From the NCBI GenBank assembly GCA_036785375.1, contig JAWMAR010000070.1, forward strand, positions 4,216,001 through 4,280,000: a stretch of 64,000 bases of DNA, read 5' to 3'. Both the position numbers and the translations under genes were made by a program. The stretch's first letter is position 1. Each line of letters begins with the position of its first letter. This stretch comes from Leucoraja ocellata. Its lineage: Eukaryota. The notes below the pieces were generated by a model. The model saw only the letters and a list, made by a program, of their open reading frames with translations, had not been told where the DNA came from and ran no database searches. Shown one piece after another: positions 1 to 64,000 of the stretch.

Positions 1-85
1 CCACAACGAGCTTGGTTCTGAAGCGTCTTTCTGCAATGGCCCAGAAAGGAAAAAAAAAAGCGAGATCAGTACAATAAATACTGGC

Positions 86-275
86 TGTTTAAGAAGGAAC
101 TGCAGATGCTGGAAAATCGAAGGTACACAAAAATGCTGGAGAAACTCAGCGGGTGCAGCAGCATCTATTTGAGCGATGGAAATAGGCAACGTTTCGGCCC
201 GAAACGTTGCCTATTTCCTTCGCTCATAGATGCTGCTGCACCCGCTGAGTTTCTCCAGCATTTTTGTGTACCTTC
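86..275. mobile_element. Short fold-back (palindromic) Penelope-pLTR-derived insertion
   Basis: 119-275 is a near-perfect inverted repeat centred on gtttcggcccgaaac. 86-118 is a one-sided tail. Direct repeat caataaatactggc at 72-85 and 275-288. Confidence 0.8.
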
Positions 276-665
276 AATAAATACTGGCCTTGTGAGCTAC
301 ACGCGTCCGGTGAAAATCAGTAACAAAACAATTAAATCTATTTGAATTCTAGAGCAGAATCGTTGATGTGCCATGTGGGTGAAGCGTACATCTCTACACG
401 GTCAGAGGCAAAGGGCGTGTGGGAAGTGACTCTAAATTTTAAGAGTAAAGGCAGTCACGCCAGTCAGCTGTCGAGCAGAACCGTGGCATGATCTGAGGAT
501 CACAACATGTTTTCCGACGGGATTTTATAGAACTGAAGTCAATGTGAACTCGAGAGAAAATATATCAGGGGCATTAGTTCCACAGAAGCCAATGTGAGCG
601 GGAGAAATTGTATCTGCGACATTAATTCCACAATTTCTGCCTTTCTGAAAATAAGGCTAGCAAAG

Positions 666-1298
666 AACATAGAAACGAAGAAACATAGAAAATGGGTGCA
701 GGAGTAGGCCATTCGCTCCTTCGAGCCTGCACCGCCATTCAATATGATCATGGCTGATCATCCAACTCAGTGTCCTGTACCTGACGTCTCTCCATACACT
801 TTAGCCGCAAGGGCCACATCTAACTCCTTCTTAAATATAGCCAATGAACTGGCCTCAACTACCCTCTGTGGCAGAGAGTTCCAGAGATTCACCACTCTCT
901 GTGTGGAAAATGTGTTTCTCAACTCGGTCCTAAAGGATTTCCCCTTTATCCTTAAACGGTGACCCCCTTGTCCTGGACTTCCACAACATCGGGAACAATC
1001 TTCCTGCATCTAGCCTGTCCAACCGCTAAAGAATTTTGTAAGTTTCTATAAGATCCCCCCTCAATCTTCTAAATACTAGCGAGTACAAGCCGAGTCTATC
1101 CAGTCTTTCTTCATATGAAAGTCCTGACATCCCAGGAATCAGACTGGCGAACCTTCTCTGTACTCCCTCTACGCCAAGAATGTCTTTCCTCAGATTTGGA
1201 GACCAAAACTGTGCGCAATACTCTAGGTGTGGTCTCACCAAGACCCTGTACAAGCGCAGTAGAACCTTCCTGCTCCTATACTCAAATCCTTTTGCCAT
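666..1298 (-). mobile_element. CR1-type LINE 3' fragment
   Basis: ORF 1026-1298 ([32 protein letters not shown]) and [15 protein letters not shown] match the CR1 ORF2 C-terminus. (catagaaa)-type tail at 666-692. Confidence 0.9.
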
Positions 1299-1600
1299 GT
1301 TGCTCTTTCACGAAATAAACTGGTTTTCATTGCCCGGCCTTTGTACGCCAAACTTCCTTTATATTACCAAATCCATTATGGCGTATGAAAGATATGAAAC
1401 AACAATGTATTCTGATTCAAAGGCATATTGGATAACATGAAATTCTGATCAAATAAATGACACGCCGACACCACAATGCACTGAGTTCCATTGCCCCCAT
1501 TACTTGCCTACACGCACGTAACCATCTCTGCCGTGGAAAGAGTACACGGAACCACAACTGACATTGATTATTGGGATATTTAATTCTGGCTTTCACTCAC

Positions 1601-1637
1601 CCGGCAGCGAGGAGATGAGAAGAATGGGAATCCACAT
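1601..1637 (-). CDS. Gene Z leader exon (signal peptide [12 protein letters not shown]) of an MDIR/CD300-like receptor; rest of gene lies left of the window
   Basis: ATG at 1637, 37 nt, phase-1 donor g|gtgagt. Paralogous to leaders at 11466, 34883 and 52640. Confidence 0.8.
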
Positions 1638-2608
1638 TATTTTATCCATAGTGGCAAGGCCAGCACTTGTCTGTCTGTCGCTCAGCTCTGAGCTCTCAGA
1701 TACAACCGCATCTCTCTAATAGCAACGAGGAAGATAGGATCAGGAAGGTTACACAGAAAAGCTGGAGAAACTCAGCGGGTGCAGCAGCATCTATGGAGCG
1801 AAGGAAATAGGCAACGTTTCGGGCCGAAACCCTTCTTCAGACTGATCAGGGGTGGGGGTGGGTGGGGACAAGAAAGGGAAAAGGAGGAGTAGCCGGAAGG
1901 CTGGAGGGTGGGAGGAGACAGCAGGGGAGCTGAGGAAGGGGAGGAGACAGCAAGGACTAACAGAATTGGGAGAAGTCGATGTTCATGCCCCCGGGGTGCA
2001 GACTCCCCAAACGGAATATGAGGTGCTGTTCCTCCAATTTCCGGTGCTGCTCGCTGTGGCCATGGAGGAGACCCAGGACAGAGAGGTCAGAGGCGGAGTG
2101 GGAGGGGGAGTTGAAGTGCTGAGCCACCGGGAGGTCAGCTAGGTTATTGCGGACCGAGCGGAGGTGTTCGGCGAAACGATCGCCCAACCTCCGCTTGGTC
2201 TCACCGATATAGATCTGCTGACATCTAGAGCAGCGGACGCAATAGATGAGGTTGGAAGAGATGCAGGTAAACCTCTGTCGCACCTGGAACGATTGCTTGG
2301 GTCCCTGAAAGGAGTTGAGGGGGGAGGTAAAGGGACAAGTGTTGCATCTGCTGCGGCCGCAAGGGAAAGTGCCCGGGGAGGGGGTGGACCGAGAGGGAAG
2401 GGAAGAATTGACAAGGGAGTTATGGAGGGAGCGGTCTTTGCGGAAGGCAGATATGGGGGGAGATGGGAAGATGTGGCTAGTAGTGGGGTCACGTTGGAGG
2501 TGGCGAAACTGACGGAGGATTATTTTTTGTATGTGATGGCTGGTGGGGTGAAAGGTGAGGACTAGGGGGACTCGGCCCTTGTTGCGAGTGCGGGGATGGG
2601 GAGAGAGA

Positions 2609-4138
2609 AGACCCATTGTCTCCGCCTGTTCGTGCCCCACCGAACTCATTTCCAAATACCTTGACTCCATCCTATCACCCTTGGTTAAATCCCTCCCTAC
2701 CTATGTCCAAGACACCTCAGACACTCTCCGTCGTCTCCGCGCATTCAATTCTCTAGGCCCTCACCCCCTCATCTTCACCATGGACGTCCAATCACTATAC
2801 ACCTCCATCCCCCACCACGATGGTCTCACAGCCCTCCGGTTCTTCCTCGACCAGAGAAGCAACCGATACCCAGCCACTGACACTCTCCTCCGCCTAGCGG
2901 AGCTGGTCCTTACCCTCAATAACTTCGAGTTTGACTCCTCCCACTTCCTCCAAATACAAGGCGTAGCTATGGGCACACGCATGGGCCCCAGCTATGCCTG
3001 CCTATTTGTAGGTTACGTCGAACAATCCTTGTTCAATACATACACGGGCCCCATCCCCAACCTCTACCTCCGCTACATCGACGACTGCTTTGGTGCCACC
3101 TCCTGCACCCGCACACAACTGACTGACTTCATCCACTTCACCACTAATTTCCACCCGGCACTGAAATACACCTGGACCATCTCCGACACTTCCCTACCAT
3201 TCCTTGACCTCACTATCTCCATTGCAGGTGATAGACTTCTAACCGACATACACTACAAACCCACTGACTCCCATGGCTATCTGGACTACACTTCTTCCCA
3301 CCCTGCTTCCTGTAAGGACTCCATCCCCTACTCCCAATTCCTCCGTCTACGTCGCATCTGCTCCACGGATGAGGCGTTCCACACCAGGACATCTGAAATG
3401 TCCTCACTATTCAGGGAACGGGGGTTCCCCTCCTCCACCATAAATGAGGCTCGCACCAGGGTCTCTTCCATACCCCGCAACACTGCTCTCTCTCCCCATC
3501 CCCGCACTCGCAACAAGGGCCGAGTCCCCCTAGTCCTCACCTTTCACCCCACCAGCCATCACATACAAAAAATAATCCTCCGTCAGTTTCGCCACCTCCA
3601 ACGTGACCCCACTACTAGCCACATCTTCCCATCTCCCCCCATATCTGCCTTCCGCAAAGACCGCTCCCTCCATAACTCCCTTGTCAATTCTTCCCTTCCC
3701 TCTCGGTCCACCCCCTCCCCGGGCACTTTCCCTTGCGGCCGCAGCAGATGCAACACTTGTCCCTTTACCTCCCCCCTCAACTCCTTTCAGGGACCCAAGC
3801 AATCGTTCCAGGTGCGACAGAGGTTTACCTGCATCTCTTCCAACCTCATCTATTGCGTCCGCTGCTCTAGATGTCAGCAGATCTATATCGGTGAGACCAA
3901 GCGGAGGTTGGGCGATCGTTTCGCCGAACACCTCCGCTCGGTCCGCAATAACCTAGCTGACCTCCCGGTGGCTCAGCACTTCAACTCCCCCTCCCACTCC
4001 GCCTCTGACCTCTCTGTCCTGGGTCTCCTCCATGGCCACAGCGAGCAGCACCGGAAATTGGAGGAACAGCACCTCATATTCCGTTTGGGGAGTCTGCACC
4101 CCGGGGGCATGAACATCGACTTCTCCCAATTCTGTTAG
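2609..4138 (+). CDS. Penelope-like reverse transcriptase + GIY-YIG endonuclease (N-terminally truncated)
   Basis: RT motifs MDVQSLYTSIP, QIQGVAMGTRMGPSYA and YLRYIDD. Cys linker CGRSRCNTC. Endonuclease motif NLIYCVRC..IYIGET. No internal stops. The first residues of track ORF 2555 come from the inverted arm. Confidence 0.92.
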   Translation, partial: RPIVSACSCPTELISKYLDSILSPLVKSLPTYVQDTSDTLRRLRAFNSLGPHPLIFTMDVQSLYTSIPHHDGLTALRFFLDQRSNRYPATDTLLRLAELVLTLNNFEFDSSHFLQIQGVAMGTRMGPSYACLFVGYVEQSLFNTYTGPIPNLYLRYIDDCFGATSCTRTQLTDFIHFTTNFHPALKYTWTISDTSLPFLDLTISIAGDRLLTDIHYKPTDSHGYLDYTSSHPASCKDSIPYSQFLRLRRICSTDEAFHTRTSEMSSLFRERGFPSSTINEARTRVSSIPRNTALSPHPRTRNKGRVPLVLTFHPTSHHIQKIILRQFRHLQRDPTTSHIFPSPPISAFRKDRSLHNSLVNSSLPSRSTPSPGTFPCGRSRCNTCPFTSPLNSFQGPKQSFQVRQRFTCISSNLIYCVRCSRCQQIYIGETKRRLGDRFAEHLRSVRNNLADLPVAQHFNSPSHSASDLSVLGLLHGHSEQHRKLEEQHLIFRLGSLHPGGMNIDFSQFC

Positions 4139-4254
4139 TCCTTGCTGTCTCCTCCCCTTCCTCAGCTCCCCTGCTGTCTCCTCCCACCCTCCAGCCTTCC
4201 GGCTACTCCTCCTTTTCCCTTTCTTGTCCCCACCAACCCCCACCCCTGATCAGT

Positions 4255-4282
4255 CTGAAGAAGGGTTTCGGCCCGAAACGTT
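4255..4282 (+). ncRNA. Minimal hammerhead-ribozyme-like motif in the Penelope pLTR (inverted copy at 1813-1840)
   Basis: CTGAAGA-A-GGGT(TTCG)GCCC-GAAA-CGTT: both core boxes, stem II with UUCG loop, palindromic minimal stem III. Stem I is only about 2 bp. Confidence 0.6.
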
Positions 4283-4389
4283 GCCTATTTCCTTCGCTCC
4301 ATAGATGCTGCTGCACCCGCTGAGTTTCTCCAGCTTTTCTGTGTAACCTACGATTCTCCAGCATCTGCAGTTCCCTCTTTAACAGATAG

Positions 4390-4471
4390 GATCAGGAAGT
4401 CTGATTGTGAACCACAGCGAGCCAGCAGCAGCGCGACACGTTACAGTGTGAAAGGCTCAGGGTTATATTTA
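4390..4471 (-). promoter_or_regulatory. Gene Z proximal promoter (Ets GGAA, RUNX TGTGGT, TATA-like TAAATATA)
   Basis: caggaagt 4393-4400, accaca 4411-4416, tatattta 4464-4471. The same block lies upstream of all four leader exons. Confidence 0.45.
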
Positions 4472-5771
4472 ACAAATGGTTGGGTCAGATTGTCACAGAG
4501 ACATATAGCTCGGAGACAGGCACTTCTCCCCAACGTGTTAGACCAAGATGCTTATCTAGGTTAGTCAAAATTGCCCACGTTTGACCCATATCTCCCCAAA
4601 CCCTTTCTATCTATGGGCCTGCCCAATTGTAATTCAGAGCTAATACATTAGCAGAGTTGTGTTCATGAAAATATTATTTGCTGACTTTGTACATCTGTTT
4701 GTGATGATTAATTTAATTAATGTTTGCATGATAATATAACATGTCATCTGCTGCGGGCTACCGTTCTGGGTGTGTTACTTTCAGGGGAACGGTGCAGTTT
4801 ATTCGGGTTGTGCACATCAGTGGCAATGTTGTGGTATCGGTGTAACACGATGATGTGTCCGCCACTGATGTTAGTTGAGCGTTGGCGACCCTCAGTAAAG
4901 GGTCTTTTGGTTCGGAGCTATTTCCCGTTTCCTCCCCAAAACGCTGCAGACAGGAACCGACGATGCAGCAAAACAATTTATTTTAATCCTCGTCCTGCTT
5001 TGACCCAAGATTTCTGCAAAACACTGCTCAGCAAACATCGAGCTGCTCGCAAGACACGGTTCAGAGATACGAATCTACACACCCTTGTATCAGCAGCGCG
5101 AGCAAAGTGTCAGCACTGCAGAACCATTCAGTGTAAAGGAACAAATTAGTGTTTGAACATTTGTAATTAAAGTACATTCCAAGCCTGAACTGTCCTCTGA
5201 AAACAACGGTGCCTGTCCCGCTGAGTTGCTCCAGTATTTTGTGTCTATCTGTGGCATCTCAGACTGTTTACCTCTCACTATCAGTGAGGCACTTTGGGAT
5301 GTCCTGCAGTGGGGAAAGGCTGTAATTCAAGTTCATTTCTCCCATTAGACCATTAACAAGCTCCATTTGAACGGGCCAGGCAGCATCAGTGTGACCACAG
5401 AATCTGCAAGTATCTCTGGCTATTCAGCACCCCTCGGATATCCCTGACCTGGGGGTTTGTGAGTTCAAAGCAGCCTCTGGCCTCATTTCCTCGTCCCCCC
5501 GCTTACTGTGTGGAGAATATTTATCTTTGTCAGTGGGACATTTTACCCAAAGCAATCCTTGAGTCTATCCGAACTTTATGGTGGTTACTCCGTTATTGCA
5601 GGTCACCATTTCTTATTTCCAAACAACATCCTTCACAGTTCCTTCATGGGCGGGGTTACAGTCACAAGTCAGACTGAGGAAAGCAACACAATGTGTTTGC
5701 AGTTTCACACCCCGCGCTTTGCAAGCTGCAACTCAACCATTTTGTTCTGCACAAGAATAGACTTTCAACTA

Positions 5772-6097
5772 GTTTAGTTTAGTTCAGTTCAATTTGTAGA
5801 TACAGCGAGGAAACAGGCCCTTCAGCCCACCGAGTCCACACTGGTCAGCGATCCCCGCACATTAACACTACCCCACACACACTGGGGACAATTTACATTT
5901 ATAGCAAGCCAATTAACCTGCATACCTGTACGTCTATGGAGTGTGGGAGGAAACGGAAGATATCGAAGAAAAACCCACGCGGTCACGGTAGAACGTACAA
6001 ACTCCGTACAGACAGCACCCGTAGTCGGGATCGAACCCGGGTGTCCGGTGCTGTAAGCGCTGTAAGGCAGCAACTCCACCGTTGCGCCACCGTGGCC
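5772..6097 (-). mobile_element. tRNA-derived SINE (HE1/V-SINE-like)
   Basis: Minus-strand head cacggtggcgcaacggtgg (A box), gggttcgatcc (B box), (ctaaa)n tail. Multiple relatives in the window. Confidence 0.8.
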
Positions 6098-6369
6098 ATT
6101 ATTTATAATCCTTTAACTCCTTTGTACGGTGGACAAACTGAATAACTCGTTGCAGCATTAAAATATTTATCAATATTACTGTACCCCAAAGACGCGAAAG
6201 TGGGGTGATATAGAACCAGTGTGAAAGGGTTGATTGCTGGTTGACGTGGACTCGGTGGGCCAAATGGTCTGTATCCATGCTGTATCTCTCAATCACTTAA
6301 TCAAAAAATCAAACATGCTGGATTATCTCAACGGGACAGGCAACATCAAAGATCTTAGAGCAGAGCTTT

Positions 6370-6870
6370 GGGCAGCATCACTGGATGAAAGGAATGGGTG
6401 ACGTTTCGGTTCGAGACCCTTCTTCAGACTGAAGTCAGGGGAGAGGGAGATACTTGGATAAGGAATTGTGAGGTGTGGAAATGTGGCTAAGGGTATGCAG
6501 ATCAAAGGAAACTGTAGGATGGATCATTGTTAGTTGGGAGAAGGCAACAGCAAAGCGATTAGAGATAAAATGTTGTCGGAGACTGTCAGACCATCGGAGC
6601 ACTGGGAAGGAAGGAGGGGTGGATTGAGACGGAAGGCAAGGGTTACTTGTTGAAGTCAATGTTCACACCGCTGGGGTGTAAGCTGCCCAAACGAAATAGG
6701 AGGTGCTGTTCCTCCAAGTTGCGCTGGGACTCCCTCTGACAATGGAGGATGCCCAGGACAGAAATGTCAGTGTGGGAATGGGAGGGGGAGTTAAAGTGTT
6801 TAGCGACCGGGATATCAGGTTGGTTTAGACGGACTGAGCGGAGGTGTTGAGCGAAACGATCTCCGAGAGG
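6370..6870 (-). mobile_element. Degenerate Penelope 3' fragment (GIY-YIG end + pLTR with hammerhead-like core at 6400-6427)
   Basis: ORF 6643-6894 LGDRFAQHLRSVR..VAKHFNSPSHS..LEEQHLLFRLGSLHP. Minus strand carries ctgaagaagggtctcgaaccgaaacgtc. Confidence 0.85.
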
Positions 6871-7616
6871 CGCCAACAATCGCAGGCTCGGCAATAGTTT
6901 CGCTGAACACTGCAGCTCAGTCTCCTAAACCTACCCGATCTATCCACAGATGCCGCCTGTCCCACTGAGTTACCCCAGCAATTTATGTCTAACTTCAGTT
7001 TAAACCAGCATCTGCAGTTCCTTCCTACCTAAAAATGTGTTGCATTTAGGAAATTAAATCTGCAGATGTTGGATTTGCTTAGCGCGTCAGTCAGCATCTG
7101 TGGAGAGAAACATAAGGCTAATCGTCAAAACAATGTCGTTGCATAATTTTGTTCAGATAGGATAGCTTGGTGTGAAAGATTAATTGGCTGCTTATCCTAA
7201 ACGCCTTTAACGTTTGGCAACAGGAGGATTATCCAGCAATCTGCTCTTCATCACTAAAGTTCCAGTCTAAACAAAATAAATTTAGACAAACCATTCATCG
7301 ACGAACAATTTATTATGAAGCATTCTGATACATTATCACTCATTAATCAGTGAAAAACATTTTTTCCATGAAGATGAATGCATAAAATATAGTTTAACAG
7401 AGTATAAGATGCTGGAGCAACGGAAAGCATGCAAAGGTTAAAACAATAGTTCGAAGCTGACGAAAGAAACCTTGGAAAAGGTGGCAACAATTAAGATCAT
7501 TGCGGGAAATGAGTTTTGGAAACACATATGGTTTGTAAAGTTTGGAACATTGCTTTGAAGTCACTTTCATGAAATCATTGGTTGAATTGCAAGATACGTA
7601 TATTCTATCCAATTGA

Positions 7617-8013
7617 AACCTCTTATAGAAACTTACAAAATTCTTAAGGGGTTGGACAGGCTAGATGCAGGAAGATTGCTCCCGATGTTGGGGAAGTCCA
7701 GGACAAGGGGTCACAGCTTAAGGATAAGGGGGAAATCCTTTAAAACCGAGATGAGAAGAACATTTTTCACACAGAGAGTGGTGAATCTCTGGAACTCTCT
7801 GCCACAGAGGGTAGTCGAGGCCAGTTCATTGGCTATATTTAAGAGGGAGTTAGATGTGGCCCTTGTGGCTAAGGGGATCAGAGGGTATGGAGGGAAGGCA
7901 GGTACGGGATACTGAGTTGGATGATCAGCCATGATCATATTGAATGGCGGTGCAGGCTCGAAGGGCTGAATGGCCTACTCCTGCGCCTAAATTCTATGTT
8001 TCTATGTTTCTAT
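7617..8013 (+). mobile_element. CR1-type LINE 3' fragment
   Basis: [36 protein letters not shown], followed by a (ttctatgt)n tail. Confidence 0.9.
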
Positions 8014-8747
8014 GATATCAGTTGACAAAGCAGGATGATGAATAAATATTTCATCGCGGTGCAGAATTCCCTCACTGTTGGTTCAAGCTAGGTGTCTTCA
8101 TTCGTGGGTCGAGTGGCGAGGTTCAGACTCATCGCGTCTCTGCAAAAGACAATGTGAAGTCATCAGACTCATTGACAGTGGTAACAACGCTTTATTTAAC
8201 CCGACCACTCCCAACACATTGCTGGCTGGAAGATGGACTCTAAAGAACCCACACCGGGCACAGAAATCCACCCTGCACACGTACAACCTGACAAAACCTC
8301 GTGATATCATCTACACAGAGATTTGGTTTAACTTCAGTTATGAAAACGGGTACGGTTTTTATTTCTATCAATGGACAGGACATTTGAAAGCATTAATGGA
8401 AACCGTTTGGAAACATTCGGCGAAGAGAAGTGATTGCTTTGGTCAGAGGGTGGCGAATCTATGGATGTCATTACCACAGGAGGCTGTGGAGGCCAAGTCA
8501 ATTCACACCGGAGATGCTGCCTGTTCCGCTGAGCTACTTCGGCATTTTTGTATCTGTCCAAATCAATTGGTATTTTTAAGGCGAAGATTTTCATATTCTT
8601 GATAAATGAGGATGTCAAGAGTCATCGGGAGATGGCAGGAGAATGGGATCGAGAGGGAAGCCGTGATTGGGGGCGGATTAGATATGATGGGCTGAATGGC
8701 CTAATTCTGCTTCTATACTTCATGAGCACGATGACAATGACGCCTAC

Positions 8748-8838
8748 CTTCGAGCCTCTTGTGAGCACCGCGGTTGAGATACTCCAGATCACAAGCAGGA
8801 GAAAGACCATCCAGCGCCCCACTTTCCATGAGATGTAA
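8748..8838 (-). CDS. Gene A transmembrane exon with charged residues ([30 protein letters not shown])
   Basis: Acceptor ccctttgcccag, donor aag|gtaggc, 91 nt. Paralogs at 41109 and 58300. Confidence 0.8.
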
Positions 8839-9995
8839 CTGGGCAAAGGGCAAGAGATACAGAATCACTGGGAGAAAACGAGACGGTTTATCTTCGAAAC
8901 ATTTATCTGTTATTTGCTTCATAATCTTGGTGAAGTGGAGCGGGGCGAAGCAGCAGAGTCAATGGAGATCAGTTTGGAGAAAGAACGGGGTTTGGACTTG
9001 TGGGGGGGGGGGGGGGGGGGAGGGGTAGTTATGATCACCAATTACTGACGTCATTGCTGGAGCATGGCTACAAGGGAATGAGAGATTACGCGGTTAAATG
9101 GATTCGGAGAAGAGAGAGAAATAAGTTATGAGGTGGAGCAGTGAATACAGTGAATACAGAGTAGATGCTGGTGAAACAGCGGGAGAGGCAGCATTTCTGG
9201 AGAGAAGGAATGCGTGGTTTCGGATACAGACCCTTCTTCAGACTGGGAGTCACGGGAGAGAGAAACTGGGGATGTGGAAAGAAACAAAGAACAGTGTAAT
9301 ATCCTGGAAGAAAGAAATGCAGCTGCAAGGAAGATTATAATAAAACGCATATCAGAATCAGAATCAGAATCATACTTTATTCGCCAAGTATGTTCTGCAA
9401 CATACGATAGGAACAATAAACCAGATCAATTCTAATGGTGCAAGGGAGATGGGGCAACAAATATGGAAACAGATGAGGCCAATTAATAAAATAAATTAAA
9501 CATGATAATGCTTAATCTCACATCCTCGATATTACTTGGATTAACGCGGCAGGTCTGTGGATATAGGAATCGTGTTCGAAAATTCGGTGAAAGGTTCGCT
9601 CCTAACGGCGTGGCTTTTGTTAACGTTCTTATTATATCCTAGGCCCCTCTCCCACCCACCCGCTCTGCACAGATCCATTCGCTCTCCTGTACACACGGGG
9701 CAATTTACAACTGGCACATCTATGGGAGCTGGGAGGAAACTGGAGCACTTATATGAAATCAACACGATTAAAGGCAAAACATGCAGACCACACACAGACA
9801 GCACCTAATGGACCAGGGTCGTGGCGTTGTGAGGCTGTGATTCTTATCGGCTGTGCCACTGTGCATTCAGATCAATACTCTCACGGCATTCAATGCCAGT
9901 GAAAGGAAGGCACACGTTTCCCCCAATTAAAGAATCCCAATCAAAACACCAGCAATTTGTTCATAGTAACTTTCATTGGAAACAGAGTGGTTTAC

Positions 9996-10044
9996 CTTGC
10001 AGAGTAATTGGATGTTATCAAATTTTCACAAGAACATTCATGAC
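9996..10044 (-). CDS. Gene A stalk exon (GHECSCENLITSNYSA)
   Basis: 49 nt, acceptor ttgttccaccag, donor ag|gtaaac. Paralogs at 25662 and 60986. Confidence 0.75.
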
Positions 10045-10169
10045 CTGGTGGAACAAGGAAATAAATGTCAGTTTCACTGCTTTTCACTCCTCCCTGTGAA
10101 CGCGTGGGTTTTCTCCATTCTAAATTCCAGAGTATACAAGCGCAGCCGCTCCATTCAATCAACATATGA

Positions 10170-10575
10170 CAGTCCCCCGCCTTCCCCGGAATTGTCCTTG
10201 TGAACCTACGCTGCACTCCCATCAATAGCAAGAAGGTCCTTCCTCAAATTTGGAGTTCAAAACTGCACACAATAATCTAGGTGTGGTCTCACTAGGGCCA
10301 TGTACAACTTCAGAAGGACCTCTTTGCTCCTGTACTCAACTCCTCTTATTATTAAGGTCAACATGCCACTAGCTGTCTTCACTGCCTGCAGTACCTGCAT
10401 GCTTACTTTCAGTGAGTGATGAACAAGGACACCCCAGATCTCTTTGTACTTCCCCTTTTCCCAACCTGACACCATTCAGATAATAATCTGCCTTCCTGCT
10501 TTTGCTACTAAACTGGCCAACCTCACATTTATCCACATTAAACTTCATCCACCATGCATCTAGCCACTCACTCAA
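10170..10575 (-). mobile_element. CR1 ORF2 fragment at the site of the gene A Ig-exon loss
   Basis: Frameshifted ORFs MKFNVDKCEV and LYMALVRPHLDYCVQF. Confidence 0.8.
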
Positions 10576-11465
10576 CCACTCACCCACTCACCACTCGCTC
10601 ACTCACCACCCACCTCCAGGTCCCTTACCGGAGAGCGTTACGAGCATGAAAACGCACACCGCCAGATTCGGGGACAATTTCTTCACAGCTGTTATCAGGC
10701 ATCTGAATTATCCTACCACATCCAGAGATCTGTCCTGAACTCCCATCTACCTCTTTGTTGACCTTCGGACTACCCTTGATCGGACTTTGCTGGCCTTACC
10801 TTACACTAAACGCTATTTCCCATTAATGTACCTATGCACTGTAAGGGGATCGACTGTAATCATGTATCTGGCAGGTTAGCATGCAACAAAAAGCTTTTCT
10901 CTGTAACTCTGTACACGTGACAATAAACTGAATTTGAATTTCAGCATGACTGGGCCGCGGATCCGAGAGCGGATGGAGAGAGAGTTGGCGGTGGGTGGAT
11001 AGAGTGAGGGCAGTGGTTCAGTCTCAGACTCCGGGGAATTGTTGGGTTTACGACAGAGTTGAGTGGGACAAATGCAGGGAGTACTTGAACTGACACAATG
11101 AGACCACAATCCTGACTTCCACCTCAGTTGTAAACACATGTTGTTAGCGTAGAGTTAACTTCCTGGTGATGTTAGAACCTCTGTTCTTCTGTCCAGGTGT
11201 CTTGGAGTATCTGCTCCAAATTAATTTGGTATGTTATGCCTATAAACCTCCATCATGATGCAATTAGATCAAGTGTTAACAGTGGTTAAACTCCGAACAT
11301 TGTCTAGATATTCAAATGTGATTTCAGATCCATCACCACAATGCACTGAGTTCCATCTCGCTCATTACATGTCTACACACACTTAACCATCTCTGCTGTA
11401 GAAAGGGTGCACGGGACCCCAACTAACATTGATCATTGGAATATCAGGATCTGGCTTTCACTCAC

Positions 11466-11502
11466 CCGGCAGCGAGGCGATGAGAAGAATGGGAATCCAC
11501 AT
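11466..11502 (-). CDS. Gene A leader exon ([12 protein letters not shown])
   Basis: 37 nt, ATG at 11502, donor g|gtgagt. Confidence 0.8.
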
Positions 11503-14119
11503 TGTTTTATCCACAGTGACAAAACCAACAATTGTATGTCTGTCACTCAGCTCTGATACAATCTCAAATAGCAATTACAAGAAGGGAACAGGACGTCAGA
11601 TCCTGAACCACAGCGAGCCAGCAGCAGCTCGACACTTTACAGTGTGAAAGGCTCTGGGTTATATTTAACAAATGGTTGGGTCAGATGATCACGGAAACAG
11701 GCTCTTCTCCCCAACGAGTGAGACCAATATGCTCATCTAAGTTAATCAAATTTGTCCACGCTCGACCCATATCTCCCCAAACCTTCCCTATCCATGGACC
11801 TGTCCAAGTGCCCGTTACATGTAGTTATTGCAGCTGCTTCAACCACTTCGTCAAGTGTGATGTATCCATAAGGATGGAGCGGCGGCCATCTCTGTACTCG
11901 GAGTCTGTTAGCACTGAACAATGGGGGAAATAATGATAGACAAAAAATGCAGGAGCAACTCTGCGGGCCAGGCAGCTCCTCTGGAGAAAGTGGATAGGTG
12001 ACGTTTCGGGTCGGGACCTCTTGTGTAAACAATTAAACTATGGTTAAAGTATGACATTTAGAAGAGTAGAAACGTCTAACATGTGTACACTTCCGGATCA
12101 TTCCCTCTTGATGATTCTTTAAGTGGACCGGCAGATCAAAAATATAATCATTGGAACTTTTTTTCGCATATTGCTGTTGACAAGGAGCAAAACAGGAAGT
12201 TGGCATTAGGATGTAGGGGATTTTCACCTGAAATCAGCTGAAGTTAATTGGAGTTTGACCCTCTCCTCTCCGCTTCAACTCTTCAATTCAAACTTTGAAA
12301 CACTATTGTTATGATATTCATGTTTTGAAAATAACAATTAATGGTGTAGTGGACTGTGAAGAAGTTTGTCTAGAATTACCACAGGATGGAGATCAGCTGG
12401 GAAAGCGGGATGTGGAATGTAACTGACATGTGTAATGTAACTCAAACAAGGGCGAAGTGATACACTTGGTGAAGTTAAAGCAAGGATGAATATGCACGGT
12501 GAATTGAATTGTTAACTTATATACGTTGCCATTCAGAGCTACTAAATTATCAGAGTTGCGGTCATGTACATTCCATTGGCTGACTTGCATCTGCTTGCAA
12601 CGATTTAATTCTGTAGGCAACTAGTTGTTTTATAATATAACCTAATATCTGCTGCGGGCTATCGTTCTGGGTGTGTTACTTTCAGGGGAACAGTGCAGTT
12701 TATTCGGGTTGTGTACATCTGTGGCAATGTTGTGCATCACGTGGTATCGGTGTAACACACTGATGTGTCCGCCACTGATGTTAGCTGAGCGTTGACGGCC
12801 CTTAGTAAAGGATCTTGTGTTCAGAGCTATTTCCTGTTTACTTGCCCAACTAAAACACTGCAGAGAGGAACCGACGATGCAGCAAAACAATTTAATTCTG
12901 TCTTCATTCGCCATTGACCCATGACTTCTGCAAACACTGCTCAGCAATCAGTGTTACACCGAGCTGCTCGCAAGATGCGGTTCAGATATACGAATCTACA
13001 CGAATATTCGAAGCTTGTTTCAGCAGCGCGAGCAAAGTGTCAGCACTGCAGAACAATTCAGTGTAAAGAAAGAAATGACTGTTTGAACAAATTAGATTGA
13101 AGCACATTCCAAGTCAGCACCTGCCATTAAAAACAACAATGGCATCGAACCGAAATGTCACCCATTCTTTCCTTCCAGTGATGCTGCCTATCCCGCTGAA
13201 TTGCTCCAGTATTTTGTGTCTATCTGTGGCATCTCAGGCCGTTTATCTCTCGCTATCTTTATGGAATTTTAGGATGTCCTGTAGTGGGGAAACGTTGAAC
13301 GAGCCAGGCAGCAAATATCTCTGGCTATTCAGCACCCCTCGGATATCCCTGACCTGGGGGTTTCTGATTTCAAAGCAACCCCTGGTCTCATTTCCTCGTC
13401 TCCCCGCTTACTGCTCTTTCAAGCTGCAACTCAACCAGTTTGTTCTGCACAAGAATGGACTTTCCACTAGTTTAGTTTAGGATACGGCGCGGAAACAGGC
13501 CCTTCGGCCCACCGAGACCACACGATCCCGTTGCGCCAACATTGTGTAAACTAGTTTAGTTTAGTTTAGTGGGCCGAAGTGCCTATTTCCACGCTGCAAC
13601 CATAAACTAATCTGAAGGGAGCAATTTCACTTGCGAGGAGTATTGCTTGGGATGAAACGTTAGGTATGGGGAGGGGTTGGATAGGGATTTTATAAAATTC
13701 CATGCAGAACAGGTGAGGAAAAGGGAACCCATTACAGGTGTGCAGAACTTTGAGCAGCAAAGATAGGGTATTTTTGGAACGTTTTCCACGGCAGATATGT
13801 GTAAAAGTGGAGAACATTTGGTTAAGTTAAGGAGCAGGATGTTTCAAGGGGAACAAGAAATATGTTTAAACCTAGAAGATGGAGGTAACTGAATTGCCAC
13901 AATGGACGAGGTGCTGGTAAATGAGATTAGTGTCGATGGTACTGAATGGTCAACATTAACACAGTGGAACAAATCTGATATCGGCGTCCAGGAGTTAACG
14001 GTGGCCACATTTACTGCTAATATTCATTCCCTTATCGTATCTGAGTGCGCATCCTGCGGAGATGATGGTGGGAAAGTAAAAGTGCTTGGACTGATAATAC
14101 TGCAGGAGGAGAGTACTGC

Positions 14120-14670
14120 ATTCAGCCCTTCGAGCCTGCACCGCCATTCAATATGATCATGGCTGATCATCCAACTCAGTATCCTGTACCTGCCTTCTCT
14201 CCATACCCCCTGATCCCTTTAGCCACAAGGGCCACATTTAACTCCCTCTTAAATATAGCCAATGAACTGGCCTCAACTACCCTCCGTGGCAGAGAATTCC
14301 AGAGATTCACAACTCTCTGTGTGAAAAATGTTTTTCTCATCTCGGTCCTAAAAGACTTTCCCCTTATCCTTAAACTGTGACTCCTTGTTCTGGACTTCCC
14401 CAAAATCGGAGACAATCTTCCTGCATCTAGCCTGTCCAACGCCTTAAGAAGGTTGTTAGTTTCTATAAGATACGAGTGGGTTTAAACTAAATCGCGTGCT
14501 TTCAAGAGAGAGTTAGATAGAACTCTTAAAGATAGCGGAGTCAGTGGATATGGGGAAAAGACAGGAACGGGGTACTGAATGTGAATGATTAGCCATGATC
14601 ACGGTGAATGGCGGTGCGGGCTCGAAGGGCCGAAGGGCCTACTCCTGCCCCTATTGTCTATTGTCTATTT
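14120..14670. mobile_element. Two oppositely oriented CR1 3' fragments (14120-14470 minus; ~14480-14670 plus)
   Basis: ORF 14176-14439 is the CR1 C-terminus. The second fragment ends in a (ctattgt)n tail. Confidence 0.7.
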
Positions 14671-14790
14671 TCTTCCACATCTTTTGTTTTATAAAGCTGC
14701 GACCAGAACTGTGCACCAGACTCCCATATGTTACCTAACAAATGTTTTGTGCGGGTGCCAAGATATCAAGTCACTGATTGAGAAACCTAC

Positions 14791-15108
14791 CTTCAGATAC
14801 TTGGAGATGTACTTGAAATGTTGGTTCGCCAGGTGTAGTAATTCCACATCTGTACCATCCTGTATCTCCAGAGTGAAGACCCTCCACAGTCACAGTAAAT
14901 ATCCCTCGTGCCGGGTTATCTGTGATTGACACTCTTCCGCTCTGTCCATGTTTCCCATTTGTTTCACCTACATGTGTACACTGGCGACTTGTCTCACGGC
15001 ACCAGTATTTTGTGTGTGAGCGGTACACTGCTGCATAGTGACAATCGATTGTGATCGCTCTTCCCACAACCCCTCTTACTTCGCTCTCAGCCCACAGTGC
15101 ACCTGAAA
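14791..15108 (-). CDS. Orphan CD300/pIgR-type Ig V exon (V2 class)
   Basis: Open 318-nt phase 1-1 exon with ITIDCHY, KYWC-x6-C and DTGWYRCG. Intact AG/GT. No own leader or C2 exon nearby. Confidence 0.85.
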
Positions 15109-15939
15109 CTGAAGGAAACATATTTCATAAATTGAAGAGCAAAATTAACCTTTCACAAACATATACATTATAGTATACATCAATGTGTACAGGGGAATCC
15201 GCCCAATCATTTTCGTAACGTGTTGAATTCAACCTAGATTGCGATGAGAGACAGATACTGTACACCGTCCCTCACCATCTGCGTCCAAAGCGCTTCCCAG
15301 CCAATGTGGGTGTGAATGGTGAAAAATGATGCATTGAAGACGGAGCCTGTTGCAATTGGAAGGCGCTGTCTAGGGAGTCTTGGTGAGTTGGTGCAGTGCA
15401 TCGTGCAGATGGTGCAAACTGCTGCTGCTCTGCATCAGCGGGGGAGGTTGACGATGGAGTGTCTATCAAGCGCGATTCTGGTTCATGACAGACGAGCACA
15501 AGTGTTCAGCGAAACTGTGGCCTAGGCTTTGCTTGGCCTCGCTGATGTAAACCATTCACACTCGCTTCTGGACTTCCCCTCTGAGCGTCTCCACACCTAC
15601 TGGGAGCTACATTTCAAAACTCACTTTGACAAAAGTAACGGGTTTACTTTATGGAGTGACGGGGAGGAAGATTCACTTTAATTTTGAGAGATTATTGGGG
15701 TTCCTCCAGAGATTCACACAAATTAATACGTTTTTAATCCTGCCATGATCATGAAACCCATGCGTACACAAGCAGACCGTACAAACTCCATACAGACAGC
15801 ACCCAAGGTCAGGATCGAACCCGGGATTCGGATGCTGTGAGGCAGCGGCTCTACCTGTTGTGCCAATGTGTGATTGTCTCAGATATCTTTCAACTTTCCT
15901 TGCAGGCAAGAACAAGGATTGAACCCTGGTTAGCAGCAT

Positions 15940-17870
15940 GGGGGCTGCATGCTTGCAAACCGGCAAGCTAAGTGCAGAGTTAAATCTATGGTACTTCCTC
16001 CCCGATGGTTTTGCAAGCCGACTGTGAACACCCTTCCTTGTGTGTTGGTGGTAAGGGCTCCCCGGTCAGATACTTTTTGCGTTGCGTTTTGTTGCACAAC
16101 CACAGAGCTCCACAAGGCAGCTGTGCTCTGGACAAAACTGTTATCCATCTACTTCTGCAGTGTGCAATTGGCAAGAAAACGTTATAGATACAACATGGAA
16201 ACAGGCTCTTCGGCTCACCGAATCTGCGCCAACCAGTGTTCACCCCGGATACAATTTACTGTGCAATTTAACCTACAAACCTGTCTGTCTTTGGTGTGTG
16301 GGAGGAAACCGGAACACCGCGAGAAAACCCATGCGGACACAATGAGAACGTACAAACTCCATATAGACAGCAGCCGAGATCAGCATTGAACCTGGGTCTC
16401 GGGCGCTGTTAGACAGCAACACTACTGCTGTGCCACTTTGTTCCACCTACTGACTTGCCAGGGCAATGTGTTCCCCCTGAGCTAACATTCTTATATCTTC
16501 ATATTTTCCAGCATCTGCAGTTCCTTCTTAAACATTCTTATACTCTGCATGTTCTTGCTGAATTCTTGAGAACCAGAGGACATAGTTTGAGAACCAGAGG
16601 ACATATGTTTAAGGTGAGGGGAAAAGATTTAATAGGAACCTGAGGGAAGCTGAACAGGATAGGTTTACAGTGATATGAGCCAAATGTCTTTAGTCAGAGG
16701 GTGGTGAGTTTGTGGAATTTTTTTCAACAACCAACTGTGGAAGCTTATTCGATCGATATTTTTTAGGCAGAGATTGACAGATTCCTGATTAGTGTGGGAG
16801 TCAGGGGTTATGGGGAGAAGGCAGGTGAATGGAGGTGAATGTAGATCAGCCACGATTGAATGGCGGAGTAGAGTTGATGCGCCGAAAGGCCAAATTCTGC
16901 ACTTAGAACTTATGAACCTATGAACATTGTGTTTAAGAAGGAACTGCAGATGCTGGAAAATCGGAGGTACTCAAAAATGCTGGAGAAACTCAACGGGTGC
17001 GGCAGTATCTATGGAGCAAAGAAAATAGGCAACTTTTCGGGCCAAAACCCTTCTTCAGATCAGTCTGAAGAAGGGTTTATTCAGATCAGTCTGAAGAAGG
17101 GTTTAGGCCCGAAACGTTGCCTATTTCCTTCGCTCCATAGATGCTGCTGCACCCGCTGAGCTTCTCCAGCATTTTTGTGAGGTTATGAACATTGTTGGTT
17201 TGTGGGTTTCTGCTGCAGTCATATTCTGAGAAAAGTAACACCAGCCCGAAGTAAGTTCCTGACCTGAAATGTCGCTTGCCCATCTCGTTTCAGAGATGAT
17301 GTTTGACCCACTATAGTGGGGGTTTTTTTGTTTTGCTCAACTGCTCATATTAACAGGAAGCACGTTGATCACAGCAAGATGCAGCTCACACATTTGACTC
17401 AGACCACAATATTTATTTCCATCACACGTTGGCCTTTGATGTGTTTGTACATTGACTGGAAATGTGTTAAAAACAAATAAATGTGTATTGTAGGGTGCAC
17501 AAATTAATGTACAAATATGTCAGGCCCCATTCAGGCCTTCATAACTACACTATGCATTAAACTCATAGCTTATCCTTCATATCAATATCCAGTACTATTT
17601 ATATTTCCATAAATCCCGTAATATCTAAGAAACAATTGTTCCCAGGCTAGATTGCATTGGAGTCATAGAATGCAGGAACAGGCCCTTCGGCCAAACTTAT
17701 CCCTCCTCACTGCGTCTGGACAATTGAGCCAAGGAAAACCTCATCCCTTCACCTGCACTCTCCTGCTCAGTAAGAACTTTGCATATTTTGAACAAAGTAC
17801 CGCTATAGTTGAGAAGAGGACCTGTAGCAATGCTGCTAAGACCAGAATTTCCAAATCGAACTTTCTTCTC
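15940..17870 (+). repeat. Old local duplication unit, paralogous to ~19385-21125
   Basis: Shared collinear blocks, e.g. aaaccggcaagc..ctatggtacttcctc, the SINE, and aggaagcacgttg..gcagctcacacatttgac. Also 18520-18640 matches 21135-21255. Confidence 0.8.
16931..17183. mobile_element. Short fold-back Penelope-pLTR-derived insertion with hammerhead-like cores
   Basis: Inverted arms around tcagatcagtctgaagaagggttt (centre partly duplicated). Same one-sided tail as 86-118. 12-bp TSD tatgaacattgt at 16919-16930 and 17184-17195. Absent from the paralogous site near 20470. Confidence 0.8.
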
Positions 17871-18640
17871 CTACAGAAATTGTAATTTTTGGAAGGGTTT
17901 CTGTGGTCATGACAGTTGAACCTTCTTGGTTTAGGATCTCACCCAGAAATTTGCAGTTCAGGCAGTGATGTACTCTACCAGTTGGCACTGAGGTGCTCGT
18001 AGGTCATGTGCTCATGTACTGGGGAGGGACGTTGTAGACGGGAAATTTTCACGTGGACTCCGGGCTTGTTTTCAGAAAAAAATGTTTTATTACGAATTGG
18101 CCAACTTTGGTTACACATGTCCTGGGGAAGATGCCCTCAGATACAAGGCATTCAGTGCCTTTTACACAACCACATCTACATTACCTTCCTCTCCTAACTT
18201 TACCTTGCATTCTCAGTGAGTAGAAAAGATAAAGGAATGCATGTATATTACTCTGTTGTGCTGCTGCAAGTACATACTGCATGACAATAAAACACACTTG
18301 ACTCACTTTTTGCCTTCTAATAGGCTATAAAATCTGTGAATATTTCTGCAGTTCCACGCTACATTACTCCCCTCCATCTCCACTTGGCTGTGCAGTATCT
18401 AAGGATGGGCTCACTTAGGGTCATTTTATTTGCAACTGGTCACTGAGGCAGGTAAAATCCAGTCTAGACCAAGTTTTAGTGAGACCCCTTACCCAGGCTT
18501 GAGGATCATTTTACATCTTGGGCTTATCTGCCTTAGCCCATTATCCACTTGAACCCATGTTCTTGCTTGAACCATTGCCCCTTTACGGACTTGAACCCAC
18601 AATATTTTGGCCCAGAGACAATGGGGTGTGGTGTGCTTAG

Positions 18641-19384
18641 ACAGCCACTTGCAATTGATTATAATGGGATTGTTTAATTATTATCTTAATTTACACAGAC
18701 CCAACTCTTCTTCGTCTGAATGTTCAATTAACCTATCCTTTGTCTATTATAACGATGTTTCTCTTACCTGTTACTCTTGTGGATCTCGGCAGGGAACCAG
18801 AATATCCTCAGTCGAGGGGTTTCCTGGGAACTCTATCGGGAGTTCAGACTTAATGGATCCGATAGTGCACTTTTCACTCCCCTCGAGGTACCGGCCAGAC
18901 AGCAGCCGCTTACTCAGTCGAAGGAGATGGTCCCAGTGAGATCCTGCCGACTATGGCAATGTTAAATTTCTATCCGCGCTATCAAACAACAAACCCCATT
19001 GGTCACTTTAAGAATGTAACAATTCCTCTTTATTATGCATGCGGGAATGGGAGAGCGTCCACGAGTCTGGTTACATTACAGTTGCCCCTCGCGGTTCCAC
19101 TCAATTATTCTTTGCACAGGCAGCATATTTATACATGAGTAGCACGGGTCTAGCTAATCACACAATCAACACATTTCTGCACCGGTTCTGATTGTTTAGA
19201 ACAGATTAGTTTTTCTCTGCAGCACAACTTGGTATCGGGACTCTTCACTTTTTAGTCACAATACCTTTTGCAGTTCTGCAAAACCATTCATTAGTTAGCA
19301 ATTCTAAGTAAGTAAAGCAGGCTCACCACGCGCAACAAGCAATCTGTTATGTACACATTGACTCTTAAACCCCCATCCTCATCA
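18641..19384 (-). mobile_element. Truncated LTR retroelement/ERV: 5' LTR (18960-19384), tRNA-Ser primer-binding site (18941-18958), leader with splice donor
   Basis: On minus: TG..CA ends, TATAAATA at 19126-19133, AATAAA at 19029-19034. atcctgccgactatggca matches the tRNA-Ser 3' end ATCCTGCCGACTACGCCA at 16/18. cag|gtaag at 18768/18767. Confidence 0.75.
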
Positions 19385-21620
19385 GCACATGTTTACAAAC
19401 CGGCAAGCAAACTACTGACTTAAGTCTATGGTACTTCCTCCCTGATGGTTTTGCAAGCCGACTGTGAACATCCTTCCTTGGGTGTTATAAACAAAAGACA
19501 ATATGTGTAGGAGTAGACCTTTCGCCCTTCGAGCCAGCACCGCCATACAATGCAATCATGGCTGATCATCCCCAATCAGTACCATGTTCCTACCTTCTCC
19601 CCATATCCCCTAACTCTGCTATCTTTAAGAGCCCCATCAAGTTGGTGTGAAGGGCTGCCCAGTCAGATCCTATTAGCGTTGCGTGTGTTGCACAACCACG
19701 GAGTTCCACAAGGCAGATGTGCCCTGGACAAGACCATTATCCATCTCCTTCTGCTGTGCGCAATTGACAAGAACATTTTATGGATACAGCATGGAAACGG
19801 GCTCTTCGGCCCACCTTGACCGCGCCAACCAGTGTTCACCGGTATACACTTTACTGTGCAAATTAACCTACAAACCTGTATGTCTTTGGAGCGTGGGAGG
19901 AAATTGGAGCACCCAGTGAAAACTCTTGCTGACACAGGGGGAATGTACAAACTCCATACAGACAGCACCCGAGGTCAGCATCAAACTTGGGTCTACGGCA
20001 CTGTAAGACAGCAACTCTACCGCTGTGCCACTGTGTTCTAGATGAAACCCACTGACCTGCCAGAGCGAGGTGCTCTCCCTGAGCTAACATTTTTATACTC
20101 TACATGTTCTTGCTGAATGTTTGAGGACCAGAGGACATAGTTTAAGAACCAGAGGACATGGGTTTAAGGTGAGGGGGGCAGATTTAATAGCAACCTGAGG
20201 GAACCTGGACAGGATAGATTAACAGTGATATGGGCCAAATTCCTTTCGTCTGGTGAATCTGTGGAATTTATTTTAACAGACGGTTGTGGAAGCCAATCCA
20301 ATGGATATATCTGAGACAGAGATTGACAATTCCTGATCAGTGTGGATGTCAGGGGCTAGAAGGCAGGAGAATGGGGATGGGAGGGAAAGATAGATCAGCC
20401 ATGATTGAATTGTGGAGTAGACTTGAATGGCCGAAAGTTCTAATTCTGCACTAAGAACTTACTAACCTATGCATATTGTATGTTTGTGGGTTTCAGCGAC
20501 AGTCATATTCTGAGAAAAGTAACACCTATCTGAAGTAGGGTCCTGACCTGAAATGACATCTGCCCATTTCCATTCAGAGGTGTTGCTTGACCCACTGAAG
20601 TGTTTTTTTTTTTGTTTTGCTCAACTGCTCATATTAACAGGAAGCACGTTGGCCACAGCAAGATGCAGCTCACACATTTGACGCAGACCACAACATTTCT
20701 TTCCATCGCACGATGGCCTTTGATGTGTTTGTACATTGACTGGAAATGTGTTCAAAACAACTTAATATGTATTGTTGGGTGATCAACTTAATGAACAAAT
20801 ATGTCAGGCCCCACCACTACACGATGCATTGAAATCATAGCTTATCTTTTATCATGTCAATATCCAGTACTAGTTATATTTCCGTGAATCCTTTAATATT
20901 TAAGAAACAATTGTTCCCAGGCTAGATTGTATTCGAGTCATTGATCCATACAACGAAGAAACAGGCCCTTTGGCCCAAATTACCCCTCCACAGTGCGAGC
21001 CATGGAAAACCTAATCCCTTCACCTACACTCTCCTGCTCTGTAAGAACTTTGTATATTTCGAACAGAGTACCTCCTCTAGAGTTGAGAAGACGTGCTGTA
21101 GCATTTCCAATTGAACTTACTTCTGCTGCATCTTGGGCATCTCTGCCTTAGCCCACTATCCACTTGAATCCATTTCTTGCTTGATCCATTGCCCTTTTAC
21201 GGACTTGAACCCACAATATTTTGGCCCAGAGACAATGGGGTGTGATGTGTTTAGGCTGACCCTTCCAAGGAATGATGATGGGAGGGTTGGGGAATTTGTG
21301 GGTGGAGGGAATGAGGGTGGGTATGACACGAATGGGAACCAATGCCATTTTATCATTTGTATGCATGATCTAGGCTCACTCATTATACTAGCGGATGAAA
21401 GAGATCGTACAAGTGAGTGTAATTCGTAAGGTCATTAGTGATAGGAGCAGACAATTTGACCCATCAAGGCTACTCCACCATTGAATCGTCGCTAATTTAC
21501 CTCTCCCTCCTAACACCACTCCCCTGCCTTCTCCCCATCACCCCTTACAACTGATGAATTGAACGAAACCGCTCAGAAGGTGCTTGACAAACTAAAGCTA
21601 TAAAAAGATGCCGGTTTATC

Positions 21621-21819
21621 CAAAGACGAACCCAAAATGCTGGAGTAACTCAGATGGTCAAGAAATATCTCTGGTGAAAATTGATGGGTAACATATTGGG
21701 TCAGGACCTTTCTACAGACCATCTGAACATGGGTCCCAACTTCAAACATCACCTGTCTATTTTCTCCAGAGATGCTGCCTGACCTGTTGAGTTACTCCAG
21801 CATTTTGTGTTCATCTTTG
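21621..21819. repeat. Older degenerate fold-back Penelope-derived palindrome
   Basis: caaagacgaacccaaaatgctggagtaactc at the left end is inverse to gagttactccagcattttgtgttcatctttg at the right end. Confidence 0.65.
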
Positions 21820-21909
21820 AAAACGTATAGGACAGATTAAAGCAATGTAATCTGAACAGAGTGGTAAAGCAAGTGTTGCCAAAAACTCACACCGAATTAA
21901 AAATCTCTC

Positions 21910-22176
21910 CTAAGAAACGACAGAGGCATAGGTTGACTCAGTGTTCTCTGGAGTCACAGTAGAGTGGGGTTTCCGAATGCCCTTTGGGCAGTTGCGGTGA
22001 AAATTGACATCTGCGTAGACGACAGCGTGTTCAGCCGCATGCTGCCTTGATCTCAACTTCTTTTGACAATTCACCACTGCATACGTGATTCCACCTTCAT
22101 TGTTGTCCAAATGGTCACCTGCCCTGTTGTTTTCCAGATTTGAATCAACGTGGTTCCCTTCCAACACTGCCATTTC
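21910..22176 (-). CDS. Gene B terminal cytoplasmic exon with three ITIMs
   Basis: Acceptor tatatttcag. Motifs ITYAVV, VVYADV and STYASV. Stop at 21910-21912. Confidence 0.88.
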   Translation of the reverse strand, partial: EMAVLEGNHVDSNLENNRAGDHLDNNEGGITYAVVNCQKKLRSRQHAAEHAVVYADVNFHRNCPKGIRKPHSTVTPENTESTYASVVS

Positions 22177-25100
22177 CTGAAATATAACAAAATCCCATTT
22201 TACAACCTAATAGATTTGAAAGGTCCTCAACAGATATCTATTACAAATTAGGTCTCAAACTGTTCAGTGTACAGAACAAGCCATGGCTGCTGTTTACAAC
22301 ACAAAGATAGTGCAGCACGGTGGAGCAGCAGTAGAGTTGCTGCCTGACAGCGCCTACAACGGGTTTGTATTTTAGGTCAATTGGTTTGGTTTAATTGCAA
22401 ATTTCCCCTAGTGTGTGTAGGATAGTGTTCGTGTGCGGGGTCACCAGTCGGCGTGGGCTCGGTGGGCCAAAGGGCGTGTTTCTGCGCTGGATCTCTCGAC
22501 TGGAGTGGACTGGTGTTGCTAAACGGCCTGTGTAAACACAGATAATTCAATATTATATATTCTTCATCACTCAGAAAATGTATATTTCACATTGTTACCT
22601 GGGTTTCATCGTTGTCTTCACCGTGTGATGTATTGTACTTGGATTCTGGAAAATATGTTGTCGATAGGGCCATATCAGGAAAAAGTTTAAACATCATTCA
22701 TTCATATATTCCATTCATGTGTTCCATGTACCTTCTATATCTCGTGTTCCCCTTTCCCCTGACTCTCAGTCTGAAGAAGGGTCTCGACTCGAAACGTCAC
22801 CTGTTCCTTTTCAAGAGTCAAGGGAGTTTTATTGTCATATGTCCCAGATAGAACAATGACAATCTTACTTGCTGCAGCACAATAGAATATGTAAACATAG
22901 TACATAACGGGAGAGAAAAAAAGTTCAGTGTGTATATATACACATACACACATACTCAATCTGTTTATTTTATCCAGCGAAGCTGAGAACTACTATATTT
23001 GATGATTTTCTGTATCGCTTCTGTATCGCTTCTGACCCACTAATTGCTAGAGCATTTTGTGTTTATCTTCAGTGTAAACCACCATCTGCAGTTCCTTCCA
23101 ACACACGAATATCTACGCGATGTTGTCACAACTTTATATTTAGGAGAACCCCAAAAGTACTGCAGTATATTTGCACGTATGGAGCAAGAATCTGCCCTCT
23201 TGTTCTGGTTACTTTATGTAATGTTCAGTATGGAACATATTCCCTGTGCTCTACCCATCCATCCCTACAGCTGCCTAAACCTACCTGATCTCCTGGTTGC
23301 TCAACACTTTAACATTCCCTCCCATTCCCACACTAAACTTTCTGTCCTGGGCCTCCGCCATTGTCAGTGAGGCCGAGCGCAAATTGAAGGAACAGTACCT
23401 CATATTTCGCTTGGGCAGCTTACACCCCAGCTTGAGTTCCCTAACTTCAAGTAGTCCTTGCTTTACCTCTCCCTCCATTCCCCGCTCCTTCCCAGTTCTC
23501 TGACCAGTCTTATTGTCTCCGACTATATTTCATCTCTGTACTGCCATTCTCCTGACATCAGTCTGAAAAAGGGTCACAACCCGAAACATTACACATTCGT
23601 TCTCTCCAGATATGCTGCTTATTTCACTCAGTTACTCCAGCATTTTGTGTCTATCGACCTTTCTCCTGCCTTCTCTCCATAATGCATGGCACCTGTAGTA
23701 TTCAAGAATCTATCTATCAATGCCTTAAAAATATATATTGATAGCCTCCACAGCCTAATGCGGCAACGATTTCCTCATTCACCACCCTCTGACTAAATAA
23801 ACACTTCCCCATCTCCATCCTAAAGGAATTTCCTTTAATTCTGAGGTTATGTCCTCTAGTCCTAGGCTCTCCCACTAGTGGAAACATCCGCTCTACATCC
23901 ACTCTATCCAGGACTTTCACTAATTGATCTTTCAATGATCTCCCCCCACCTCTTTTCCCTCTTTTCCTTTTGTATGATGGGTCTTGGATCTGGAATGTTA
24001 ACTGTTTTACTTCCCACTAATGCTCTCTGACTGAGAAACAGCTCAGTGAACTTTCAGGTTTTCATCAGTGGTGAAGATAGTTGGCAGCTTCAAGTTCATG
24101 GGCGTTCACATCTTGGATTACCTGTCCAAGCTAGACCTGCCCTGCCTCAACTACCTCCTCTGGCAGCTCCTGCCATATACCCACCGCCCTCTGTGTGAGG
24201 CAGGTATGTTGTAGGTTGTATATGTCCCTGTGAGGCTGCAGGCATGATCTTCATTGTAACTGTACTTCACCATGCTTGTGCATGTGACAATAAACTCGAA
24301 ATAACCTAATTTGAAATACAACAGCTAATCACACAATGCATATTTTAACAGCTGAGAGGATGAGAGTATCTATGTAAATCTTACTTCTACCTGGCCTCTT
24401 AGTTCTCACGCATCTCTGCCATTTCACACAGACAGTTTCTGTACAATAATGTTAAAAGAACAGTTTTTGTCACCGAGTCACAATGATAGCATCAAACATG
24501 ATAGCATTATTGATCATTCATGCTTCCTCCTACATTTTAATACTTTAATGCAGGGCATTTGGAGATTAGAACAGAATTAAATCTCTAGACATTCTACAAG
24601 GGACTGAGACATGTATTGTGAAATTATTTAAGGGAAATCAGAAACTCACCCTTGGTTTTATGCTTTCGGTACCAAAGGAAGGCAATGATGAGAATCAGGA
24701 GAAGCACAGTGACACCAGACACAACTATGTAATTGATCCTGTCGGACAGAGAATAGGGAAGGGTGAGACATGGCTCATCATTGATTCTTGGCCTTCAGTA
24801 AAGAACAAAAGTCAAGCATTTATTTGGCACCTTTCATGATTTTTTTGCAGTGTGCAGCAAAGGAAATGAAGTGTAGAATCTGGTTTGGTGGGTAATGCAG
24901 CAGCTAATCTGCTCACATTAAGGTGACATTAACCAATGACCATGAAACTGGTTGAAGAACAACTGCGTCCAACCATTAAGGAACAATGCATGGGAACTGT
25001 TACACTTTTAGAGCAATGATTAGTTTAGTTTAGTTCAGCTGAGTTTGGTTTAGTTTAGTTTAGGTTAGTTTAGATTAAGTTAGTTTAGTTTCGAGATACA

Positions 25101-28100
25101 GCATGGAAACAGGCCTATCGGTGCGTTAAATCTGCGTCAACCAGCAATCCCCAAACACTAGATCTACCCTATACATACCCTGAGACAATTTACGGAGGAC
25201 AATTGACCTACAAACCTTCATGTCTTTGAAATGCTGGGAGAAAACTGGAACACATGGAGAAAACAGGAGAAAACTGGAGAAAACCCACGTGGTCAGTGAG
25301 AGAATGAACAAACTCCATACAGACAGCAACCGTAGTCAGGATTGAACACAAGTCTCTAGGGCAGCAACTCTACCACTGTGGTACCATGAACACCAGGCCA
25401 AAGAGAAGACAATACACTTGGTTCACAATGTGAATGAATTAATGAATGAATGTGTTTTTTGGCCAAGTATTCACTTTTTAGGGCCTTGGCGTTGTGAGGC
25501 TGTGGTTCCACTGGCTGTGTCACTGTGTATTCAGATCAATACTCCAACAGGCCTTTAATGCCAGTGAACTGAAAACACAACTTTCTCCCAATTGAAGCAA
25601 TCCCAATCAAAACATCAGCAATTAGTACATGGCACCTTTCATAGAAAACAGAGTAGTTTACCATGAAGTATACTTGGATCTTTTCGAAGTTTCACAAGAA
25701 TATTCAAGTCCTGTTGGAACAAGGGAATAATAATCAGTTTCACTGCTTTTCACTTGCAGTTAAACAAGAGAGCATGCTTGTCAGATGTAGGGAGTTTATA
25801 GGTTTAATAGACAGGGCAATGTTTTTTCAGTGTAATTTGCAGCAAATGGGAGGTGTTGTCATGAAGTCCTGCGTGGGTTTTCTACGGGATCTTCGGTTTC
25901 CTCCGACACTCCAAAAACCTACAGGTTTGTAGGTTATTTCTCTAAACTAAAGACGTGCAGGTTTGGAGGTTAATGGCTTCAGTAAATTGTCCCTTAATTT
26001 AGAATTGTTCCTAAATTGTAGAATTAGTGTAGCACGCTGGTTCTCTGGAGCTATTACAGGTGTGCAAAGCTATGAGGGACATATATAGGGTACTTTGTGG
26101 GAAATCAGCACAGCAGATGTGCATAGAAGTGGAGAACATATGGTTGGGTTAAGGAGTAGACTATTTGGAGGGTACTTGAGCAAGAAATATTTTTAAACCA
26201 AGATGATGGTGGCACTTAAATTGCCAAGTCTAAGAATAATATCGATGAGCGGCTGGTAAATGGGATAAGTATCGATGGTACTTAATCATAACACAATGGA
26301 TCAAAGCTGATAGTGTCGTCTAGGAGTTAACTGTGGCCACAATTACTGATAATTTCTGTTCCCTTCCCATGTTTGAGCGTCTGTCATGTGGAGATGATGG
26401 AAAGTGAAAATGCTTGGACTGATGTCACTACAGACCTAGTTTAAAGCTGTGTAAACATAAGAGGAAGTTCTAGGCGGGAAACTGGTCTACACCAGCACTG
26501 GGGAATCTGTTTCTGGAGACCAGCAACCAAGTATTGACAAATGGGCCATAATTCCACCATATTAATCTTGATATGTTAATTAAATAATGTGCATGGATTT
26601 CAGGGTGTCGGGGGTTATGGGGAGAAGGCAGGAGAATGGGGTGAAGAGGGGAAGATAGATCAGTCATGATTGAATGGTCTATTTCTGCTTCTATCACTTA
26701 ATCTTATGAACCACCCCACCCCCACTTCCCCTTCTTCTCCTCATCCCCTCCATTACTTACCAGTGCCGTTGATTTTTACTAGGAAATTGCAGGGCACGTC
26801 ACTGCTGGAGATGGACACGTTGACCGTTTCACTGGATTTTGATCCACGTTTATTTGAGGCTGTGCAATAATATTGATGGTGCTGGTGTTTGAAGGATTGA
26901 CAGTGTAGATCCAGGGCATTGTTGTCTGAGATCTTTGAATCCCCAGATGGGGTCTTTTCATACCAGCTGTAGTTAATGGGAAGGGATCCCCAGACCGACT
27001 CACAGGACACTGACACTGAGCCCCCGAGACAGGAGACATTGGCTGGTGACAGAAATCCAAGCACAGGAACAGACGCGTGTTCTGTGGGAAAGGAGCAAAC
27101 AGTCAGACAGTGAGTGAACATCTGAAAATCAAACACTCGCCAATATCCAACATCTCTGTATCTTAGCCAGAGCCGACAGGTTGGAATCTGACCCATCCAT
27201 CCACATAGAGTCGTAGAGTGATACAGCTTAGAAACAGGCCCTTCGGTCTAACTTGCCCGCACTGACCAACATGCCCAATCTACACTAGTTCCACCTGCCC
27301 ATGCTTGGCCCTTAAACCTCTAAACTTATCTTATTCATGTACCTGTTCAAATTTTCTTAAATGTTGCGATAGTACATGCCATAACTACTACCGTCGGACG
27401 GTCGTTTCATATACCTACCAACCTTAGTGTGAAAACGTTACTCCCCTGTTTCTTATTAAATCAACCCCCTACCCCCTCATCTTAAAACAATGTCCTCTGG
27501 TTCTCGATTCCCCTACTCTGGGCAAAAGTCTCTGCATTTACTCGATCTATTCCTCGCATGATTTTGTACCTGCCAGAAGATCATCCCTCATCCTCCTGCG
27601 CGCCAAGAAATAAAGTCCTAGACTGCTCAACCCCTCCCTATAGGTCTGACCCTCAAGTCATTGCAACATCCTTGTAAGTCTTTCCTGCACCTTATTCAAC
27701 TTGACAGGATATTTCCTTTAACATGGTGATTAAAACTGACCACAAATCAGACAAATCATCTGACACATCTTGGATTCTCTTTTACATTTCAGGAATTGCC
27801 AGCAGGAAAGGGAGCATCGTTCATGCAACACCGCCAGATATTCAAAGCAACAAGGAAGCTACCCATTTGTCTAATCAAAATCAAACTGTGTATGCAGGAG
27901 TGCAATAATGAAGGAAATGGACAATGACACTCCAGTACAGATGAGGACAATGTCAGCTACTCAGATGTTACATTTCCAAGCGACAGCCAAATTGCCCGTC
28001 AGAAAGCTCCTTCTCCTCATAATCCATTTACCAGATTTACACTTCACTGTGTCTCTCCATCCTCCCAGCTGCCAGAACTACTATGTCTGGCAGAGAGTGG

Positions 28101-31100
28101 TGAATGTCTGGGTGAATTTCACACAGAGAGTGGTGAATCTCTGGAACTCTCTGCCACAGAGGTAGTTGAGGCCAGTTCATTAGTTATATTTAAGAGGGAA
28201 TTAGATGTGGCCTTTGTGGCTAAAGGGGTATGGAGAGAAGGCAGGTACAGGATACTGAGCTCAATGATCAGCCATGATCATATCGGATGGCGGTGCAGGC
28301 TTAAAGGGCCGAATGGCCTACTCCTGCACCTATTTTCAATGTTTCTATGTCTACGTCTGCCACTGTGCCAGTACACCGCTACACCATCTCCCTTTGCTTT
28401 ACTCCAGCATCTGCAGTTAATTTTGTTTAAATCTGAATCTCTGCCACAATTCTACAATACCAACATTCAAACTCCTCATTAGTGCAACAGTGTCACGATT
28501 AACAACTTTTGTAACTTCCTTGTATCAAATTGTTGATAGTGATACTTTTGCACTAATGAGGTGTGTGAATGGCGGTATTGTAGAATTGTGTGTAGGGGAA
28601 TGGGAAAGTGGAACAACATAGAACTAGTGTGACCGGTGATCTCAAGTCGGTGTGGACTCGGTGGGCCGAAGGATCCGTTTCCATGTTGCATTTGTAAACT
28701 ACAACTAAATATCCCGGTGACATTTTCTGTAACCTCTCCAAACCTTCCACATCTTTTGTTTTATAAAGCGGGGACCAGAACTGTGCACCAGACTCCCACC
28801 TAACAAATGTTTTGTGCGGATGCCAAAGTGGAGACATAAAGTCACTCATTGAGAAACCTACCTTCAGATACTTGGAGATGTACTTTAAATGTTGGTTCGC
28901 CAGGTGCAGTAATTCCACATCTGTACCACCCTGTATCTCCAGAGTGAAGATCCTCCACAGTCACAGTAAATATTCCTCGTGCCGGGTTTTCTGTGATTGA
29001 CACTCTTCCGCTCTGTCCATCTTTCCCATTTGTTTCCACTACATGTGTACACTGGCGACTTGTCTCACGGCACCAGTATTTTGTGTGTGAGCGGTACACT
29101 GCTGCATAGTGACAATCGATTGTGATCGCTCTTCCCACAACCCCTCTTACTTTGCTCTCCGCCCACAGTGCACCTGAAACTGGAAACATATTTCGTAAAT
29201 TGAAGAGCAATATTAGCCTTTCACAAACATACACAGTATAGTATACATCAATGTGTACAGGGGAGTCCGCACAATCATTTCCCTAACTGTGTTGAATTCC
29301 ACCTAGATTGCGACGAGAGACAGACACCGTCCCTCACCATCCGCACAGGTCGTTCCAAAGCGCTTCCCAGCCTGTTGCAATTGGAAGGCGCTGTCTAGGG
29401 AGTCTCTGCATCAGCGGGGGAGGTTGAGGATGGGGTGTCTATCAAGCGCGATTCTGGGTCATGACAGACCAAGCACAAGTGTTCAGCAAAACTGTGGCCT
29501 ACGCCAGTGCTTCTTAAACTGGTGAATGGTTCACCCAAGGGTGAATTAGATTATTTTGGGGTGAATGAGTTAATTCATGTTTTTTTTTTGCTCATGTGAC
29601 AAAATAATTTATCTATAAAATTATACAAAAGGGAGAATGAGATGAATATTACCAAAAAAACAAAAGGACATTTAGTAGAGGTTGAAGGAAATTTTGTGAT
29701 AAAGACTCAAGGGTGAATGACACTGAAATAGTTTAAGATGCACTGGCCTTGGCTGCGCTTGTTCTCACTGATGTAAACCATTCACAATCTCTTCTGGACT
29801 TCCAATCTGAGCGTCTCCACACCTTCCGGGAGTTTCATTCCAAAATTATCTTTGAAAAAAGTAAGGGTTATACTTGATGGAGTGACGGCCAAGTAGATTC
29901 CAAATTAATTTTGTGAGATTACTGGAGTTCCAGTGATTCTCACAAATTAACGAAGTTAAAATCATGAACATGATCATGAAATTGTACATTAGATAGGTCT
30001 AAAGAAGGGTTTCGGCCCGAAACGTGGCCTTCGCTCCATAGATGCTTCTGCACCCGCCGAGTTTCTCCAGCACTTTTGTCAACCATGAAATTATACATCC
30101 CTGTTTATAAATGATGATGGATCAAATATAATTAATTTGGTTGCATTCTCTGTCTCAAAGTGACTGTGAGATCTTAAACGGCAGCCAGAAAATCATTTTT
30201 AAGGCAGAAGGCAGAAATTGATGGAATGCTCTCAACCCGTTATGATAAGTGAAGGTCTTTCCTCATTTCGAAGCTCAACACTTCCCAGGTGAAAGCAACA
30301 GGCAATTATTTGCCAGTCCCCCAAACAAACTCCCACATGTTACACCATGAGCTCACGGTGGCTGCAATGATGCCGCCTGCAAATACCTAGAAACCCACGA
30401 CCATCACCACAAGGTGAAAAGCAGCAGCTACAAGGACACGAGAGGAATTGTGAAACAGTATTCCCACGGGAAAATAACACTCACCTGTATTGTTCATTTT
30501 TGTCACATAACTGCACGTTCCTTCACCTTTGAAGACTTTCACGTTGAGTATTTCACTGGATTTCCCCCCACGATTATTTGAGGCTCTGCAGTAATATTGA
30601 CGGTGTTGGCCGGCGAGGATTTCACAACTCAGAACCAGTTGATTGCCAGACAAGATCGTTGACCACCCATACACGTTCTTCCCAAACCATGTGTAATAGA
30701 TGGGAAGGGATCCACGGACAGACTCACAGGACACTGACACTGAGCCTCCGAGACGTGAGGCATTTGCTGGTGACAGATATCTGAGCACAGGAGCAGACAC
30801 GGGTTCTGTGGGAATGGAGCAAACATTCAGTCACCTGTATGAACAGTTAAACACCAAACACATGCTAAATCTCAGCAGCCCTTTATCTCAGCCCGAATCG
30901 TCCGGGTGATATCTCACCGGCTCATCTACATCTCTGTGAGTGTGCGAAGCCCAGAAACTGAAGAAGGTTAGAGTTATAGAGAACCGAAAGATGCCCATCA
31001 CAACAGCTCATTCATGCCGACCAACATGTCTTTCTGGGCCATTTCCATATGTCCACGTTTCTCCTTTGTCACTCGCAATGATCCCAATCTACTCAACTGT

Positions 31101-34100
31101 CCAAAATGTATTTTAAATGCTATTATTCTAACTGCCTCAACAACTTCCTCTGGCATCAGGTTCCATATAAATAACACCCATTGTGTGAAAAATGTTGTCC
31201 CTCAGAACAGAAGTTGGGATGTTATGTTTCAGTTGTACATATGTTATTGAGGTCGAACGTGGGCGAATTGTGTTCAGCTTCGGCCACTCATCTGTACGAA
31301 ACATGCCATTACAGTAAGTGACACCTTACTATTCCCCCCTCTTTAAATAGTTCCCATTGCGTCCGTCCTCCACTTCCTCATCCCACAAATCGTGGGAAAA
31401 TGAACATGCTTCTCGTGATTGATACATTTCTATAAGTTCCTCGCTCAATCATTTCCACACCAAGGAATGAAGTCTGAGTTTGCCCAATCGCTCCCTGCGT
31501 CAATCCCATCCTGTCCAGGCAGCGTCGCCCTAAAACCTTTCTGCACGCTGTCCACCTCAACGGCACTTTCCTTGGAGCTGAGGGACTAAAGCTGAACACA
31601 ATTCCCAAAGTGTGGACTCAACATCTGCAAGTCTGAAGCAGATTATCTCCAATTATGTTCTGAATGATCTCACTGATGAAGACCAGCGTGCCAAAAACCC
31701 TGTTCAATGCCTTGGAATGTATAGACAACAATTAGTTACGATCCCTTTAAGCTAGACACAAAATGCTGGAGCAGGAGCAGGCAGCAGCTCTCGAGAGAAG
31801 AAATGGGTGACGTTTCGAGTCGTGACCCCTTTTCAGCCTGCGAGCCACGAGAAAGGGATACAGAAGAGAAAAGAAGGGATAAGGTGTGAACACAAGTGAT
31901 CAAGGTGAAAATGTAAAAGGAAAATGTAGACTCGATAATTGTCAGCTGAAGGGAAAGTGCCAGCGAGGCAAACAATCAGCCAAATATAATCAAAATGTCT
32001 TTGAAACTAATGGGGGGGGGGGGGGGGGGGGGGGAGGGGGGGAGGAGGAGGAGTAAAGCAAGGGTTACTTGAAGTTAGAGGTCAATATTCAACCAAGTGG
32101 AGGAGGTCCAGGACAGAAAGATCAGTTTGGTAATGGGAGGGGGTATTGAAGTGTTTAGCAATCAGGAAGTAGCGTAGGCCGAGGCAGAGTGAGCAGAGTT
32201 GATCAGCGAAACGAACGCCGAGTCTGGGCTTGGCCTAGACCACATATGGGAGTTCACACCTGGAACAGTGGATATAGTAGACGAGTTTGGAGGAGATGCA
32301 GGTGAACTTCTGCCTCACCCGAAAAGACTATTGTAGTCCTTGGACGGAGTAGAGGGGGGAGGTGTATGGACAGGTGTTGCATCCGCTGCAGTTGTAGGTA
32401 CCTGGGGACGGGGTGGTTTGGGTGGGAAAGGACGAGTTGACCACGGAGTTGCGGAGGGAACGGTCACTTCGGAAAGCAAAAAGCGGTGGAAATGGAAAGA
32501 TGTGGCTAGTTGTGGGATCCCGTTGTAGGTGGCGAAAATGTCGGAGGATTATATGCTGTGTGCGACGGCTGATGGGGTGAAAGATTAGTTTATTCTGCTT
32601 ACCACCAGGGAAATGTCAGGGCGGAGAGGCTGGCTGGCTGCCGGGCGGTGGGTGGACAGTGGCTGTTGGGTGTGGGGGCGCATTGACGGGGCAGAGGGAG
32701 TGAAAGAGAGCGCGCGAGGTAGGGAGGGAGTGACTAATCCCTGAGGTGGGGTCGGGGAGCGGGCTGACCTGCCCCGGGAGGACTGAACGATGTCTGTTGA
32801 GCTTTGGGGACTGATGCCATGTTTATGATTCACCGGGTATTCAGACCGCGACCAACACTTGTTTCTCACTGACCTGTCGGATTATGAGTTTGAGTGGGAA
32901 TGCAAACCTCTGACAGAGTGACATTTCATACAGTTCAGAGGCAATGCCAATGTGCTGATGCCTGAGCTTGAAGTGGGTGACCGTTCAGTGGGTCATACTC
33001 CGCACTGGGTGAGAGCAACATGAGTGGGGTTTCCCGACCCCCGCCCGACCCCCGCCCGCTCCCCGCAGGTCTCTGTACTGCTGCGGAGCCTCGGGATATC
33101 GGTGCTGCCCTGATTCTTCCCGGAGAAAACATGGATCAGGCATTTCAGTGGAGACGTCAAGTCAATCGCTGCGAAACGTACCGTCAGATACTCGGAGTTG
33201 TACGATAAATGGATGGGCGGCAGATGTAATTCCACATCTGTACCACCCTGTATCTCCATAGTGAAGATCCTCCACAGTCACAGTAAATATTCCCCGTGAC
33301 GGGTTATCTGTGATTGACACTCTTCCACTCCGTCCGTGTTGCCCATTAGTTTCCACTAATACTATACATTGGCGACTCCTCCCACGGCACCAGTATTTTG
33401 TGTGTGAGCGGTTCTCTGCTCCATAGTGACAATCGATTGTGATCGCTCTTCCCACAACTCCTCTTCTATCCCCCTCTCCCCACACTGAACCTGAAACTGA
33501 GGGGAGAAACATTCAGATGGAGAGCAAATGAACTGTTTAATGGAAATAGATACATTTCGAAGATTACATGAAAGAAAACTTAAATAGTTCCATGATGTGT
33601 CATATTGCTTCACGGCCAATGTCTCCGGTCTGAAGACAGTGCTGTTATTGTACCAGTTGTGTCAGTGTTCTGTCCCCGGGTCAGTACAATTTGGGTCCAG
33701 GTCCCTGAGCAGAAACTGGGCTGGGATCGCAGTGCGGTACTGAGGGAGCGCGGCAGTGTTGCAGGAGCTGTCTTTCAACAATCCCAGGCGGTGCCCGGCC
33801 TCTCACCACACAGAAAGACCCCACTTTGCTATTTCATTGGCGGTGCCGCCGGCTGCGCTGCCAACATTCATCTCTCAACCGACACTGGGCAGGACCCGTG
33901 TTTATACATTCACCGCCTTTACAACGCCCTGACTGAGGACAGAGGACGGACGGGTTACAATAAAGCGGGTCCCTTACTGGAGAGCGTTACTAGCGTGAAC
34001 ACGCACACCGCCAGATTCAGGGACAGTTTCATCCCAGCTGTTATCAGGCATCTCAATCATCCTACCACAAACAGAGAGCGGTGCTGAACTCCCATCTACC

Positions 34101-34919
34101 TCTCTGATGACCCTCGGACTATCCTTGATCGGACTTTGCTGGCTTTACCTTACACTAAACGTTATTTCATTTTCATGTATCTATGCACTGTAAGATGATC
34201 GATAACAATCATGGATTGTCTTTCTGCTGGCTGAGTTAGCTCGCAACAAAAACACTCTACCTCGGTACACGTGACAATAAACTAAGCTGAATTTGGAAAC
34301 CGCTGGTCATCTGGGACAGGTTCTATTCCCAGTGACCCCGGCTCGCCTTGGACCTTTCAGCACGACTGGGCCGCGGACGGGAGAGAGGATGGAGAGAGAG
34401 TTGGGAGTGGGTGGATAGAGAGAGGACCGTTGTTCAGTTTTAGACTCCGGGGAATTGTTGGGTTTACGACAGAGTTGAGTTGGACAAATGCAGGGGAATA
34501 TTTGAACTGACACAATGAGTCCACAATCATGACTTCCACCTCAGTTGTAAACACATTTTGTTAATGTAGAATTAACTTCCTGGTGATGTTGGAACCCCTG
34601 TTCTTCGGTCCAGGTGTCTTGGAGTATCTGCTCCAAATACATTCGCCATTTTATGCCTATAAACTACCATCAGGATGCAATTAGACCTAGTGTTAGCGGT
34701 GGTTAAACTACGAACATTGTCTAGATATTCAAATGTGAATTCAGATCCATCACCACAATGCACTGAGTTCCATCTCGCCCATTACATGTCTACACACACT
34801 TAACCATCTCTGCTGTGGAAAGGGTGCACGGGACCCCAACTAACATTGATCATTGGAATATCAGGATCTGACTTTCACTCACCCGGCAGCAAGGAGATGA
34901 GAAGAATGGGAATCCACAT
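21910..34919 (-). CDS. Gene B: inhibitory MDIR/CD300/pIgR-like receptor, L-V-C2-V-C2-stalk-TM-3xITIM, 10 exons, ~603 aa
   Basis: Exons 34883-34919, 33182-33496, 30485-30805, 28862-29179, 26761-27081, 25662-25710, 24650-24738, 24391-24438, 22599-22645 and 21910-22176. All GT-AG and phase-compatible, summing to 1812 nt. Confidence 0.88.
22599..22645 (-). CDS. Gene B cytoplasmic exon (xSKYNTSHGEDNDETQ)
   Basis: Acceptor tattttccag, donor cag|gtaaca. Converts phase 1 to phase 0, as the ITIM exon requires. Confidence 0.7.
22771..22798 (+). ncRNA. Hammerhead-like core with GUC triplet in a Penelope pLTR relic
   Basis: CTGAAGA-A-GGGT(CTCG)ACTC-GAAA-CGTC. Confidence 0.5.
24391..24438 (-). CDS. Gene B first cytoplasmic exon (ETVCVKWQRCVRTKRP)
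   Basis: Acceptor ttattgtacag. Two in-phase donors possible (exon end at 24391 or 24385). Confidence 0.6.
24650..24738 (-). CDS. Gene B neutral transmembrane exon (INYIVVSGVTVLLLILIIAFLWYRKHKTK)
   Basis: Hydrophobic stretch with no charged residue, followed by a basic stop-transfer. Acceptor ctgtccgacag, donor g|gtgagt. Confidence 0.85.
25020..25385 (-). mobile_element. tRNA-derived SINE with long (tttag)n tail
   Basis: Similar to 5772-6097. Pentamer repeat at 25020-25090. Confidence 0.7.
25662..25710 (-). CDS. Gene B stalk exon (GLEYSCETSKRSKYTSW)
   Basis: 49 nt, phase 1 to 2, bridging the C2 exon and the TM exon. Confidence 0.8.
26761..27081 (-). CDS. Gene B Ig C2/I-type exon (domain 4)
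   Basis: [24 protein letters not shown]. 321 nt, phase 1-1. Confidence 0.9.
28862..29179 (-). CDS. Gene B Ig V exon (domain 3)
   Basis: KYWC-x6-C second disulfide pair, DTGWYRC. 318 nt. Confidence 0.9.
29505..29745. mobile_element. Non-autonomous hAT-type DNA transposon (MITE)
   Basis: 16-bp TIRs cagtgcttcttaaact and agtttaagatgcactg. Degenerate 8-bp TSD. Empty site gcctaggc at 15520-15527. Confidence 0.75.
30485..30805 (-). CDS. Gene B Ig C2/I-type exon (domain 2)
   Basis: [24 protein letters not shown]. 321 nt, phase 1-1. Confidence 0.9.
31755..32585 (-). mobile_element. Degenerate Penelope 3' fragment in gene B intron (paralog ~49560-50362)
   Basis: Collinear similarity to 1750-2550, e.g. 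aagatgtggctagt and gatgcaggtgaac. Confidence 0.75.
33182..33496 (-). CDS. Gene B Ig V exon (domain 1)
   Basis: ITIDCHY, KYWC-x6-[16 protein letters not shown]. 315 nt. Confidence 0.9.
34883..34919 (-). CDS. Gene B leader exon ([12 protein letters not shown])
   Basis: ATG at 34919, donor g|gtgagt. Confidence 0.85.
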
Positions 34920-37900
34920 TGTTTTATCCACAGTGACAAAACCAGCACTTGTCTGTCTGTCGCTCAGCTCTGAGCTTTCAGAGACAACCGCGTCTCTCAA
35001 ATAGCAATGACTTAGAAGGGAACAGGACGTCAGATCGTGAACCACAGCGAGCCAGCAGCAGCTCGACACGATGTAGTGTGAAAGGCTCAGGGTTATATTT
35101 AGCAAATGGTTGGGTCAGATGATCACAGAGTCATACGTCACGGAAACAGGCCCATCTCCCCAACTCGTTAGACCAATATGCTCATCTAAGTTAGTCAAAT
35201 TTGCCCACGCTCGACCCATATCTCCCCAAACCTTCCCTATCCATGGACCTGGCCAAATGCCCGTTCCATGTTGTTATTGCAGCTGCTTCAGTCACTTCGT
35301 CAAGTGTGATGTATCCGTAAGGATGGAGCGGCGGTTATCTCTGTACTCAGAGTCTGTTAACACTGAACAATGGTGGAAATATTGACAGACAAAAAAAATG
35401 CAGGAGCAACTCTGTGGGCCCGTCAGCACCTCTGGAGAAAATGGATACATGACGTTTCGGGTCGGGACCCTTCGTGTAAACAATTATACCGTATAAAATA
35501 TGACATTTAGAAGAGTAAAAATTAGGTTCCACTGCACTGTTTGTACTGTAGTAACTTCTAATAAAATAAACCAAAAAAAAAAGAAGAGTACAAACGTCTA
35601 AGATGTGTACACTTCCGGATCATTCCAATTTGATGATTTTGTAAGTGGACCGGCAGACCAAAAACATGGAACTTTTGTTTTGGCATATTGCTGAAGTGAT
35701 ACACTTAGTGAAGTTAAAGCAAGGTAGAATATGCACGATGAATTGAATTGTTAACTTGTCTTCTTCACAAGTGCTAATAAATGATCAGAGTTGTGGTCAT
35801 CTACATTCCATTGGTTGATTTTGTGCATCTGCTTGCAACGATTTCATTCTGTAGGCAACGAGTTGCATTATAATATAACTTAATATCTGCTGCGGGCTAT
35901 CATTCTGGATGTGTTACTTTCAGGGGAACAGTACAGTTTATTCGGGTTGTGTACGTCAATGGCATTATTGTGCATCACGTGGTATAGGTGTAACACACTG
36001 ATGTGTCCGTCACTGATGTTAGCTGAGCGTTGGCGACCCTCAGTAAAGGATATTTTGTTCGGAGTTATTTCCTGTTTACTTCCCCAACTAAAAACACTGC
36101 AGAGAGGAACCGACGATGCAGTAAAACAATTTAATCCTGTCTTCATTCGCCATTGACCCATGACTTCTGCAAACACTGCTCAGCAATCAGTGTTACAGCG
36201 AGCTGCTCGCAAGATGCGGTTCAGATATACGAATCTACACACTCTTGTTTCAGCAGCGCGAGCAAAGTGTCAGCACTGCAGAACAATTCAGTATAAAGGG
36301 AGAAATTACTGTTTGATCATATTAGATTCAAGTACATTGCAAGTCAGCTCCCACCGCTAAACACAACAGTGACATCGACCCGAAATGCCACCCGTTCTTT
36401 CCCTCGAGTGATGCCGCCCTTCCCGCGGAGTTGCTCCAGTATTTTGTGTATATCTGTGGCATCTCAGACCATTTATCTCTCATTATCCGAGAGGCACTTT
36501 GGGATGTCCTGCAGTGGGGAAATGATCCAACTCAAGATCATTCCTCCCATTAGACCATTACAAGCTCAATTTGAACGGGCCAGGCAGCATCAATGTGACC
36601 ACAGAATCTGCAAGTATCTCTGGCTATTGAGCACCCCTCCCTGACCTGGGGGTTTGTGAGTTCAAAGCCGCCTCTGGTCTGATTCCCGCGTCTCCCCGCT
36701 TACTGTGTGGAGAATATTTATCTTTGTCAGTGGGACATTTCAGCAATCTTTGAATCTTTCCGAACTTTATGGCGGTTACTCCGTTATTGCAGGTCACCAT
36801 TTTGTATTCGCAAACAACATCCTTCAAAGTTCTTTCATGGCGGGGTTACAGTCACGAGTCAGACTAAGGAAAGCAACACAATGTATTTGCAGTTTCACAC
36901 CCCGCGCTTTGCAAGTTGCAACTCAACCATTTTGTTCTGCACAAGAATAGACATTCCACTAGTTTAGTTTAGCTTAGTTTGGAGATACAGAGAAGAAAAC
37001 GGCCCTTCGGCCCACCGAGTCCACACTGACCAGCAATCCCCGCACATTACACGCACACTGGGGACGATTTACATTTATAGCATGCCAATTGCGTGGGGGG
37101 GGGGGTTGTTGGATTGAGAGGGAATGCAAGGGTTACTTGAAGTAGAGAAGTCAACGTTCACACCGCTGGGGTATAACCAGCTCAAGCGAAATATGAGGTG
37201 CAGTTTCTCAAATTTGTGCGGCAACGTACTCTGACAATGGAGGATGCCCAGGACAGGAATGTCAGTGTAGGAATGGGAGGGAGGAGTTACCGTGTTTAAC
37301 GACCGGGATATCAGGTAGGGGCGGACTCAACGGAGGTGTTCAGCAAACGATCGCCGAGAAGCGAGAACAATCGCAGGCTCAGCAATGGTTTCACTGAACA
37401 CCGCCGCTCAACCCGCCTAAACCTACCTGGTCTATCTACTGATGCCGCCTGCCACGCTGAGTTACCCCAGCAATTTATGTGTATCTTCAGTTTAAACCAG
37501 CATCTGCAGTTCCTTCCTACCTAAAAATTAGTTGCAGATTGGCAATGAAATCTGCACATGTTGGATGTGCTTAGCGCGTCAGTCAGCGTCTGTGCAGAGA
37601 AAAATAAGGCTAATAGTCAGAACAATGCCGTTGCATAATTTTGGTCTGATGGGATAGCACCAGTCTGAAAGATTAATTGAATGTCTTCCCAAATCGCCTT
37701 TAATGTTGGCAACAAGCGGAATATCCAGCAGTCTAATCAAAACAAATTAGACAAACCGTTTATTGACAACAACCATTTATTAAGAAGCATTCTGTTGCAT
37801 TATTATTCATTAATCTGTGGGGAAAAATCCAAGAAATTGTATGCTTATAATATAGTTTAACAGAGGATAAAACTCTGAAGCAGCAGAAACCACGCAAAGG

Positions 37901-38138
37901 TTAAAAACAGTAGTTCGAAGCTGACGAAGGAAACCTTGGAAGAGGTGGCAAAAATTAAGATGGTGCAAGCTAGGAGTCTTCATTGTAATTCGTGGGTCGA
38001 GTGGCGAGTTCTGTGTCGTCGCGTCTCTGCAAAAGACAATGTGAAGTCATCAGACAGACGGACAGTGGGAACCACGCTTTATTTGTCCCGGCCACTCCCA
38101 ACACATTGCTGTCTGCAAGATGCTAACCCACGAATTAG

Positions 38139-38264
38139 TTAATCCAATGCCACCGGGCACAGAAATCCACCCTGCACGCGTACAACCTGACAGAACCTCG
38201 TGATATCATCTACATAGGGATTTGGTTTAACTTCAGGATATGAAAACGTGCAGGATTTTTGTTT
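38139..38264 (-). CDS. Gene C candidate terminal exon ([20 protein letters not shown]..)
   Basis: Phase-0 acceptor cctgtccatcgatag. AATAAA at 38078-38083 is conserved in copies A and D. Confidence 0.5.
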   Translation of the reverse strand, partial: KQKSCTFSYPEVKPNPYVDDITRFCQVVRVQGGFLCPVALD

Positions 38265-41200
38265 CTATCGATGGACAGGATATATGAAAGCATTAATGGA
38301 AACGTTTGGAAACACTCGGCGAAGAGAAGGGATTGCTTTGGGCGAATCCCTTCTGATGAATCTATGGATTTCATTGCCACAGGAGGCTGTGGAGGCCAAG
38401 TTAATTCACACCAGAGATGCTGCCTGTCCGCTGAGCTACTCCAGCATTTTTGTATCTGTCCAAATCAATTGATATTTTTAAGGCGGAGATTTCCATTTTC
38501 TTGATAAATAAGGATGTCAATGGTTATGGGGAGAAGCAGGTGAATGGGATCGAGAGAGAAGGATAGATCAGCCGTGATTGGGGCCGAATAGATATGATGT
38601 TAGACTAACTGGTGAATGGAGGAAGTGGATTCTTGGAATGTATGCGGGATAGTTTTCTAAACCAACATGTAGAGGAACCTACGGGAGATCAGGCTATTCT
38701 AGACTAGGTATTGAGTAATGAGGAAGGGTTATTTAGAAGCCTTGTTGTGCGTGGCCCCTTGGGCAAGAGTGACCCATAATATGGTTGAGTTCTTCATTAG
38801 GATGGAAAGTGACATTGTTAATTCAGAAACAAGGGTCCTGAACTTAAAGAAAGGTAACTTTGAGGGTATGAGATGTGAATTGGCCAAGAGAGACTGGCAA
38901 TTGATTCTTAATGGGTTGACGGTGGATATGCAATGGAAGGCATTTAAAGACTGCATGGATGAACTACAACAATTGATCATCCCAGTTCGGCAAAAAAATA
39001 AATCAGGGAAGGTAGTGCATCCTGGATAACAAGGGAAATCAGGAATAGTGTCAAAACAAAAGATGGAGCGTACAAATTAGCCAGAAAAAGCAGCTTACAG
39101 AGGACTGGGAGAAATTCAGAGACCAGCAGAGGAGACAAAGGGCTTAGTTAGGAAAGGGAAAATAGATTATGAAAGAAAACTGGCAGGGAACATAAAAAAC
39201 TGACTGCAACAGCTTTTATAGATATGTGAAGAGAAAAAGATTAGTTAAAACAAATGTAAGTCCCTTGAAGTCAGAAACAGGCGAATTGATCATGGGGAAC
39301 AAGGACATGGCAGACCAATTGAATAACTACTTTGGTTCTGTCTTTACTAAGGAAGACGTAAATAATCTGCCGGAAATAGCAGGAGACCGGGGGTCAAATG
39401 AGATGGAGGAACTGAGTGAAATCCAGGTTAACCGGGAAGTCGTGTTAGGTAAATTGAATGGATTAAAGCCCGATAAATTCCCAGGGCCATGTAGGCTGTA
39501 TCCCAGAGTACTTAAGGTAAGTGGCCCCAGAAATAGTGGATGCATTAGTGATAATTTTTCAAAACTCTTTAGATTCTGAGTAGTTCCTGAGGATTGGAGG
39601 GTAGCTAATTAACCCCACTTTTTAAAATGGAGGGAGAGAGAAAACGGGAATTACAGACCAGTTAGTCTAACATCGGTAGTGGGGAAACTGCTAGAATCAG
39701 TTATTAGCGATGGGATAGCAGCACATTTGGAAAGTGGTGAAATCATTGGACAAAGTCTGCATGGATTTATGAAAGGTAAATCATGTCTGACAAATCTTAC
39801 AGAATTTTTCGAGGATGTAATTAGTAGATGGATAAGGGAGAACCAGTGGATGTGTTATATCTGGATTTTCAGAAGGCTTTCGACAAGGTCCCACATAAGA
39901 GATTAGTATACAAACTTAAAGCACACGGTATTGGGGGTTCAGTATTGATATGGATAGAGAACTGGCTGGCAGACAGGAAGCAAAGAATAGGAGTAACGGG
40001 TCTTTTTCACAATGGCAGGCAGTGACTAGTGGGGTACCGCAAAGCTCAGTTCTGGGACCCCAGCTATTTACGATATATATTAATGATTTGGACGAACGGA
40101 TTGAATGCAACATCTCCATGTTTGCGGATGACACGAAGCTGGGGGGGGGGGGGGGGGGCAGTGTTAGCTGTGAGGAGGATGTTAGGAGCTTCAAGGTGAC
40201 TTGGATAGGCTGGGTGAGTCGGCAAATGCATGGCAGATGCAGTATAATGTGATAAATGTGAGGTTATCCACTTTGGTGGCAAAAAACAGGAAAGTAGACT
40301 TATATCTGAATGGTGGCCGATTTGGAAAGGGGGAGATGGAACGAGACCTGGGTGTCATGGTACAACAGTCATTAAAAGTAGGCAGGCAGGTGCAGCAGGC
40401 AGTGAACAAGGCGAATGGTATGTTAGCATTCATAGCAAAAGGATTTGAGTATAGGAGCAGGGAGGCTCTACTGCGGTTGTACAGGGTCTTGGTGAGACCA
40501 CACCTGGAGTATTGCGTACAGTTTTGGTCTCCTAATCTGAGGAAATACATTCTTGCCATAGAGGGAGCACAGAGAAGGTTCACCAGACTGATTCCTGGGA
40601 TGTCAGGGCCTTCATATGAAGAAAGACTGGATAGACTTGGTTTGTACTCGCTAGAATTTAGAAGTTTGAGGGAGGGATCTTATAGAAACTTACAAATTCT
40701 TAAGGGTTGGATAGGCTAGATGCAGGAAGATTGTTCCCGATGTTGGGAAGTCCAGAACAAGGGGTCACAGTTTAAGGATAAAGGGGAAATCTTTTATGAC
40801 TGAGATGAGGAAAACCTTTTTCACACCGAGAGTGGGGAATCTCTGGAATTCTCTGCCGTAGAAGGTAGTTGAGGCCAGTTCATTGGCTATATTTAAGAGG
40901 GAGTTAGATGTGGCCCTTGTGGCTAAATGGACCGGGGGGTATGGAGAGAAGGCATGTACAGGATACTGAGTTGGATGATCAGCCATGATCATATTGAATG
41001 GTGGTGCAGGCTCGAAAGTCCGAATGGCCTACTCCTGCACCTATTTTCTACGTTTCTATGGCCTAATTCTGCTATATAATTTATGAACATGATGACAATA
41101 AAACCTACCTTTGAGCCTCTTGTGAACACCGCGGTTGAGATACTCCAGATCAGAAGCAGGAGACAGAACATCCAGCGCCCCACCTTCCATGAGATGTAAC

Positions 41201-44200
41201 TGGGCAAAGGGCAAGAAATACAGAGTCAATGGGAGGAAACGAGACGGTTAATCTTTGAAGCATTTACCTGTTATCTGCTTCATAATCTTGGTGAAGTGGA
41301 GCGGGCGAAGCGGCAGCGTCAGTGGAGACCATCTTTGTAAAAGAACGGGTGTTGGACTGGGGGGAGGTGGGGGGGGGGGGGGGGGGGCAACATATGATCA
41401 CCAATTGTTGACGTCATTGCTGGGGCATGGCTACAAGACTGGGAATGAGAGACTACGCGGTTAAATGGATTCAGAGAAGACAGATAAATAAGTCACGAGT
41501 TGGGGCAGTGAATACAAAACAGATGGACACAAATGTTGCATAAACAGCGGGAGTGGCAGCATCTCTCTGGAGAGAAGGAATGCGTGGAGTCACGGGAGAG
41601 GGAAAACTGTGGATGTGGAAGGATACAAAGAACAGTGTGATACCCTGGAAGAAATAAATGCAGCTGCAAGGAAGTTTATAATAAAATCCATTTGGATAGA
41701 CAGGAATAATAAAAACGGATCAATTCCAAATAATGGAAGGGAGATGGGCAATAAAAATGGAAACAGATGAGGCCAATTAATAAAATAAATTAAAAAATGA
41801 TTATGCTTAATGTCACACCTGGATACTTCGTGGATCAACGCGGTAGGTGTGTGGATGGAGGAATTGTGTTCGAAAAATCGGTTAAAGATTCGCTCATAAC
41901 GGCGTGGCTTTCATGAACATTTGCTAACGCAAGTATAACACAAGAGAAAGTCAGATATATTTCAAATTGTGATAAGATAAATAACAAAGTGTTCTCACTT
42001 TCATGACTATATTATGATTGAATATTTTAATGGTTTCAAGTATCAACGAGTAAGACAGAGTCAGTTAACTCATTTTGCTGTATTCGGTCTGATTCAAGAC
42101 TATTTTCTCACATTCTGCGCCAGCGATTTTCTGGTGTATGGCCCCATCAATGACAAGGTGTTGCCACAAGTGATATCAAGGGGAGTGTGGCGTAGCCCAT
42201 CATTCATAAAGCATTTTCCTATCAGCACCACACAAGAGCAAGTCACAGCAAAGCCAAACTGGAAGACTAGGGTTTGGGACTATATTAATCTCACAGCATG
42301 GGATGAGGTGAGTGATGCAGCAGTCATGTTGAATACTGCAGGGAGCGCTCTCTGAAAAGCATCAAATGGAGGAACTTGTTCTTATCATCCAAGCATGTAC
42401 ACAACACAATGAGATGTAAACCAGTGCGATTCCCTTCTGATGAGTAACTATTAACTGGTTTGCAAGACACAGTATGGAAACAGGCCATTTGGCCCTTCAA
42501 ATCTCTGCTGACCATCAACTGCATTTACACAAATCCTGTGAGAAGACGTTTGGTCTTTAGTTGTGGGAGTCAGTAGGTGTATAATAGACATCGGTCGATA
42601 GTCTATCTCCTGTGATGGAGACGGTGTGATCGAGAAATGGGAGGAGGGTTTGGAGATGGTCCAAGTGCATTTGAGTGCCAGGTGGAGTGCAGGAGACCAT
42701 TCCCTCTGCAACCCTGTGGAATGTCCCAATTCTTACTCCTATCCCTTATGACCTTATGACCTATACCTCCCTAGTTATCTCTTCCTTTCCCATCCACCAC
42801 CCTCTCCCCAATACCTTCCCCTTCAACTGCAGTAAATGCAACATCTGTCCCTATAACTCCGCCATCGACTCAGTCCAAGGAACTCAACAGTCATTTGAGA
42901 TTCGGCTGAGTTAGCGTGAACCGCCTCGAACCTCATTATTGTATCAGGTGTGGACGCTTATACATCAGCAAGACAAAACGTTGACTGGACGAACGTTTCA
43001 CTGAACACATATGCTCAGTCCGCCTGGGGCTATTTGATCTCCCAGTTCCTAAACTATTTACCTCCCCCCCCCCCCCCCCCCCCCCCCATTCCTACACTGA
43101 CTGTTCTATTCTGGGCTTTCTCCATTCCAGAGTGAGGCCAAATGGAAATTGGAGGAACAGCGCCACACATTTCGTTTGGGCATCTTACAGCCAAGCGGCA
43201 TAAATATTGATTTCTATAACTTCAAATAACCCTTGCATCCCCTTGTTCTCCATCCCTCCCCACCCTAGTCATTGTACCAATTTCACTGTTGTCTTGTAGT
43301 GGTCTCATTGTCCGTACACTCGTTTTCAGCTAGCCCACAGCTAACTATGGATCGTTTCCTTGATCATCGTTACTTTTGTGCATATATTTAATTCATTCTT
43401 TTATACCCATTCTATATCACCGTCGATATCGCTCTTTTTCCCTTTCCCTGACTCTCACTCTGAAGAAGGGTCCCAACCCGAAACGGAATACGCTATCCCC
43501 TTTTCTCCAGAACGGGCTGTCTGACCCGACGAGTTACTCNNNNNNNNNNNNNNNNNNNNNNNNNNNNNNNNNNNNNNNNNNNNNNNNNNNNNNNNNNNNN
43601 NNNNNNNNNNNNNNNNNNNNNNNNNNNNNNNNNNNNNNNNNNNNNNNNNNNNNNNNNNNNNNNNNNNNNNNNNNNNNNNNNNNNNNNNNNNNNNNNNNNN
43701 NNNNNNNNNNNNNNNNNNNNNNNNNNNNNNNNNNNNNNNAGTGAGTAGGATGGAATTGGTGCACCGGTTAAAGGCAGTTGCTTCCACCTGGATTTCTAAA
43801 CCAAACTAAAGGAGGTGATTTCATGCGAGGGATAGTGCCTGGGATGAAACATTACAGTTCGAAGGAGAAGGCTGGATAGATGGGGATTTTAATCCATATA
43901 GGAAAAGAAGGGGGAACCTATTACCGGTGTGTAAAGCTACGAGGAACATAGATAGGGTATTTTGTGGGAAATCAGCACAGCAGATGTACGAAGAAGTGGA
44001 GAACATAAGGTTGGGTTAAGGAGTAGAATATTTGGAGGGTATCTGAGCAAGAAGTATTTTTAAGCTTAGATAGTGGAGGCACTTGGATTGTCAACTCTGA
44101 GAAGACTGTGGATGAGGGGCTGGTAAAATGGATTAGTATCCATGGTACTGAATGGTCAACATTAACACAGTGGACCAAAGCTGATAGGAGTTAATTCTAT

Positions 44201-47200
44201 GAGGTAACTGCGGCCACATTTACTGATAATTCCTGTTCCCTTCCCATATTTGAGCGTCGATCATGTGGAGATGACGGAAAGTGAAAGTGCTTGGACTGAT
44301 GTCACTGCAAACCAAAGCTGTGTAAACATAAGAGGAAGTTCTAGCCCGGAAGCTGGCCTACACCAGGAATGGGAAATCTGTGGCTGGAGCCCAGCAACCA
44401 AGTATTGACAAATGGGCCATAATTCCATCATTTTAATCTTGATAACTTAATTAAATAACGTGCATGGATACCAGGGTGCGGGGGGTTTGGGGAGAAGGCA
44501 GGAGAATTGGGTGAAGAGGGGAAGATACATCAGCCATGATTGAATGGTCTATTTCTGCTTCTATCACTTGTGATTTTATGAACCACCCCACCCCCATTTC
44601 CTCTTCATCTCCCCATTCCCTTCACTACTTACCAGTGCCGTGATTTTCACCAGGAAATTGCAGGGCACGTCACTGCTGGAGATGGACACGTTGACCATTT
44701 CACTGGATTTTGTTCCATTATTATTTGAGGCTGTGCAATAATATTGATGGTGCTGGTGTTTGAAGGATTGACAATGTAGATCCAGGGCATTGTTGTCTGA
44801 GATCTTTGAATCCCCAGATGGGGTCTTTTCATACCAGCTGTAGTTAATGGGAAGGGATCCCCAGACCGACTCACATGACACTGACACTGAGCCCCCGAGA
44901 CAGGAGACATTGTCTGGTGACAGAAATCCAAGCACAGGAACAGACACGGGTTCTGTGGGAAAGGAGCAGTCAGACAGTGAGTGAACATCTGAAAATCAAA
45001 CACTCGCCAATATCCAACATCTCTGTATCTTAGCCAGAGCCGACAGGTTGGAATCTGACCCATCCATCCACATAGAGTCATAGAGTGATACAGCTGACCA
45101 ACATGCCCAATCTACGCTAGTTCCACCTGCCCATGCTTGGCCCTTAAACCTCTAAACTTATCTTATTCATGTACCTGTTCAAATGTTCTTAAATGTTGCG
45201 ATAGTACATGCCATAACTACTACCGTCGGCTTGTCGTTTCATATACCTACCAACCTTAGTGTGAAAACGTTACTCCCTGTTTCTTGTTTAAGCAACCCCG
45301 ACCCCCTCATCTTAAAACAATGTCCTCTGGTTCTCGATTCCCCTACTCAGGGCAAAAGTCTATGCATTTACTCGATCTATTCCTCGCACGAATTTGTACC
45401 TGCCAGAAGATCATCCCTCATCCTCCTGCGCTCCAAGAAATAAAGTCCTAGACTGCTCAACCCCTCCCTGTAGGTCGGGCCCTCAAGTCATTGCAGCATC
45501 CTGGTAAGTCTTTCCTGTACCCTATTCAACTTGACAGGATATTTCCTTTAACATGGTGATTAAAACTGAACACAAATCAGACAAATCATCAGACACATCT
45601 TGGATTCTCTTTTACATTTCAGGAATTGCCAGCAGGAAAGGGGAGCATCGTTCATGCAACACCGCCAGACATTCAAAGCAACAAGGAAGCTACCCATTTG
45701 TCTAATCAAAATCAAACTGTGTATGCAGGAGTGCAATAATGAAGGAAATGGACAATGACACTCAAGTACAGATGAGGACAATGTCAGTTACTCAGATGTT
45801 ACATTTCCAAGCGACAGCCAAATTGCCCGTCAGAAAGCCCCTTCTCCACATAATCCATTTACCAGATTTACACTTCTCTGTGTCTCTCCATCCTCCTAGC
45901 TGCCAGAACTACCATGTCTGGCAGAGAGTGGTGAATTTCTGGGTGAATTTCACACAGAGAGTGGTGAATCTCTGGAACTCTCTGCCACAGAGGTAGTTGA
46001 GGCCAGTTCATTAGCTATATTTAAGAGGGAATTAGATGTGGCCTTTGTGGCTAAAGGGGTATGGAGAGAAGGCAGGTGCAGGATACTGAGCTCAATGATC
46101 AGCCATGATCATATCGAATGGCGGTGCAGGCTTAAAGGGCCGAATGGCCTACTCCTGCACATATTTTCAATGTTTCTATGTCTATGTCTGCCACTGTGCC
46201 AGTACACCGCTACACCATCTCCCTTTGCTTTACAATTCCAGCATCTGCAGTTAATTTTCTTTTAATCTGAATCTCTGCCACAATTCTACCATACCAACAT
46301 TCAAACTCCTCATTAGTGCAACAGTATCACGATTAACAACTTTTGCAACTTCCTTGTATCAAATTGTTGATAGTGATACTGTTGCACTAATGAGGTGTGT
46401 GAATGGCGGTATTGTAGAATTGTGTGTAGGAGAATGGGGAAGTGGAATAACATAGAACTAGTGTGCCCGGTGGTCGCTAGTCGGCGTGGGCTCGGTGGGC
46501 CGAAGGATCCGTTTCCATGTTGCATTTGTAAACTACAACTAAATATCCCGGTGACATTTTCTGTAACCTCTCCAAAACTTCCACATCTTTTGTTTTATAA
46601 AGCGGGGACCAGAACTGTGCACCAGACTCCCACCTAACAAATGTTTTGTGCGGATGCCAAAGTGGAGACATAAAGTCCCTCATTGAGAAACCTACCTTCA
46701 GATACTTGGAGATGTACTTTAAATGTTGGTTCGCCAGGTGCAGTAATTCCACATCTGTACCATCCTGTATCTTCAGAGTGAAGATCCTCCACAGTCACTG
46801 TAAATATTCCTCGTGCCGGGTTATCAGTGATTGACACTCTTCCGTTCTGTCCATGTTTCCCATTTGTTTCCACTACATGTGTACACTGGCGACTTGCCCC
46901 AGGGCACCAGTATTTTGTGTGTGAGCGGTACACTGCTGCATAGTGACAATCGATTGTGATCGCTCTTCCCACAATCCCTCTTACTTCGCTCTCAGCCCAT
47001 AGTGCACCTGAAACTGAAGAAAACATATTTCGTAAATTGAAGAGCAAAATTAGCCTTTCACAAACATACACATTATAGTATACACCAATGTGTACAGGGG
47101 AGTCCGCCCAATCATTTTCCTAACTCTGTTGAATTTTATCTTGATTGCGATGAGAGACAGATACTATACACCGTCCCTCACCACCTGCACAGGTCGTTCC

Positions 47201-50200
47201 AAAGCGCTTCCCAGCCAATGTGGGTGTGAATGGTGAAGAATGATGCATTGAACACGGAGCCTGTTGCAATTGGAAGGCGCTGTCTAGGGAGTCTTGGTGA
47301 GTTGCTGCAGTGCATCGTGCAGATGGTGTAAACTGCTGCTGCTCTGCATCAGCGGGGGAGGTTGAGGATGGGGTGTCTATCAAGCGCGATTCTGGGTCAT
47401 GACAGACCAAGGACAAGTGTTCAGCAAAACTGTGGCCTAGGGCAGTGCTTCTTAAACTGATAAATGGTCCACCCAAGGGTGAATTAGATTATTTTGGGGT
47501 GAATGAGTTAATTTATGGGTTTTTTTGCTCATGTGACAAAATAATTTATCTATAAAATTATACACAAGGGAGAATAAGATGAATATTACCAAAAAAACAT
47601 AAGGGCATTTAGTAGAGGTTGAAGGAAATTTTGTGATAAAGACTCAAGGGTGAATGACACTGAAATAGTTTAAGATGCACTGGCCTTGGCTGCACTTGTT
47701 CTCACTGATGTAAACCATTCACACTCTCTTCTGGACTTCCAATCTGAGCGTCTCGACACCTACCGGGAGTTTCATTCCAAAATTATCTTTGACAAAAGTA
47801 AGGGTTATACTTGATGGAGTGACGGCCAAGTAGATTCCAAATTAATTTTTTGAGATTACTGGAGTTCCAGTGATTCTCACAAATTAACAGTTAAAATCAT
47901 GAACATGATCATGCAATTGCACATTAGACAGGTCTAAAGACGAGTTTCGGCCCGAAGATAGATGCTTCTGCACCCGCTCAGTTTCTCCAGCACTTTTGTA
48001 TACCATGAAATTATACATCCCTATTTAAAAATGATGATGGATCAAATATAATTAATTTGGTTGCATTCTCTGTCTCAAAGTGACTGTGAGATCTTAAGCG
48101 GCAGAAGGCAGAATTTGGTGGAATGCTCTCAACCCGTTGTGATAAGTGCAGGTCTTTCTCTCCTTTTGAAGCTCAACACCTCCCAGGTGAAAGCAACAGG
48201 CAATTATTTGCCAGCGCCCCAAACAAATTCTCGCTTTTACGCCATGAGCTCACGGTGGCTGCAATGATGCCGCCTTCAAATACCTAGAAACCCACGACCA
48301 TCACCACAAGGTGAAAAGCAGCAGCTACAAGAACACGAGAGGAATTATGAAACAATATTCCCACGGGAAAATAACACTCACCTGTATTGTTCATTTCTGT
48401 CACATAACTGCACGTTCCTTCTCCTTTGAAGACTTTCACTTTGAGTATTTCACTGTATTTTGGCCCATGATTATTTGAGGCTGTGCAGTAATATTGACGG
48501 TGTTGACCTTCGAGGATTTCACACCTCAGATCCAGTTGATTGCCAGACAAGATCGGTGTCCACCCATGCTCGTTCTTCTCAAACCATGTGTAATAGATGG
48601 GAAGGGATCCACGGACAGACTCACACGACACTGACACTGAGCCTCCGAGACGTGAGGCATTTGCTGGTGACAGATATCTGAGCACAGGAGCAGACACGGG
48701 TTCTGTGGGAATGGAGCAAACATTCGGTCACCTGTATGAACAGTTAAACACCAAACACATGCTAAATCTCAGCAGCCCTTTATCTCAGCCCGAACCGTCC
48801 GGTTGATATCTCACCGGCTCATCTACATCTCTGTGAGTGTGCGAAGCCCAGAAACTGAAGAAGGTTAGAGTTATAGAGAACCGAAAGATGCCCATCACAA
48901 CAGCTCATTCATGCCGACCAACATGTCTTTCTAGGCCATTTCCATATGTCCACGTTTTTCCCTTATCACGCGCAATGATCCCAATCTACTCAAGTCCAAA
49001 ATGTATTTTAACTGCTGTTATTCTAACTGCATCAACAACTTCCTCTGGCATCAGGTTCCATATAAATATCACCCAATGTGTGGACAATGTTGTCCCTCAG
49101 AACAGAAGTTGGGATGTTATGTTTCAGTTGTATATATGTTGTTGAGGTCGAACGTGGGCGAATTGTGATCAGCTTCGGCCACTCATCTGTACAAAACATG
49201 CCATTACGGTCAATGGCACCTTGTTATTCCCCGTCTTTCAATAGTTCCCATTGCGTCCGTCCTCCACTTCCTCATCCCACACATCGTGGGAAAATGAACA
49301 TGCTTCTCGTGATTGATACATTTCTATAAGTTCCTCGCTCAATCATTTCCACGTCAAGGAATGAAGTCTGAGTTTGCCCAATCGCTCCCTGCGTCAATCA
49401 CATCCTGTCCAAGCAGCGTCGCCCTAAAACCTTTCTGCACGCCGTCCACCTCAACGGCACTTTTCTTGGAGCTGACGGACTAAAGCTGAACACAATTCCC
49501 AAATGGGCGGACTCAACATCTGCACGTCTGAAGCAGATTATCTCAAATTATAATTACATAGGAGCAGGAGCAGGCAGCATCTCTCGAGAGAAGGAATGGG
49601 TGACATTTCGAGTCGTGACCCTTCTTCAGCCTGAGAGCCACGAGGAAGGGAGACAGAAGAGAAAAGAAAGGATAAGGTGTGAAAACAAGTGATCAAGGTG
49701 AAAAATGTAAAAGGAACATGTAGACTCGATAATTGTCAGCTGAAGGGAAAGTGCCAACGAGGCAAACAATCAGCCAAATATCATCAAAATGTCTTTGAAT
49801 CTAATGGGGGGGGGGGGGGGGGGGGGGGAGGAGGAGGAGTAAAGCAAGGGTTACTTGAAGTTAGAGGTCAATATTCAACCAAGTGGAGGAGGTCCAGGAC
49901 AGAAAGATCAGTTTGGGAATGGGAGGGGTATTGAAGTGTTTAGCAATCAGGAAGTAACGTAGGCCGAGGCAGAGTGAGCAGAGTTGATCAGCGAAACGAT
50001 CGCCGAGTCTGGGCTTGGCCTAGACGACATATAGGAGTTCACACCTGGAACAGTGGATATAGTAGACGAGTTTGGAGGAGATGCAAGTGAACTTCTGCCT
50101 CACCCGAAAAGACTATTGTAGTCCTTGGACGGCGTAGAGGGGGGACGTGTATGGACAGGTGTTGCATCCGCTGCAGTTGCTGGGGACCGGGTGGTTTGGG

Positions 50201-52676
50201 TGGGAAAGGACGAGTTGACCAGGGAGTTGCGGAGGGAACGGTCACTTCGGAAAGCAAAAAGCGGTGGAGATGGAAAGATGTGGCTAGTTGTGGGATCCCG
50301 TTGTAGGTGGTGAAAATGTCGGAGGATTATATGCTGTGTGCGACGGCTGATGGGGTGAAAGATTAGTTTATTCTGCTTACCACCAGGGAAATGTCCGGGT
50401 GGAGAGGCTGGCTGGTTGCCGGGCGGAGGGTGGACAGTGGCTGCTGGGGGTGGGGGCGCATTGACGGGGCAGAGGGAGTGAAAGAGAGCGCGCGGGGTAG
50501 GGAGGGAATGACTGATCCCTGAGGTGGGGTCGGGGAGCGGGCTGACCTGCCCCGGGAGGACTGAACGCAGTCTGTTGAGCTCTGGGGACTGATGCCATGT
50601 TTATTATTCTCCGGGTATTCAGACCCCGAGCAACACTTGTTCCTCACTGATCTGTCGGATAATTAGTTTGAGTCGGAATGCAAACCTCTGACAGGGTGAC
50701 ATTCATACAGTTCAGAGGCAGGGAAATGTGTTGAACATCCCACTTGAAGTGGGTGGCCGCTCAGTGGGACAGAGCCCGCACTGGGTGAGAGCAACATGAG
50801 TGGGGTTTCCCGACCCCCGCCCGCTCCCCGCAGGTCTCTGCACTGCTGCGGAGCCTCGGGAAATCGGTGCTGCCCTGATTCTTCCCGGAGAAAACATGGA
50901 TCAGGCATTTCAGTGGAGACGTCAAGTCAATCGCTGCGAAACGTACCGTCAGATACTCGGAGATGTACGATAAAAAATGGATGGGCGAGTGATGTTGTAA
51001 TTCCACATTTGTACCATCCTGCATCTCCAGAGTGAAGATCCTCCACAGTCACAGTAAATATTCCTCGTGTCGGGTTATCTGTGATTGACACTCTTCCACT
51101 CCGTCCGTGTTGCGCATTAGTTTCCACCAACACTGTACATTGGCGACTCCTCCCACGGCACCAGTATTTTGTGTGTGAGCGGTACTCTGCTGCATAGTGA
51201 CAATCGATTGTGATCGCACTTCCCACAACTCCTCTTATATCCCCCTCTCCCCACACTGAACCTGAAACTGAGAGGAGAAACATTCAGATGGAGAGCAAAG
51301 GAACTGTTTAATGGAAATAGATACATTTCGAAGATTACATGAAAGAAAACTTAAATCGTTCCACGATGTGTCATATTGCTTCACGGCCAATGTCCCCGGT
51401 CTGAAGTGCAGACAGTGCTGTTATTGAACCAGTTGTGTCAGTGTTCTGTCCCCGGGTCAGTACAATTTGGATTCACTTCCCACTCCAGATCCCTGAGCAG
51501 AAACTGGGCTGGGATCGCAGTGCGGTACCGAGGGAGCGCGGCAGTGTTGCAGGAGCTGCCTTTCAACAATCCCAGGCGGTGCCCTGCCTCTCACCCCACA
51601 GAAATACCCCACTTTGCTATTTCATTGGCGGTGCCGCCGGCTGCGCTGCCAAAATTCATCTCTCAACCGTCACTGGGCCAGACCCGTGTTTAAACATTCA
51701 CCGCCTTTACAACGCCCTGACTGAGGACAGGGGACGGACGGGTTACAATATAGCGGGTCCCTTACTGGAGAGCGTTACAAGCGTGAAAACGCACACCGCC
51801 AGATTCAGGGACAGTTTCATCCCAGCTGTTATCAGGCATCTCAATCATCCTACCACAAACAGAGAGCGGTGCTGAACTCCCATCTACCTCTCTGATGACC
51901 CTCGGACTACCCTTGATCGGACTTTGCTGGCTTTACCTTACACTAAACGTTATTTCCTTTTCATGTATATATGCACTGTAAGATGATCGATAACAATCAT
52001 GGATTGTCTTGTTGAGTTAGCTCGCAACAAAAACGCTTTTCACTCTACGTCGGTACAAGTGACAACACGTGACAATAAACTAAACTGAATTTGGAAACCG
52101 CTGGTCATCTGGGACAGGTTCTATTCCCAATGACCCCGGATCGCCTTGGACCTTTCAGCACGACTCGGCCGCGGATTGGAGAGAGGATGGAGAGAGATTT
52201 GGGAGCGGGTGGATAGAGGGAGGAGAGTGGTTCAGTCTCATATTCCGGGCAATTGTTGGGTTTACGACAGAGTTTAGTTGGACAAATGCAGGGAATATTT
52301 GAACTGACACAATGAGTCCACAATCGTGACTTCCGCCTCAGTTGTAAACACATTTTGTTAATGTAGAATTAACGTCCTGGTGATGTTGGAACCTCTGTTC
52401 TTCGGTCCAGGTGTCTTGGAGTATCTGTTCCAAATTTATTCGCTATTTTATGCCTTTCATCAATACTCGAACAAAGTCTAGATATTCAAATATGAATTCA
52501 GATCCATCACCACAATGCACTGAGTTCCATTTTCCCCATTACATGTCTACACACACATAACCATCTGTGCTGTGGAAAGGGTGCACGGGACCCCAACTAA
52601 CATTGATCATTGGAATATCAACATCTGGCTTTCACTCACCCGGCAGCGAGGAGATGAGAAGAATGGGAATCCACAT
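38139..52676 (-). CDS. Gene C: activating-type MDIR-like receptor L-V-C2-V-C2-(stalk in gap)-charged TM-short tail; one frameshift in domain 4
   Basis: Exons 52640-52676, 50947-51267, 48382-48702, 46696-47013, 44633-44952 (320 nt), 41109-41199 and 38139-38264. Continuity depends on the scaffold join at the gap. Confidence 0.72.
38615..41060 (+). mobile_element. CR1 LINE, 5'-truncated, many frameshifts (paralog of 55812-58250)
   Basis: Fragmented ORFs with CR1 RT motifs [25 protein letters not shown] and FADD. Confidence 0.9.
41109..41199 (-). CDS. Gene C charged transmembrane exon ([30 protein letters not shown])
   Basis: 91 nt, canonical splice sites. Confidence 0.8.
43540..43739. other. 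Assembly gap (200 N)
   Basis: Run of N. Confidence 1.
44633..44952 (-). CDS. Gene C Ig C2 exon (domain 4) with a 1-nt deletion near 44640
   Basis: gtgccgtgatttt versus gtgccgttgatttt in B and D. 320 nt instead of 321. Confidence 0.85.
46696..47013 (-). CDS. Gene C Ig V exon (domain 3)
   Basis: 318 nt, [11 protein letters not shown]. Confidence 0.9.
47443..47682. mobile_element. hAT-type MITE (paralog of 29505-29745)
   Basis: Same TIRs and same insertion site. Confidence 0.75.
48382..48702 (-). CDS. Gene C Ig C2 exon (domain 2)
   Basis: 321 nt, open, canonical splice sites. Confidence 0.9.
50947..51267 (-). CDS. Gene C Ig V exon (domain 1)
   Basis: 321 nt, two codons longer than gene B in the FG (CDR3-like) loop. 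Confidence 0.9.
52640..52676 (-). CDS. Gene C leader exon ([12 protein letters not shown])
   Basis: ATG at 52676, donor g|gtgagt. Confidence 0.85.
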
Positions 52677-53372
52677 TGTTTCATCCATAGTGACAAGGCC
52701 AGCACTTGTCTGTCTGTCGCTCAGCTCTGAGCTCTCAGATACACCCGCATCTCTCAAATAGCAATGAGGAAGAAGGGAACAGGAAGTCACACCGTGAACC
52801 ACAGCGAGCCAGCAGCAGCTCGACACGATATAGTGTGAAATGCTCAGGGTTATATTTAGCAAATGGTTGGGTCAGTTGTTCACAGAGTCATCCAGCAGGA
52901 AACAAGCCCTTTTCCCCAAGCGTTAAACCAATATGCTCATCCAAGTTGGTCAAATTTGCCCCAAACCTTCCCTATCAATGACCCTGTCCAAGGGCCCATT
53001 ACATATTGTTATTGCAGCTGCTTCAACCACTTCGTCAGGTATGATGTATCCGCAAGGATGGAGCGGCGGTTGTCTCTGTACTCAGAGTCTGTTAACACTG
53101 AACAGTGGTGGAAATAATGACAGACAAAAAAATGCAGGAGCAACTCTGCGGGCCCGGCAGCACCTCTGGAGAGAATGGATAGGTGACGTTTCGGGTCCGG
53201 ACCCTTCATGTAAACAATGATACGTTACATAAAATATGATATTTAGAAGAGTAGAAACGTCTAAGATGTGTACAATTTCTGATCATTCCCTTTTGATGAT
53301 TTTGTAAGTGGACCGGCAGATCAAAAATATAATCATTGGAACTTTTGTTGTGGCATATCGCTGTTGACAAGG

Positions 53373-54850
53373 TGGATAACTCACGTGTATCTATTTTATA
53401 CTACATCCGCCACGCATCTGCCCACTCACTCAACCTGTCCAGGTCACCCTGCAACCTCCTAACATCCTCCTCACAGTTCACACTGCCACTCAGCTTTGTG
53501 TCATCCGCAAACTGGCTAGTGTTGCTTCTAATTCCCTCTTCCAAATCATTAATATATATGGTAAACAGTTTCAGCCCCAACACCGAGCCTTGCGGCACTC
53601 CATTCGCCACTGCCCGCCATTCTGAAAAGGACCCGTTCGCTCCTTCTCTTTGCTTCCGGCCTGCCAACCAATTTTCTACCCATGTCAACACCCTTCCCCC
53701 AATACCATGTGCTCTCATTTTAGTCACCAGTCTCCCGTGCGGGACCTTATCAAAGGCTTTCTGAAAGTCTAGTTACACTACATCCACTGGCACCCCTTCA
53801 TCCATTTTACTCGTCACATCCTCAAAAAATTCCAGAAGATTAGTCAAGCATGATTTCCCTTTCATAAGTCCATGTTGACGTGGACTAATCCTTTTACTGC
53901 TATCCAAATGTACCATTATTACCTTTTAATAATTGACTCCAGCATCTTTCCCACCACCGAAGTCAGGCTACCTTGTCTGTAATTCCCCGTTTTCTCTCTC
54001 GCTCCTTTCTTGAAAAGTGGGACAGCACTAGCTATCCTCCAGTCCACAGGAACTAATCCTGAATCTATTGAACATTGGAAAATGATCACCAATGAGTCCA
54101 CTATTCATAGAGTCGCCTCCCGGAGGACCCTGGGATGCAGACAATCAGGCCCAGGGGATTTTTCATCCTTCAGTCCCATGAGTCTACCCAATACTATTTC
54201 TCGCCTAATTAAAATGTCTTTCAGTTCCTCTAACCCCTTAGATCATGTGTCCTCCAGTACATCTGGGAGATTGTTTGTGTCTTCCTTAGTGTAGACAGAT
54301 CCGAAGTACCTGTTCAACTCGTCTGTCATTTCCTTGTTGCCCATAAAAATTTCACCCGTGTCTGCCTTCAAGGGACCCACATTTGACTTTGCTACTCTTT
54401 TTCCCTTAACATATCTAAAGAAGCTTTTACTGCCCTTCTTTATATTACTGGCCAGCATCCCCTCGTACTTCATCTTTTCAGCCCGTATTGCCCGTTTTGT
54501 TTCCTTCTGTTCTCCTATGAAAGTGTTCCTATCCTCTGGCGTACGGCTACTCTTTGCTGTGTTACACTTCTTTTCTTTTAGTTTTATTCTATCCGTAACT
54601 TCTCTTGTCAGCCACGGTTGCCTCCTACTCCCCTTAGAATCTTTCTTCCATTTTGGAATGAAATGATCCTGCGTCTTCCGGATTATGCCCAGAAATTCTT
54701 GCCATTGCGGTTTCACCGTCATTCCTGCTAGGATCCCTTTCCAGTCTACTTTGGCCAGCTCCCCTCTCATGCCTTCATAGTCCCCTTTGTTTAACTGCAT
54801 TAGTGACACTTCCGATTTAACGTTCTCCTTCTCAAATAGCAGATTAAAAC
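53373..54850 (-). mobile_element. CR1 ORF2 internal fragment (different subfamily, no 3' tail)
   Basis: ORFs 54243-54896, 53919-54101 and 53401-53727 with PWLTRE, GVPQGSVLG and FADDTKL. Confidence 0.88.
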
Positions 54851-55370
54851 GCTCGACTAAATTCCAGAGAAACTTCTTCACAGTCCACCACACCATTAAG
54901 TTTTCATTTTCAAAACGTGTCGTTGCATAATTTGGGTCTAATGGGATAGCATAGTCTGAAAGATTAATTGAATGCCTTCTCTAAACGCCTTTAATGTTTG
55001 GCAACAAGAGGAATATCAAGCAGTCTAATCAAAACAAATTAGACAAACCGTTTATTGACAACAACCATTTATTAAGAAGCATTCTGTTGCATTATTATTC
55101 ATTAATCTGTGAAACAAAATCCAGGAAATTGTATGCATTTAATATAGTATAACAGAGTATAAAACTCTGAAGCAGCAGAAACCACGCAAAGGTTAAAACA
55201 ATAGTTCGAAGCTGACGAAAGAAACCTTGGAAGAGTTGGCAAAAATTAAGATGGTGCAAGCTAGGAGTCTTCATTGAAATTCGTGGGTCGAGTGGCGAGG
55301 TTCTGTGTCATCGCGTCTCTGCAAAAGACAATGTGAAGTCATCAGACAGACTGACAGTGGGAACCACGCT

Positions 55371-58300
55371 TTATTTGTCTCGACCACTGCCAACACATTG
55401 CTGTCTGCAAGATGCATAGAGATTTGGTTTAACCTCAGGATATGAAAACGTGCACGATTTTTGTTTCTATCGATGGACAGGATATATGAAAGCATTAATG
55501 GAAACCGTTTGGAAACACTCGGCGAAGAGAAGGGATTGCTTTGGGCGAATCCCTTCTGGTGAATCTATGGATTTCATTGCCACAGGAGGCTGTGGAGGCC
55601 AAGTTAATTCACACCGGAGATGCTGCCTGTCCCGCTGAGCTACTCCAGCATTTTTGTATCTGTCCAAATCAATTGATATTTTTAAGGCGGAGATTTTCAT
55701 TTTCTTGATAAATAAGGATGTCAATGGCTATGGGGAGAAGGCAGGTGAATGGGATCGAGAGAGAAGGATAGATCAGCCGTGATTGGCGGCCGATTAGATA
55801 TGATGAGCTGATTGGAGGAAGTGGATTTCTTGGAATGTATGCAGGATAGTTTTCTAAACCAACATGTAGAGGAACCTACGGGAGAGCAGGCTATTCTAGA
55901 CTGAGTATTGAATAATGAGGAAGGGTTATTTAGAAGTCTTGTTGTGCGTGGCCCCTTGGGCAAGAGTGACCATAATATGGTTGAGTTCTTCATTAGGATG
56001 GAAAGTGACATTGTTAATTCAGAAACAAGGGTCCTGAACTTAAAGAAAGGTAACTTTGAGGGTATGAGATGTGAATTGGCCAAGATAGACTGGCAATTGA
56101 TTCTAAATGGGTTGACGGTGGATATGCAATGGAAGGCATTTAAAGACTGCATGGATGAACTACAACAATTGTTCATCCCAGTTTGTCAAAAAAAATAAAT
56201 CAGGGAAAGTAGTGCATCCGTGGATAACAAGGGAAATCAGGAATAGTATCAAAACAAAAGATGAAGCGTACAAATTAGCCAGAAAAAGCAGCCTACCAGA
56301 GGACTGGGAGAAATTCAGAGGCCAGCAGAGGAGGACAAAGGGCTTAATTAGGAAAGGGAAAATAGATTATGAAGGAAAACTGGCAGGGAACATAAAAACT
56401 GACTGCAAAAGCTTTTATAGATATGTGAAGAGAAAAAGATTAGTTCAAACAAATGTAGGTGCCTTGAAATCAAAAACAGGTGAATTGATCATGGGGAACA
56501 AGGACATGGCAGACCAATTGAATAACTACTTTGGTTCTGTCTTCACTGAGGAAGACATAGATAATCTGCCGGAAATAGCAGGGGACCGGGGGTCAAATGA
56601 GATGGAGGAACTGAGTGAAATCCAGGTTAGCCGGGAAGTGGTCTTAGGTAAATTGAATGGATTAAAGGCCGATAAATCCCCGGGGCCAGATAGGCGGCAT
56701 CCCAGAGTACTTAAGGAAGTAGCCCCAGAAATAATAGATGCATTAGTGAAAATTTTTCAAAACTCTTTAGATTCTGGAGTAGTTCCTGAGGATTGGAGGG
56801 TAGCTAATGTAACCCCACTTTTTAAAAATGGAGGGGGAGAGAAAACGGGGAATTACAGACCAGTTAGTCTAACATCGGTAGTGGGGAAACTGCAAGAATC
56901 AGTTATTAGAGATGGGATAGCAGCACATTTGGAAAGTGGTGAAATCATTGGACAAAGTCAGCATGGATTTATGAAAGGTAAATCATGTCTGACAAATCTT
57001 ATAGAATTTTTCGAGGATGTAATTAGTAGAGTGGATAAGGGAGAACCAGTGGATGTGTTATATCTGGACTTTCAGAAGGCTTTCGACAGGGTCCCACATA
57101 AGAGATTAGTATACAAACTTAAAACACACGGTATTGGGGGTTCAGTATTGATGTGGATAGAGAACTGGCTGGCAGACAGGAAGCAAAGAGTTGGAGTAAA
57201 CGGGTCTTTTTCACAATGGCAGGCAGTGACTAGTGGGGTACCGCAAGGCTCAGTGCTGGGCCCCCAGCTATTTACAATATATATTAATGATTTGGACGAG
57301 CGGATTGAATGCAACATCTCCATGTTTGCGGATGACACGAAGCTGGGGGGCAGTGTTAGCTGTGAGGAGGATGCTAGGAGGCTGCAAGGTGACTTGGATA
57401 GGCTGGGTGAGTGGGCAAATGCATGGCAGATGCAGTATAATGTGGATAAATGTGAGGCTATCCACTTTGGTGGCAAAAACAGGAAAGTAGACTTATATCT
57501 GAATGGTGGCCGATTAGGAAAGGGGGAGATAGAACGTGACCTGGGTGTCATGGTACACCAGTCATTAAAAGTAGGCATGCAGGTGCAGCAGGCAGTGAAG
57601 AATGCGAATGGTATGTTAGCATTCATAGCAAAATGATTTGAGTATAGGAGCAGGGAGGTTCTACTGCAGTTGTACAGGGTCTTGGTGATACCACACCTGG
57701 AGTATTGCGTACAGTGTTGGTCTCCTAATCTGAGGAAAGACATTCGTGCCATAGAGGGAGTACAGAGAAGGTTCACCAGACTGATTCCTGTGATGTCAGG
57801 ACTTTCATATGAAGAAAGACTGGATGGACTCGGTTTGTACTCGCTAGAATTTAGAAGATTGAGGGGGATCTTATAGAAACTTGCAAAATTCTTAAGTGGT
57901 TGGACAGGCTAGTTACAGGAAGATTGTTCCCGATGTTGGGGAAGTCCAGAACAAGGGGTCACAGTTTAAAGATAAGGGGGAAATCTTTTATGAGATGAGG
58001 AAAACCTTTTTCACACAGAAAGTGGTGAATCTCTGGAATTCTCTGCCGCAGAAGGTAGTTGAGGCCAGTTCATTGGCTATATTTAAAAGGGAGTTAGATG
58101 TGGCCCTTGTGGCTAAAGGGACCAGGGAGTATGGAGAGATGGCAGGTACAGGATTCTGAGTTGGATGATCAGCCATGCTCATATTGAATGGCGGTGCAGG
58201 CTCGAAGGTCCGAATGGTCTACTCCTGCGCCTATTTTCTACGTTTCTATGGCCTAATTCTGCTCTTATAATTTATGAACATGATGACAGTAAACCCTACC

Positions 58301-61300
58301 TTTGAGCCTCTTGTGAGCACCGCGGTTGAGATACTCCAGATCACAAGCAGGAGAAAGAACATCCAGCGCCCCACTTTCCATGAGATGTAACTGGGCAAAG
58401 GTCAAGAAATACAGAGTCAATTGGAGGAAACGAGACGGTTAATCTTTGAAGCATTTACCTGTTATTTGCTTCATAATCTTGGTGAAGTGGAGCGGGGCGA
58501 AGCGGCAGCATCAGTGGAGACCATCTTTGTAAAAGAACGGGTGTTGGACTGGGGGGAGGTGGGGGGGGGGGGGGGGGGGGAACAACAGATGATCACCAAT
58601 TGTTGACGTCATTGTTGGGGCATGGCTACAAGACTGGGAATGAGAGACTACGCGGTTAAATGGATTCGGAGAAGACAGATAAATAAGATGAGTTGGGACA
58701 GTGAATACAAAACAGATGGACACAAAATGTTGGAGAAACAGCGGGAGTGGCAGCATCTCTCCGGAGAGAAGGAATGCGTGAAGTTCCGGGTTGAGACCCT
58801 TCTTAAGACCGAGAGTCACGGGAGAGGGAAACTGTGGATGTGGAAGGATACAAAGAACAGTGTGATACCCTGGAAGAAATAAAATGCAGCTGCAAGGAAG
58901 ATTATAATAAAATCCATTTGGATAGACAGGAATAATAAAAACGGATCAATTCCAATAATGGAAGGGAGATGGGCAATAAAAATGGAAACAGATGAGGCCA
59001 ATTAATAAAATAAATTTAAAAATGATTATGCTTAATGTCACACCCTGGATACTTCGTGGATCAACGCGGTAGGGTGTGGATGGAGGAATTGTGTTCGAAA
59101 AATCGGTTAAAGATTCGTTCATAACGGCGTGGCTTTCATGAACATTTGCTAACGCAAGTATAACACAAGAGTGTGATAGAAAGTCAGATATATTTCAATT
59201 GTGATAAGATAAATAACAAAGTGTTCTCACTTTCATGACTATATTATGATTGAATATTTAATGGTTTCAAGTATCAACGAGTAAGAGAGAGTCAGTTAAC
59301 TCATTTTGCTGTATTCGGTCTGATTCAAGACTATTTTCTCACATTTTGCGCCAGCGATTTTCTGGTGTATGGCCCCATCAATGACAAGGTGTTGCCACAA
59401 GTGATATCAAGGGGAGTGTGGCGTAGCCCATCATTCATAAAGCATGTTCCTATCAGCACCACACAAGAGCACGTCACAGCAAAGCCGAACTGGAAGACTA
59501 GAGTTTGGGAACTATATTAATCTCACAGCATGGGATGAGGTGAGTAATGGAGCAGTCATGTTGAATACTGCAGGGAACGCTCTCTGAAAAGCATCAAATG
59601 GAGGAACTTGTGCTTATCATCCAAGCATGTACACAACACAATGAGATGTAAACCAGTGCGATTCCCTTTCTGATGAGTTAACTAATAACTGGTTTGCAAG
59701 ACACAGTATGGAAACAGGCCATTTGGCCTTCAAATCTCTGCTGTCCATCAACCGCATTTACACAAATCCTGTGAGAAGAAGTTTGGTCTTTAGTTGTGGG
59801 AGTCAGTAGGTTTATAATAGACATCGGTCGATAGTCTATCTCCTGTGATGGAGACGGTGTGATCGAGAAAGGGGAGGAGGGGTTTGGAGATGGTCCAAGT
59901 GCATTTGAGTGCCAGGTGGAGTGCAGGAGACCATTCCCTCTGCAACCCTGTGGAATGTCCCAATTCTACGCCTATCCCTTATGACCTTATGACCTATACC
60001 TCCCTAGTTATCTCTTCCTTTCCCATCCAAACCACCCTCTCCCCAATACCTTCCCCTTCAAATGCAGGAAATGCAACATCTGTCCCTATAACTCCGCCCT
60101 CGACTCGGTCCTAGGAACTCAACAGTCATTTGAGATTCGGCTGAGTTAGCGTAAACCGCCTCGAACCTCATTTATTGTATCAGGTGTGGACTCTGATACA
60201 TCAGCAAGACAAAACATTGACTGGACGATCGTTTCACTGAACACATATGCTCAGTCCGCCTGGGGCTATTTGATCTCCCAGTTGCTAAACTATTAACCCC
60301 CCCTCCCATTCCTACACTGACTGTTCTATTCTGGGCTTTCTCCATTGCCAGAGTGAGGCCAAATGGAAATTGGAGGTACAGCGCCACACATTTCGTTTGG
60401 GCATCTTACAGCCAACAGGTATAAATATTGATTTCTATAACTTCAAATAACCCTTGCACCCCCTTGCTCTCCGTCCCTCCCCCACCCTAGTCATTGTACC
60501 AATTTCACTGTTGTCTTGTTGTGTCTCATTGTCCGTACAACTCGTTTTCACCTAGCCCACAGCTAACAATTGTCTTATATCTTTCTATATCACCGTCGAT
60601 ATCGCTCTCGTTTCCCTTTCCCCTGACTCTCACTCTGAAGAAGGGTCTCAACCCGAAACGGCACCTATCCCTTTTCTCCAGAGATGCTGTCTGACCCGAC
60701 GAGTTACTCCAATTGTTTGCGCCCATATTCAGTTTAAACCAGCATCTGCAGTTCCTTCACACACAATGAAAGGCAAAATATGCAGAACACACATAGACTA
60801 AGTTCAGGGTCTTGGCATTGTGAGGCTGTGGTTCCACTGGCTGTGTCTGTGCATTCAGATCAATAATCTCAAGGGCCTTTAATGCCAGTGAACGGAAGAC
60901 ACAACTTTCTCCCAATTGAAGTAATCCCAATCAAAACACCAGCAATTAGTACATGGCACCTTTCATTGGAATCAGAGTAGTTTACCTTGATGAAGCATTG
61001 GATCCTTTCGAGGTTTCACAAGAATATTCAAGTCCTGTTAGAACAAGGAAATAAAAATCAGTTTCACTGATTTTCACTTGCAGTTGAACAAGAGAACATG
61101 CTTGTCCGATGTAAGGAGTTTATAGATTTAATAGACAGGGCAATGTTTCTCCAGTGTAATTTGCAGCAAATGGGAGATGCTTGCACAACTCAGGTAGAAC
61201 TCAGGTCGCCAACATTAGGGCGGCATAGCGGTAGAGTTGCTGCCTTGCAGCGCCAGAGACCCGGGTTCAATCCTGACTACGGGTACTATCTGCACAGAGT

Positions 61301-62622
61301 TCGTATGTTCTCCCTGTGACCGCGTGGGTTTTATTCAAATGCTCCGGTTTTCTCCCACATTCTAAAGACGTGCAGGTTTTGAGGTTAATTGCCTTCTGTA
61401 AATTGTCCCTAGTGAGTAGGATGAAATTGGTGCACCGGTTAAAGGCAGTTGCTTCCACCTGGATTTCTAAACCAAACTAAAGGAGGTGATTTCATGCGAG
61501 GGATAGTGCCTGGGATGAAATTACAGTTCGAAGGAGAAGGCTGGATAGATGGGGATTTTAATCCATATAGGAAAAGAAGGGGGGACCTATTACCGGTGTG
61601 TAAAGCTACGAGGAACATAGATAGGGTATTTTGTGGGAAATCAGCACAGCAGATGTACGAAGAAGTGGAGAACATAGGGTTGGGTTAAGGAGTAGAATAT
61701 TTGGAGGGTATCTGAGCAAGATGTATTTTTAAGCTTAGATAGTGGAGGCACTTGGATTGTCAACTCTGAGAAGACTGTGGATGAGGGGCTGGTAAAATGG
61801 ATTAGTATCGATGGTACTAAATGGTCAACATTAACACAATGGACCAAAGCTGATAGGAGTTAATTCTATGAGGTAACTGCGGCCACATTTACTGATAATT
61901 TCTGTTCCCTTCCCATATTTGAGCGTCGATCATGTGGAGATGACGGAAAGTGAAAGTGCTTGGACTGATGTCACTGCAAACCAAAGCTGTGTAAACATAA
62001 GAGGAAGTTCTAGCCCGGAAGCTGGCCTACACCAGCAATGGGAAATCTGTGGCTGGAGCCCAGCAACCAAGTATTGACAAATGGGCCATAATTCCATCAT
62101 TTTAATCTTGATAACTTAATTAAATAACGTGCATGGATATCAGGGTGTCGGGGGTTTGGGGAGAAGGCAGGAGAATGGGGTGAAGAGGGGAAGATACATC
62201 AGCCATGATTGAATGGTCTATTTCTGCTTCTATCACTTGTGATTTTATGAACCACCCCACCCCCACTTCCTCTTCATCTCCCCATTCCCTTCACTACTTA
62301 CCAGTGCCGTTGATTTTCACCAGGAAATTGCAGGGCACGTCACTGCTGGAGATGGACACGTTGACCATTTCACTAGATTTTGTTCCATTATTATTTGAGG
62401 CTGTGCAATAATATTGATGGTGCTGGTGTTTGAAGGATTGACAATGTAGATCCAGGGCATTGTTGTCGGAGATCTTTGAATCCCCAGATGGGGTCTTTTC
62501 ATACCAGCTGTAGTTAATGGGAAGGGATCCCCAGACCGATTCACAGGACACTGACACTGAGCTCCCGAGACAGGAGACATTGTCTGGTGACAGAAATCCA
62601 AGCACAGGAACAGACACGGGTT
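55371..62622 (-). CDS. Gene D (3' part): C2-stalk-charged TM-short tail of an activating-type receptor; 5' exons lie beyond the window
   Basis: Exons 62302-62622, 60986-61034, 58300-58390 and candidate 55371-55466 are in frame. AATAAA at 55370-55375. Confidence 0.78.
55812..58250 (+). mobile_element. CR1 LINE, 5'-truncated, with a 493-aa RT ORF
   Basis: ORF 56155-57636 has [37 protein letters not shown] and FADD. CR1 3' UTR follows. Confidence 0.93.
58300..58390 (-). CDS. Gene D charged transmembrane exon ([30 protein letters not shown])
   Basis: 91 nt, canonical splice sites. Confidence 0.82.
59960..60760 (+). mobile_element. Degenerate Penelope 3' fragment (paralog ~42740-43539)
   Basis: GIY-YIG relic (gatcgtttcactgaaca, aaattggagg..catttcgtttgggc) and pLTR core ctgaagaagggtctcaacccgaaacg. 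Confidence 0.75.
60986..61034 (-). CDS. Gene D stalk exon (GLEYSCETSKGSNASS)
   Basis: 49 nt, phase 1 to 2. Confidence 0.8.
62302..62622 (-). CDS. Gene D Ig C2 exon (domain 4)
   Basis: 321 nt, intact. Confidence 0.9.
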
Positions 62623-64000
62623 CTGTGGGAAAGGAGCAAACAGTCAGACAGTGAGTGAACATCTCGCCAATATCCATCATCTCTGTATCTTAGCCAGAGC
62701 CGACAGGTTGGAATCTGACCCATCCATCCACATAGAGTCATAGAGTGATAGAGCGTAGAAACGGGCCCTTCTGTCTAACTAGCCCGCACTGACCAACATG
62801 CCCAATCTACACTAGTTCCACCTGCCCATGCTTGGCCTTTAAACCTCTAAACTTATCTTATTCAAGTACCTGTTCAAACTTTCTTAAATGTTGCGACAGT
62901 ACCTGCCATAACTACTAACGACGGCTGGTCGTTTCATATACCTACCAACCTTAGTGTGAAAACGTTACTCCCCTGTTTCTTGTTAAATCAACCCCCGACC
63001 CCGTCATTTTAAAACTATGTCCTCTGGTTCTCGATTCCCCTACTCTGGGCAAAAGTCTCTGCATTTACTCGATCTATTCCTCGTATGATTTTGTACCTGC
63101 CAGAAGATCATCCCTCATCCTCCTGCGCTCCAAGAAATAAAGTCCTAGACTGCTCAACCCCTCACTATAGGTCGGGCCCTCAAGTCATTGCAACATCCTT
63201 GTAAGTCTTTCCTGTACCCTATTCAACTTGACAGGATATTTCCTTTAACATGGTGATTAAAACTGAACACAAATCAGACAAATCATCAGACACATCTTGG
63301 ATTCTCTTTTACATTTCAGGAATTGCCAGCAGGAAAGGGGAGCATCGTTCATGCAACACCGCCAGATATTTAAAGCAACAAGGAAGCTACCCATTTGTCT
63401 AATCAAAATCAAACTGTGTATGCAGGAGTGCAATAATGAAGCAAATGGACAATGACACTCAAGTACAGATGAGGACAATGTCAGTTACTCAGATGTTACA
63501 TTTCCAAGCGACAGCCAAATTGCCCGTCAGAAAGCTCCTTCTCCTCATAATCCATTTACCAAATTTACACTTCTCTGTGTCTCTCCATCCTCCTAGCTGC
63601 CAGAACTACCATGTCTGGCAGAGAGTGGTGAATTTCTGGGTGAATTTCACACAGAGAGTGGTGAATCTCTGGAACTCTCTGCCACAGAGGTAGTTGAGGC
63701 CAGTTCATTAGCTATATTTAAGGGGGAATTAGATGTGGCCTTTGTGCCTAAAGGGGTATGGAGAGAAGGCAGGTACAGGATACTGAGCTCAATGATCAGC
63801 CATGATCATATCGAATGGCGGTGCAGGCTTAAAGGGCCGAATGGCCTACTCCTGCACATATTTTCAATGTTTCTATGTCTATGTCTGCCACTGTGCCAGT
63901 ACACTGCTACACCATCTCCCTTTGCTTTACAATTCCAGCATCTGCAGTTAATTTTCTTTTAATCTGAATCTCTGCCACAATTCTACAATACCAACATTCA

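Follow-up and report, generated by a model that had tools for sequence, protein, structure and literature searches.

Inverted, one-sidedly tailed insertions of a Penelope-like element in Leucoraja ocellata and their possible formation from two separately primed cDNAs

Inverted insertions with a tail at one end have already been published for Penelope-like elements (PLEs), and most of what is read from the insertions described here is ordinary. For EN+ PLEs of the Neptune and Nematis type, the accessible text of PMC8557442 reports an RT followed by a C-terminal GIY-YIG endonuclease with a CxxC between GIY and YIG, a CX2-5CxxC linker motif, 5' truncation, a hammerhead motif and an inverted 5'-truncated copy with a 30-40 nt tail at one end, and terms the formation of this architecture undefined. 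These features recur here, whereas the window holds no full-length frame and no microsatellite target; the linker motif places the element with the Neptune and Nematis clades as a pair. In the accessible parts of the papers on Penelope of Drosophila virilis (PMC2377424, PMC3681739) and Adineta vaga (PMC3846280), the likeness extends to inverted terminal repeats, copy-variable size, a 31-37 nt tail, a TSD with a verified empty site and palindromes at the inverted junction. The Adineta TSDs measure 8-10 bp as compared with 12-16 bp here (PMC3846280), and inverted copies that are non-coding and as small as 190 bp set the present loci apart from both elements.

For Poseidon PAc of Anolis carolinensis, the accessible text of PMC11167929 describes nicking and extension of both strands in vitro, a predicted dimer, sense RNA as the in vitro template and two internal start sites that bound the tail and show no strand difference, while leaving the later integration steps unvalidated. 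PAc resembles the loci here in having two 3'-end classes set apart by the tail and a hammerhead that is uncleaved in the inserts. However, Penelope and Poseidon belong to another clade, described without the linker motif, and PAc primes without target homology, whereas here six of eight primed ends share 1-4 nt with the target. Our search, to which most subscription papers, the 1997 and 2006 originals among them, were closed, found nothing published on PLE palindromes of chondrichthyans or on PLE twin priming.

The window is the whole 64-kb stretch of L. ocellata DNA that was analysed. Beyond the four loci of a preliminary description, it contains two further inverted loci (E and F), a solo tail insertion and several single arms. 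Its largest inverted insertion (C, 1748-4383) is composed as follows.

1732..1747, plus strand: left TSD of C, 16 bp, exact, with the right copy at 4384-4399
1748..2608, minus strand: tailless inverted arm of C, a copy of 3487-4347 with 1 mismatch
2609..4138, plus strand: 5'-truncated, uninterrupted frame of C, 509 codons, with RT (YIDD), CX4CxxC linker and GIY-YIG endonuclease with internal CxxC
4350..4383, plus strand: one-sided tail of C, on the right

Judged by sequence, the palindromes are 5'-truncated copies of a PLE with a Neptune-type linker, because the 509-codon RT and GIY-YIG frame of this 2.6-kb copy, contiguous with the arm sequence, has such a linker; the Penelope origin proposed earlier is thus upheld, also by comparison with the accessible text of PMC8557442, PMC3846280 and PMC2377424. 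The linker motif lies at residues 376-384 and is also found in 110 of 120 relatives compared, and a GIY-CxxC-YIG motif spans residues 413-428, with downstream histidines visible in the translation that complete the CCHH motif. In Pfam, RVT_1 matched the frame at E=1.8e-6 (28.2 bits, slightly below the 29.6 cut-off); no GIY-YIG match was returned for this protein, and PF01541 is present in several relatives. The frame begins at the equivalent of residue 296 of an 803-aa relative, among named relatives, proteins of sharks and rays come closest (63-70% identity), and solved structures gave no sequence match. As regards direct tandem pLTRs, no full-length or clear tandem copy was found in the 64-kb window.

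The arms of C (1746-2608 and 3487-4349) differ by 1 mismatch in 863 nt and share private variants that are missing from A and B. The tailed arm is longer by 878 nt, which is the length of the unique loop and makes the hairpin asymmetric. When the insert and one TSD copy are removed, the flanks align without gaps to a paralogue at about 52730-52840, which represents the empty site.

The two small inverted insertions, A (86-274) and B (16931-17183), have the same parts.

72..85, plus strand: left TSD of A, 14 bp, exact repeat, with the right copy at 275-288
86..197, minus strand: tailed arm of A, with the 33-nt tail at 86-118 on the left
191..274, plus strand: tailless inverted arm of A, with the junction in hammerhead helix II
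16919..16930, plus strand: left TSD of B, 12 bp, exact, with the right copy at 17184-17195
16931..17059, minus strand: tailed arm of B, with the tail on the left
17058..17183, plus strand: tailless inverted arm of B, whose arm end at 17179 is followed by a 4-nt filler
17054..17105, plus strand: perfect tandem duplication of 26 nt across the inversion junction of B

The arms of A are identical at 68/69 positions, base 275 is common to insert and TSD, and the 64-kb window holds no paralogue. At the centre the arms overlap by 7 nt (191-197), followed by base 198, which has the polarity of the tailless arm; this arm extends 1-8 nt further 5' than the tailed one. In B the arms agree at 81/90 positions, the tailless arm reaches 4-6 nt further 5', and a gap-free empty site lies in a paralogue at about 20420-20540. 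An excess of mutations in the tailed arm of B (about 7 versus 2) was considered as a sign of two RNAs and set aside, since it was not significant (p = 0.18).

Three further inverted loci are older.

21606..21819, unstranded: D, inverted pair of an older subfamily, with part of a tail at its left side and without a TSD that exceeds chance
6310..7031, unstranded: E, older inverted insertion with the tail on the right, a paralogue at about 37110-37523 and no TSD found
59771..60764, unstranded: F, older inverted insertion with the left end lost, no TSD and a paralogue at about 42563-43539

The older example first placed at 21621-21819 (D) is indeed a real inverted pair, although of a diverged subfamily: its arms agree at 70/96 positions, it matches C at 66/95, and the B and D subfamilies lie about 30% apart. 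Which of its arms reaches further 5' is ambiguous. The junction of E (about 6865-6877) falls inside the endonuclease-coding region, and its tailed arm is longer by about 15-20 nt. In F, the minus arm corresponds to C positions 3150-3301 and the tailed plus arm begins near C 3660, so that the tailless arm extends about 500 nt further 5'; F is old and has lost its left end and TSD, and later deletion could have shaped it.

In addition to the inverted loci, parts of the architecture occur alone, and all predicted product classes (tail only, tailless only, and both head-to-head) are present within the 64 kb.

16484..16542, plus strand: solo tail insertion, with the tail at 16496-16530, a 12-bp TSD at 16484-16495 and 16531-16542, and an empty site in a paralogue
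29975..30098, plus strand: I, single tailless arm at 29990-30083, with a 15-bp TSD (1 mismatch) and a paralogue at about 47910-48018
38396..38470, plus strand: L, short single tailless arm within another repeat, with a TSD-like repeat of about 11 bp, an empty site at about 20270-20360 and paralogues near 8493 and 55599

Locus I reached a TSD score of 12, where chance gave at most 8 among 147 controls; L scored 8, which 1 of the 147 equalled. Approximate TSD searches scored at chance level for D, E and F and for the older single arms G, H1, H2, J, K and M. The TSD of I and the empty site of L show that the tailless side alone can form the end of an insertion, without any partner for fold-back; the solo tail shows the converse. 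A palindrome at 28445-28590 was excluded from the set, as none of the PLE arms matches it.

Across the loci, the architecture claimed earlier for A, B and C, with an inverted arm, a one-sided tail of 33-40 nt (about 35 nt in the original wording) and exact TSDs of 14, 12 and 16 bp, was borne out, with empty sites for B and C; exact repeats longer than 7 nt occurred in 0 of 394 random boundary pairs. The sharing is nevertheless incomplete: the hairpin of C is asymmetric, A, B and C each have a different centre, and the inverted arms, said to stop at one point, end close together but at different distances from the tailed end (33 nt in A, 35-37 nt in C, 40 nt in B). To call the TSDs a direct readout of staggered cutting was likewise an overstatement, since the 1-4 nt junction overlap blurs TSD length and the stagger is therefore only bracketed, at 13-14 bp (A), 11-12 bp (B), 13-16 bp (C) and 8-12 bp (solo tail). 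Among 22 scoreable arms the 3' ends are bimodal: 12 stop at profile positions 120-135, 7 at 163-165 and the other 3 outside both ranges. In 7/17 loci the 5' ends fall at profile positions 29-47. Tail sequence lies on exactly one side in all five scoreable inverted loci; calculated by hand, the chance of this is 0.5^5 (about 0.03) or less, which rules out independent draws for the two primings.

We consider it somewhat probable that each insert was built afresh at integration from two separately primed cDNAs of a 5'-truncated PLE, joined head-to-head. The earlier view that the inverted loci arise repeatedly through a single integration mechanism is supported. GIY-YIG would nick both target strands with a stagger of 8-16 bp, and both 3'-OH ends would prime cDNA, often aided by 1-4 nt of pairing. 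A single dimeric particle would probably serve both, with one RNA as the template or else RNAs transcribed from the same source copy. One cDNA would begin at the distal start and carry the tail, and the other at a start 33-40 nt upstream; each would halt independently, often close to the hammerhead, and their 3' ends would anneal via self-complementary motifs or microhomology before host repair fills in. A single successful priming would leave a lone arm, tailed or tailless, or a solo tail, and the short palindromes are likely dead-on-arrival products and no separate mobile family.

Two cDNAs are suggested by the bimodal 3' ends, by the tailless arms that outreach the tailed arms 5'-ward in three of six inverted loci (A, B and F) and by the computed end duplexes, in which identical cDNA end pairs reach -18.6 kcal/mol (A-type centre) and -9.9 kcal/mol (B-type). 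The two-site, two-strand priming of PAc in vitro suggests the same by analogy. Against two cDNAs stand the longer tailed arms of C and E, which fold-back predicts, and the one-sided tails, which imply linked primings, yet the PAc start sites show no strand difference. Moreover, the in vitro data concern Poseidon and not Neptune, and inverted copies are not addressed in the accessible text of that study (PMC11167929).

More tentatively, and with the doubt outweighing the belief, the one-tailed insertions may be products of coupled twin priming that uses two fixed RT start sites on a single RNA, and not of self-priming or fold-back; the one-base centre polarity and the solo-tail and tailless-arm by-products would be its traces. 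In A the polarity is that of one base. In LINE-1 twin priming, a separate cDNA starts from the second nick, leaving an inversion within the TSD. The priming by a second nick and the inversion inside the TSD are alike, but the inverted LINE-1 piece lies upstream of the first cDNA, whereas here the two arms begin at two fixed start sites and usually span the same 3' region.

Fold-back, in which one tail-primed cDNA snaps back, is copied to a point about 35 nt short of the target junction and is then connected to the second nick, is an unlikely explanation, although it accounts for the strict one-sidedness of the tail. The private variants shared by the near-identical arms of C fit one template molecule and therefore fit fold-back too, and C and E, with their longer tailed arms, are compatible with the fold-back suggested in the preliminary description. 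The central base of A, however, has the wrong polarity, partnerless tailless arms end in the same zone, and fold-back is disfavoured because the tailless arms of A, B and F hold sequence 5' of the reach of the tailed arm they would have copied. A DNA hairpin of -4.0 kcal/mol (computed) is available at the centre of A, and the B-type end alone forms none. The centre of B is demonstrably rearranged, as the 26-nt duplication shows, and could alternatively reflect fold-back at a natural palindrome of 8 nt whose tip was later deleted.

It is improbable that the short copies are a self-propagating, MITE-like hairpin retroelement that multiplied from one short master copy or a few, the other origin offered at first. 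They resemble MITEs in being short and palindromic, but are retrotransposon-derived and have no TIRs at both ends, fixed TSD length or common junction. In the window, tabulation of the centres gave no shared centre that would imply an amplifying family: no two of the six inverted loci, a small sample drawn from two subfamilies, have a junction in common, and the tailless ends vary. The centres of B and D are only a few nt apart, and the clustering of 5' ends could recall a master copy; single arms begin at the same motif too, so this clustering is sequence-guided. A precedent exists in the non-autonomous PLEs of Chlamys (accessible text of PMC8557442).

Similarly improbable is self-priming on an antisense transcript starting with the tail, which the authors of PMC3846280 propose and prefer in its accessible text. 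Palindromic motifs at the A, B and D junctions and the intron-like sequence kept by longer copies speak for it, but it would give the same centre polarity as fold-back, contradicted by A, B and F, and the PAc template in vitro is sense RNA (PMC11167929, accessible text). A TIR DNA transposon with fixed short TSDs, or an assembly fold-back artefact, which the long, near-perfect inverted arms of C might recall, is refuted within the window by arms contiguous with an RT frame, asymmetric ends, variable TSDs, both TSD copies and empty paralogous sites, and is extremely improbable.

The place near which the cDNAs would often halt carries a hammerhead motif.

4255..4282, plus strand: minimal hammerhead ribozyme motif in C, from a descriptor scan

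The motif is also present in the inverted arm of C and in B, H1 and G, and the descriptor (from PMC4209133 plus the core consensus) gave 5 hits versus 0 in 100 shuffles. Rfam returned no gathering-score match in the window, and on 4150-4420 none of its hammerhead models matched even at E up to 10. The 3' 145 nt of C fold no more stably than shuffles (z = -0.02). Among 20 copies the helix pairs are 84.8% paired, as against 12-42% in slid controls, yet neither covariation nor any other measure rises above shuffles, so the ribozyme stands as a motif match only. The arms of A, B and C run across the predicted cleavage site, and a hammerhead-cleaved template as the origin of the 5' ends was rejected, as the arms continue upstream of the predicted cut.

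While the architecture has been described for decades, the interest here lies in a countable junction-polarity test of its formation: with all predicted product classes and the polarity feature in one window, an open mechanism becomes cheaply testable and, if coupled twin priming holds, could be settled by counting short copies in the host genome. Such short palindromes are liable to mis-annotation as MITEs, and in this window an immune-receptor gene cluster gains inverted repeats from them.

Three young inverted Penelope-like element (PLE) inserts, A, B and C, are each bounded by an exact target site duplication (TSD), confirming what the preliminary description observed at these palindromes:

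86-274, insert A, exact TSD of 14 bp
1748-4383, insert C, exact TSD of 16 bp
16931-17183, insert B, exact TSD of 12 bp

In a random control, none of 394 boundary pairs had an exact repeat longer than 7 nt, and paralogous empty sites (duplicated loci without the insert) align gap-free to B and C after deletion of the insert and one TSD copy. In each of A, C and B, the inverted arm falls short of the other arm's end by 33, 35-37 or 40 nt, and the arms of C, separated by 878 nt of unique sequence, have one mismatch in 863 positions. The inserts are a further case of known PLE architecture, which earlier reports describe as typically an inverted copy, 5'-truncated and bearing a tail of 30-40 nt at one end (PMC8557442, PMC8969392), with inverted repeats of varying size in D. 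virilis (PMC2377424, PMC3681739) and inverted pLTRs, a 31-bp tail and a verified empty site in Adineta (PMC3846280). The Adineta TSDs are 8-10 bp (PMC3846280), whereas those of A, B and C are 12-16 bp. Neither twin priming in PLEs nor the family of these inserts was the subject of any paper in the searched literature, which is thin on subscription papers and figure-only supplements.

The proposed older example at 21621-21819 stands in part: this locus, D (21606-21819), is from an older subfamily, matching C at 66/95 positions, and retains a partial tail, but its TSD search gave nothing above chance. Among eight primed ends with a firm TSD, six share 1-4 nt with the target (binomial p = 0.004 versus 25% chance), as scored by hand; these overlaps are minimum values. 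Because primed ends overlap the target, TSD lengths only bracket the nick stagger, and the long TSDs lose their suggested role as a direct readout of GIY-YIG staggered cutting. Five sites are too few to derive a nick motif.

The long arm of C contains an uninterrupted 509-codon frame (2609-4138), which begins at residue 296 of an 803-aa relative and is therefore 5'-truncated. It includes an RT domain (RVT_1 E = 1.8e-6, slightly under the curated cut-off), a CX4CxxC linker and a GIY-YIG endonuclease with an internal CxxC. On its predicted protein sequence, C is classed as a Neptune/Nematis-type rather than a Penelope/Poseidon PLE, following the motif definitions of PMC8557442. The named proteins closest to it come from whale shark, stingray, bamboo shark, zebra shark and devil ray (63-70% identity), which points to a cartilaginous fish as the probable host; the top match overall is an unnamed protein (53%). 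The 3' region fits the minimal hammerhead described in the accessible part of PMC4209133, with five descriptor matches versus none in 100 shuffles; there was no Rfam match and covariation was not above shuffles, so the ribozyme is a candidate by motif match. Immediately before its core lies a run in which pyrimidines make up 73-87% of 30 nt, present in 6/7 loci retaining native upstream sequence:

4221-4254, pyrimidine-rich run ending in CAG; equivalents at 6428, 9242, 22770, 23562, 31837, 43459, 49630, 58808 and 60634

The run resembles a 3' splice site in sequence, and the 5' ends of loci B, D, I and N fall about 5 nt or less from it. The D. virilis intron terminates at helix I (PMC4209133).

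We trained a profile on 14 copies from the window, and it returned 48 rows at E <= 2. After 11 rows with E > 1e-3 were dropped (best shuffled E = 0.01 over five shuffles), the remaining 37 were merged by hand via paralogy into 17 independent loci, comprising six inverted pairs (A-F) and 11 single arms. Of 23 arm ends, 22 were scoreable, that of the F inverted arm being lost; seven reach the full tail, 12 stop 30-45 profile positions before it and three fall elsewhere. One tailless single arm, I, has firm boundaries (94 nt, 29990-30083; 15-bp TSD, score 12 against a chance maximum of 8 in 147). A 5-nt inverted copy, set off by a 2-nt spacer, lies before its 5' end (29990-30002; 47925-47936); it is perfect in the 47925 copy only and is possibly a micro snap-back, or chance. 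For a short tailless arm, L (38396-38470), there is an empty site, and the TSD is borderline; the remaining old single arms, with TSDs at chance level only, could be remnants. A solo tail at 16496-16530 is the other single-arm case with firm boundaries: its TSD is 12 bp long, an empty site exists, and its 5' end falls within the stopping zone of tailless arms.

The six inversion junctions all differ. That of A lies in hammerhead helix II via a 7-nt inverted motif, its lone centre base having tailless-arm polarity. The B junction lies a short way upstream of the core, where the overlap is 2 nt (a 26-nt tandem duplication came later), and the tailless arm extends 4-6 nt further 5' than the tailed arm. 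In C the junction is in the RT and the tailed arm is 878 nt longer; in E (6310-7031) it is in the endonuclease region and the tailed arm is about 15-20 nt longer. The inverted arm of F (59771-60764) is located about 500 nt upstream of the tailed arm, and the D junction, near the B position, is ambiguous. Adjoining E is a weak minus-strand match (7060-7110 and 37559-37604) like a 3' end from a more distantly related PLE family.

We favour the joining of two cDNAs, in which both nicks prime. According to PMC11167929, the Poseidon PLE protein of Anolis carolinensis cuts and extends both strands in vitro, begins reverse transcription internally at two sites flanking the tail and is a predicted dimer. 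Extended by inference to a Neptune-type element, priming at both nicks would leave the arms head-to-head, and the single-arm classes would arise when one priming failed. The two primings must be coupled, a single shared RNA being the simplest way, because the tail is one-sided in all five scoreable inverted loci and the C arms have common private variants missing from A and B; both observations argue against independent primings. They are also the best support for fold-back, in which tail-primed cDNA snaps back and copies itself. Junction palindromes in Adineta were read as antisense self-priming (PMC3846280). We nevertheless consider simple fold-back rather unlikely, with three of six loci against it, two consistent and one uninformative: a tailless copy cannot hold sequence that the tailed cDNA lacks, as it does in those three, which carry the respective caveats of a single base, a rearranged centre and old age. 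The notion of a self-propagating MITE-like hairpin family fails its own test in the window, inversion centres being unique across the six inverted loci, and the RT frame, variable TSDs and empty sites rule out both a TIR transposon and an assembly artefact. What these loci still offer is a test, by counting, of the way in which PLE inversions arise.

Repeats are abundant in the window, whose vertebrate-type DNA also includes large segmental duplications, two N gaps and repeated Ig V-set and Ig_2 exons; the Ig-cluster duplications supplied the empty sites. The tandem exons form a pIgR/CD300-like cluster (26753-31656, 43918-49551 and 61411-64000); for the one V-set exon searched, the best solved relatives are pIgR and CD300/CMRF35. 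An imperfect palindrome of about 146 bp (~80%; 28445-28590 and 46279-46424) has no match to PLE arms, and no TSD was found. Some 25 nt further left, a 16-nt tail-like stretch scores E 0.01-0.05, which is not above shuffles. LINE-type RT fragments occur at 56116-57636 (RVT_1 E = 1.6e-32), 53368-54980 and 39180-40719, two of them in opposite orientation, 3 kb apart and 77% complementary. An abundant repeat of about 240-630 nt (87-92% identity; 667-1299, 7621-8014, 14111-14471 and others) likely represents LINE 3' ends or SINEs.

Follow-up and report, generated by a model that had tools for sequence, protein, structure and literature searches.

A 72-residue reading frame without Ig exons in the MDIR cluster of Leucoraja ocellata, probably a young remnant of an activating receptor gene

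Does a locus that has kept the leader, stalk and transmembrane (TM) exons of an immune-type receptor in frame, and has lost every Ig exon, encode a small protein of its own, or is it a receptor gene in the course of decay? The question is raised by a gene on the minus strand (hereafter the Ig-less copy) in the window, i.e., the stretch of 64,000 nucleotides at C70:4216001-4280000 (contig JAWMAR010000070.1) that was analysed from the 3.44-Gb genome of Leucoraja ocellata. A first-pass annotation of this DNA had offered two options, namely a disulfide-linked decoy resembling DAP12 and a decaying pseudogene.

By its position and its paralogous introns, the Ig-less copy is a member of the skate MDIR (pIgR/CD300-like) cluster, which was mapped over C70:3.85-4.71 Mb. 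In the accessible part of PMC3031540, MDIRs are described as CD300/TREM/pIgR-like. A protein search with a V exon of the window returned batoid proteins only (the best at 88% to an Amblyraja radiata protein), including MDIR2, 3 and 5 (modular domain immune-type receptors) of Rostroraja eglanteria, while the structural matches of the neighbouring genes' V exons are V-set domains, pIgR and CMRF35-like molecules. The mapped interval holds 42 leader-like exons, 30 stalk exons and 29 Arg-type TM exons, with two to eight Ig exons per gene, and activating and inhibitory genes alternate along the one cluster. Within the window, gene B is of the inhibitory MDIR3 type, with its own TM and a tyrosine-motif tail, and genes C and D are activating MDIR genes. 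Turnover in the cluster is high; the exon map includes six leaderless V fragments as well as genes without a stalk, and 5/26 last exons are frameshifted or cut short. A candidate third Ig-less copy was observed at C70:4308064, where there is an N gap. Further members of the family, at greater distance, lie on contig C1141.

Read along the minus strand, the promoter/5'UTR block of the family (11503..11650, from an alignment of 35 promoters) is followed by a 37-nt leader exon (11466..11502), which encodes the n- and h-regions of a signal peptide, matches residues 1-12 of MDIR5 and ends in a phase-1 donor. The stalk exon (9996..10044, 49 nt) carries one N-glycosylation sequon and two Cys, of which one is conserved and the other, encoded by TGT at codon 16, was gained, and the TM exon (8748..8838, 91 nt) is of the activating MDIR class, 90% identical to MDIR5 residues 456-486, with an Arg at the outer edge and no central Lys. 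As had been recognised at first, these three exons carry canonical GT/AG ends and are joined in frame.

The end of the gene required revision. The first-pass annotation had placed the last exon at 8359..8364 (minus strand), which gave a product of 60 residues with a tail of one residue. In the gene structure of the family this segment is intronic; it matches 0/85 homologous proteins, and the tail it would encode occurs in 0/26 homologues carrying this TM. A lone regex match (P0073), considered as support for an exon at 8364, was rejected as an unrelated inhibitory tail. The true last coding exon lies at 8098..8139 (minus strand), and the 15-residue tail of skate MDIR5 (P0035, whose sequence we take to be cDNA-derived) maps to 8139-8101 at 85% identity. 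Exons of this type encode a 15-residue tail in 18/26 copies of the cluster and, through a 6-nt in-frame deletion, 13 residues plus a stop, with no tyrosine motif, in the Ig-less copy and in a twin copy described below. Furthermore, the acceptor has 13/17 pyrimidines at 8139 vs 10/17 at the site chosen earlier, and the twins differ at 0/42 sites in the 8139 exon vs 9/140 behind that earlier acceptor. With this exon the product becomes 72 residues long, and the TAA that had been read as shortening the tail (in place of 'caa') sits in intron 3, the short tail being a result of the wrong exon.

The Ig-less copy has an open frame, and its ATG, its poly(A) signal and each of the six splice dinucleotides are intact; no disabling lesion (stop, frameshift or splice loss) was found in it, splice loss being confined to the twin. 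The promoter block, earlier described as retained, is mostly kept but has lost 9 nt at about 11556, some 55 bp before the ATG; these are absent from the Ig-less copy and the twin only and are present in 33/33 other paralogues. The promoter also lacks 7 nt, as does that of its nearest promoter relative at C70:4375989. The retention of an AATAAA holds for the homologue of the first poly(A) signal of the paralogues, located at 7309..7314 (minus strand, read 7314-7309) behind an insertion of about 580 bp in the 3'UTR (7498..8078, including the dispersed repeat 7621-8014), but not for the sites near the earlier last exon, which are intronic.

The loss of all Ig exons was borne out, as no V or C exon match lies between leader and stalk in the cluster map, and a tblastn comparison of the 1421-bp leader-stalk intron with MDIR5 gave chance matches only (E of at least 0.4). 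The signal-peptide c-region has gone together with the V exon, as was first stated. The loss is genomic, with three intronic junctions removing every Ig exon. At junction 1, intron-1 sequence passes into sequence of the intron after the first V exon, inside a repeat (10619..10867) that is common to these two introns in intact paralogues; compared with the genes at C70:4375989 and C70:4516077, 12300-10619 matches intron 1 at 92.9% and 10867-10219 matches intron 2 at 88-91%. A crossover between the two copies of this intronic repeat, removing the first V exon, is the likely origin of the junction. At junction 2, a LINE fragment from intron 2 (10118..10577) stops at 10118 against a repeat piece of the pre-stalk intron (10086..10117), with removal of the remaining Ig exons. 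Junction 3 lies within that piece at 10088, where about 245 bp of intron were lost at a 3-nt microhomology, the deletion ending 44 nt ahead of the stalk acceptor. Every Ig exon in the family is symmetric, and leader and stalk are both in phase 1; a loss of this kind therefore leaves the frame intact automatically.

The same deletion is found a second time in the cluster. A twin block at C70:3876290-3884135, 344 kb from the Ig-less copy, has 97.5% identity over 7868 bp (157 substitutions in 7828 aligned sites, 2.0%), and its gene (C70:3883405-3880061) carries the same gained Cys and all three junctions (771/771 aligned positions, 98.2%). This bears directly on the possibility that the Ig exons exist and were collapsed during assembly, for which the highly repetitive nature of the cluster and its 6 N gaps in 860 kb could be cited. 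Nevertheless, no N lies inside the Ig-less copy, the breakpoints fall at a shared repeat and at microhomology, and misassembly is unlikely because a second copy diverged by 2.0% has the same junctions, while a collapse would not yield two. An artefact is thus extremely improbable, and the Ig loss is real.

In the twin, the acceptor of the TM exon has changed from AG to AA, and rescue by exon skipping or by the next AG would in both cases, as followed in silico, be out of frame. The twin promoter has about nine derived changes vs about four in the Ig-less copy. The AA is a single base in one assembly, in which the CD247-like exon has a 1-nt frame break; consensus error is possible.

Codon 16 of the stalk is TGT, as reported earlier, and within the window the resulting CxC is confined to this copy. 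That comparison had drawn on gene B, with its inhibitory-class stalk, and on gene D; across the cluster, 7/30 stalks have TGT, namely those of the Ig-less copy, the twin and five genes keeping their Ig exons. The charged TM, too, had been taken as special, but the Arg is kept in 29/29 TM exons of the cluster. Judged from these sequences, CxC and Arg are family traits and not innovations. The Arg (residue 37) lies at the outer edge of the helix, the hydropathy peak being reached for windows starting at 35-39; the other basic residues are residue 34, also at this edge, and those from position 56 onwards. A centrally placed TM Lys, by which DAP12-associated receptors are recognised, is absent; likewise, the helix contains neither Asp nor Glu and the 13-residue tail lacks Tyr, unlike what a DAP12-like adaptor (DxxxT plus ITAM) would show. 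Arg in the top half of the helix is, in position, what is expected of FcRgamma/zeta partners: according to the part of PMC13107469 that was available, DAP12 partners have a central Lys and a top-half Arg goes with zeta/gamma. Such residue rules are not absolute, as mouse LMIR8 couples to FcRgamma via Lys (PMC5974347, in the part accessible). The genome has FcRgamma-like and CD247-like TM exons, these names being an interpretation of Pfam PF11628 matches.

Signal-peptidase sites were assigned by hand from hydropathy and the (-3,-1) rule, as given in the accessible text of PMC3416730, and the rule is crude. In the Ig-less copy, the compatible site nearest the hydrophobic core falls after residue 18, with the two Cys at -3 and -1; with the Tyr that paralogues have at codon 16, the first compatible site would fall after residue 23, and MDIR5 has such sites after 15, 16 and 19. 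Because the only nearby site directly follows the second Cys, both Cys would likely leave with the signal peptide. On these predictions, the gained Cys may more plausibly repair cleavage than build a dimer. The dimer proposed at first, which would be disulfide-linked via the gained CxC and would mimic or sequester DAP12, can draw on the loss of the C-type Ig exon, which would free the stalk Cys from its likely partner about 15 residues upstream in Ig-bearing homologues and might allow it to pair if uncleaved. This has to be set against a CxC shared with the five Ig-bearing paralogues, a likely cleavage that takes both Cys, a helix with neither a central Lys nor an acidic residue, and a one-residue tail that arose from the exon error. 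The DAP12-like decoy is hence very doubtful, and the decaying pseudogene is the better supported of the two options first put forward.

The age of the deletion can be approached through the history of the lineage. In the intron flanks, the stem of the lineage amounts to about 9.5%, and the distance from other activating genes is 12-20%; stalk and TM of the lineage differ from other activating genes by only 4-11%. Because stalk and TM diverge less than the flanks, the lineage was constrained for most of that time. Two related organisms, A and B, inform the later steps. Contigs of this lineage from organism B show 10 differences in 623 letters to the Ig-less copy; they have the tail deletion and the 3'UTR insertion (no gap), they carry two letters otherwise limited to the Ig-less copy and the twin (2/30 stalks each), and their stalk codon 16 is Tyr, where organism A has Cys. 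One contig of organism B crosses 10088, with 30 + 29 flanking letters vs a bridging threshold of 31 that no contig reached at any junction, and then leaves the window sequence at 10117 without entering the LINE. The counts agree with a placement of organism B outside the duplicated pair (2 differences, the Ig-less copy having 2 derived sites there), and we infer that its copy still has the Ig exons. The likely order, as read from these comparisons, would be tail and UTR changes, the split from organism B, junction 2 and the gain of the Cys close together in time, the duplication and, finally, the acceptor loss of the twin. Gene conversion, considered as a source of the Cys, is unlikely, since flanking differences limit any tract to <9 nt. 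By these distances, the deletion is judged to be young, at about 1-2% per branch.

These lines of evidence are most readily combined if the Ig-less copy is an unselected young remnant of an activating MDIR gene, which we consider likely. It is a deletion derivative with an open 72-residue frame, probably in early decay: three intronic junctions removed the Ig exons while leader and stalk stayed in frame, the block was then duplicated, and the twin later lost its TM-exon acceptor. The absence of stops would reflect too little time for them to accumulate. In 20,000 runs of a neutral simulation, frame and splice sites remained intact in 72% at 1% divergence and in 52% at 2%; an open frame is expected by chance because the deletion is young. 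If transcribed, the remnant would yield a small type I membrane peptide lacking both a ligand domain and a signalling tail, which at most may bind FcRgamma/zeta dimers weakly via the outer Arg, with little effect among about two dozen intact activating paralogues that have the same helix. Against the remnant stand the intact splice sites, ATG and poly(A) signal, the conservation between the twins, the larger number of derived promoter changes in the twin, and the occurrence of the Cys gain, which creates the (-3,-1) site and is also seen in organism A, in the same short interval as the LINE junction; the acceptor loss of the twin, moreover, might be a consensus error. Over 219 coding nt, the twins show one silent difference and none at about 166 nonsynonymous sites, where 2.5-3.9 differences would be expected; P(0) is 0.02-0.08 by the rate used, from one pair and a small count, and the probability of at most one difference in 219 nt is 0.097 from random non-coding windows. 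With constraint on the Ig-less copy alone, zero differences would have a probability of roughly 0.2-0.3, giving a likelihood ratio of about 3 to 5. The lack of amino-acid change raises the probability of a paralogue without ligand domains, which is low beforehand, to roughly one in five, and not to a majority.

Such a paralogue would be a selected, ligand-blind mini-receptor in which the new Cys makes up for the signal-peptidase site that had disappeared together with the V exon, with cleavage after residue 18; this is conceivable, though on balance unlikely. The predicted product would be a Cys-free peptide of 54 residues with a glycosylated stub of about 14 residues, which might bind FcRgamma via the outer Arg and titrate or chaperone the adaptor, as the counterpart, encoded by its own gene, of exon-skipped TREM2 or short pre-TCR-alpha. 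Apart from the conservation between the twins, it is favoured by the place of the site that the Cys creates (after 18, close to the MDIR5 site after 19, Tyr giving 23), by the presence of the Cys in organism A and both twins and its absence from organism B, by the FcRgamma-like TM exon in the genome, and by the translation of Ig-less isoforms in mammals, as stated in abstracts of TREM2 preprints. Nevertheless, the same TAT to TGT change in five Ig-bearing paralogues indicates a codon that mutates recurrently, and the coincidence was spotted afterwards; the TM acceptor of the twin is gone, the promoter carries its deletion, the cleavage site comes from a hand rule only, and Ig-less TREM2, according to one of these abstracts, failed to restore function in a functional test. 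No annotated short homologue was found: one search for short Ig-less relatives gave 0 candidates and another two matches, such searches being weak for a spliced eukaryotic product of 72 aa, and the two matches proved to be a low-complexity artefact and an Ig-bearing protein of 264 aa. In an RNA run from another species, of which about 5% was read, mean depth stayed <1 over the TM, stalk and last exons and was 0 over the leader; in a second, also from another species and with about 1% read, the depth over the stalk was 0, and neither run is evidence either way. A ligand-blind, FcRgamma-binding peptide made as a 72-aa precursor is best regarded as a minority possibility suggested by the sequence. 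Poorer still are the prospects of a reading in which transcripts of the upstream inhibitory gene B run through and use the stalk, TM and tail exons as a second 3' end; B would thereby gain an activating twin, and the mini-protein would be a by-product. Gene B, of the MDIR3 inhibitory type, lies on the same strand, its last Ig exon ends in phase 1, in which the stalk begins, and such use would account for a promoter that erodes while the coding exons stay conserved. However, read-through must skip four 3' exons and the poly(A) site of B across 16.7 kb, intact genes have the same neighbour arrangement, and conservation of the leader equals that of the other exons (0/37 differences between the twins), all of which leaves it improbable.

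Comparison with known systems helps to place the remnant. The closest is MDIR5 of Rostroraja eglanteria, to which the leader (92%), stalk (81%), TM (90%) and tail (85%) are identical to the extent given, with the same exon order, the outer Arg and a short tail without a tyrosine motif; MDIR5 has four Ig domains in 501 aa, whereas the Ig-less copy, at 72 aa, has none and differs further by one more Cys in the stalk and by a tail two residues shorter. The CD300/CMRF35-like and pIgR-like paired receptors resemble the cluster in the matches of the neighbouring V exons and in the interleaving of activating and inhibitory genes, but in the CD300-like mouse member the TM contains a Lys and a single Ig domain is present, where the Ig-less copy has the outer Arg and lacks Ig domains. 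Ig-less splice isoforms, such as TREM2 without exon 2 and short pre-TCR-alpha (mentioned in the accessible part of PMC2193641), likewise lack the ligand domain while keeping the frame, the signal, the stalk, the charged TM and the tail. These are alternative splice products of intact genes and have been shown as RNA or protein, whereas the Ig-less copy is a separate gene fixed in the genome and known here from genomic sequence; according to two bioRxiv abstracts, TREM2 without exon 2 is translated and restored no function in add-back tests, inhibition being only hypothesised. The adaptors DAP12 (TYROBP) and FcRgamma share with it a tiny ectodomain with cysteines and one TM helix, but they are described, in the parts of the sources available, as disulfide-linked dimers with an acidic TM residue and an ITAM tail, in contrast to the basic residue, the tail without tyrosine and the receptor descent of the Ig-less copy. 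On its exon matches, the Ig-less copy is of the activating MDIR class by descent; as a predicted protein it has no Ig domain, and so is a derivative rather than a member of the receptors. A description of an Ig-less MDIR was not found in the literature searched, in which the MDIR family was named only in PMC3031540.

If the Ig-less copy is a remnant, it provides one dated example of domain gain and loss in a modular receptor cluster, with little wider weight. The more consequential possibility, to which we attach a low but real probability, is that the loss of the ligand region was rescued, after little evolutionary time, by one Tyr-to-Cys change restoring the signal-peptidase site, leaving a separate gene for a 54-residue peptide that would occupy FcRgamma and set the signalling threshold of about two dozen activating paralogues. 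Were this true, an Ig-less adaptor-binding peptide of the kind known from mammalian exon skipping could become a gene of its own, a single substitution could repair secretion after exon loss, and the locus would offer a testable handle on adaptor competition in MDIRs.

Other loci of the MDIR cluster, the skate array of pIgR/CD300-like receptor genes on contig JAWMAR010000070.1 (C70 of this genome, G000), also lack, or may lack, some of the usual exons. At locus L060 (G000:C70:4308064-4300759, minus strand), a leader is followed by a TM exon, and neither an Ig nor a stalk exon was found across the 7.3 kb, a stretch interrupted by an N gap as well as by a mobile element; the locus is either another Ig-less copy, the third, or a gap in the assembly. 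A single-V gene comprising leader, V, stalk, TM and tail (G000:C70:4296121-4289101, minus strand), along with two V-C genes devoid of a stalk exon (C70:4217637 and C70:3876195), are further deletion forms of the same cluster.

Within the window, gene B (34919-21913, minus strand) encodes a receptor of the inhibitory MDIR3 type, with a TM exon at 24746-24648 and tail exons at 22643-22599 and 22179-21913 (all minus strand) carrying three tyrosine motifs. Between it and the Ig-less gene lies a V exon (15124-14774, minus strand) whose reading frame is open but which has no leader, and such fragments follow an inhibitory-type gene in six cases in the MDIR cluster. The stalk exon of activating gene C falls inside an N gap (43540-43739), and a 1-nt frameshift in its last exon (38026) yields an 18-residue tail. 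A young 2.6-kb element (1748-4368), presumably Penelope-like, harbours a reverse-transcriptase-like frame of 528 aa without stops and an inverted repeat of 863 bp (99.9% identity). The insertion lies ~110 bp upstream of the start codon of the following gene, whose leader is at 1637, and is not present in the twin block of the Ig-less gene (C70:3876290-3884135).

Among adaptor-like loci, the FcRgamma-like TM exon of L101 has an open frame; the CD247-like TM exon of L102 (G000:C175:2976731-2976793, minus strand) carries a frame break of 1 nt that probably reflects an error in the assembly consensus.

Stalks with two cysteines also occur in five Ig-bearing activating genes (G000:C70:3916625, 4016007, 4092333, 4363265 and 4430303). 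Such a stalk would leave one cysteine unpaired and could permit the receptors to dimerise.

Follow-up and report, generated by a model that had tools for sequence, protein, structure and literature searches.

The MDIR family (modular domain immune-type receptors), with both of its back-ends, was reportedly cloned in 2006. The cloned members come from Rostroraja (Raja) eglanteria, the clearnose skate (Cannon et al. 2006, Immunogenetics 58:362, cited in PMC3031540). MDIR5 (P0171) has a V-C2-V-C2 ectodomain, a Cys-bearing stalk, a transmembrane (TM) segment with WKVGRW and an RDESEP-type tail. MDIR3 (P0248) has five immunoglobulin (Ig) domains, the same kind of stalk, a neutral TM segment and three ITIMs. 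An initial annotation of the DNA described here had held that skate MDIRs include charged-TM as well as ITIM forms, and these two records bear this out.

Two further systems invite comparison. The mammalian CD300 cluster contains receptors whose ectodomains are alike, one bearing an ITIM and another a charged TM residue (PMC12447643, PMC2803305). In macaques, activating KIRs have arisen where recombination joined a KIR3D ectodomain to the TM segment and tail of KIR2DL4; the form with Arg is coupled to FCER1G rather than DAP12 (PMC8102735). In the macaque case, too, a ready-made Arg TM-tail cassette was put onto the ectodomain of an inhibitory receptor.

The window, a 64 kb stretch of the Leucoraja ocellata genome, carries tandem MDIR genes, all of them on its minus strand. 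At least four genes and some remnants lie within these 64 kb; gene B encodes three ITIMs, while genes D, C and A carry a TM exon with Arg (Arg-TM). The locus holds further members of the already described MDIR family, for which coupling to an adaptor is a prediction. What is new is the genomic layout, the exon phases, a recombination boundary after the stalk, a LINE in the TM-tail intron, an Ig-less gene A and a broken gene C. It is quite probable that the window holds part of a minus-strand array in which B is an inhibitory receptor of the MDIR3 type, D, C and A have MDIR5-type back-ends, and the back-ends are exchangeable.

Domain composition and the ITIM-bearing gene

In Pfam, the V exons hit the V-set profile at E about 1e-13; for the C2 exons the hits are to Ig_2/Ig_3, with E between 1e-5 and 1e-6. 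Among solved structures (PDB), the nearest neighbours of the V domain are pIgR (E 5e-54) and CD300 (E 1e-16), with NKp44 and TREM also close, and the nearest neighbour of the C2 domain is FcRL5 (E 3.5e-41). The ectodomain thus consists of CD300/pIgR-like V domains and, in alternation with them, C2 domains of an FcRL-like kind. The V domain shares its CD300-like character with CD300A/CD300C (MAIR; E about 1e-16 to the solved structures), but CD300 proteins have a single V and no C2, and their charged TM residue and tail are not known to be homologous to the cassette found here.

The names pIgR and FcRL5 stem from automatic annotation. The V exons do match pIgR D1-type domains best, and the C2 exons FcRL5, but the alternating V-C2 order, stalk, TM segments and tails match neither. 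pIgR consists of four to five tandem V domains without C2 and has a long transcytosis tail, whereas the proteins here have V-C2-V-C2 and either ITIM tails or tails of 15 residues; pIgR identity was therefore rejected. FcRL identity was rejected as well, since FcRL proteins are all C2-type and half of the domains here are CD300/pIgR-type V-set.

Gene B comprises the following exons.

34883..34919, minus strand: leader exon with a phase-1 GTGAGT donor
33182..33496, minus strand: V1 exon, 315 nt, phase 1-1, CD300/pIgR-like V-set
30485..30805, minus strand: C2-1 exon, 321 nt, phase 1-1, Ig_2/Ig_3
28862..29179, minus strand: V2 exon, 318 nt
26761..27081, minus strand: C2-2 exon, 321 nt
25662..25710, minus strand: stalk exon, 49 nt, entered in phase 1 and left in phase 2, with one Cys
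24650..24738, minus strand: neutral TM exon, 89 nt, entered in phase 2 and left in phase 1
22599..22645, minus strand: small cytoplasmic exon, 47 nt
21910..22176, minus strand: last coding exon with ITYAVV, VVYADV and STYASV, then stop

The neutral TM segment (24738-24650) and the three ITIMs in the last exon are as first annotated. With its V-C2-V-C2 ectodomain, Cys-bearing stalk, neutral TM segment and three ITIMs, gene B would be an inhibitory receptor of the MDIR3 type, and its ITIMs are predicted from their sequence to recruit SH2 phosphatases such as SHP. Compared with MDIR3, gene B has the same stalk, a TM segment that is about 71-84% identical, the same three ITIMs and a 75% identical tail, but four Ig domains rather than five. 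The clearnose skate is a different species from that of the window, and the exons of the two are 70-90% identical.

Arg-TM genes and their state of preservation

Gene D enters the window with its last four coding exons (C2-2, stalk, TM and tail), and poly(A) signals follow its tail at 55143, 55073 and 55056.

62302..62622, minus strand: gene D C2-2 exon, 321 nt; more 5' exons lie beyond the window
60986..61034, minus strand: gene D stalk exon, 49 nt
58300..58390, minus strand: gene D Arg-TM exon, 91 nt, entered in phase 2 and left in phase 0, with stranded RNA read coverage
55415..58247, plus strand: LINE insertion in the TM-tail intron of gene D
55271..55318, minus strand: gene D tail exon, RRDDTEPRHSTHEFQ, stop

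Gene A consists of leader, stalk, TM and tail exons and has no Ig exon at all; an orphan V2-like exon lies upstream of its leader.

14791..15108, minus strand: orphan V2-like exon, remnant of a further copy
11466..11502, minus strand: gene A leader exon
9996..10044, minus strand: gene A stalk exon, 49 nt, CxC variant
8748..8838, minus strand: gene A Arg-TM exon, 91 nt
8098..8139, minus strand: gene A tail exon, 13 codons plus stop, with an in-frame 6-nt deletion relative to D

Gene C has a complete set of Ig exons and is damaged as assembled.

52640..52688, minus strand: gene C leader exon, with its ATG at either 52688 or 52676
50947..51267, minus strand: gene C V1 exon, 321 nt
48382..48702, minus strand: gene C C2-1 exon, 321 nt
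46696..47013, minus strand: gene C V2 exon, 318 nt
44633..44952, minus strand: gene C C2-2 exon, 320 nt; one of 321 bases is missing near the 3' end, donor phase 0
43540..43739, no strand: assembly gap (N) in gene C, within the intron that separates C2-2 from TM
41109..41199, minus strand: gene C Arg-TM exon, 91 nt
38561..41057, plus strand: LINE insertion in the TM-tail intron of gene C
37970..38026, minus strand: gene C tail exon, 1 nt deleted and the short tail frame-shifted

Two coding exons of gene C (C2-2, near its 3' end, and the tail exon) each carry a 1-nt deletion, and a stalk exon was not found in its assembled sequence, the stalk search giving two matches, in B and D only. The flanks of the gap are collinear with gene D and in the same orientation (C 43410-43539 with D 60583-60709; C 43740-44400 with D 61411-62069). 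The unread interval corresponds to the stalk-bearing part of D, and the stalk exon of C would fall within it. Owing to the two deletions and the unread stalk, gene C as assembled cannot encode a membrane receptor. Both deletions shorten two-base runs, and the assembly gap is nearby.

These defects lend themselves to a reading in which the Arg-TM copies are decaying or non-functional by-products of duplication: C would be a pseudogene, A an Ig-less remnant, and only B and perhaps D would work, leaving no functional pair at this locus. The frame-shifts in C2-2 and tail and the missing stalk of C, the Ig-less gene A with the orphan V exon upstream, and the LINE insertions in the TM-tail introns of C and D all point that way. 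However, the four visible exons of D and the four exons of A are open throughout with intact splice sites, the C2-2 exons of C and D differ by one non-synonymous and four synonymous changes, a LINE-bearing intron is compatible with splicing, and the deletions in C could be consensus errors, located as they are in two-base runs near a gap. This reading is therefore regarded as rather unlikely. The preferred one remains an array with exchangeable back-ends, with a qualification: the locus had first been described as a paired one with one inhibitory and several activating members, and the B/Arg-TM pair is upheld by sequence, but 'several' was an overstatement, with C broken, A lacking an ectodomain and D partial.

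The stalk joint and the exchange of back-ends

The ectodomains of B and C are identical at 375 of 417 residues over the four Ig exons (91/103, 93/107, 95/104 and 96/103, with dS 0.06-0.07), and the C2-2 domains of B and D at 95 of 103. Downstream, the homology of B and D ends at 25477/60803, about 185 bp past the stalk exon; the B and Arg-TM back-ends are non-homologous exon sets. The central proposal of the initial annotation, one type of ectodomain on two non-homologous back-ends, holds on this evidence, and the interleaved C2 tree described below supports it as well. Its extension of upstream homology through the stalk to C, D and A holds in part: it is seen in the ectodomains of B and C and in the C2-2 and stalk exons of D, but the stalk of C is unread, A has no Ig exon, and the 5' exons of D lie outside the window.

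The joint is formed by the stalk exon (49 nt, AG...GTAAAC), which is entered in phase 1 and left in phase 2. As had been noted, both types of TM exon accept this one phase-2 donor in frame, so that any ectodomain can be combined with either back-end. The same property would allow a single gene to yield both forms if it spliced to either of two TM cassettes; yet each gene is followed by one kind of back-end. Matches to the B-type TM segment and tail occur in the window at 24746-24651 and 22179-21913 only, and Arg-TM matches at only three other places, downstream of D, C and A, with the next gene's leader after each. Alternative cassette use by one gene is thus scarcely credible. Exchange between genes is the favoured mechanism: recombination within the intron, about 185 bp past the stalk exon and beside interspersed repeats, would have swapped the back-ends. 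MDIR5 and MDIR3 each have one of the two back-ends, spliced exactly as read in the window, and their records list no genome contig, as expected for cloned messages.

Relatives are numerous: 645 proteins match the C2-2 exon of gene D at E<=1e-3, every named one is from an elasmobranch, and they contain one to six modules each; most are gene predictions, some of them chimaeric or lacking the stalk exon. Comparison with the cloned clearnose skate sequences, which had been proposed as a check, places the window exons next to MDIR5 (80-90% identical for V2, C2-1, C2-2 and TM), MDIR3 (70-84%) and MDIR2 (60-68%). In a tree of 75 membrane-proximal C2 domains, 40 from Arg-TM and 35 from ITIM proteins, the TM type changes 18 times, at least 10 of which are forced by starred branches. 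Arg-TM/ITIM sister pairs occur within the species of the window, Rhinoraja, Narcine, Hypanus and Mobula. These 10-18 changes imply that back-ends have been re-paired with ectodomains repeatedly. In this respect the system differs from the macaque KIRs, an unrelated all-C2 Ig family with a primate-specific event, since MDIR exchange recurs across elasmobranch lineages.

The Arg-TM cassette

The WKVGRW exon is present in exactly three copies (58390-58300, 41199-41109, 8838-8748; chance expectation 0.00), each with an AG acceptor and a GTAGG donor, and the TM segment of MDIR5, which is followed by a homologous tail, is identical to those of A and D at 28 of 31 positions. The cassette is conserved across skates, rays, sawfish and sharks. 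Of the two basic residues first singled out, the Arg is upheld and the Lys is not: a search pattern that left the Arg and Trp positions free recovered Arg-Trp in 41/41 homologous TM segments, while the five commonest residues at the Lys position, among 37 distinct segments, are K (16), D (11), N (3), T (3) and S (2). The tail, annotated as short and ITIM-free, has no tyrosine motifs; it is, however, encoded by a separate 15-codon exon past the LINE (D 55318-55271, A 8139-8098, C from 38026). This short acidic tail, RRDxSEP, is conserved and has no known motif.

RNA reads from a related organism (polyA run X14), most of them 90-95% alike, show that the TM exon is transcribed there on the correct strand. 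Depth was 2.99 versus 0 in the TM exon bin, about 0 in the intron bins 58920-59687, and 6.15 versus 0.31 in the gene D C2-2 exon bin. Within the TM exon the reads depart from the window by three fixed differences, including a Lys to Glu change, and at the three variant sites there the first mate lay on the plus strand in 9/9, 11/11 and 10/10 reads. Among the joints and loose ends listed for this run, which are filled by repeat-derived entries, there is no exon-exon joint for these exons.

The Arg lies at the helix's outer margin, two residues inside the hydrophobic stretch, where it may pair with an acidic residue in the TM segment of an ITAM adaptor, candidates being FcR-gamma, CD3-zeta and DAP12. 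B and D would then signal oppositely on binding similar ligands. Alternatively, the MDIR5-type back-end might not be activating; the interface Arg would serve anchoring or assembly, for example of disulphide dimers through the stalk Cys, and the protein would be a non-signalling decoy or co-receptor. The marginal position of the Arg and the motif-less tail are consistent with this, and MDIR5 is said to have been listed, when first described, among members without characteristic signalling motifs. An FcR-gamma homologue was, in addition, reported as not found in the cartilaginous-fish data of 2014 (PMC4016189). Nevertheless, Arg-Trp is invariant from skates to sharks while at the adjacent position K, D, N, T and S all occur, and the existence of an ITIM-bearing counterpart whose ectodomain is nearly identical is in keeping with the pattern of paired receptors. 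Moreover, a basic residue in the outer third of a type I TM segment contravenes the positive-inside rule and is the hallmark of FcR-gamma-coupled receptors (NKp46, Fc-alpha-RI, LILRA, KIR2DL4-type). A non-activating role is accordingly judged quite improbable, and an activating one is preferred. Sequence-level traits of paired receptors are present, namely neighbouring similar ectodomains, one with an ITIM-bearing and the other with a basic-TM, short-tailed back-end.

As the family and both back-ends are said to have been cloned already in 2006, the gain lies in detail and breadth and not in a new kind of system. The locus supplies the exon-level anatomy of a cartilaginous-fish paired receptor cluster, identifies a small phase-2 stalk exon as the point at which exchangeable ectodomains meet two unrelated signalling back-ends, and maps the boundary of homology. 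Taken with the family tree, it indicates that in skates, rays and sharks the activating and inhibitory forms were re-paired on many occasions, as would be expected if pathogens drive the evolution of paired receptors. The invariant Arg offers a concrete, testable residue that may lead to the elasmobranch adaptor. It may be suggested, tentatively, that the MDIR5-type back-end is an ancient innate activating cassette of elasmobranchs that couples through Arg-Trp to an ITAM adaptor, and that ectodomains have been swapped or homogenised with ITIM-tailed forms repeatedly since before sharks and rays diverged. If so, the Ig-less stalk-TM-tail product of gene A could compete for the adaptor, and paired-receptor dynamics, with some adaptor to serve them, would be as old as jawed vertebrates.

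Organisation of the locus and its two kinds of receptor gene

Comparison of the window with itself reveals tandem duplicated units on one strand. The unit of gene B (26047-35521) is 90-95% alike to that of gene C (43918-53257), and gene C (37626-53372) is 93-97% alike to gene D (54918-64000); partial matches at 8079-15526 mark a fourth unit, A. The long minus-strand open reading frames are Ig exons: five match Pfam V-set (E about 1e-13) and five further ones match Ig_2/Ig_3 (E 1e-5 to 1e-6), while the frame with the tyrosine motifs matched no Pfam family. An assembly duplication artefact can be rejected, since the copies are 3-10% different and each carries private indels. There is one N gap in the window, at 43540-43739.

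Gene B combines a neutral transmembrane (TM) segment with a tail containing ITIMs.

Exons of gene B
34919-34883, minus: leader
33496-33182, minus: V1
30805-30485, minus: C2-1
29179-28862, minus: V2
27081-26761, minus: C2-2 (membrane-proximal)
25710-25662, minus: stalk, 49 nt
24738-24650, minus: neutral TM exon
22645-22599, minus: cytoplasmic exon, 47 nt
22176-21910, minus: last exon, with ITYAVV, VVYADV and STYASV, then stop

Every Ig exon is of phase 1-1; the stalk exon is entered in phase 1 and left in phase 2, the phase in which the TM exon continues. The neutral TM, three ITIMs and phase-2 stalk donor that had been described for this gene are all present in the exons as read on the minus strand.

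Genes D, C and A carry the other kind of back-end, with an Arg-containing TM. Its WKVGRW motif occurs three times in the window, always on the minus strand (0.00 copies expected by chance). The TM exon of 91 nt has a pyrimidine-rich AG acceptor and a GTAGG donor, and is of phase 2 in and 0 out. Comparison with homologues placed the tail in a small exon of its own.

Features of the Arg-TM genes
58390-58300, minus: Arg-TM exon of D
41199-41109, minus: Arg-TM exon of C
8838-8748, minus: Arg-TM exon of A
55318-55271, minus: tail exon of D, 15 codons and stop
37970-38026, minus (starts at 38026): tail exon of C, 1-nt deletion
8139-8098, minus: tail exon of A, in-frame 6-nt deletion
55415-58247: LINE in the TM-tail intron of D
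38561-41057: LINE in the TM-tail intron of C, same insertion as in D

Poly(A) signals are found 130-260 bp past the tail exon of D. A tail formed by read-through of the TM donor was rejected because a conserved tail exon exists and matches that of MDIR5 (see below); the read-through sequence also differs among A, C and D through repeats. The stalk exon is exact in B and D, and diverged in A (10044-9996). Only four 3' exons of gene D fall within the window, and all four are intact. Alternative splicing of two TM cassettes within one gene was likewise rejected, since just one kind of back-end follows each gene.

According to the self-comparison, the LINE, of about 2.5-2.8 kb, is common to C and D and absent from A; its insertion is therefore older than the C/D duplication and younger than the split from A. 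The repeat begins about 35 bp past the TM-exon donor. That the WKVGRW exon might itself belong to the adjoining LINE or SINE was rejected, as homology with A runs across the exon.

Upstream of the leader of gene A lies an orphan V2-like exon (14791-15108, minus strand), with 97 of 104 residues identical to V2 of gene B. It is followed at 13723-14095 by sequence resembling the intron downstream of C2-2, and no C2-2, stalk or TM exon was found for it there. This exon is what remains of another copy that lay upstream of gene A. The spacer between it and the last exon of gene B harbours a direct duplication (16044-17829 and 19641-21103, about 82% identical). At 1599-1649 (minus strand) lies another leader exon of the family, with which the next gene begins before leaving the window; nearby, 1746-2608 and 3487-4349 are near-perfect inverted copies (99.9% over 863 bp) of an element resembling a reverse transcriptase/endonuclease. 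The V2-C2-2 introns of genes C (45617-45857), D (63314-63554) and B (27775-28026) contain, on the plus strand, an antisense relic of an ITIM-tail exon from another family member. This relic shows 70-79% identity to the C-terminal end of the Rhinoraja protein P0004, has internal stops and was copied with the duplication unit.

Family identity, the conserved arginine and RNA reads

All searches with window sequence were carried out exon by exon. Among 1.84 billion representatives, the C2-2 exon of gene D found 645 proteins at E<=1e-3, including 41 at E<=1e-30. The close relatives all come from skates, rays, sawfish and sharks, and their automatic annotation reads pIgR-like, FcRL5-like or CMRF35-like. 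They include the clearnose skate proteins Modular domain immune-type receptor (MDIR) 2, 3 and 5 (P0165, P0248 and P0171, respectively), whose records have no genome contig attached. The clearnose skate MDIR proteins are said to have come from cloned cDNAs, in the work of Cannon et al. in 2006.

MDIR5 has the order V-C2-V-C2 and a Cys-containing stalk; the product of its TM exon is identical to those of A and D in 28 of 31 residues, and its 15-residue tail is homologous. MDIR3 ends in the stalk, neutral TM and same three ITIMs of gene B, with a tail 75% identical to that of B. The notion that one stalk is spliced to either TM is thus upheld, in that both joins are seen in proteins on record for a related skate. 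The initial annotation, which proposed paired inhibitory and activating Ig receptors, was largely right in its interpretation and confirmed in part as an observation, yet the family is the known one of MDIRs, and both back-ends were already on record. What is new here is the set of MDIR members and its genomic detail; the kind of system is already known. MDIRs are mentioned, and the primary work on them is cited, in a passage of PMC3031540; PMC6795676 does not mention them.

Among solved structures, the V exon is nearest to pIgR and CD300 and the C2 exon to FcRL5. These neighbours fit the mosaic nature of MDIRs, and neither annotation name suits the whole protein. Some database models are unusual. 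In P0002 and P0154 (Leucoraja erinacea) and P0037 (Amblyraja radiata), C2-2 is joined to the Arg-TM exon with the 49-nt stalk skipped, so that the TM exon is read out of frame for 16 residues up to a stop; these models are either mispredicted or represent a secreted isoform generated by stalk skipping. P0005 (Rhinoraja longicauda), annotated 'TRIM69-like', is a chimaeric model in which a TRIM/B30.2 gene is fused to an MDIR5-type receptor.

The charged TM had been ascribed to Lys and Arg. Only the second part holds: with both positions left free in the pattern, Arg-Trp is found in 41/41 homologous TM segments (241 proteins), whereas the residue three before Arg, Lys in the window, varies, with K, D, N, T and S among the five commonest and Glu in RNA reads. 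In the TM, the Arg is thus the sole conserved charge.

No strong match to the C2-2 exon of D turned up among public sequencing runs (best share 0.32), and none of the listed holders is recorded as RNA. Four runs were aligned to 57000-62750: the polyA RNA run X14, the DNA run X13 of the same study and two small runs presumed to be RNA. Most reads are 90-95% alike to the window, pointing to a related, not identical, organism. In X14, about ten reads cover the TM exon of D; at three variant sites in this exon, the variant is present in 9/9, 11/11 and 10/10 reads. The first mate is always on the plus strand, which in the usual stranded libraries indicates minus-strand RNA. Bin depth is 2.99 versus 0 for the TM exon and 6.15 versus 0.31 for the C2-2 exon, and the intron bins at 58920-59687 have an RNA depth of about 0 and are covered by the DNA run. 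Nearly all depth of the TM exon's bin is explained by its 47 exon bases; the reads hence do not extend into the upstream intron. Among the joints listed for 57000-62750, a stretch that includes 1.25 kb of LINE, repeat-derived rows dominate and none connects these exons. Two features of X2 contigs were not counted as evidence: one contig ends at most 1 base from the TM-exon donor, and another, of 191 letters, departs from the genome at the C2-2 donor.

Shared ectodomains and re-pairing of back-ends

The claim that near-identical ectodomains sit on non-homologous back-ends is confirmed. The ectodomain exons of B and C share 91/103, 93/107, 95/104 and 96/103 residues (375/417 in total), with dS of 0.06-0.07 and dN/dS of 0.5-1.1, the latter from small counts; their identity with relatives from other skates is lower (70-86%). 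Homology between B and D stops 185 bp past the stalk exon (25477/60803), beside interspersed repeats, and beyond this point their back-ends share nothing.

A tree was built from 75 membrane-proximal C2 domains (107 alignment columns), namely 72 of 77 classified ones (five, not membrane-proximal, were dropped) plus those of B, C and D; in 40 the next segment is the Arg-TM, in 35 a neutral TM with ITIMs. TM class was assigned by a strict classification, since a looser ITIM pattern gave false matches inside Ig domains. TM type changes 18 times on this tree (mean of 25.1 after shuffling), a soft number given the short alignment and many open forks; at least 10 changes are forced by well-supported branches. 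Activating and inhibitory sisters occur within the window's species, Rhinoraja, Narcine, Hypanus and Mobula. As the Arg-TM cassette is plainly a single homologous unit, repeated re-pairing of ectodomains with back-ends must have taken place, through exon shuffling or gene conversion.

Genes C and A and proposed signalling

Gene C had been thought to share its upstream exons through the stalk. This is correct for the Ig exons; its stalk exon is missing from the assembled sequence. The gap at 43540-43739 falls in the intron between C2-2 and the TM exon, outside coding exons, and the missing interval is the counterpart of the stretch of D that holds the stalk exon. The gap's flanks are collinear with D in the same orientation (C 43410-43539 with D 60583-60709; C 43740-44400 with D 61411-62069), which makes the sequence order across it plausible. 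C2-2 of gene C is one base short, 9 nt before the donor (44633-44652), giving 320 instead of 321 nt and a donor of phase 0, and the tail exon is another base short, in comparison with B, D and A. In its assembled form, gene C is unable to encode a membrane receptor. Either the gene is a young pseudogene or its consensus has indel errors beside the gap; such errors are possible because both losses shorten two-base runs near it.

Beyond the gene structures, homology and conservation observed here, a signalling scheme can be proposed by analogy with known ITIM and basic-TM receptors. SH2 phosphatases would be recruited to the ITIMs of gene B, and D-type receptors would use their Arg to pair with an ITAM adaptor that has an acidic residue in its TM. 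NKp46, Fc-alpha-RI, LILRA and KIR2DL4-type receptors are examples in which the basic residue lies in the outer third of the TM. As for the adaptor, a 2014 survey states that FcR-gamma was not found in cartilaginous fish (PMC4016189).

Gene A (8098-11502, minus strand) is complete with four exons, namely leader (11502-11466), stalk (CxC), TM and tail; each is open, their phases are compatible, and the gene has no Ig exon. It could encode a membrane protein of roughly 70 residues, which might compete for the same adaptor.
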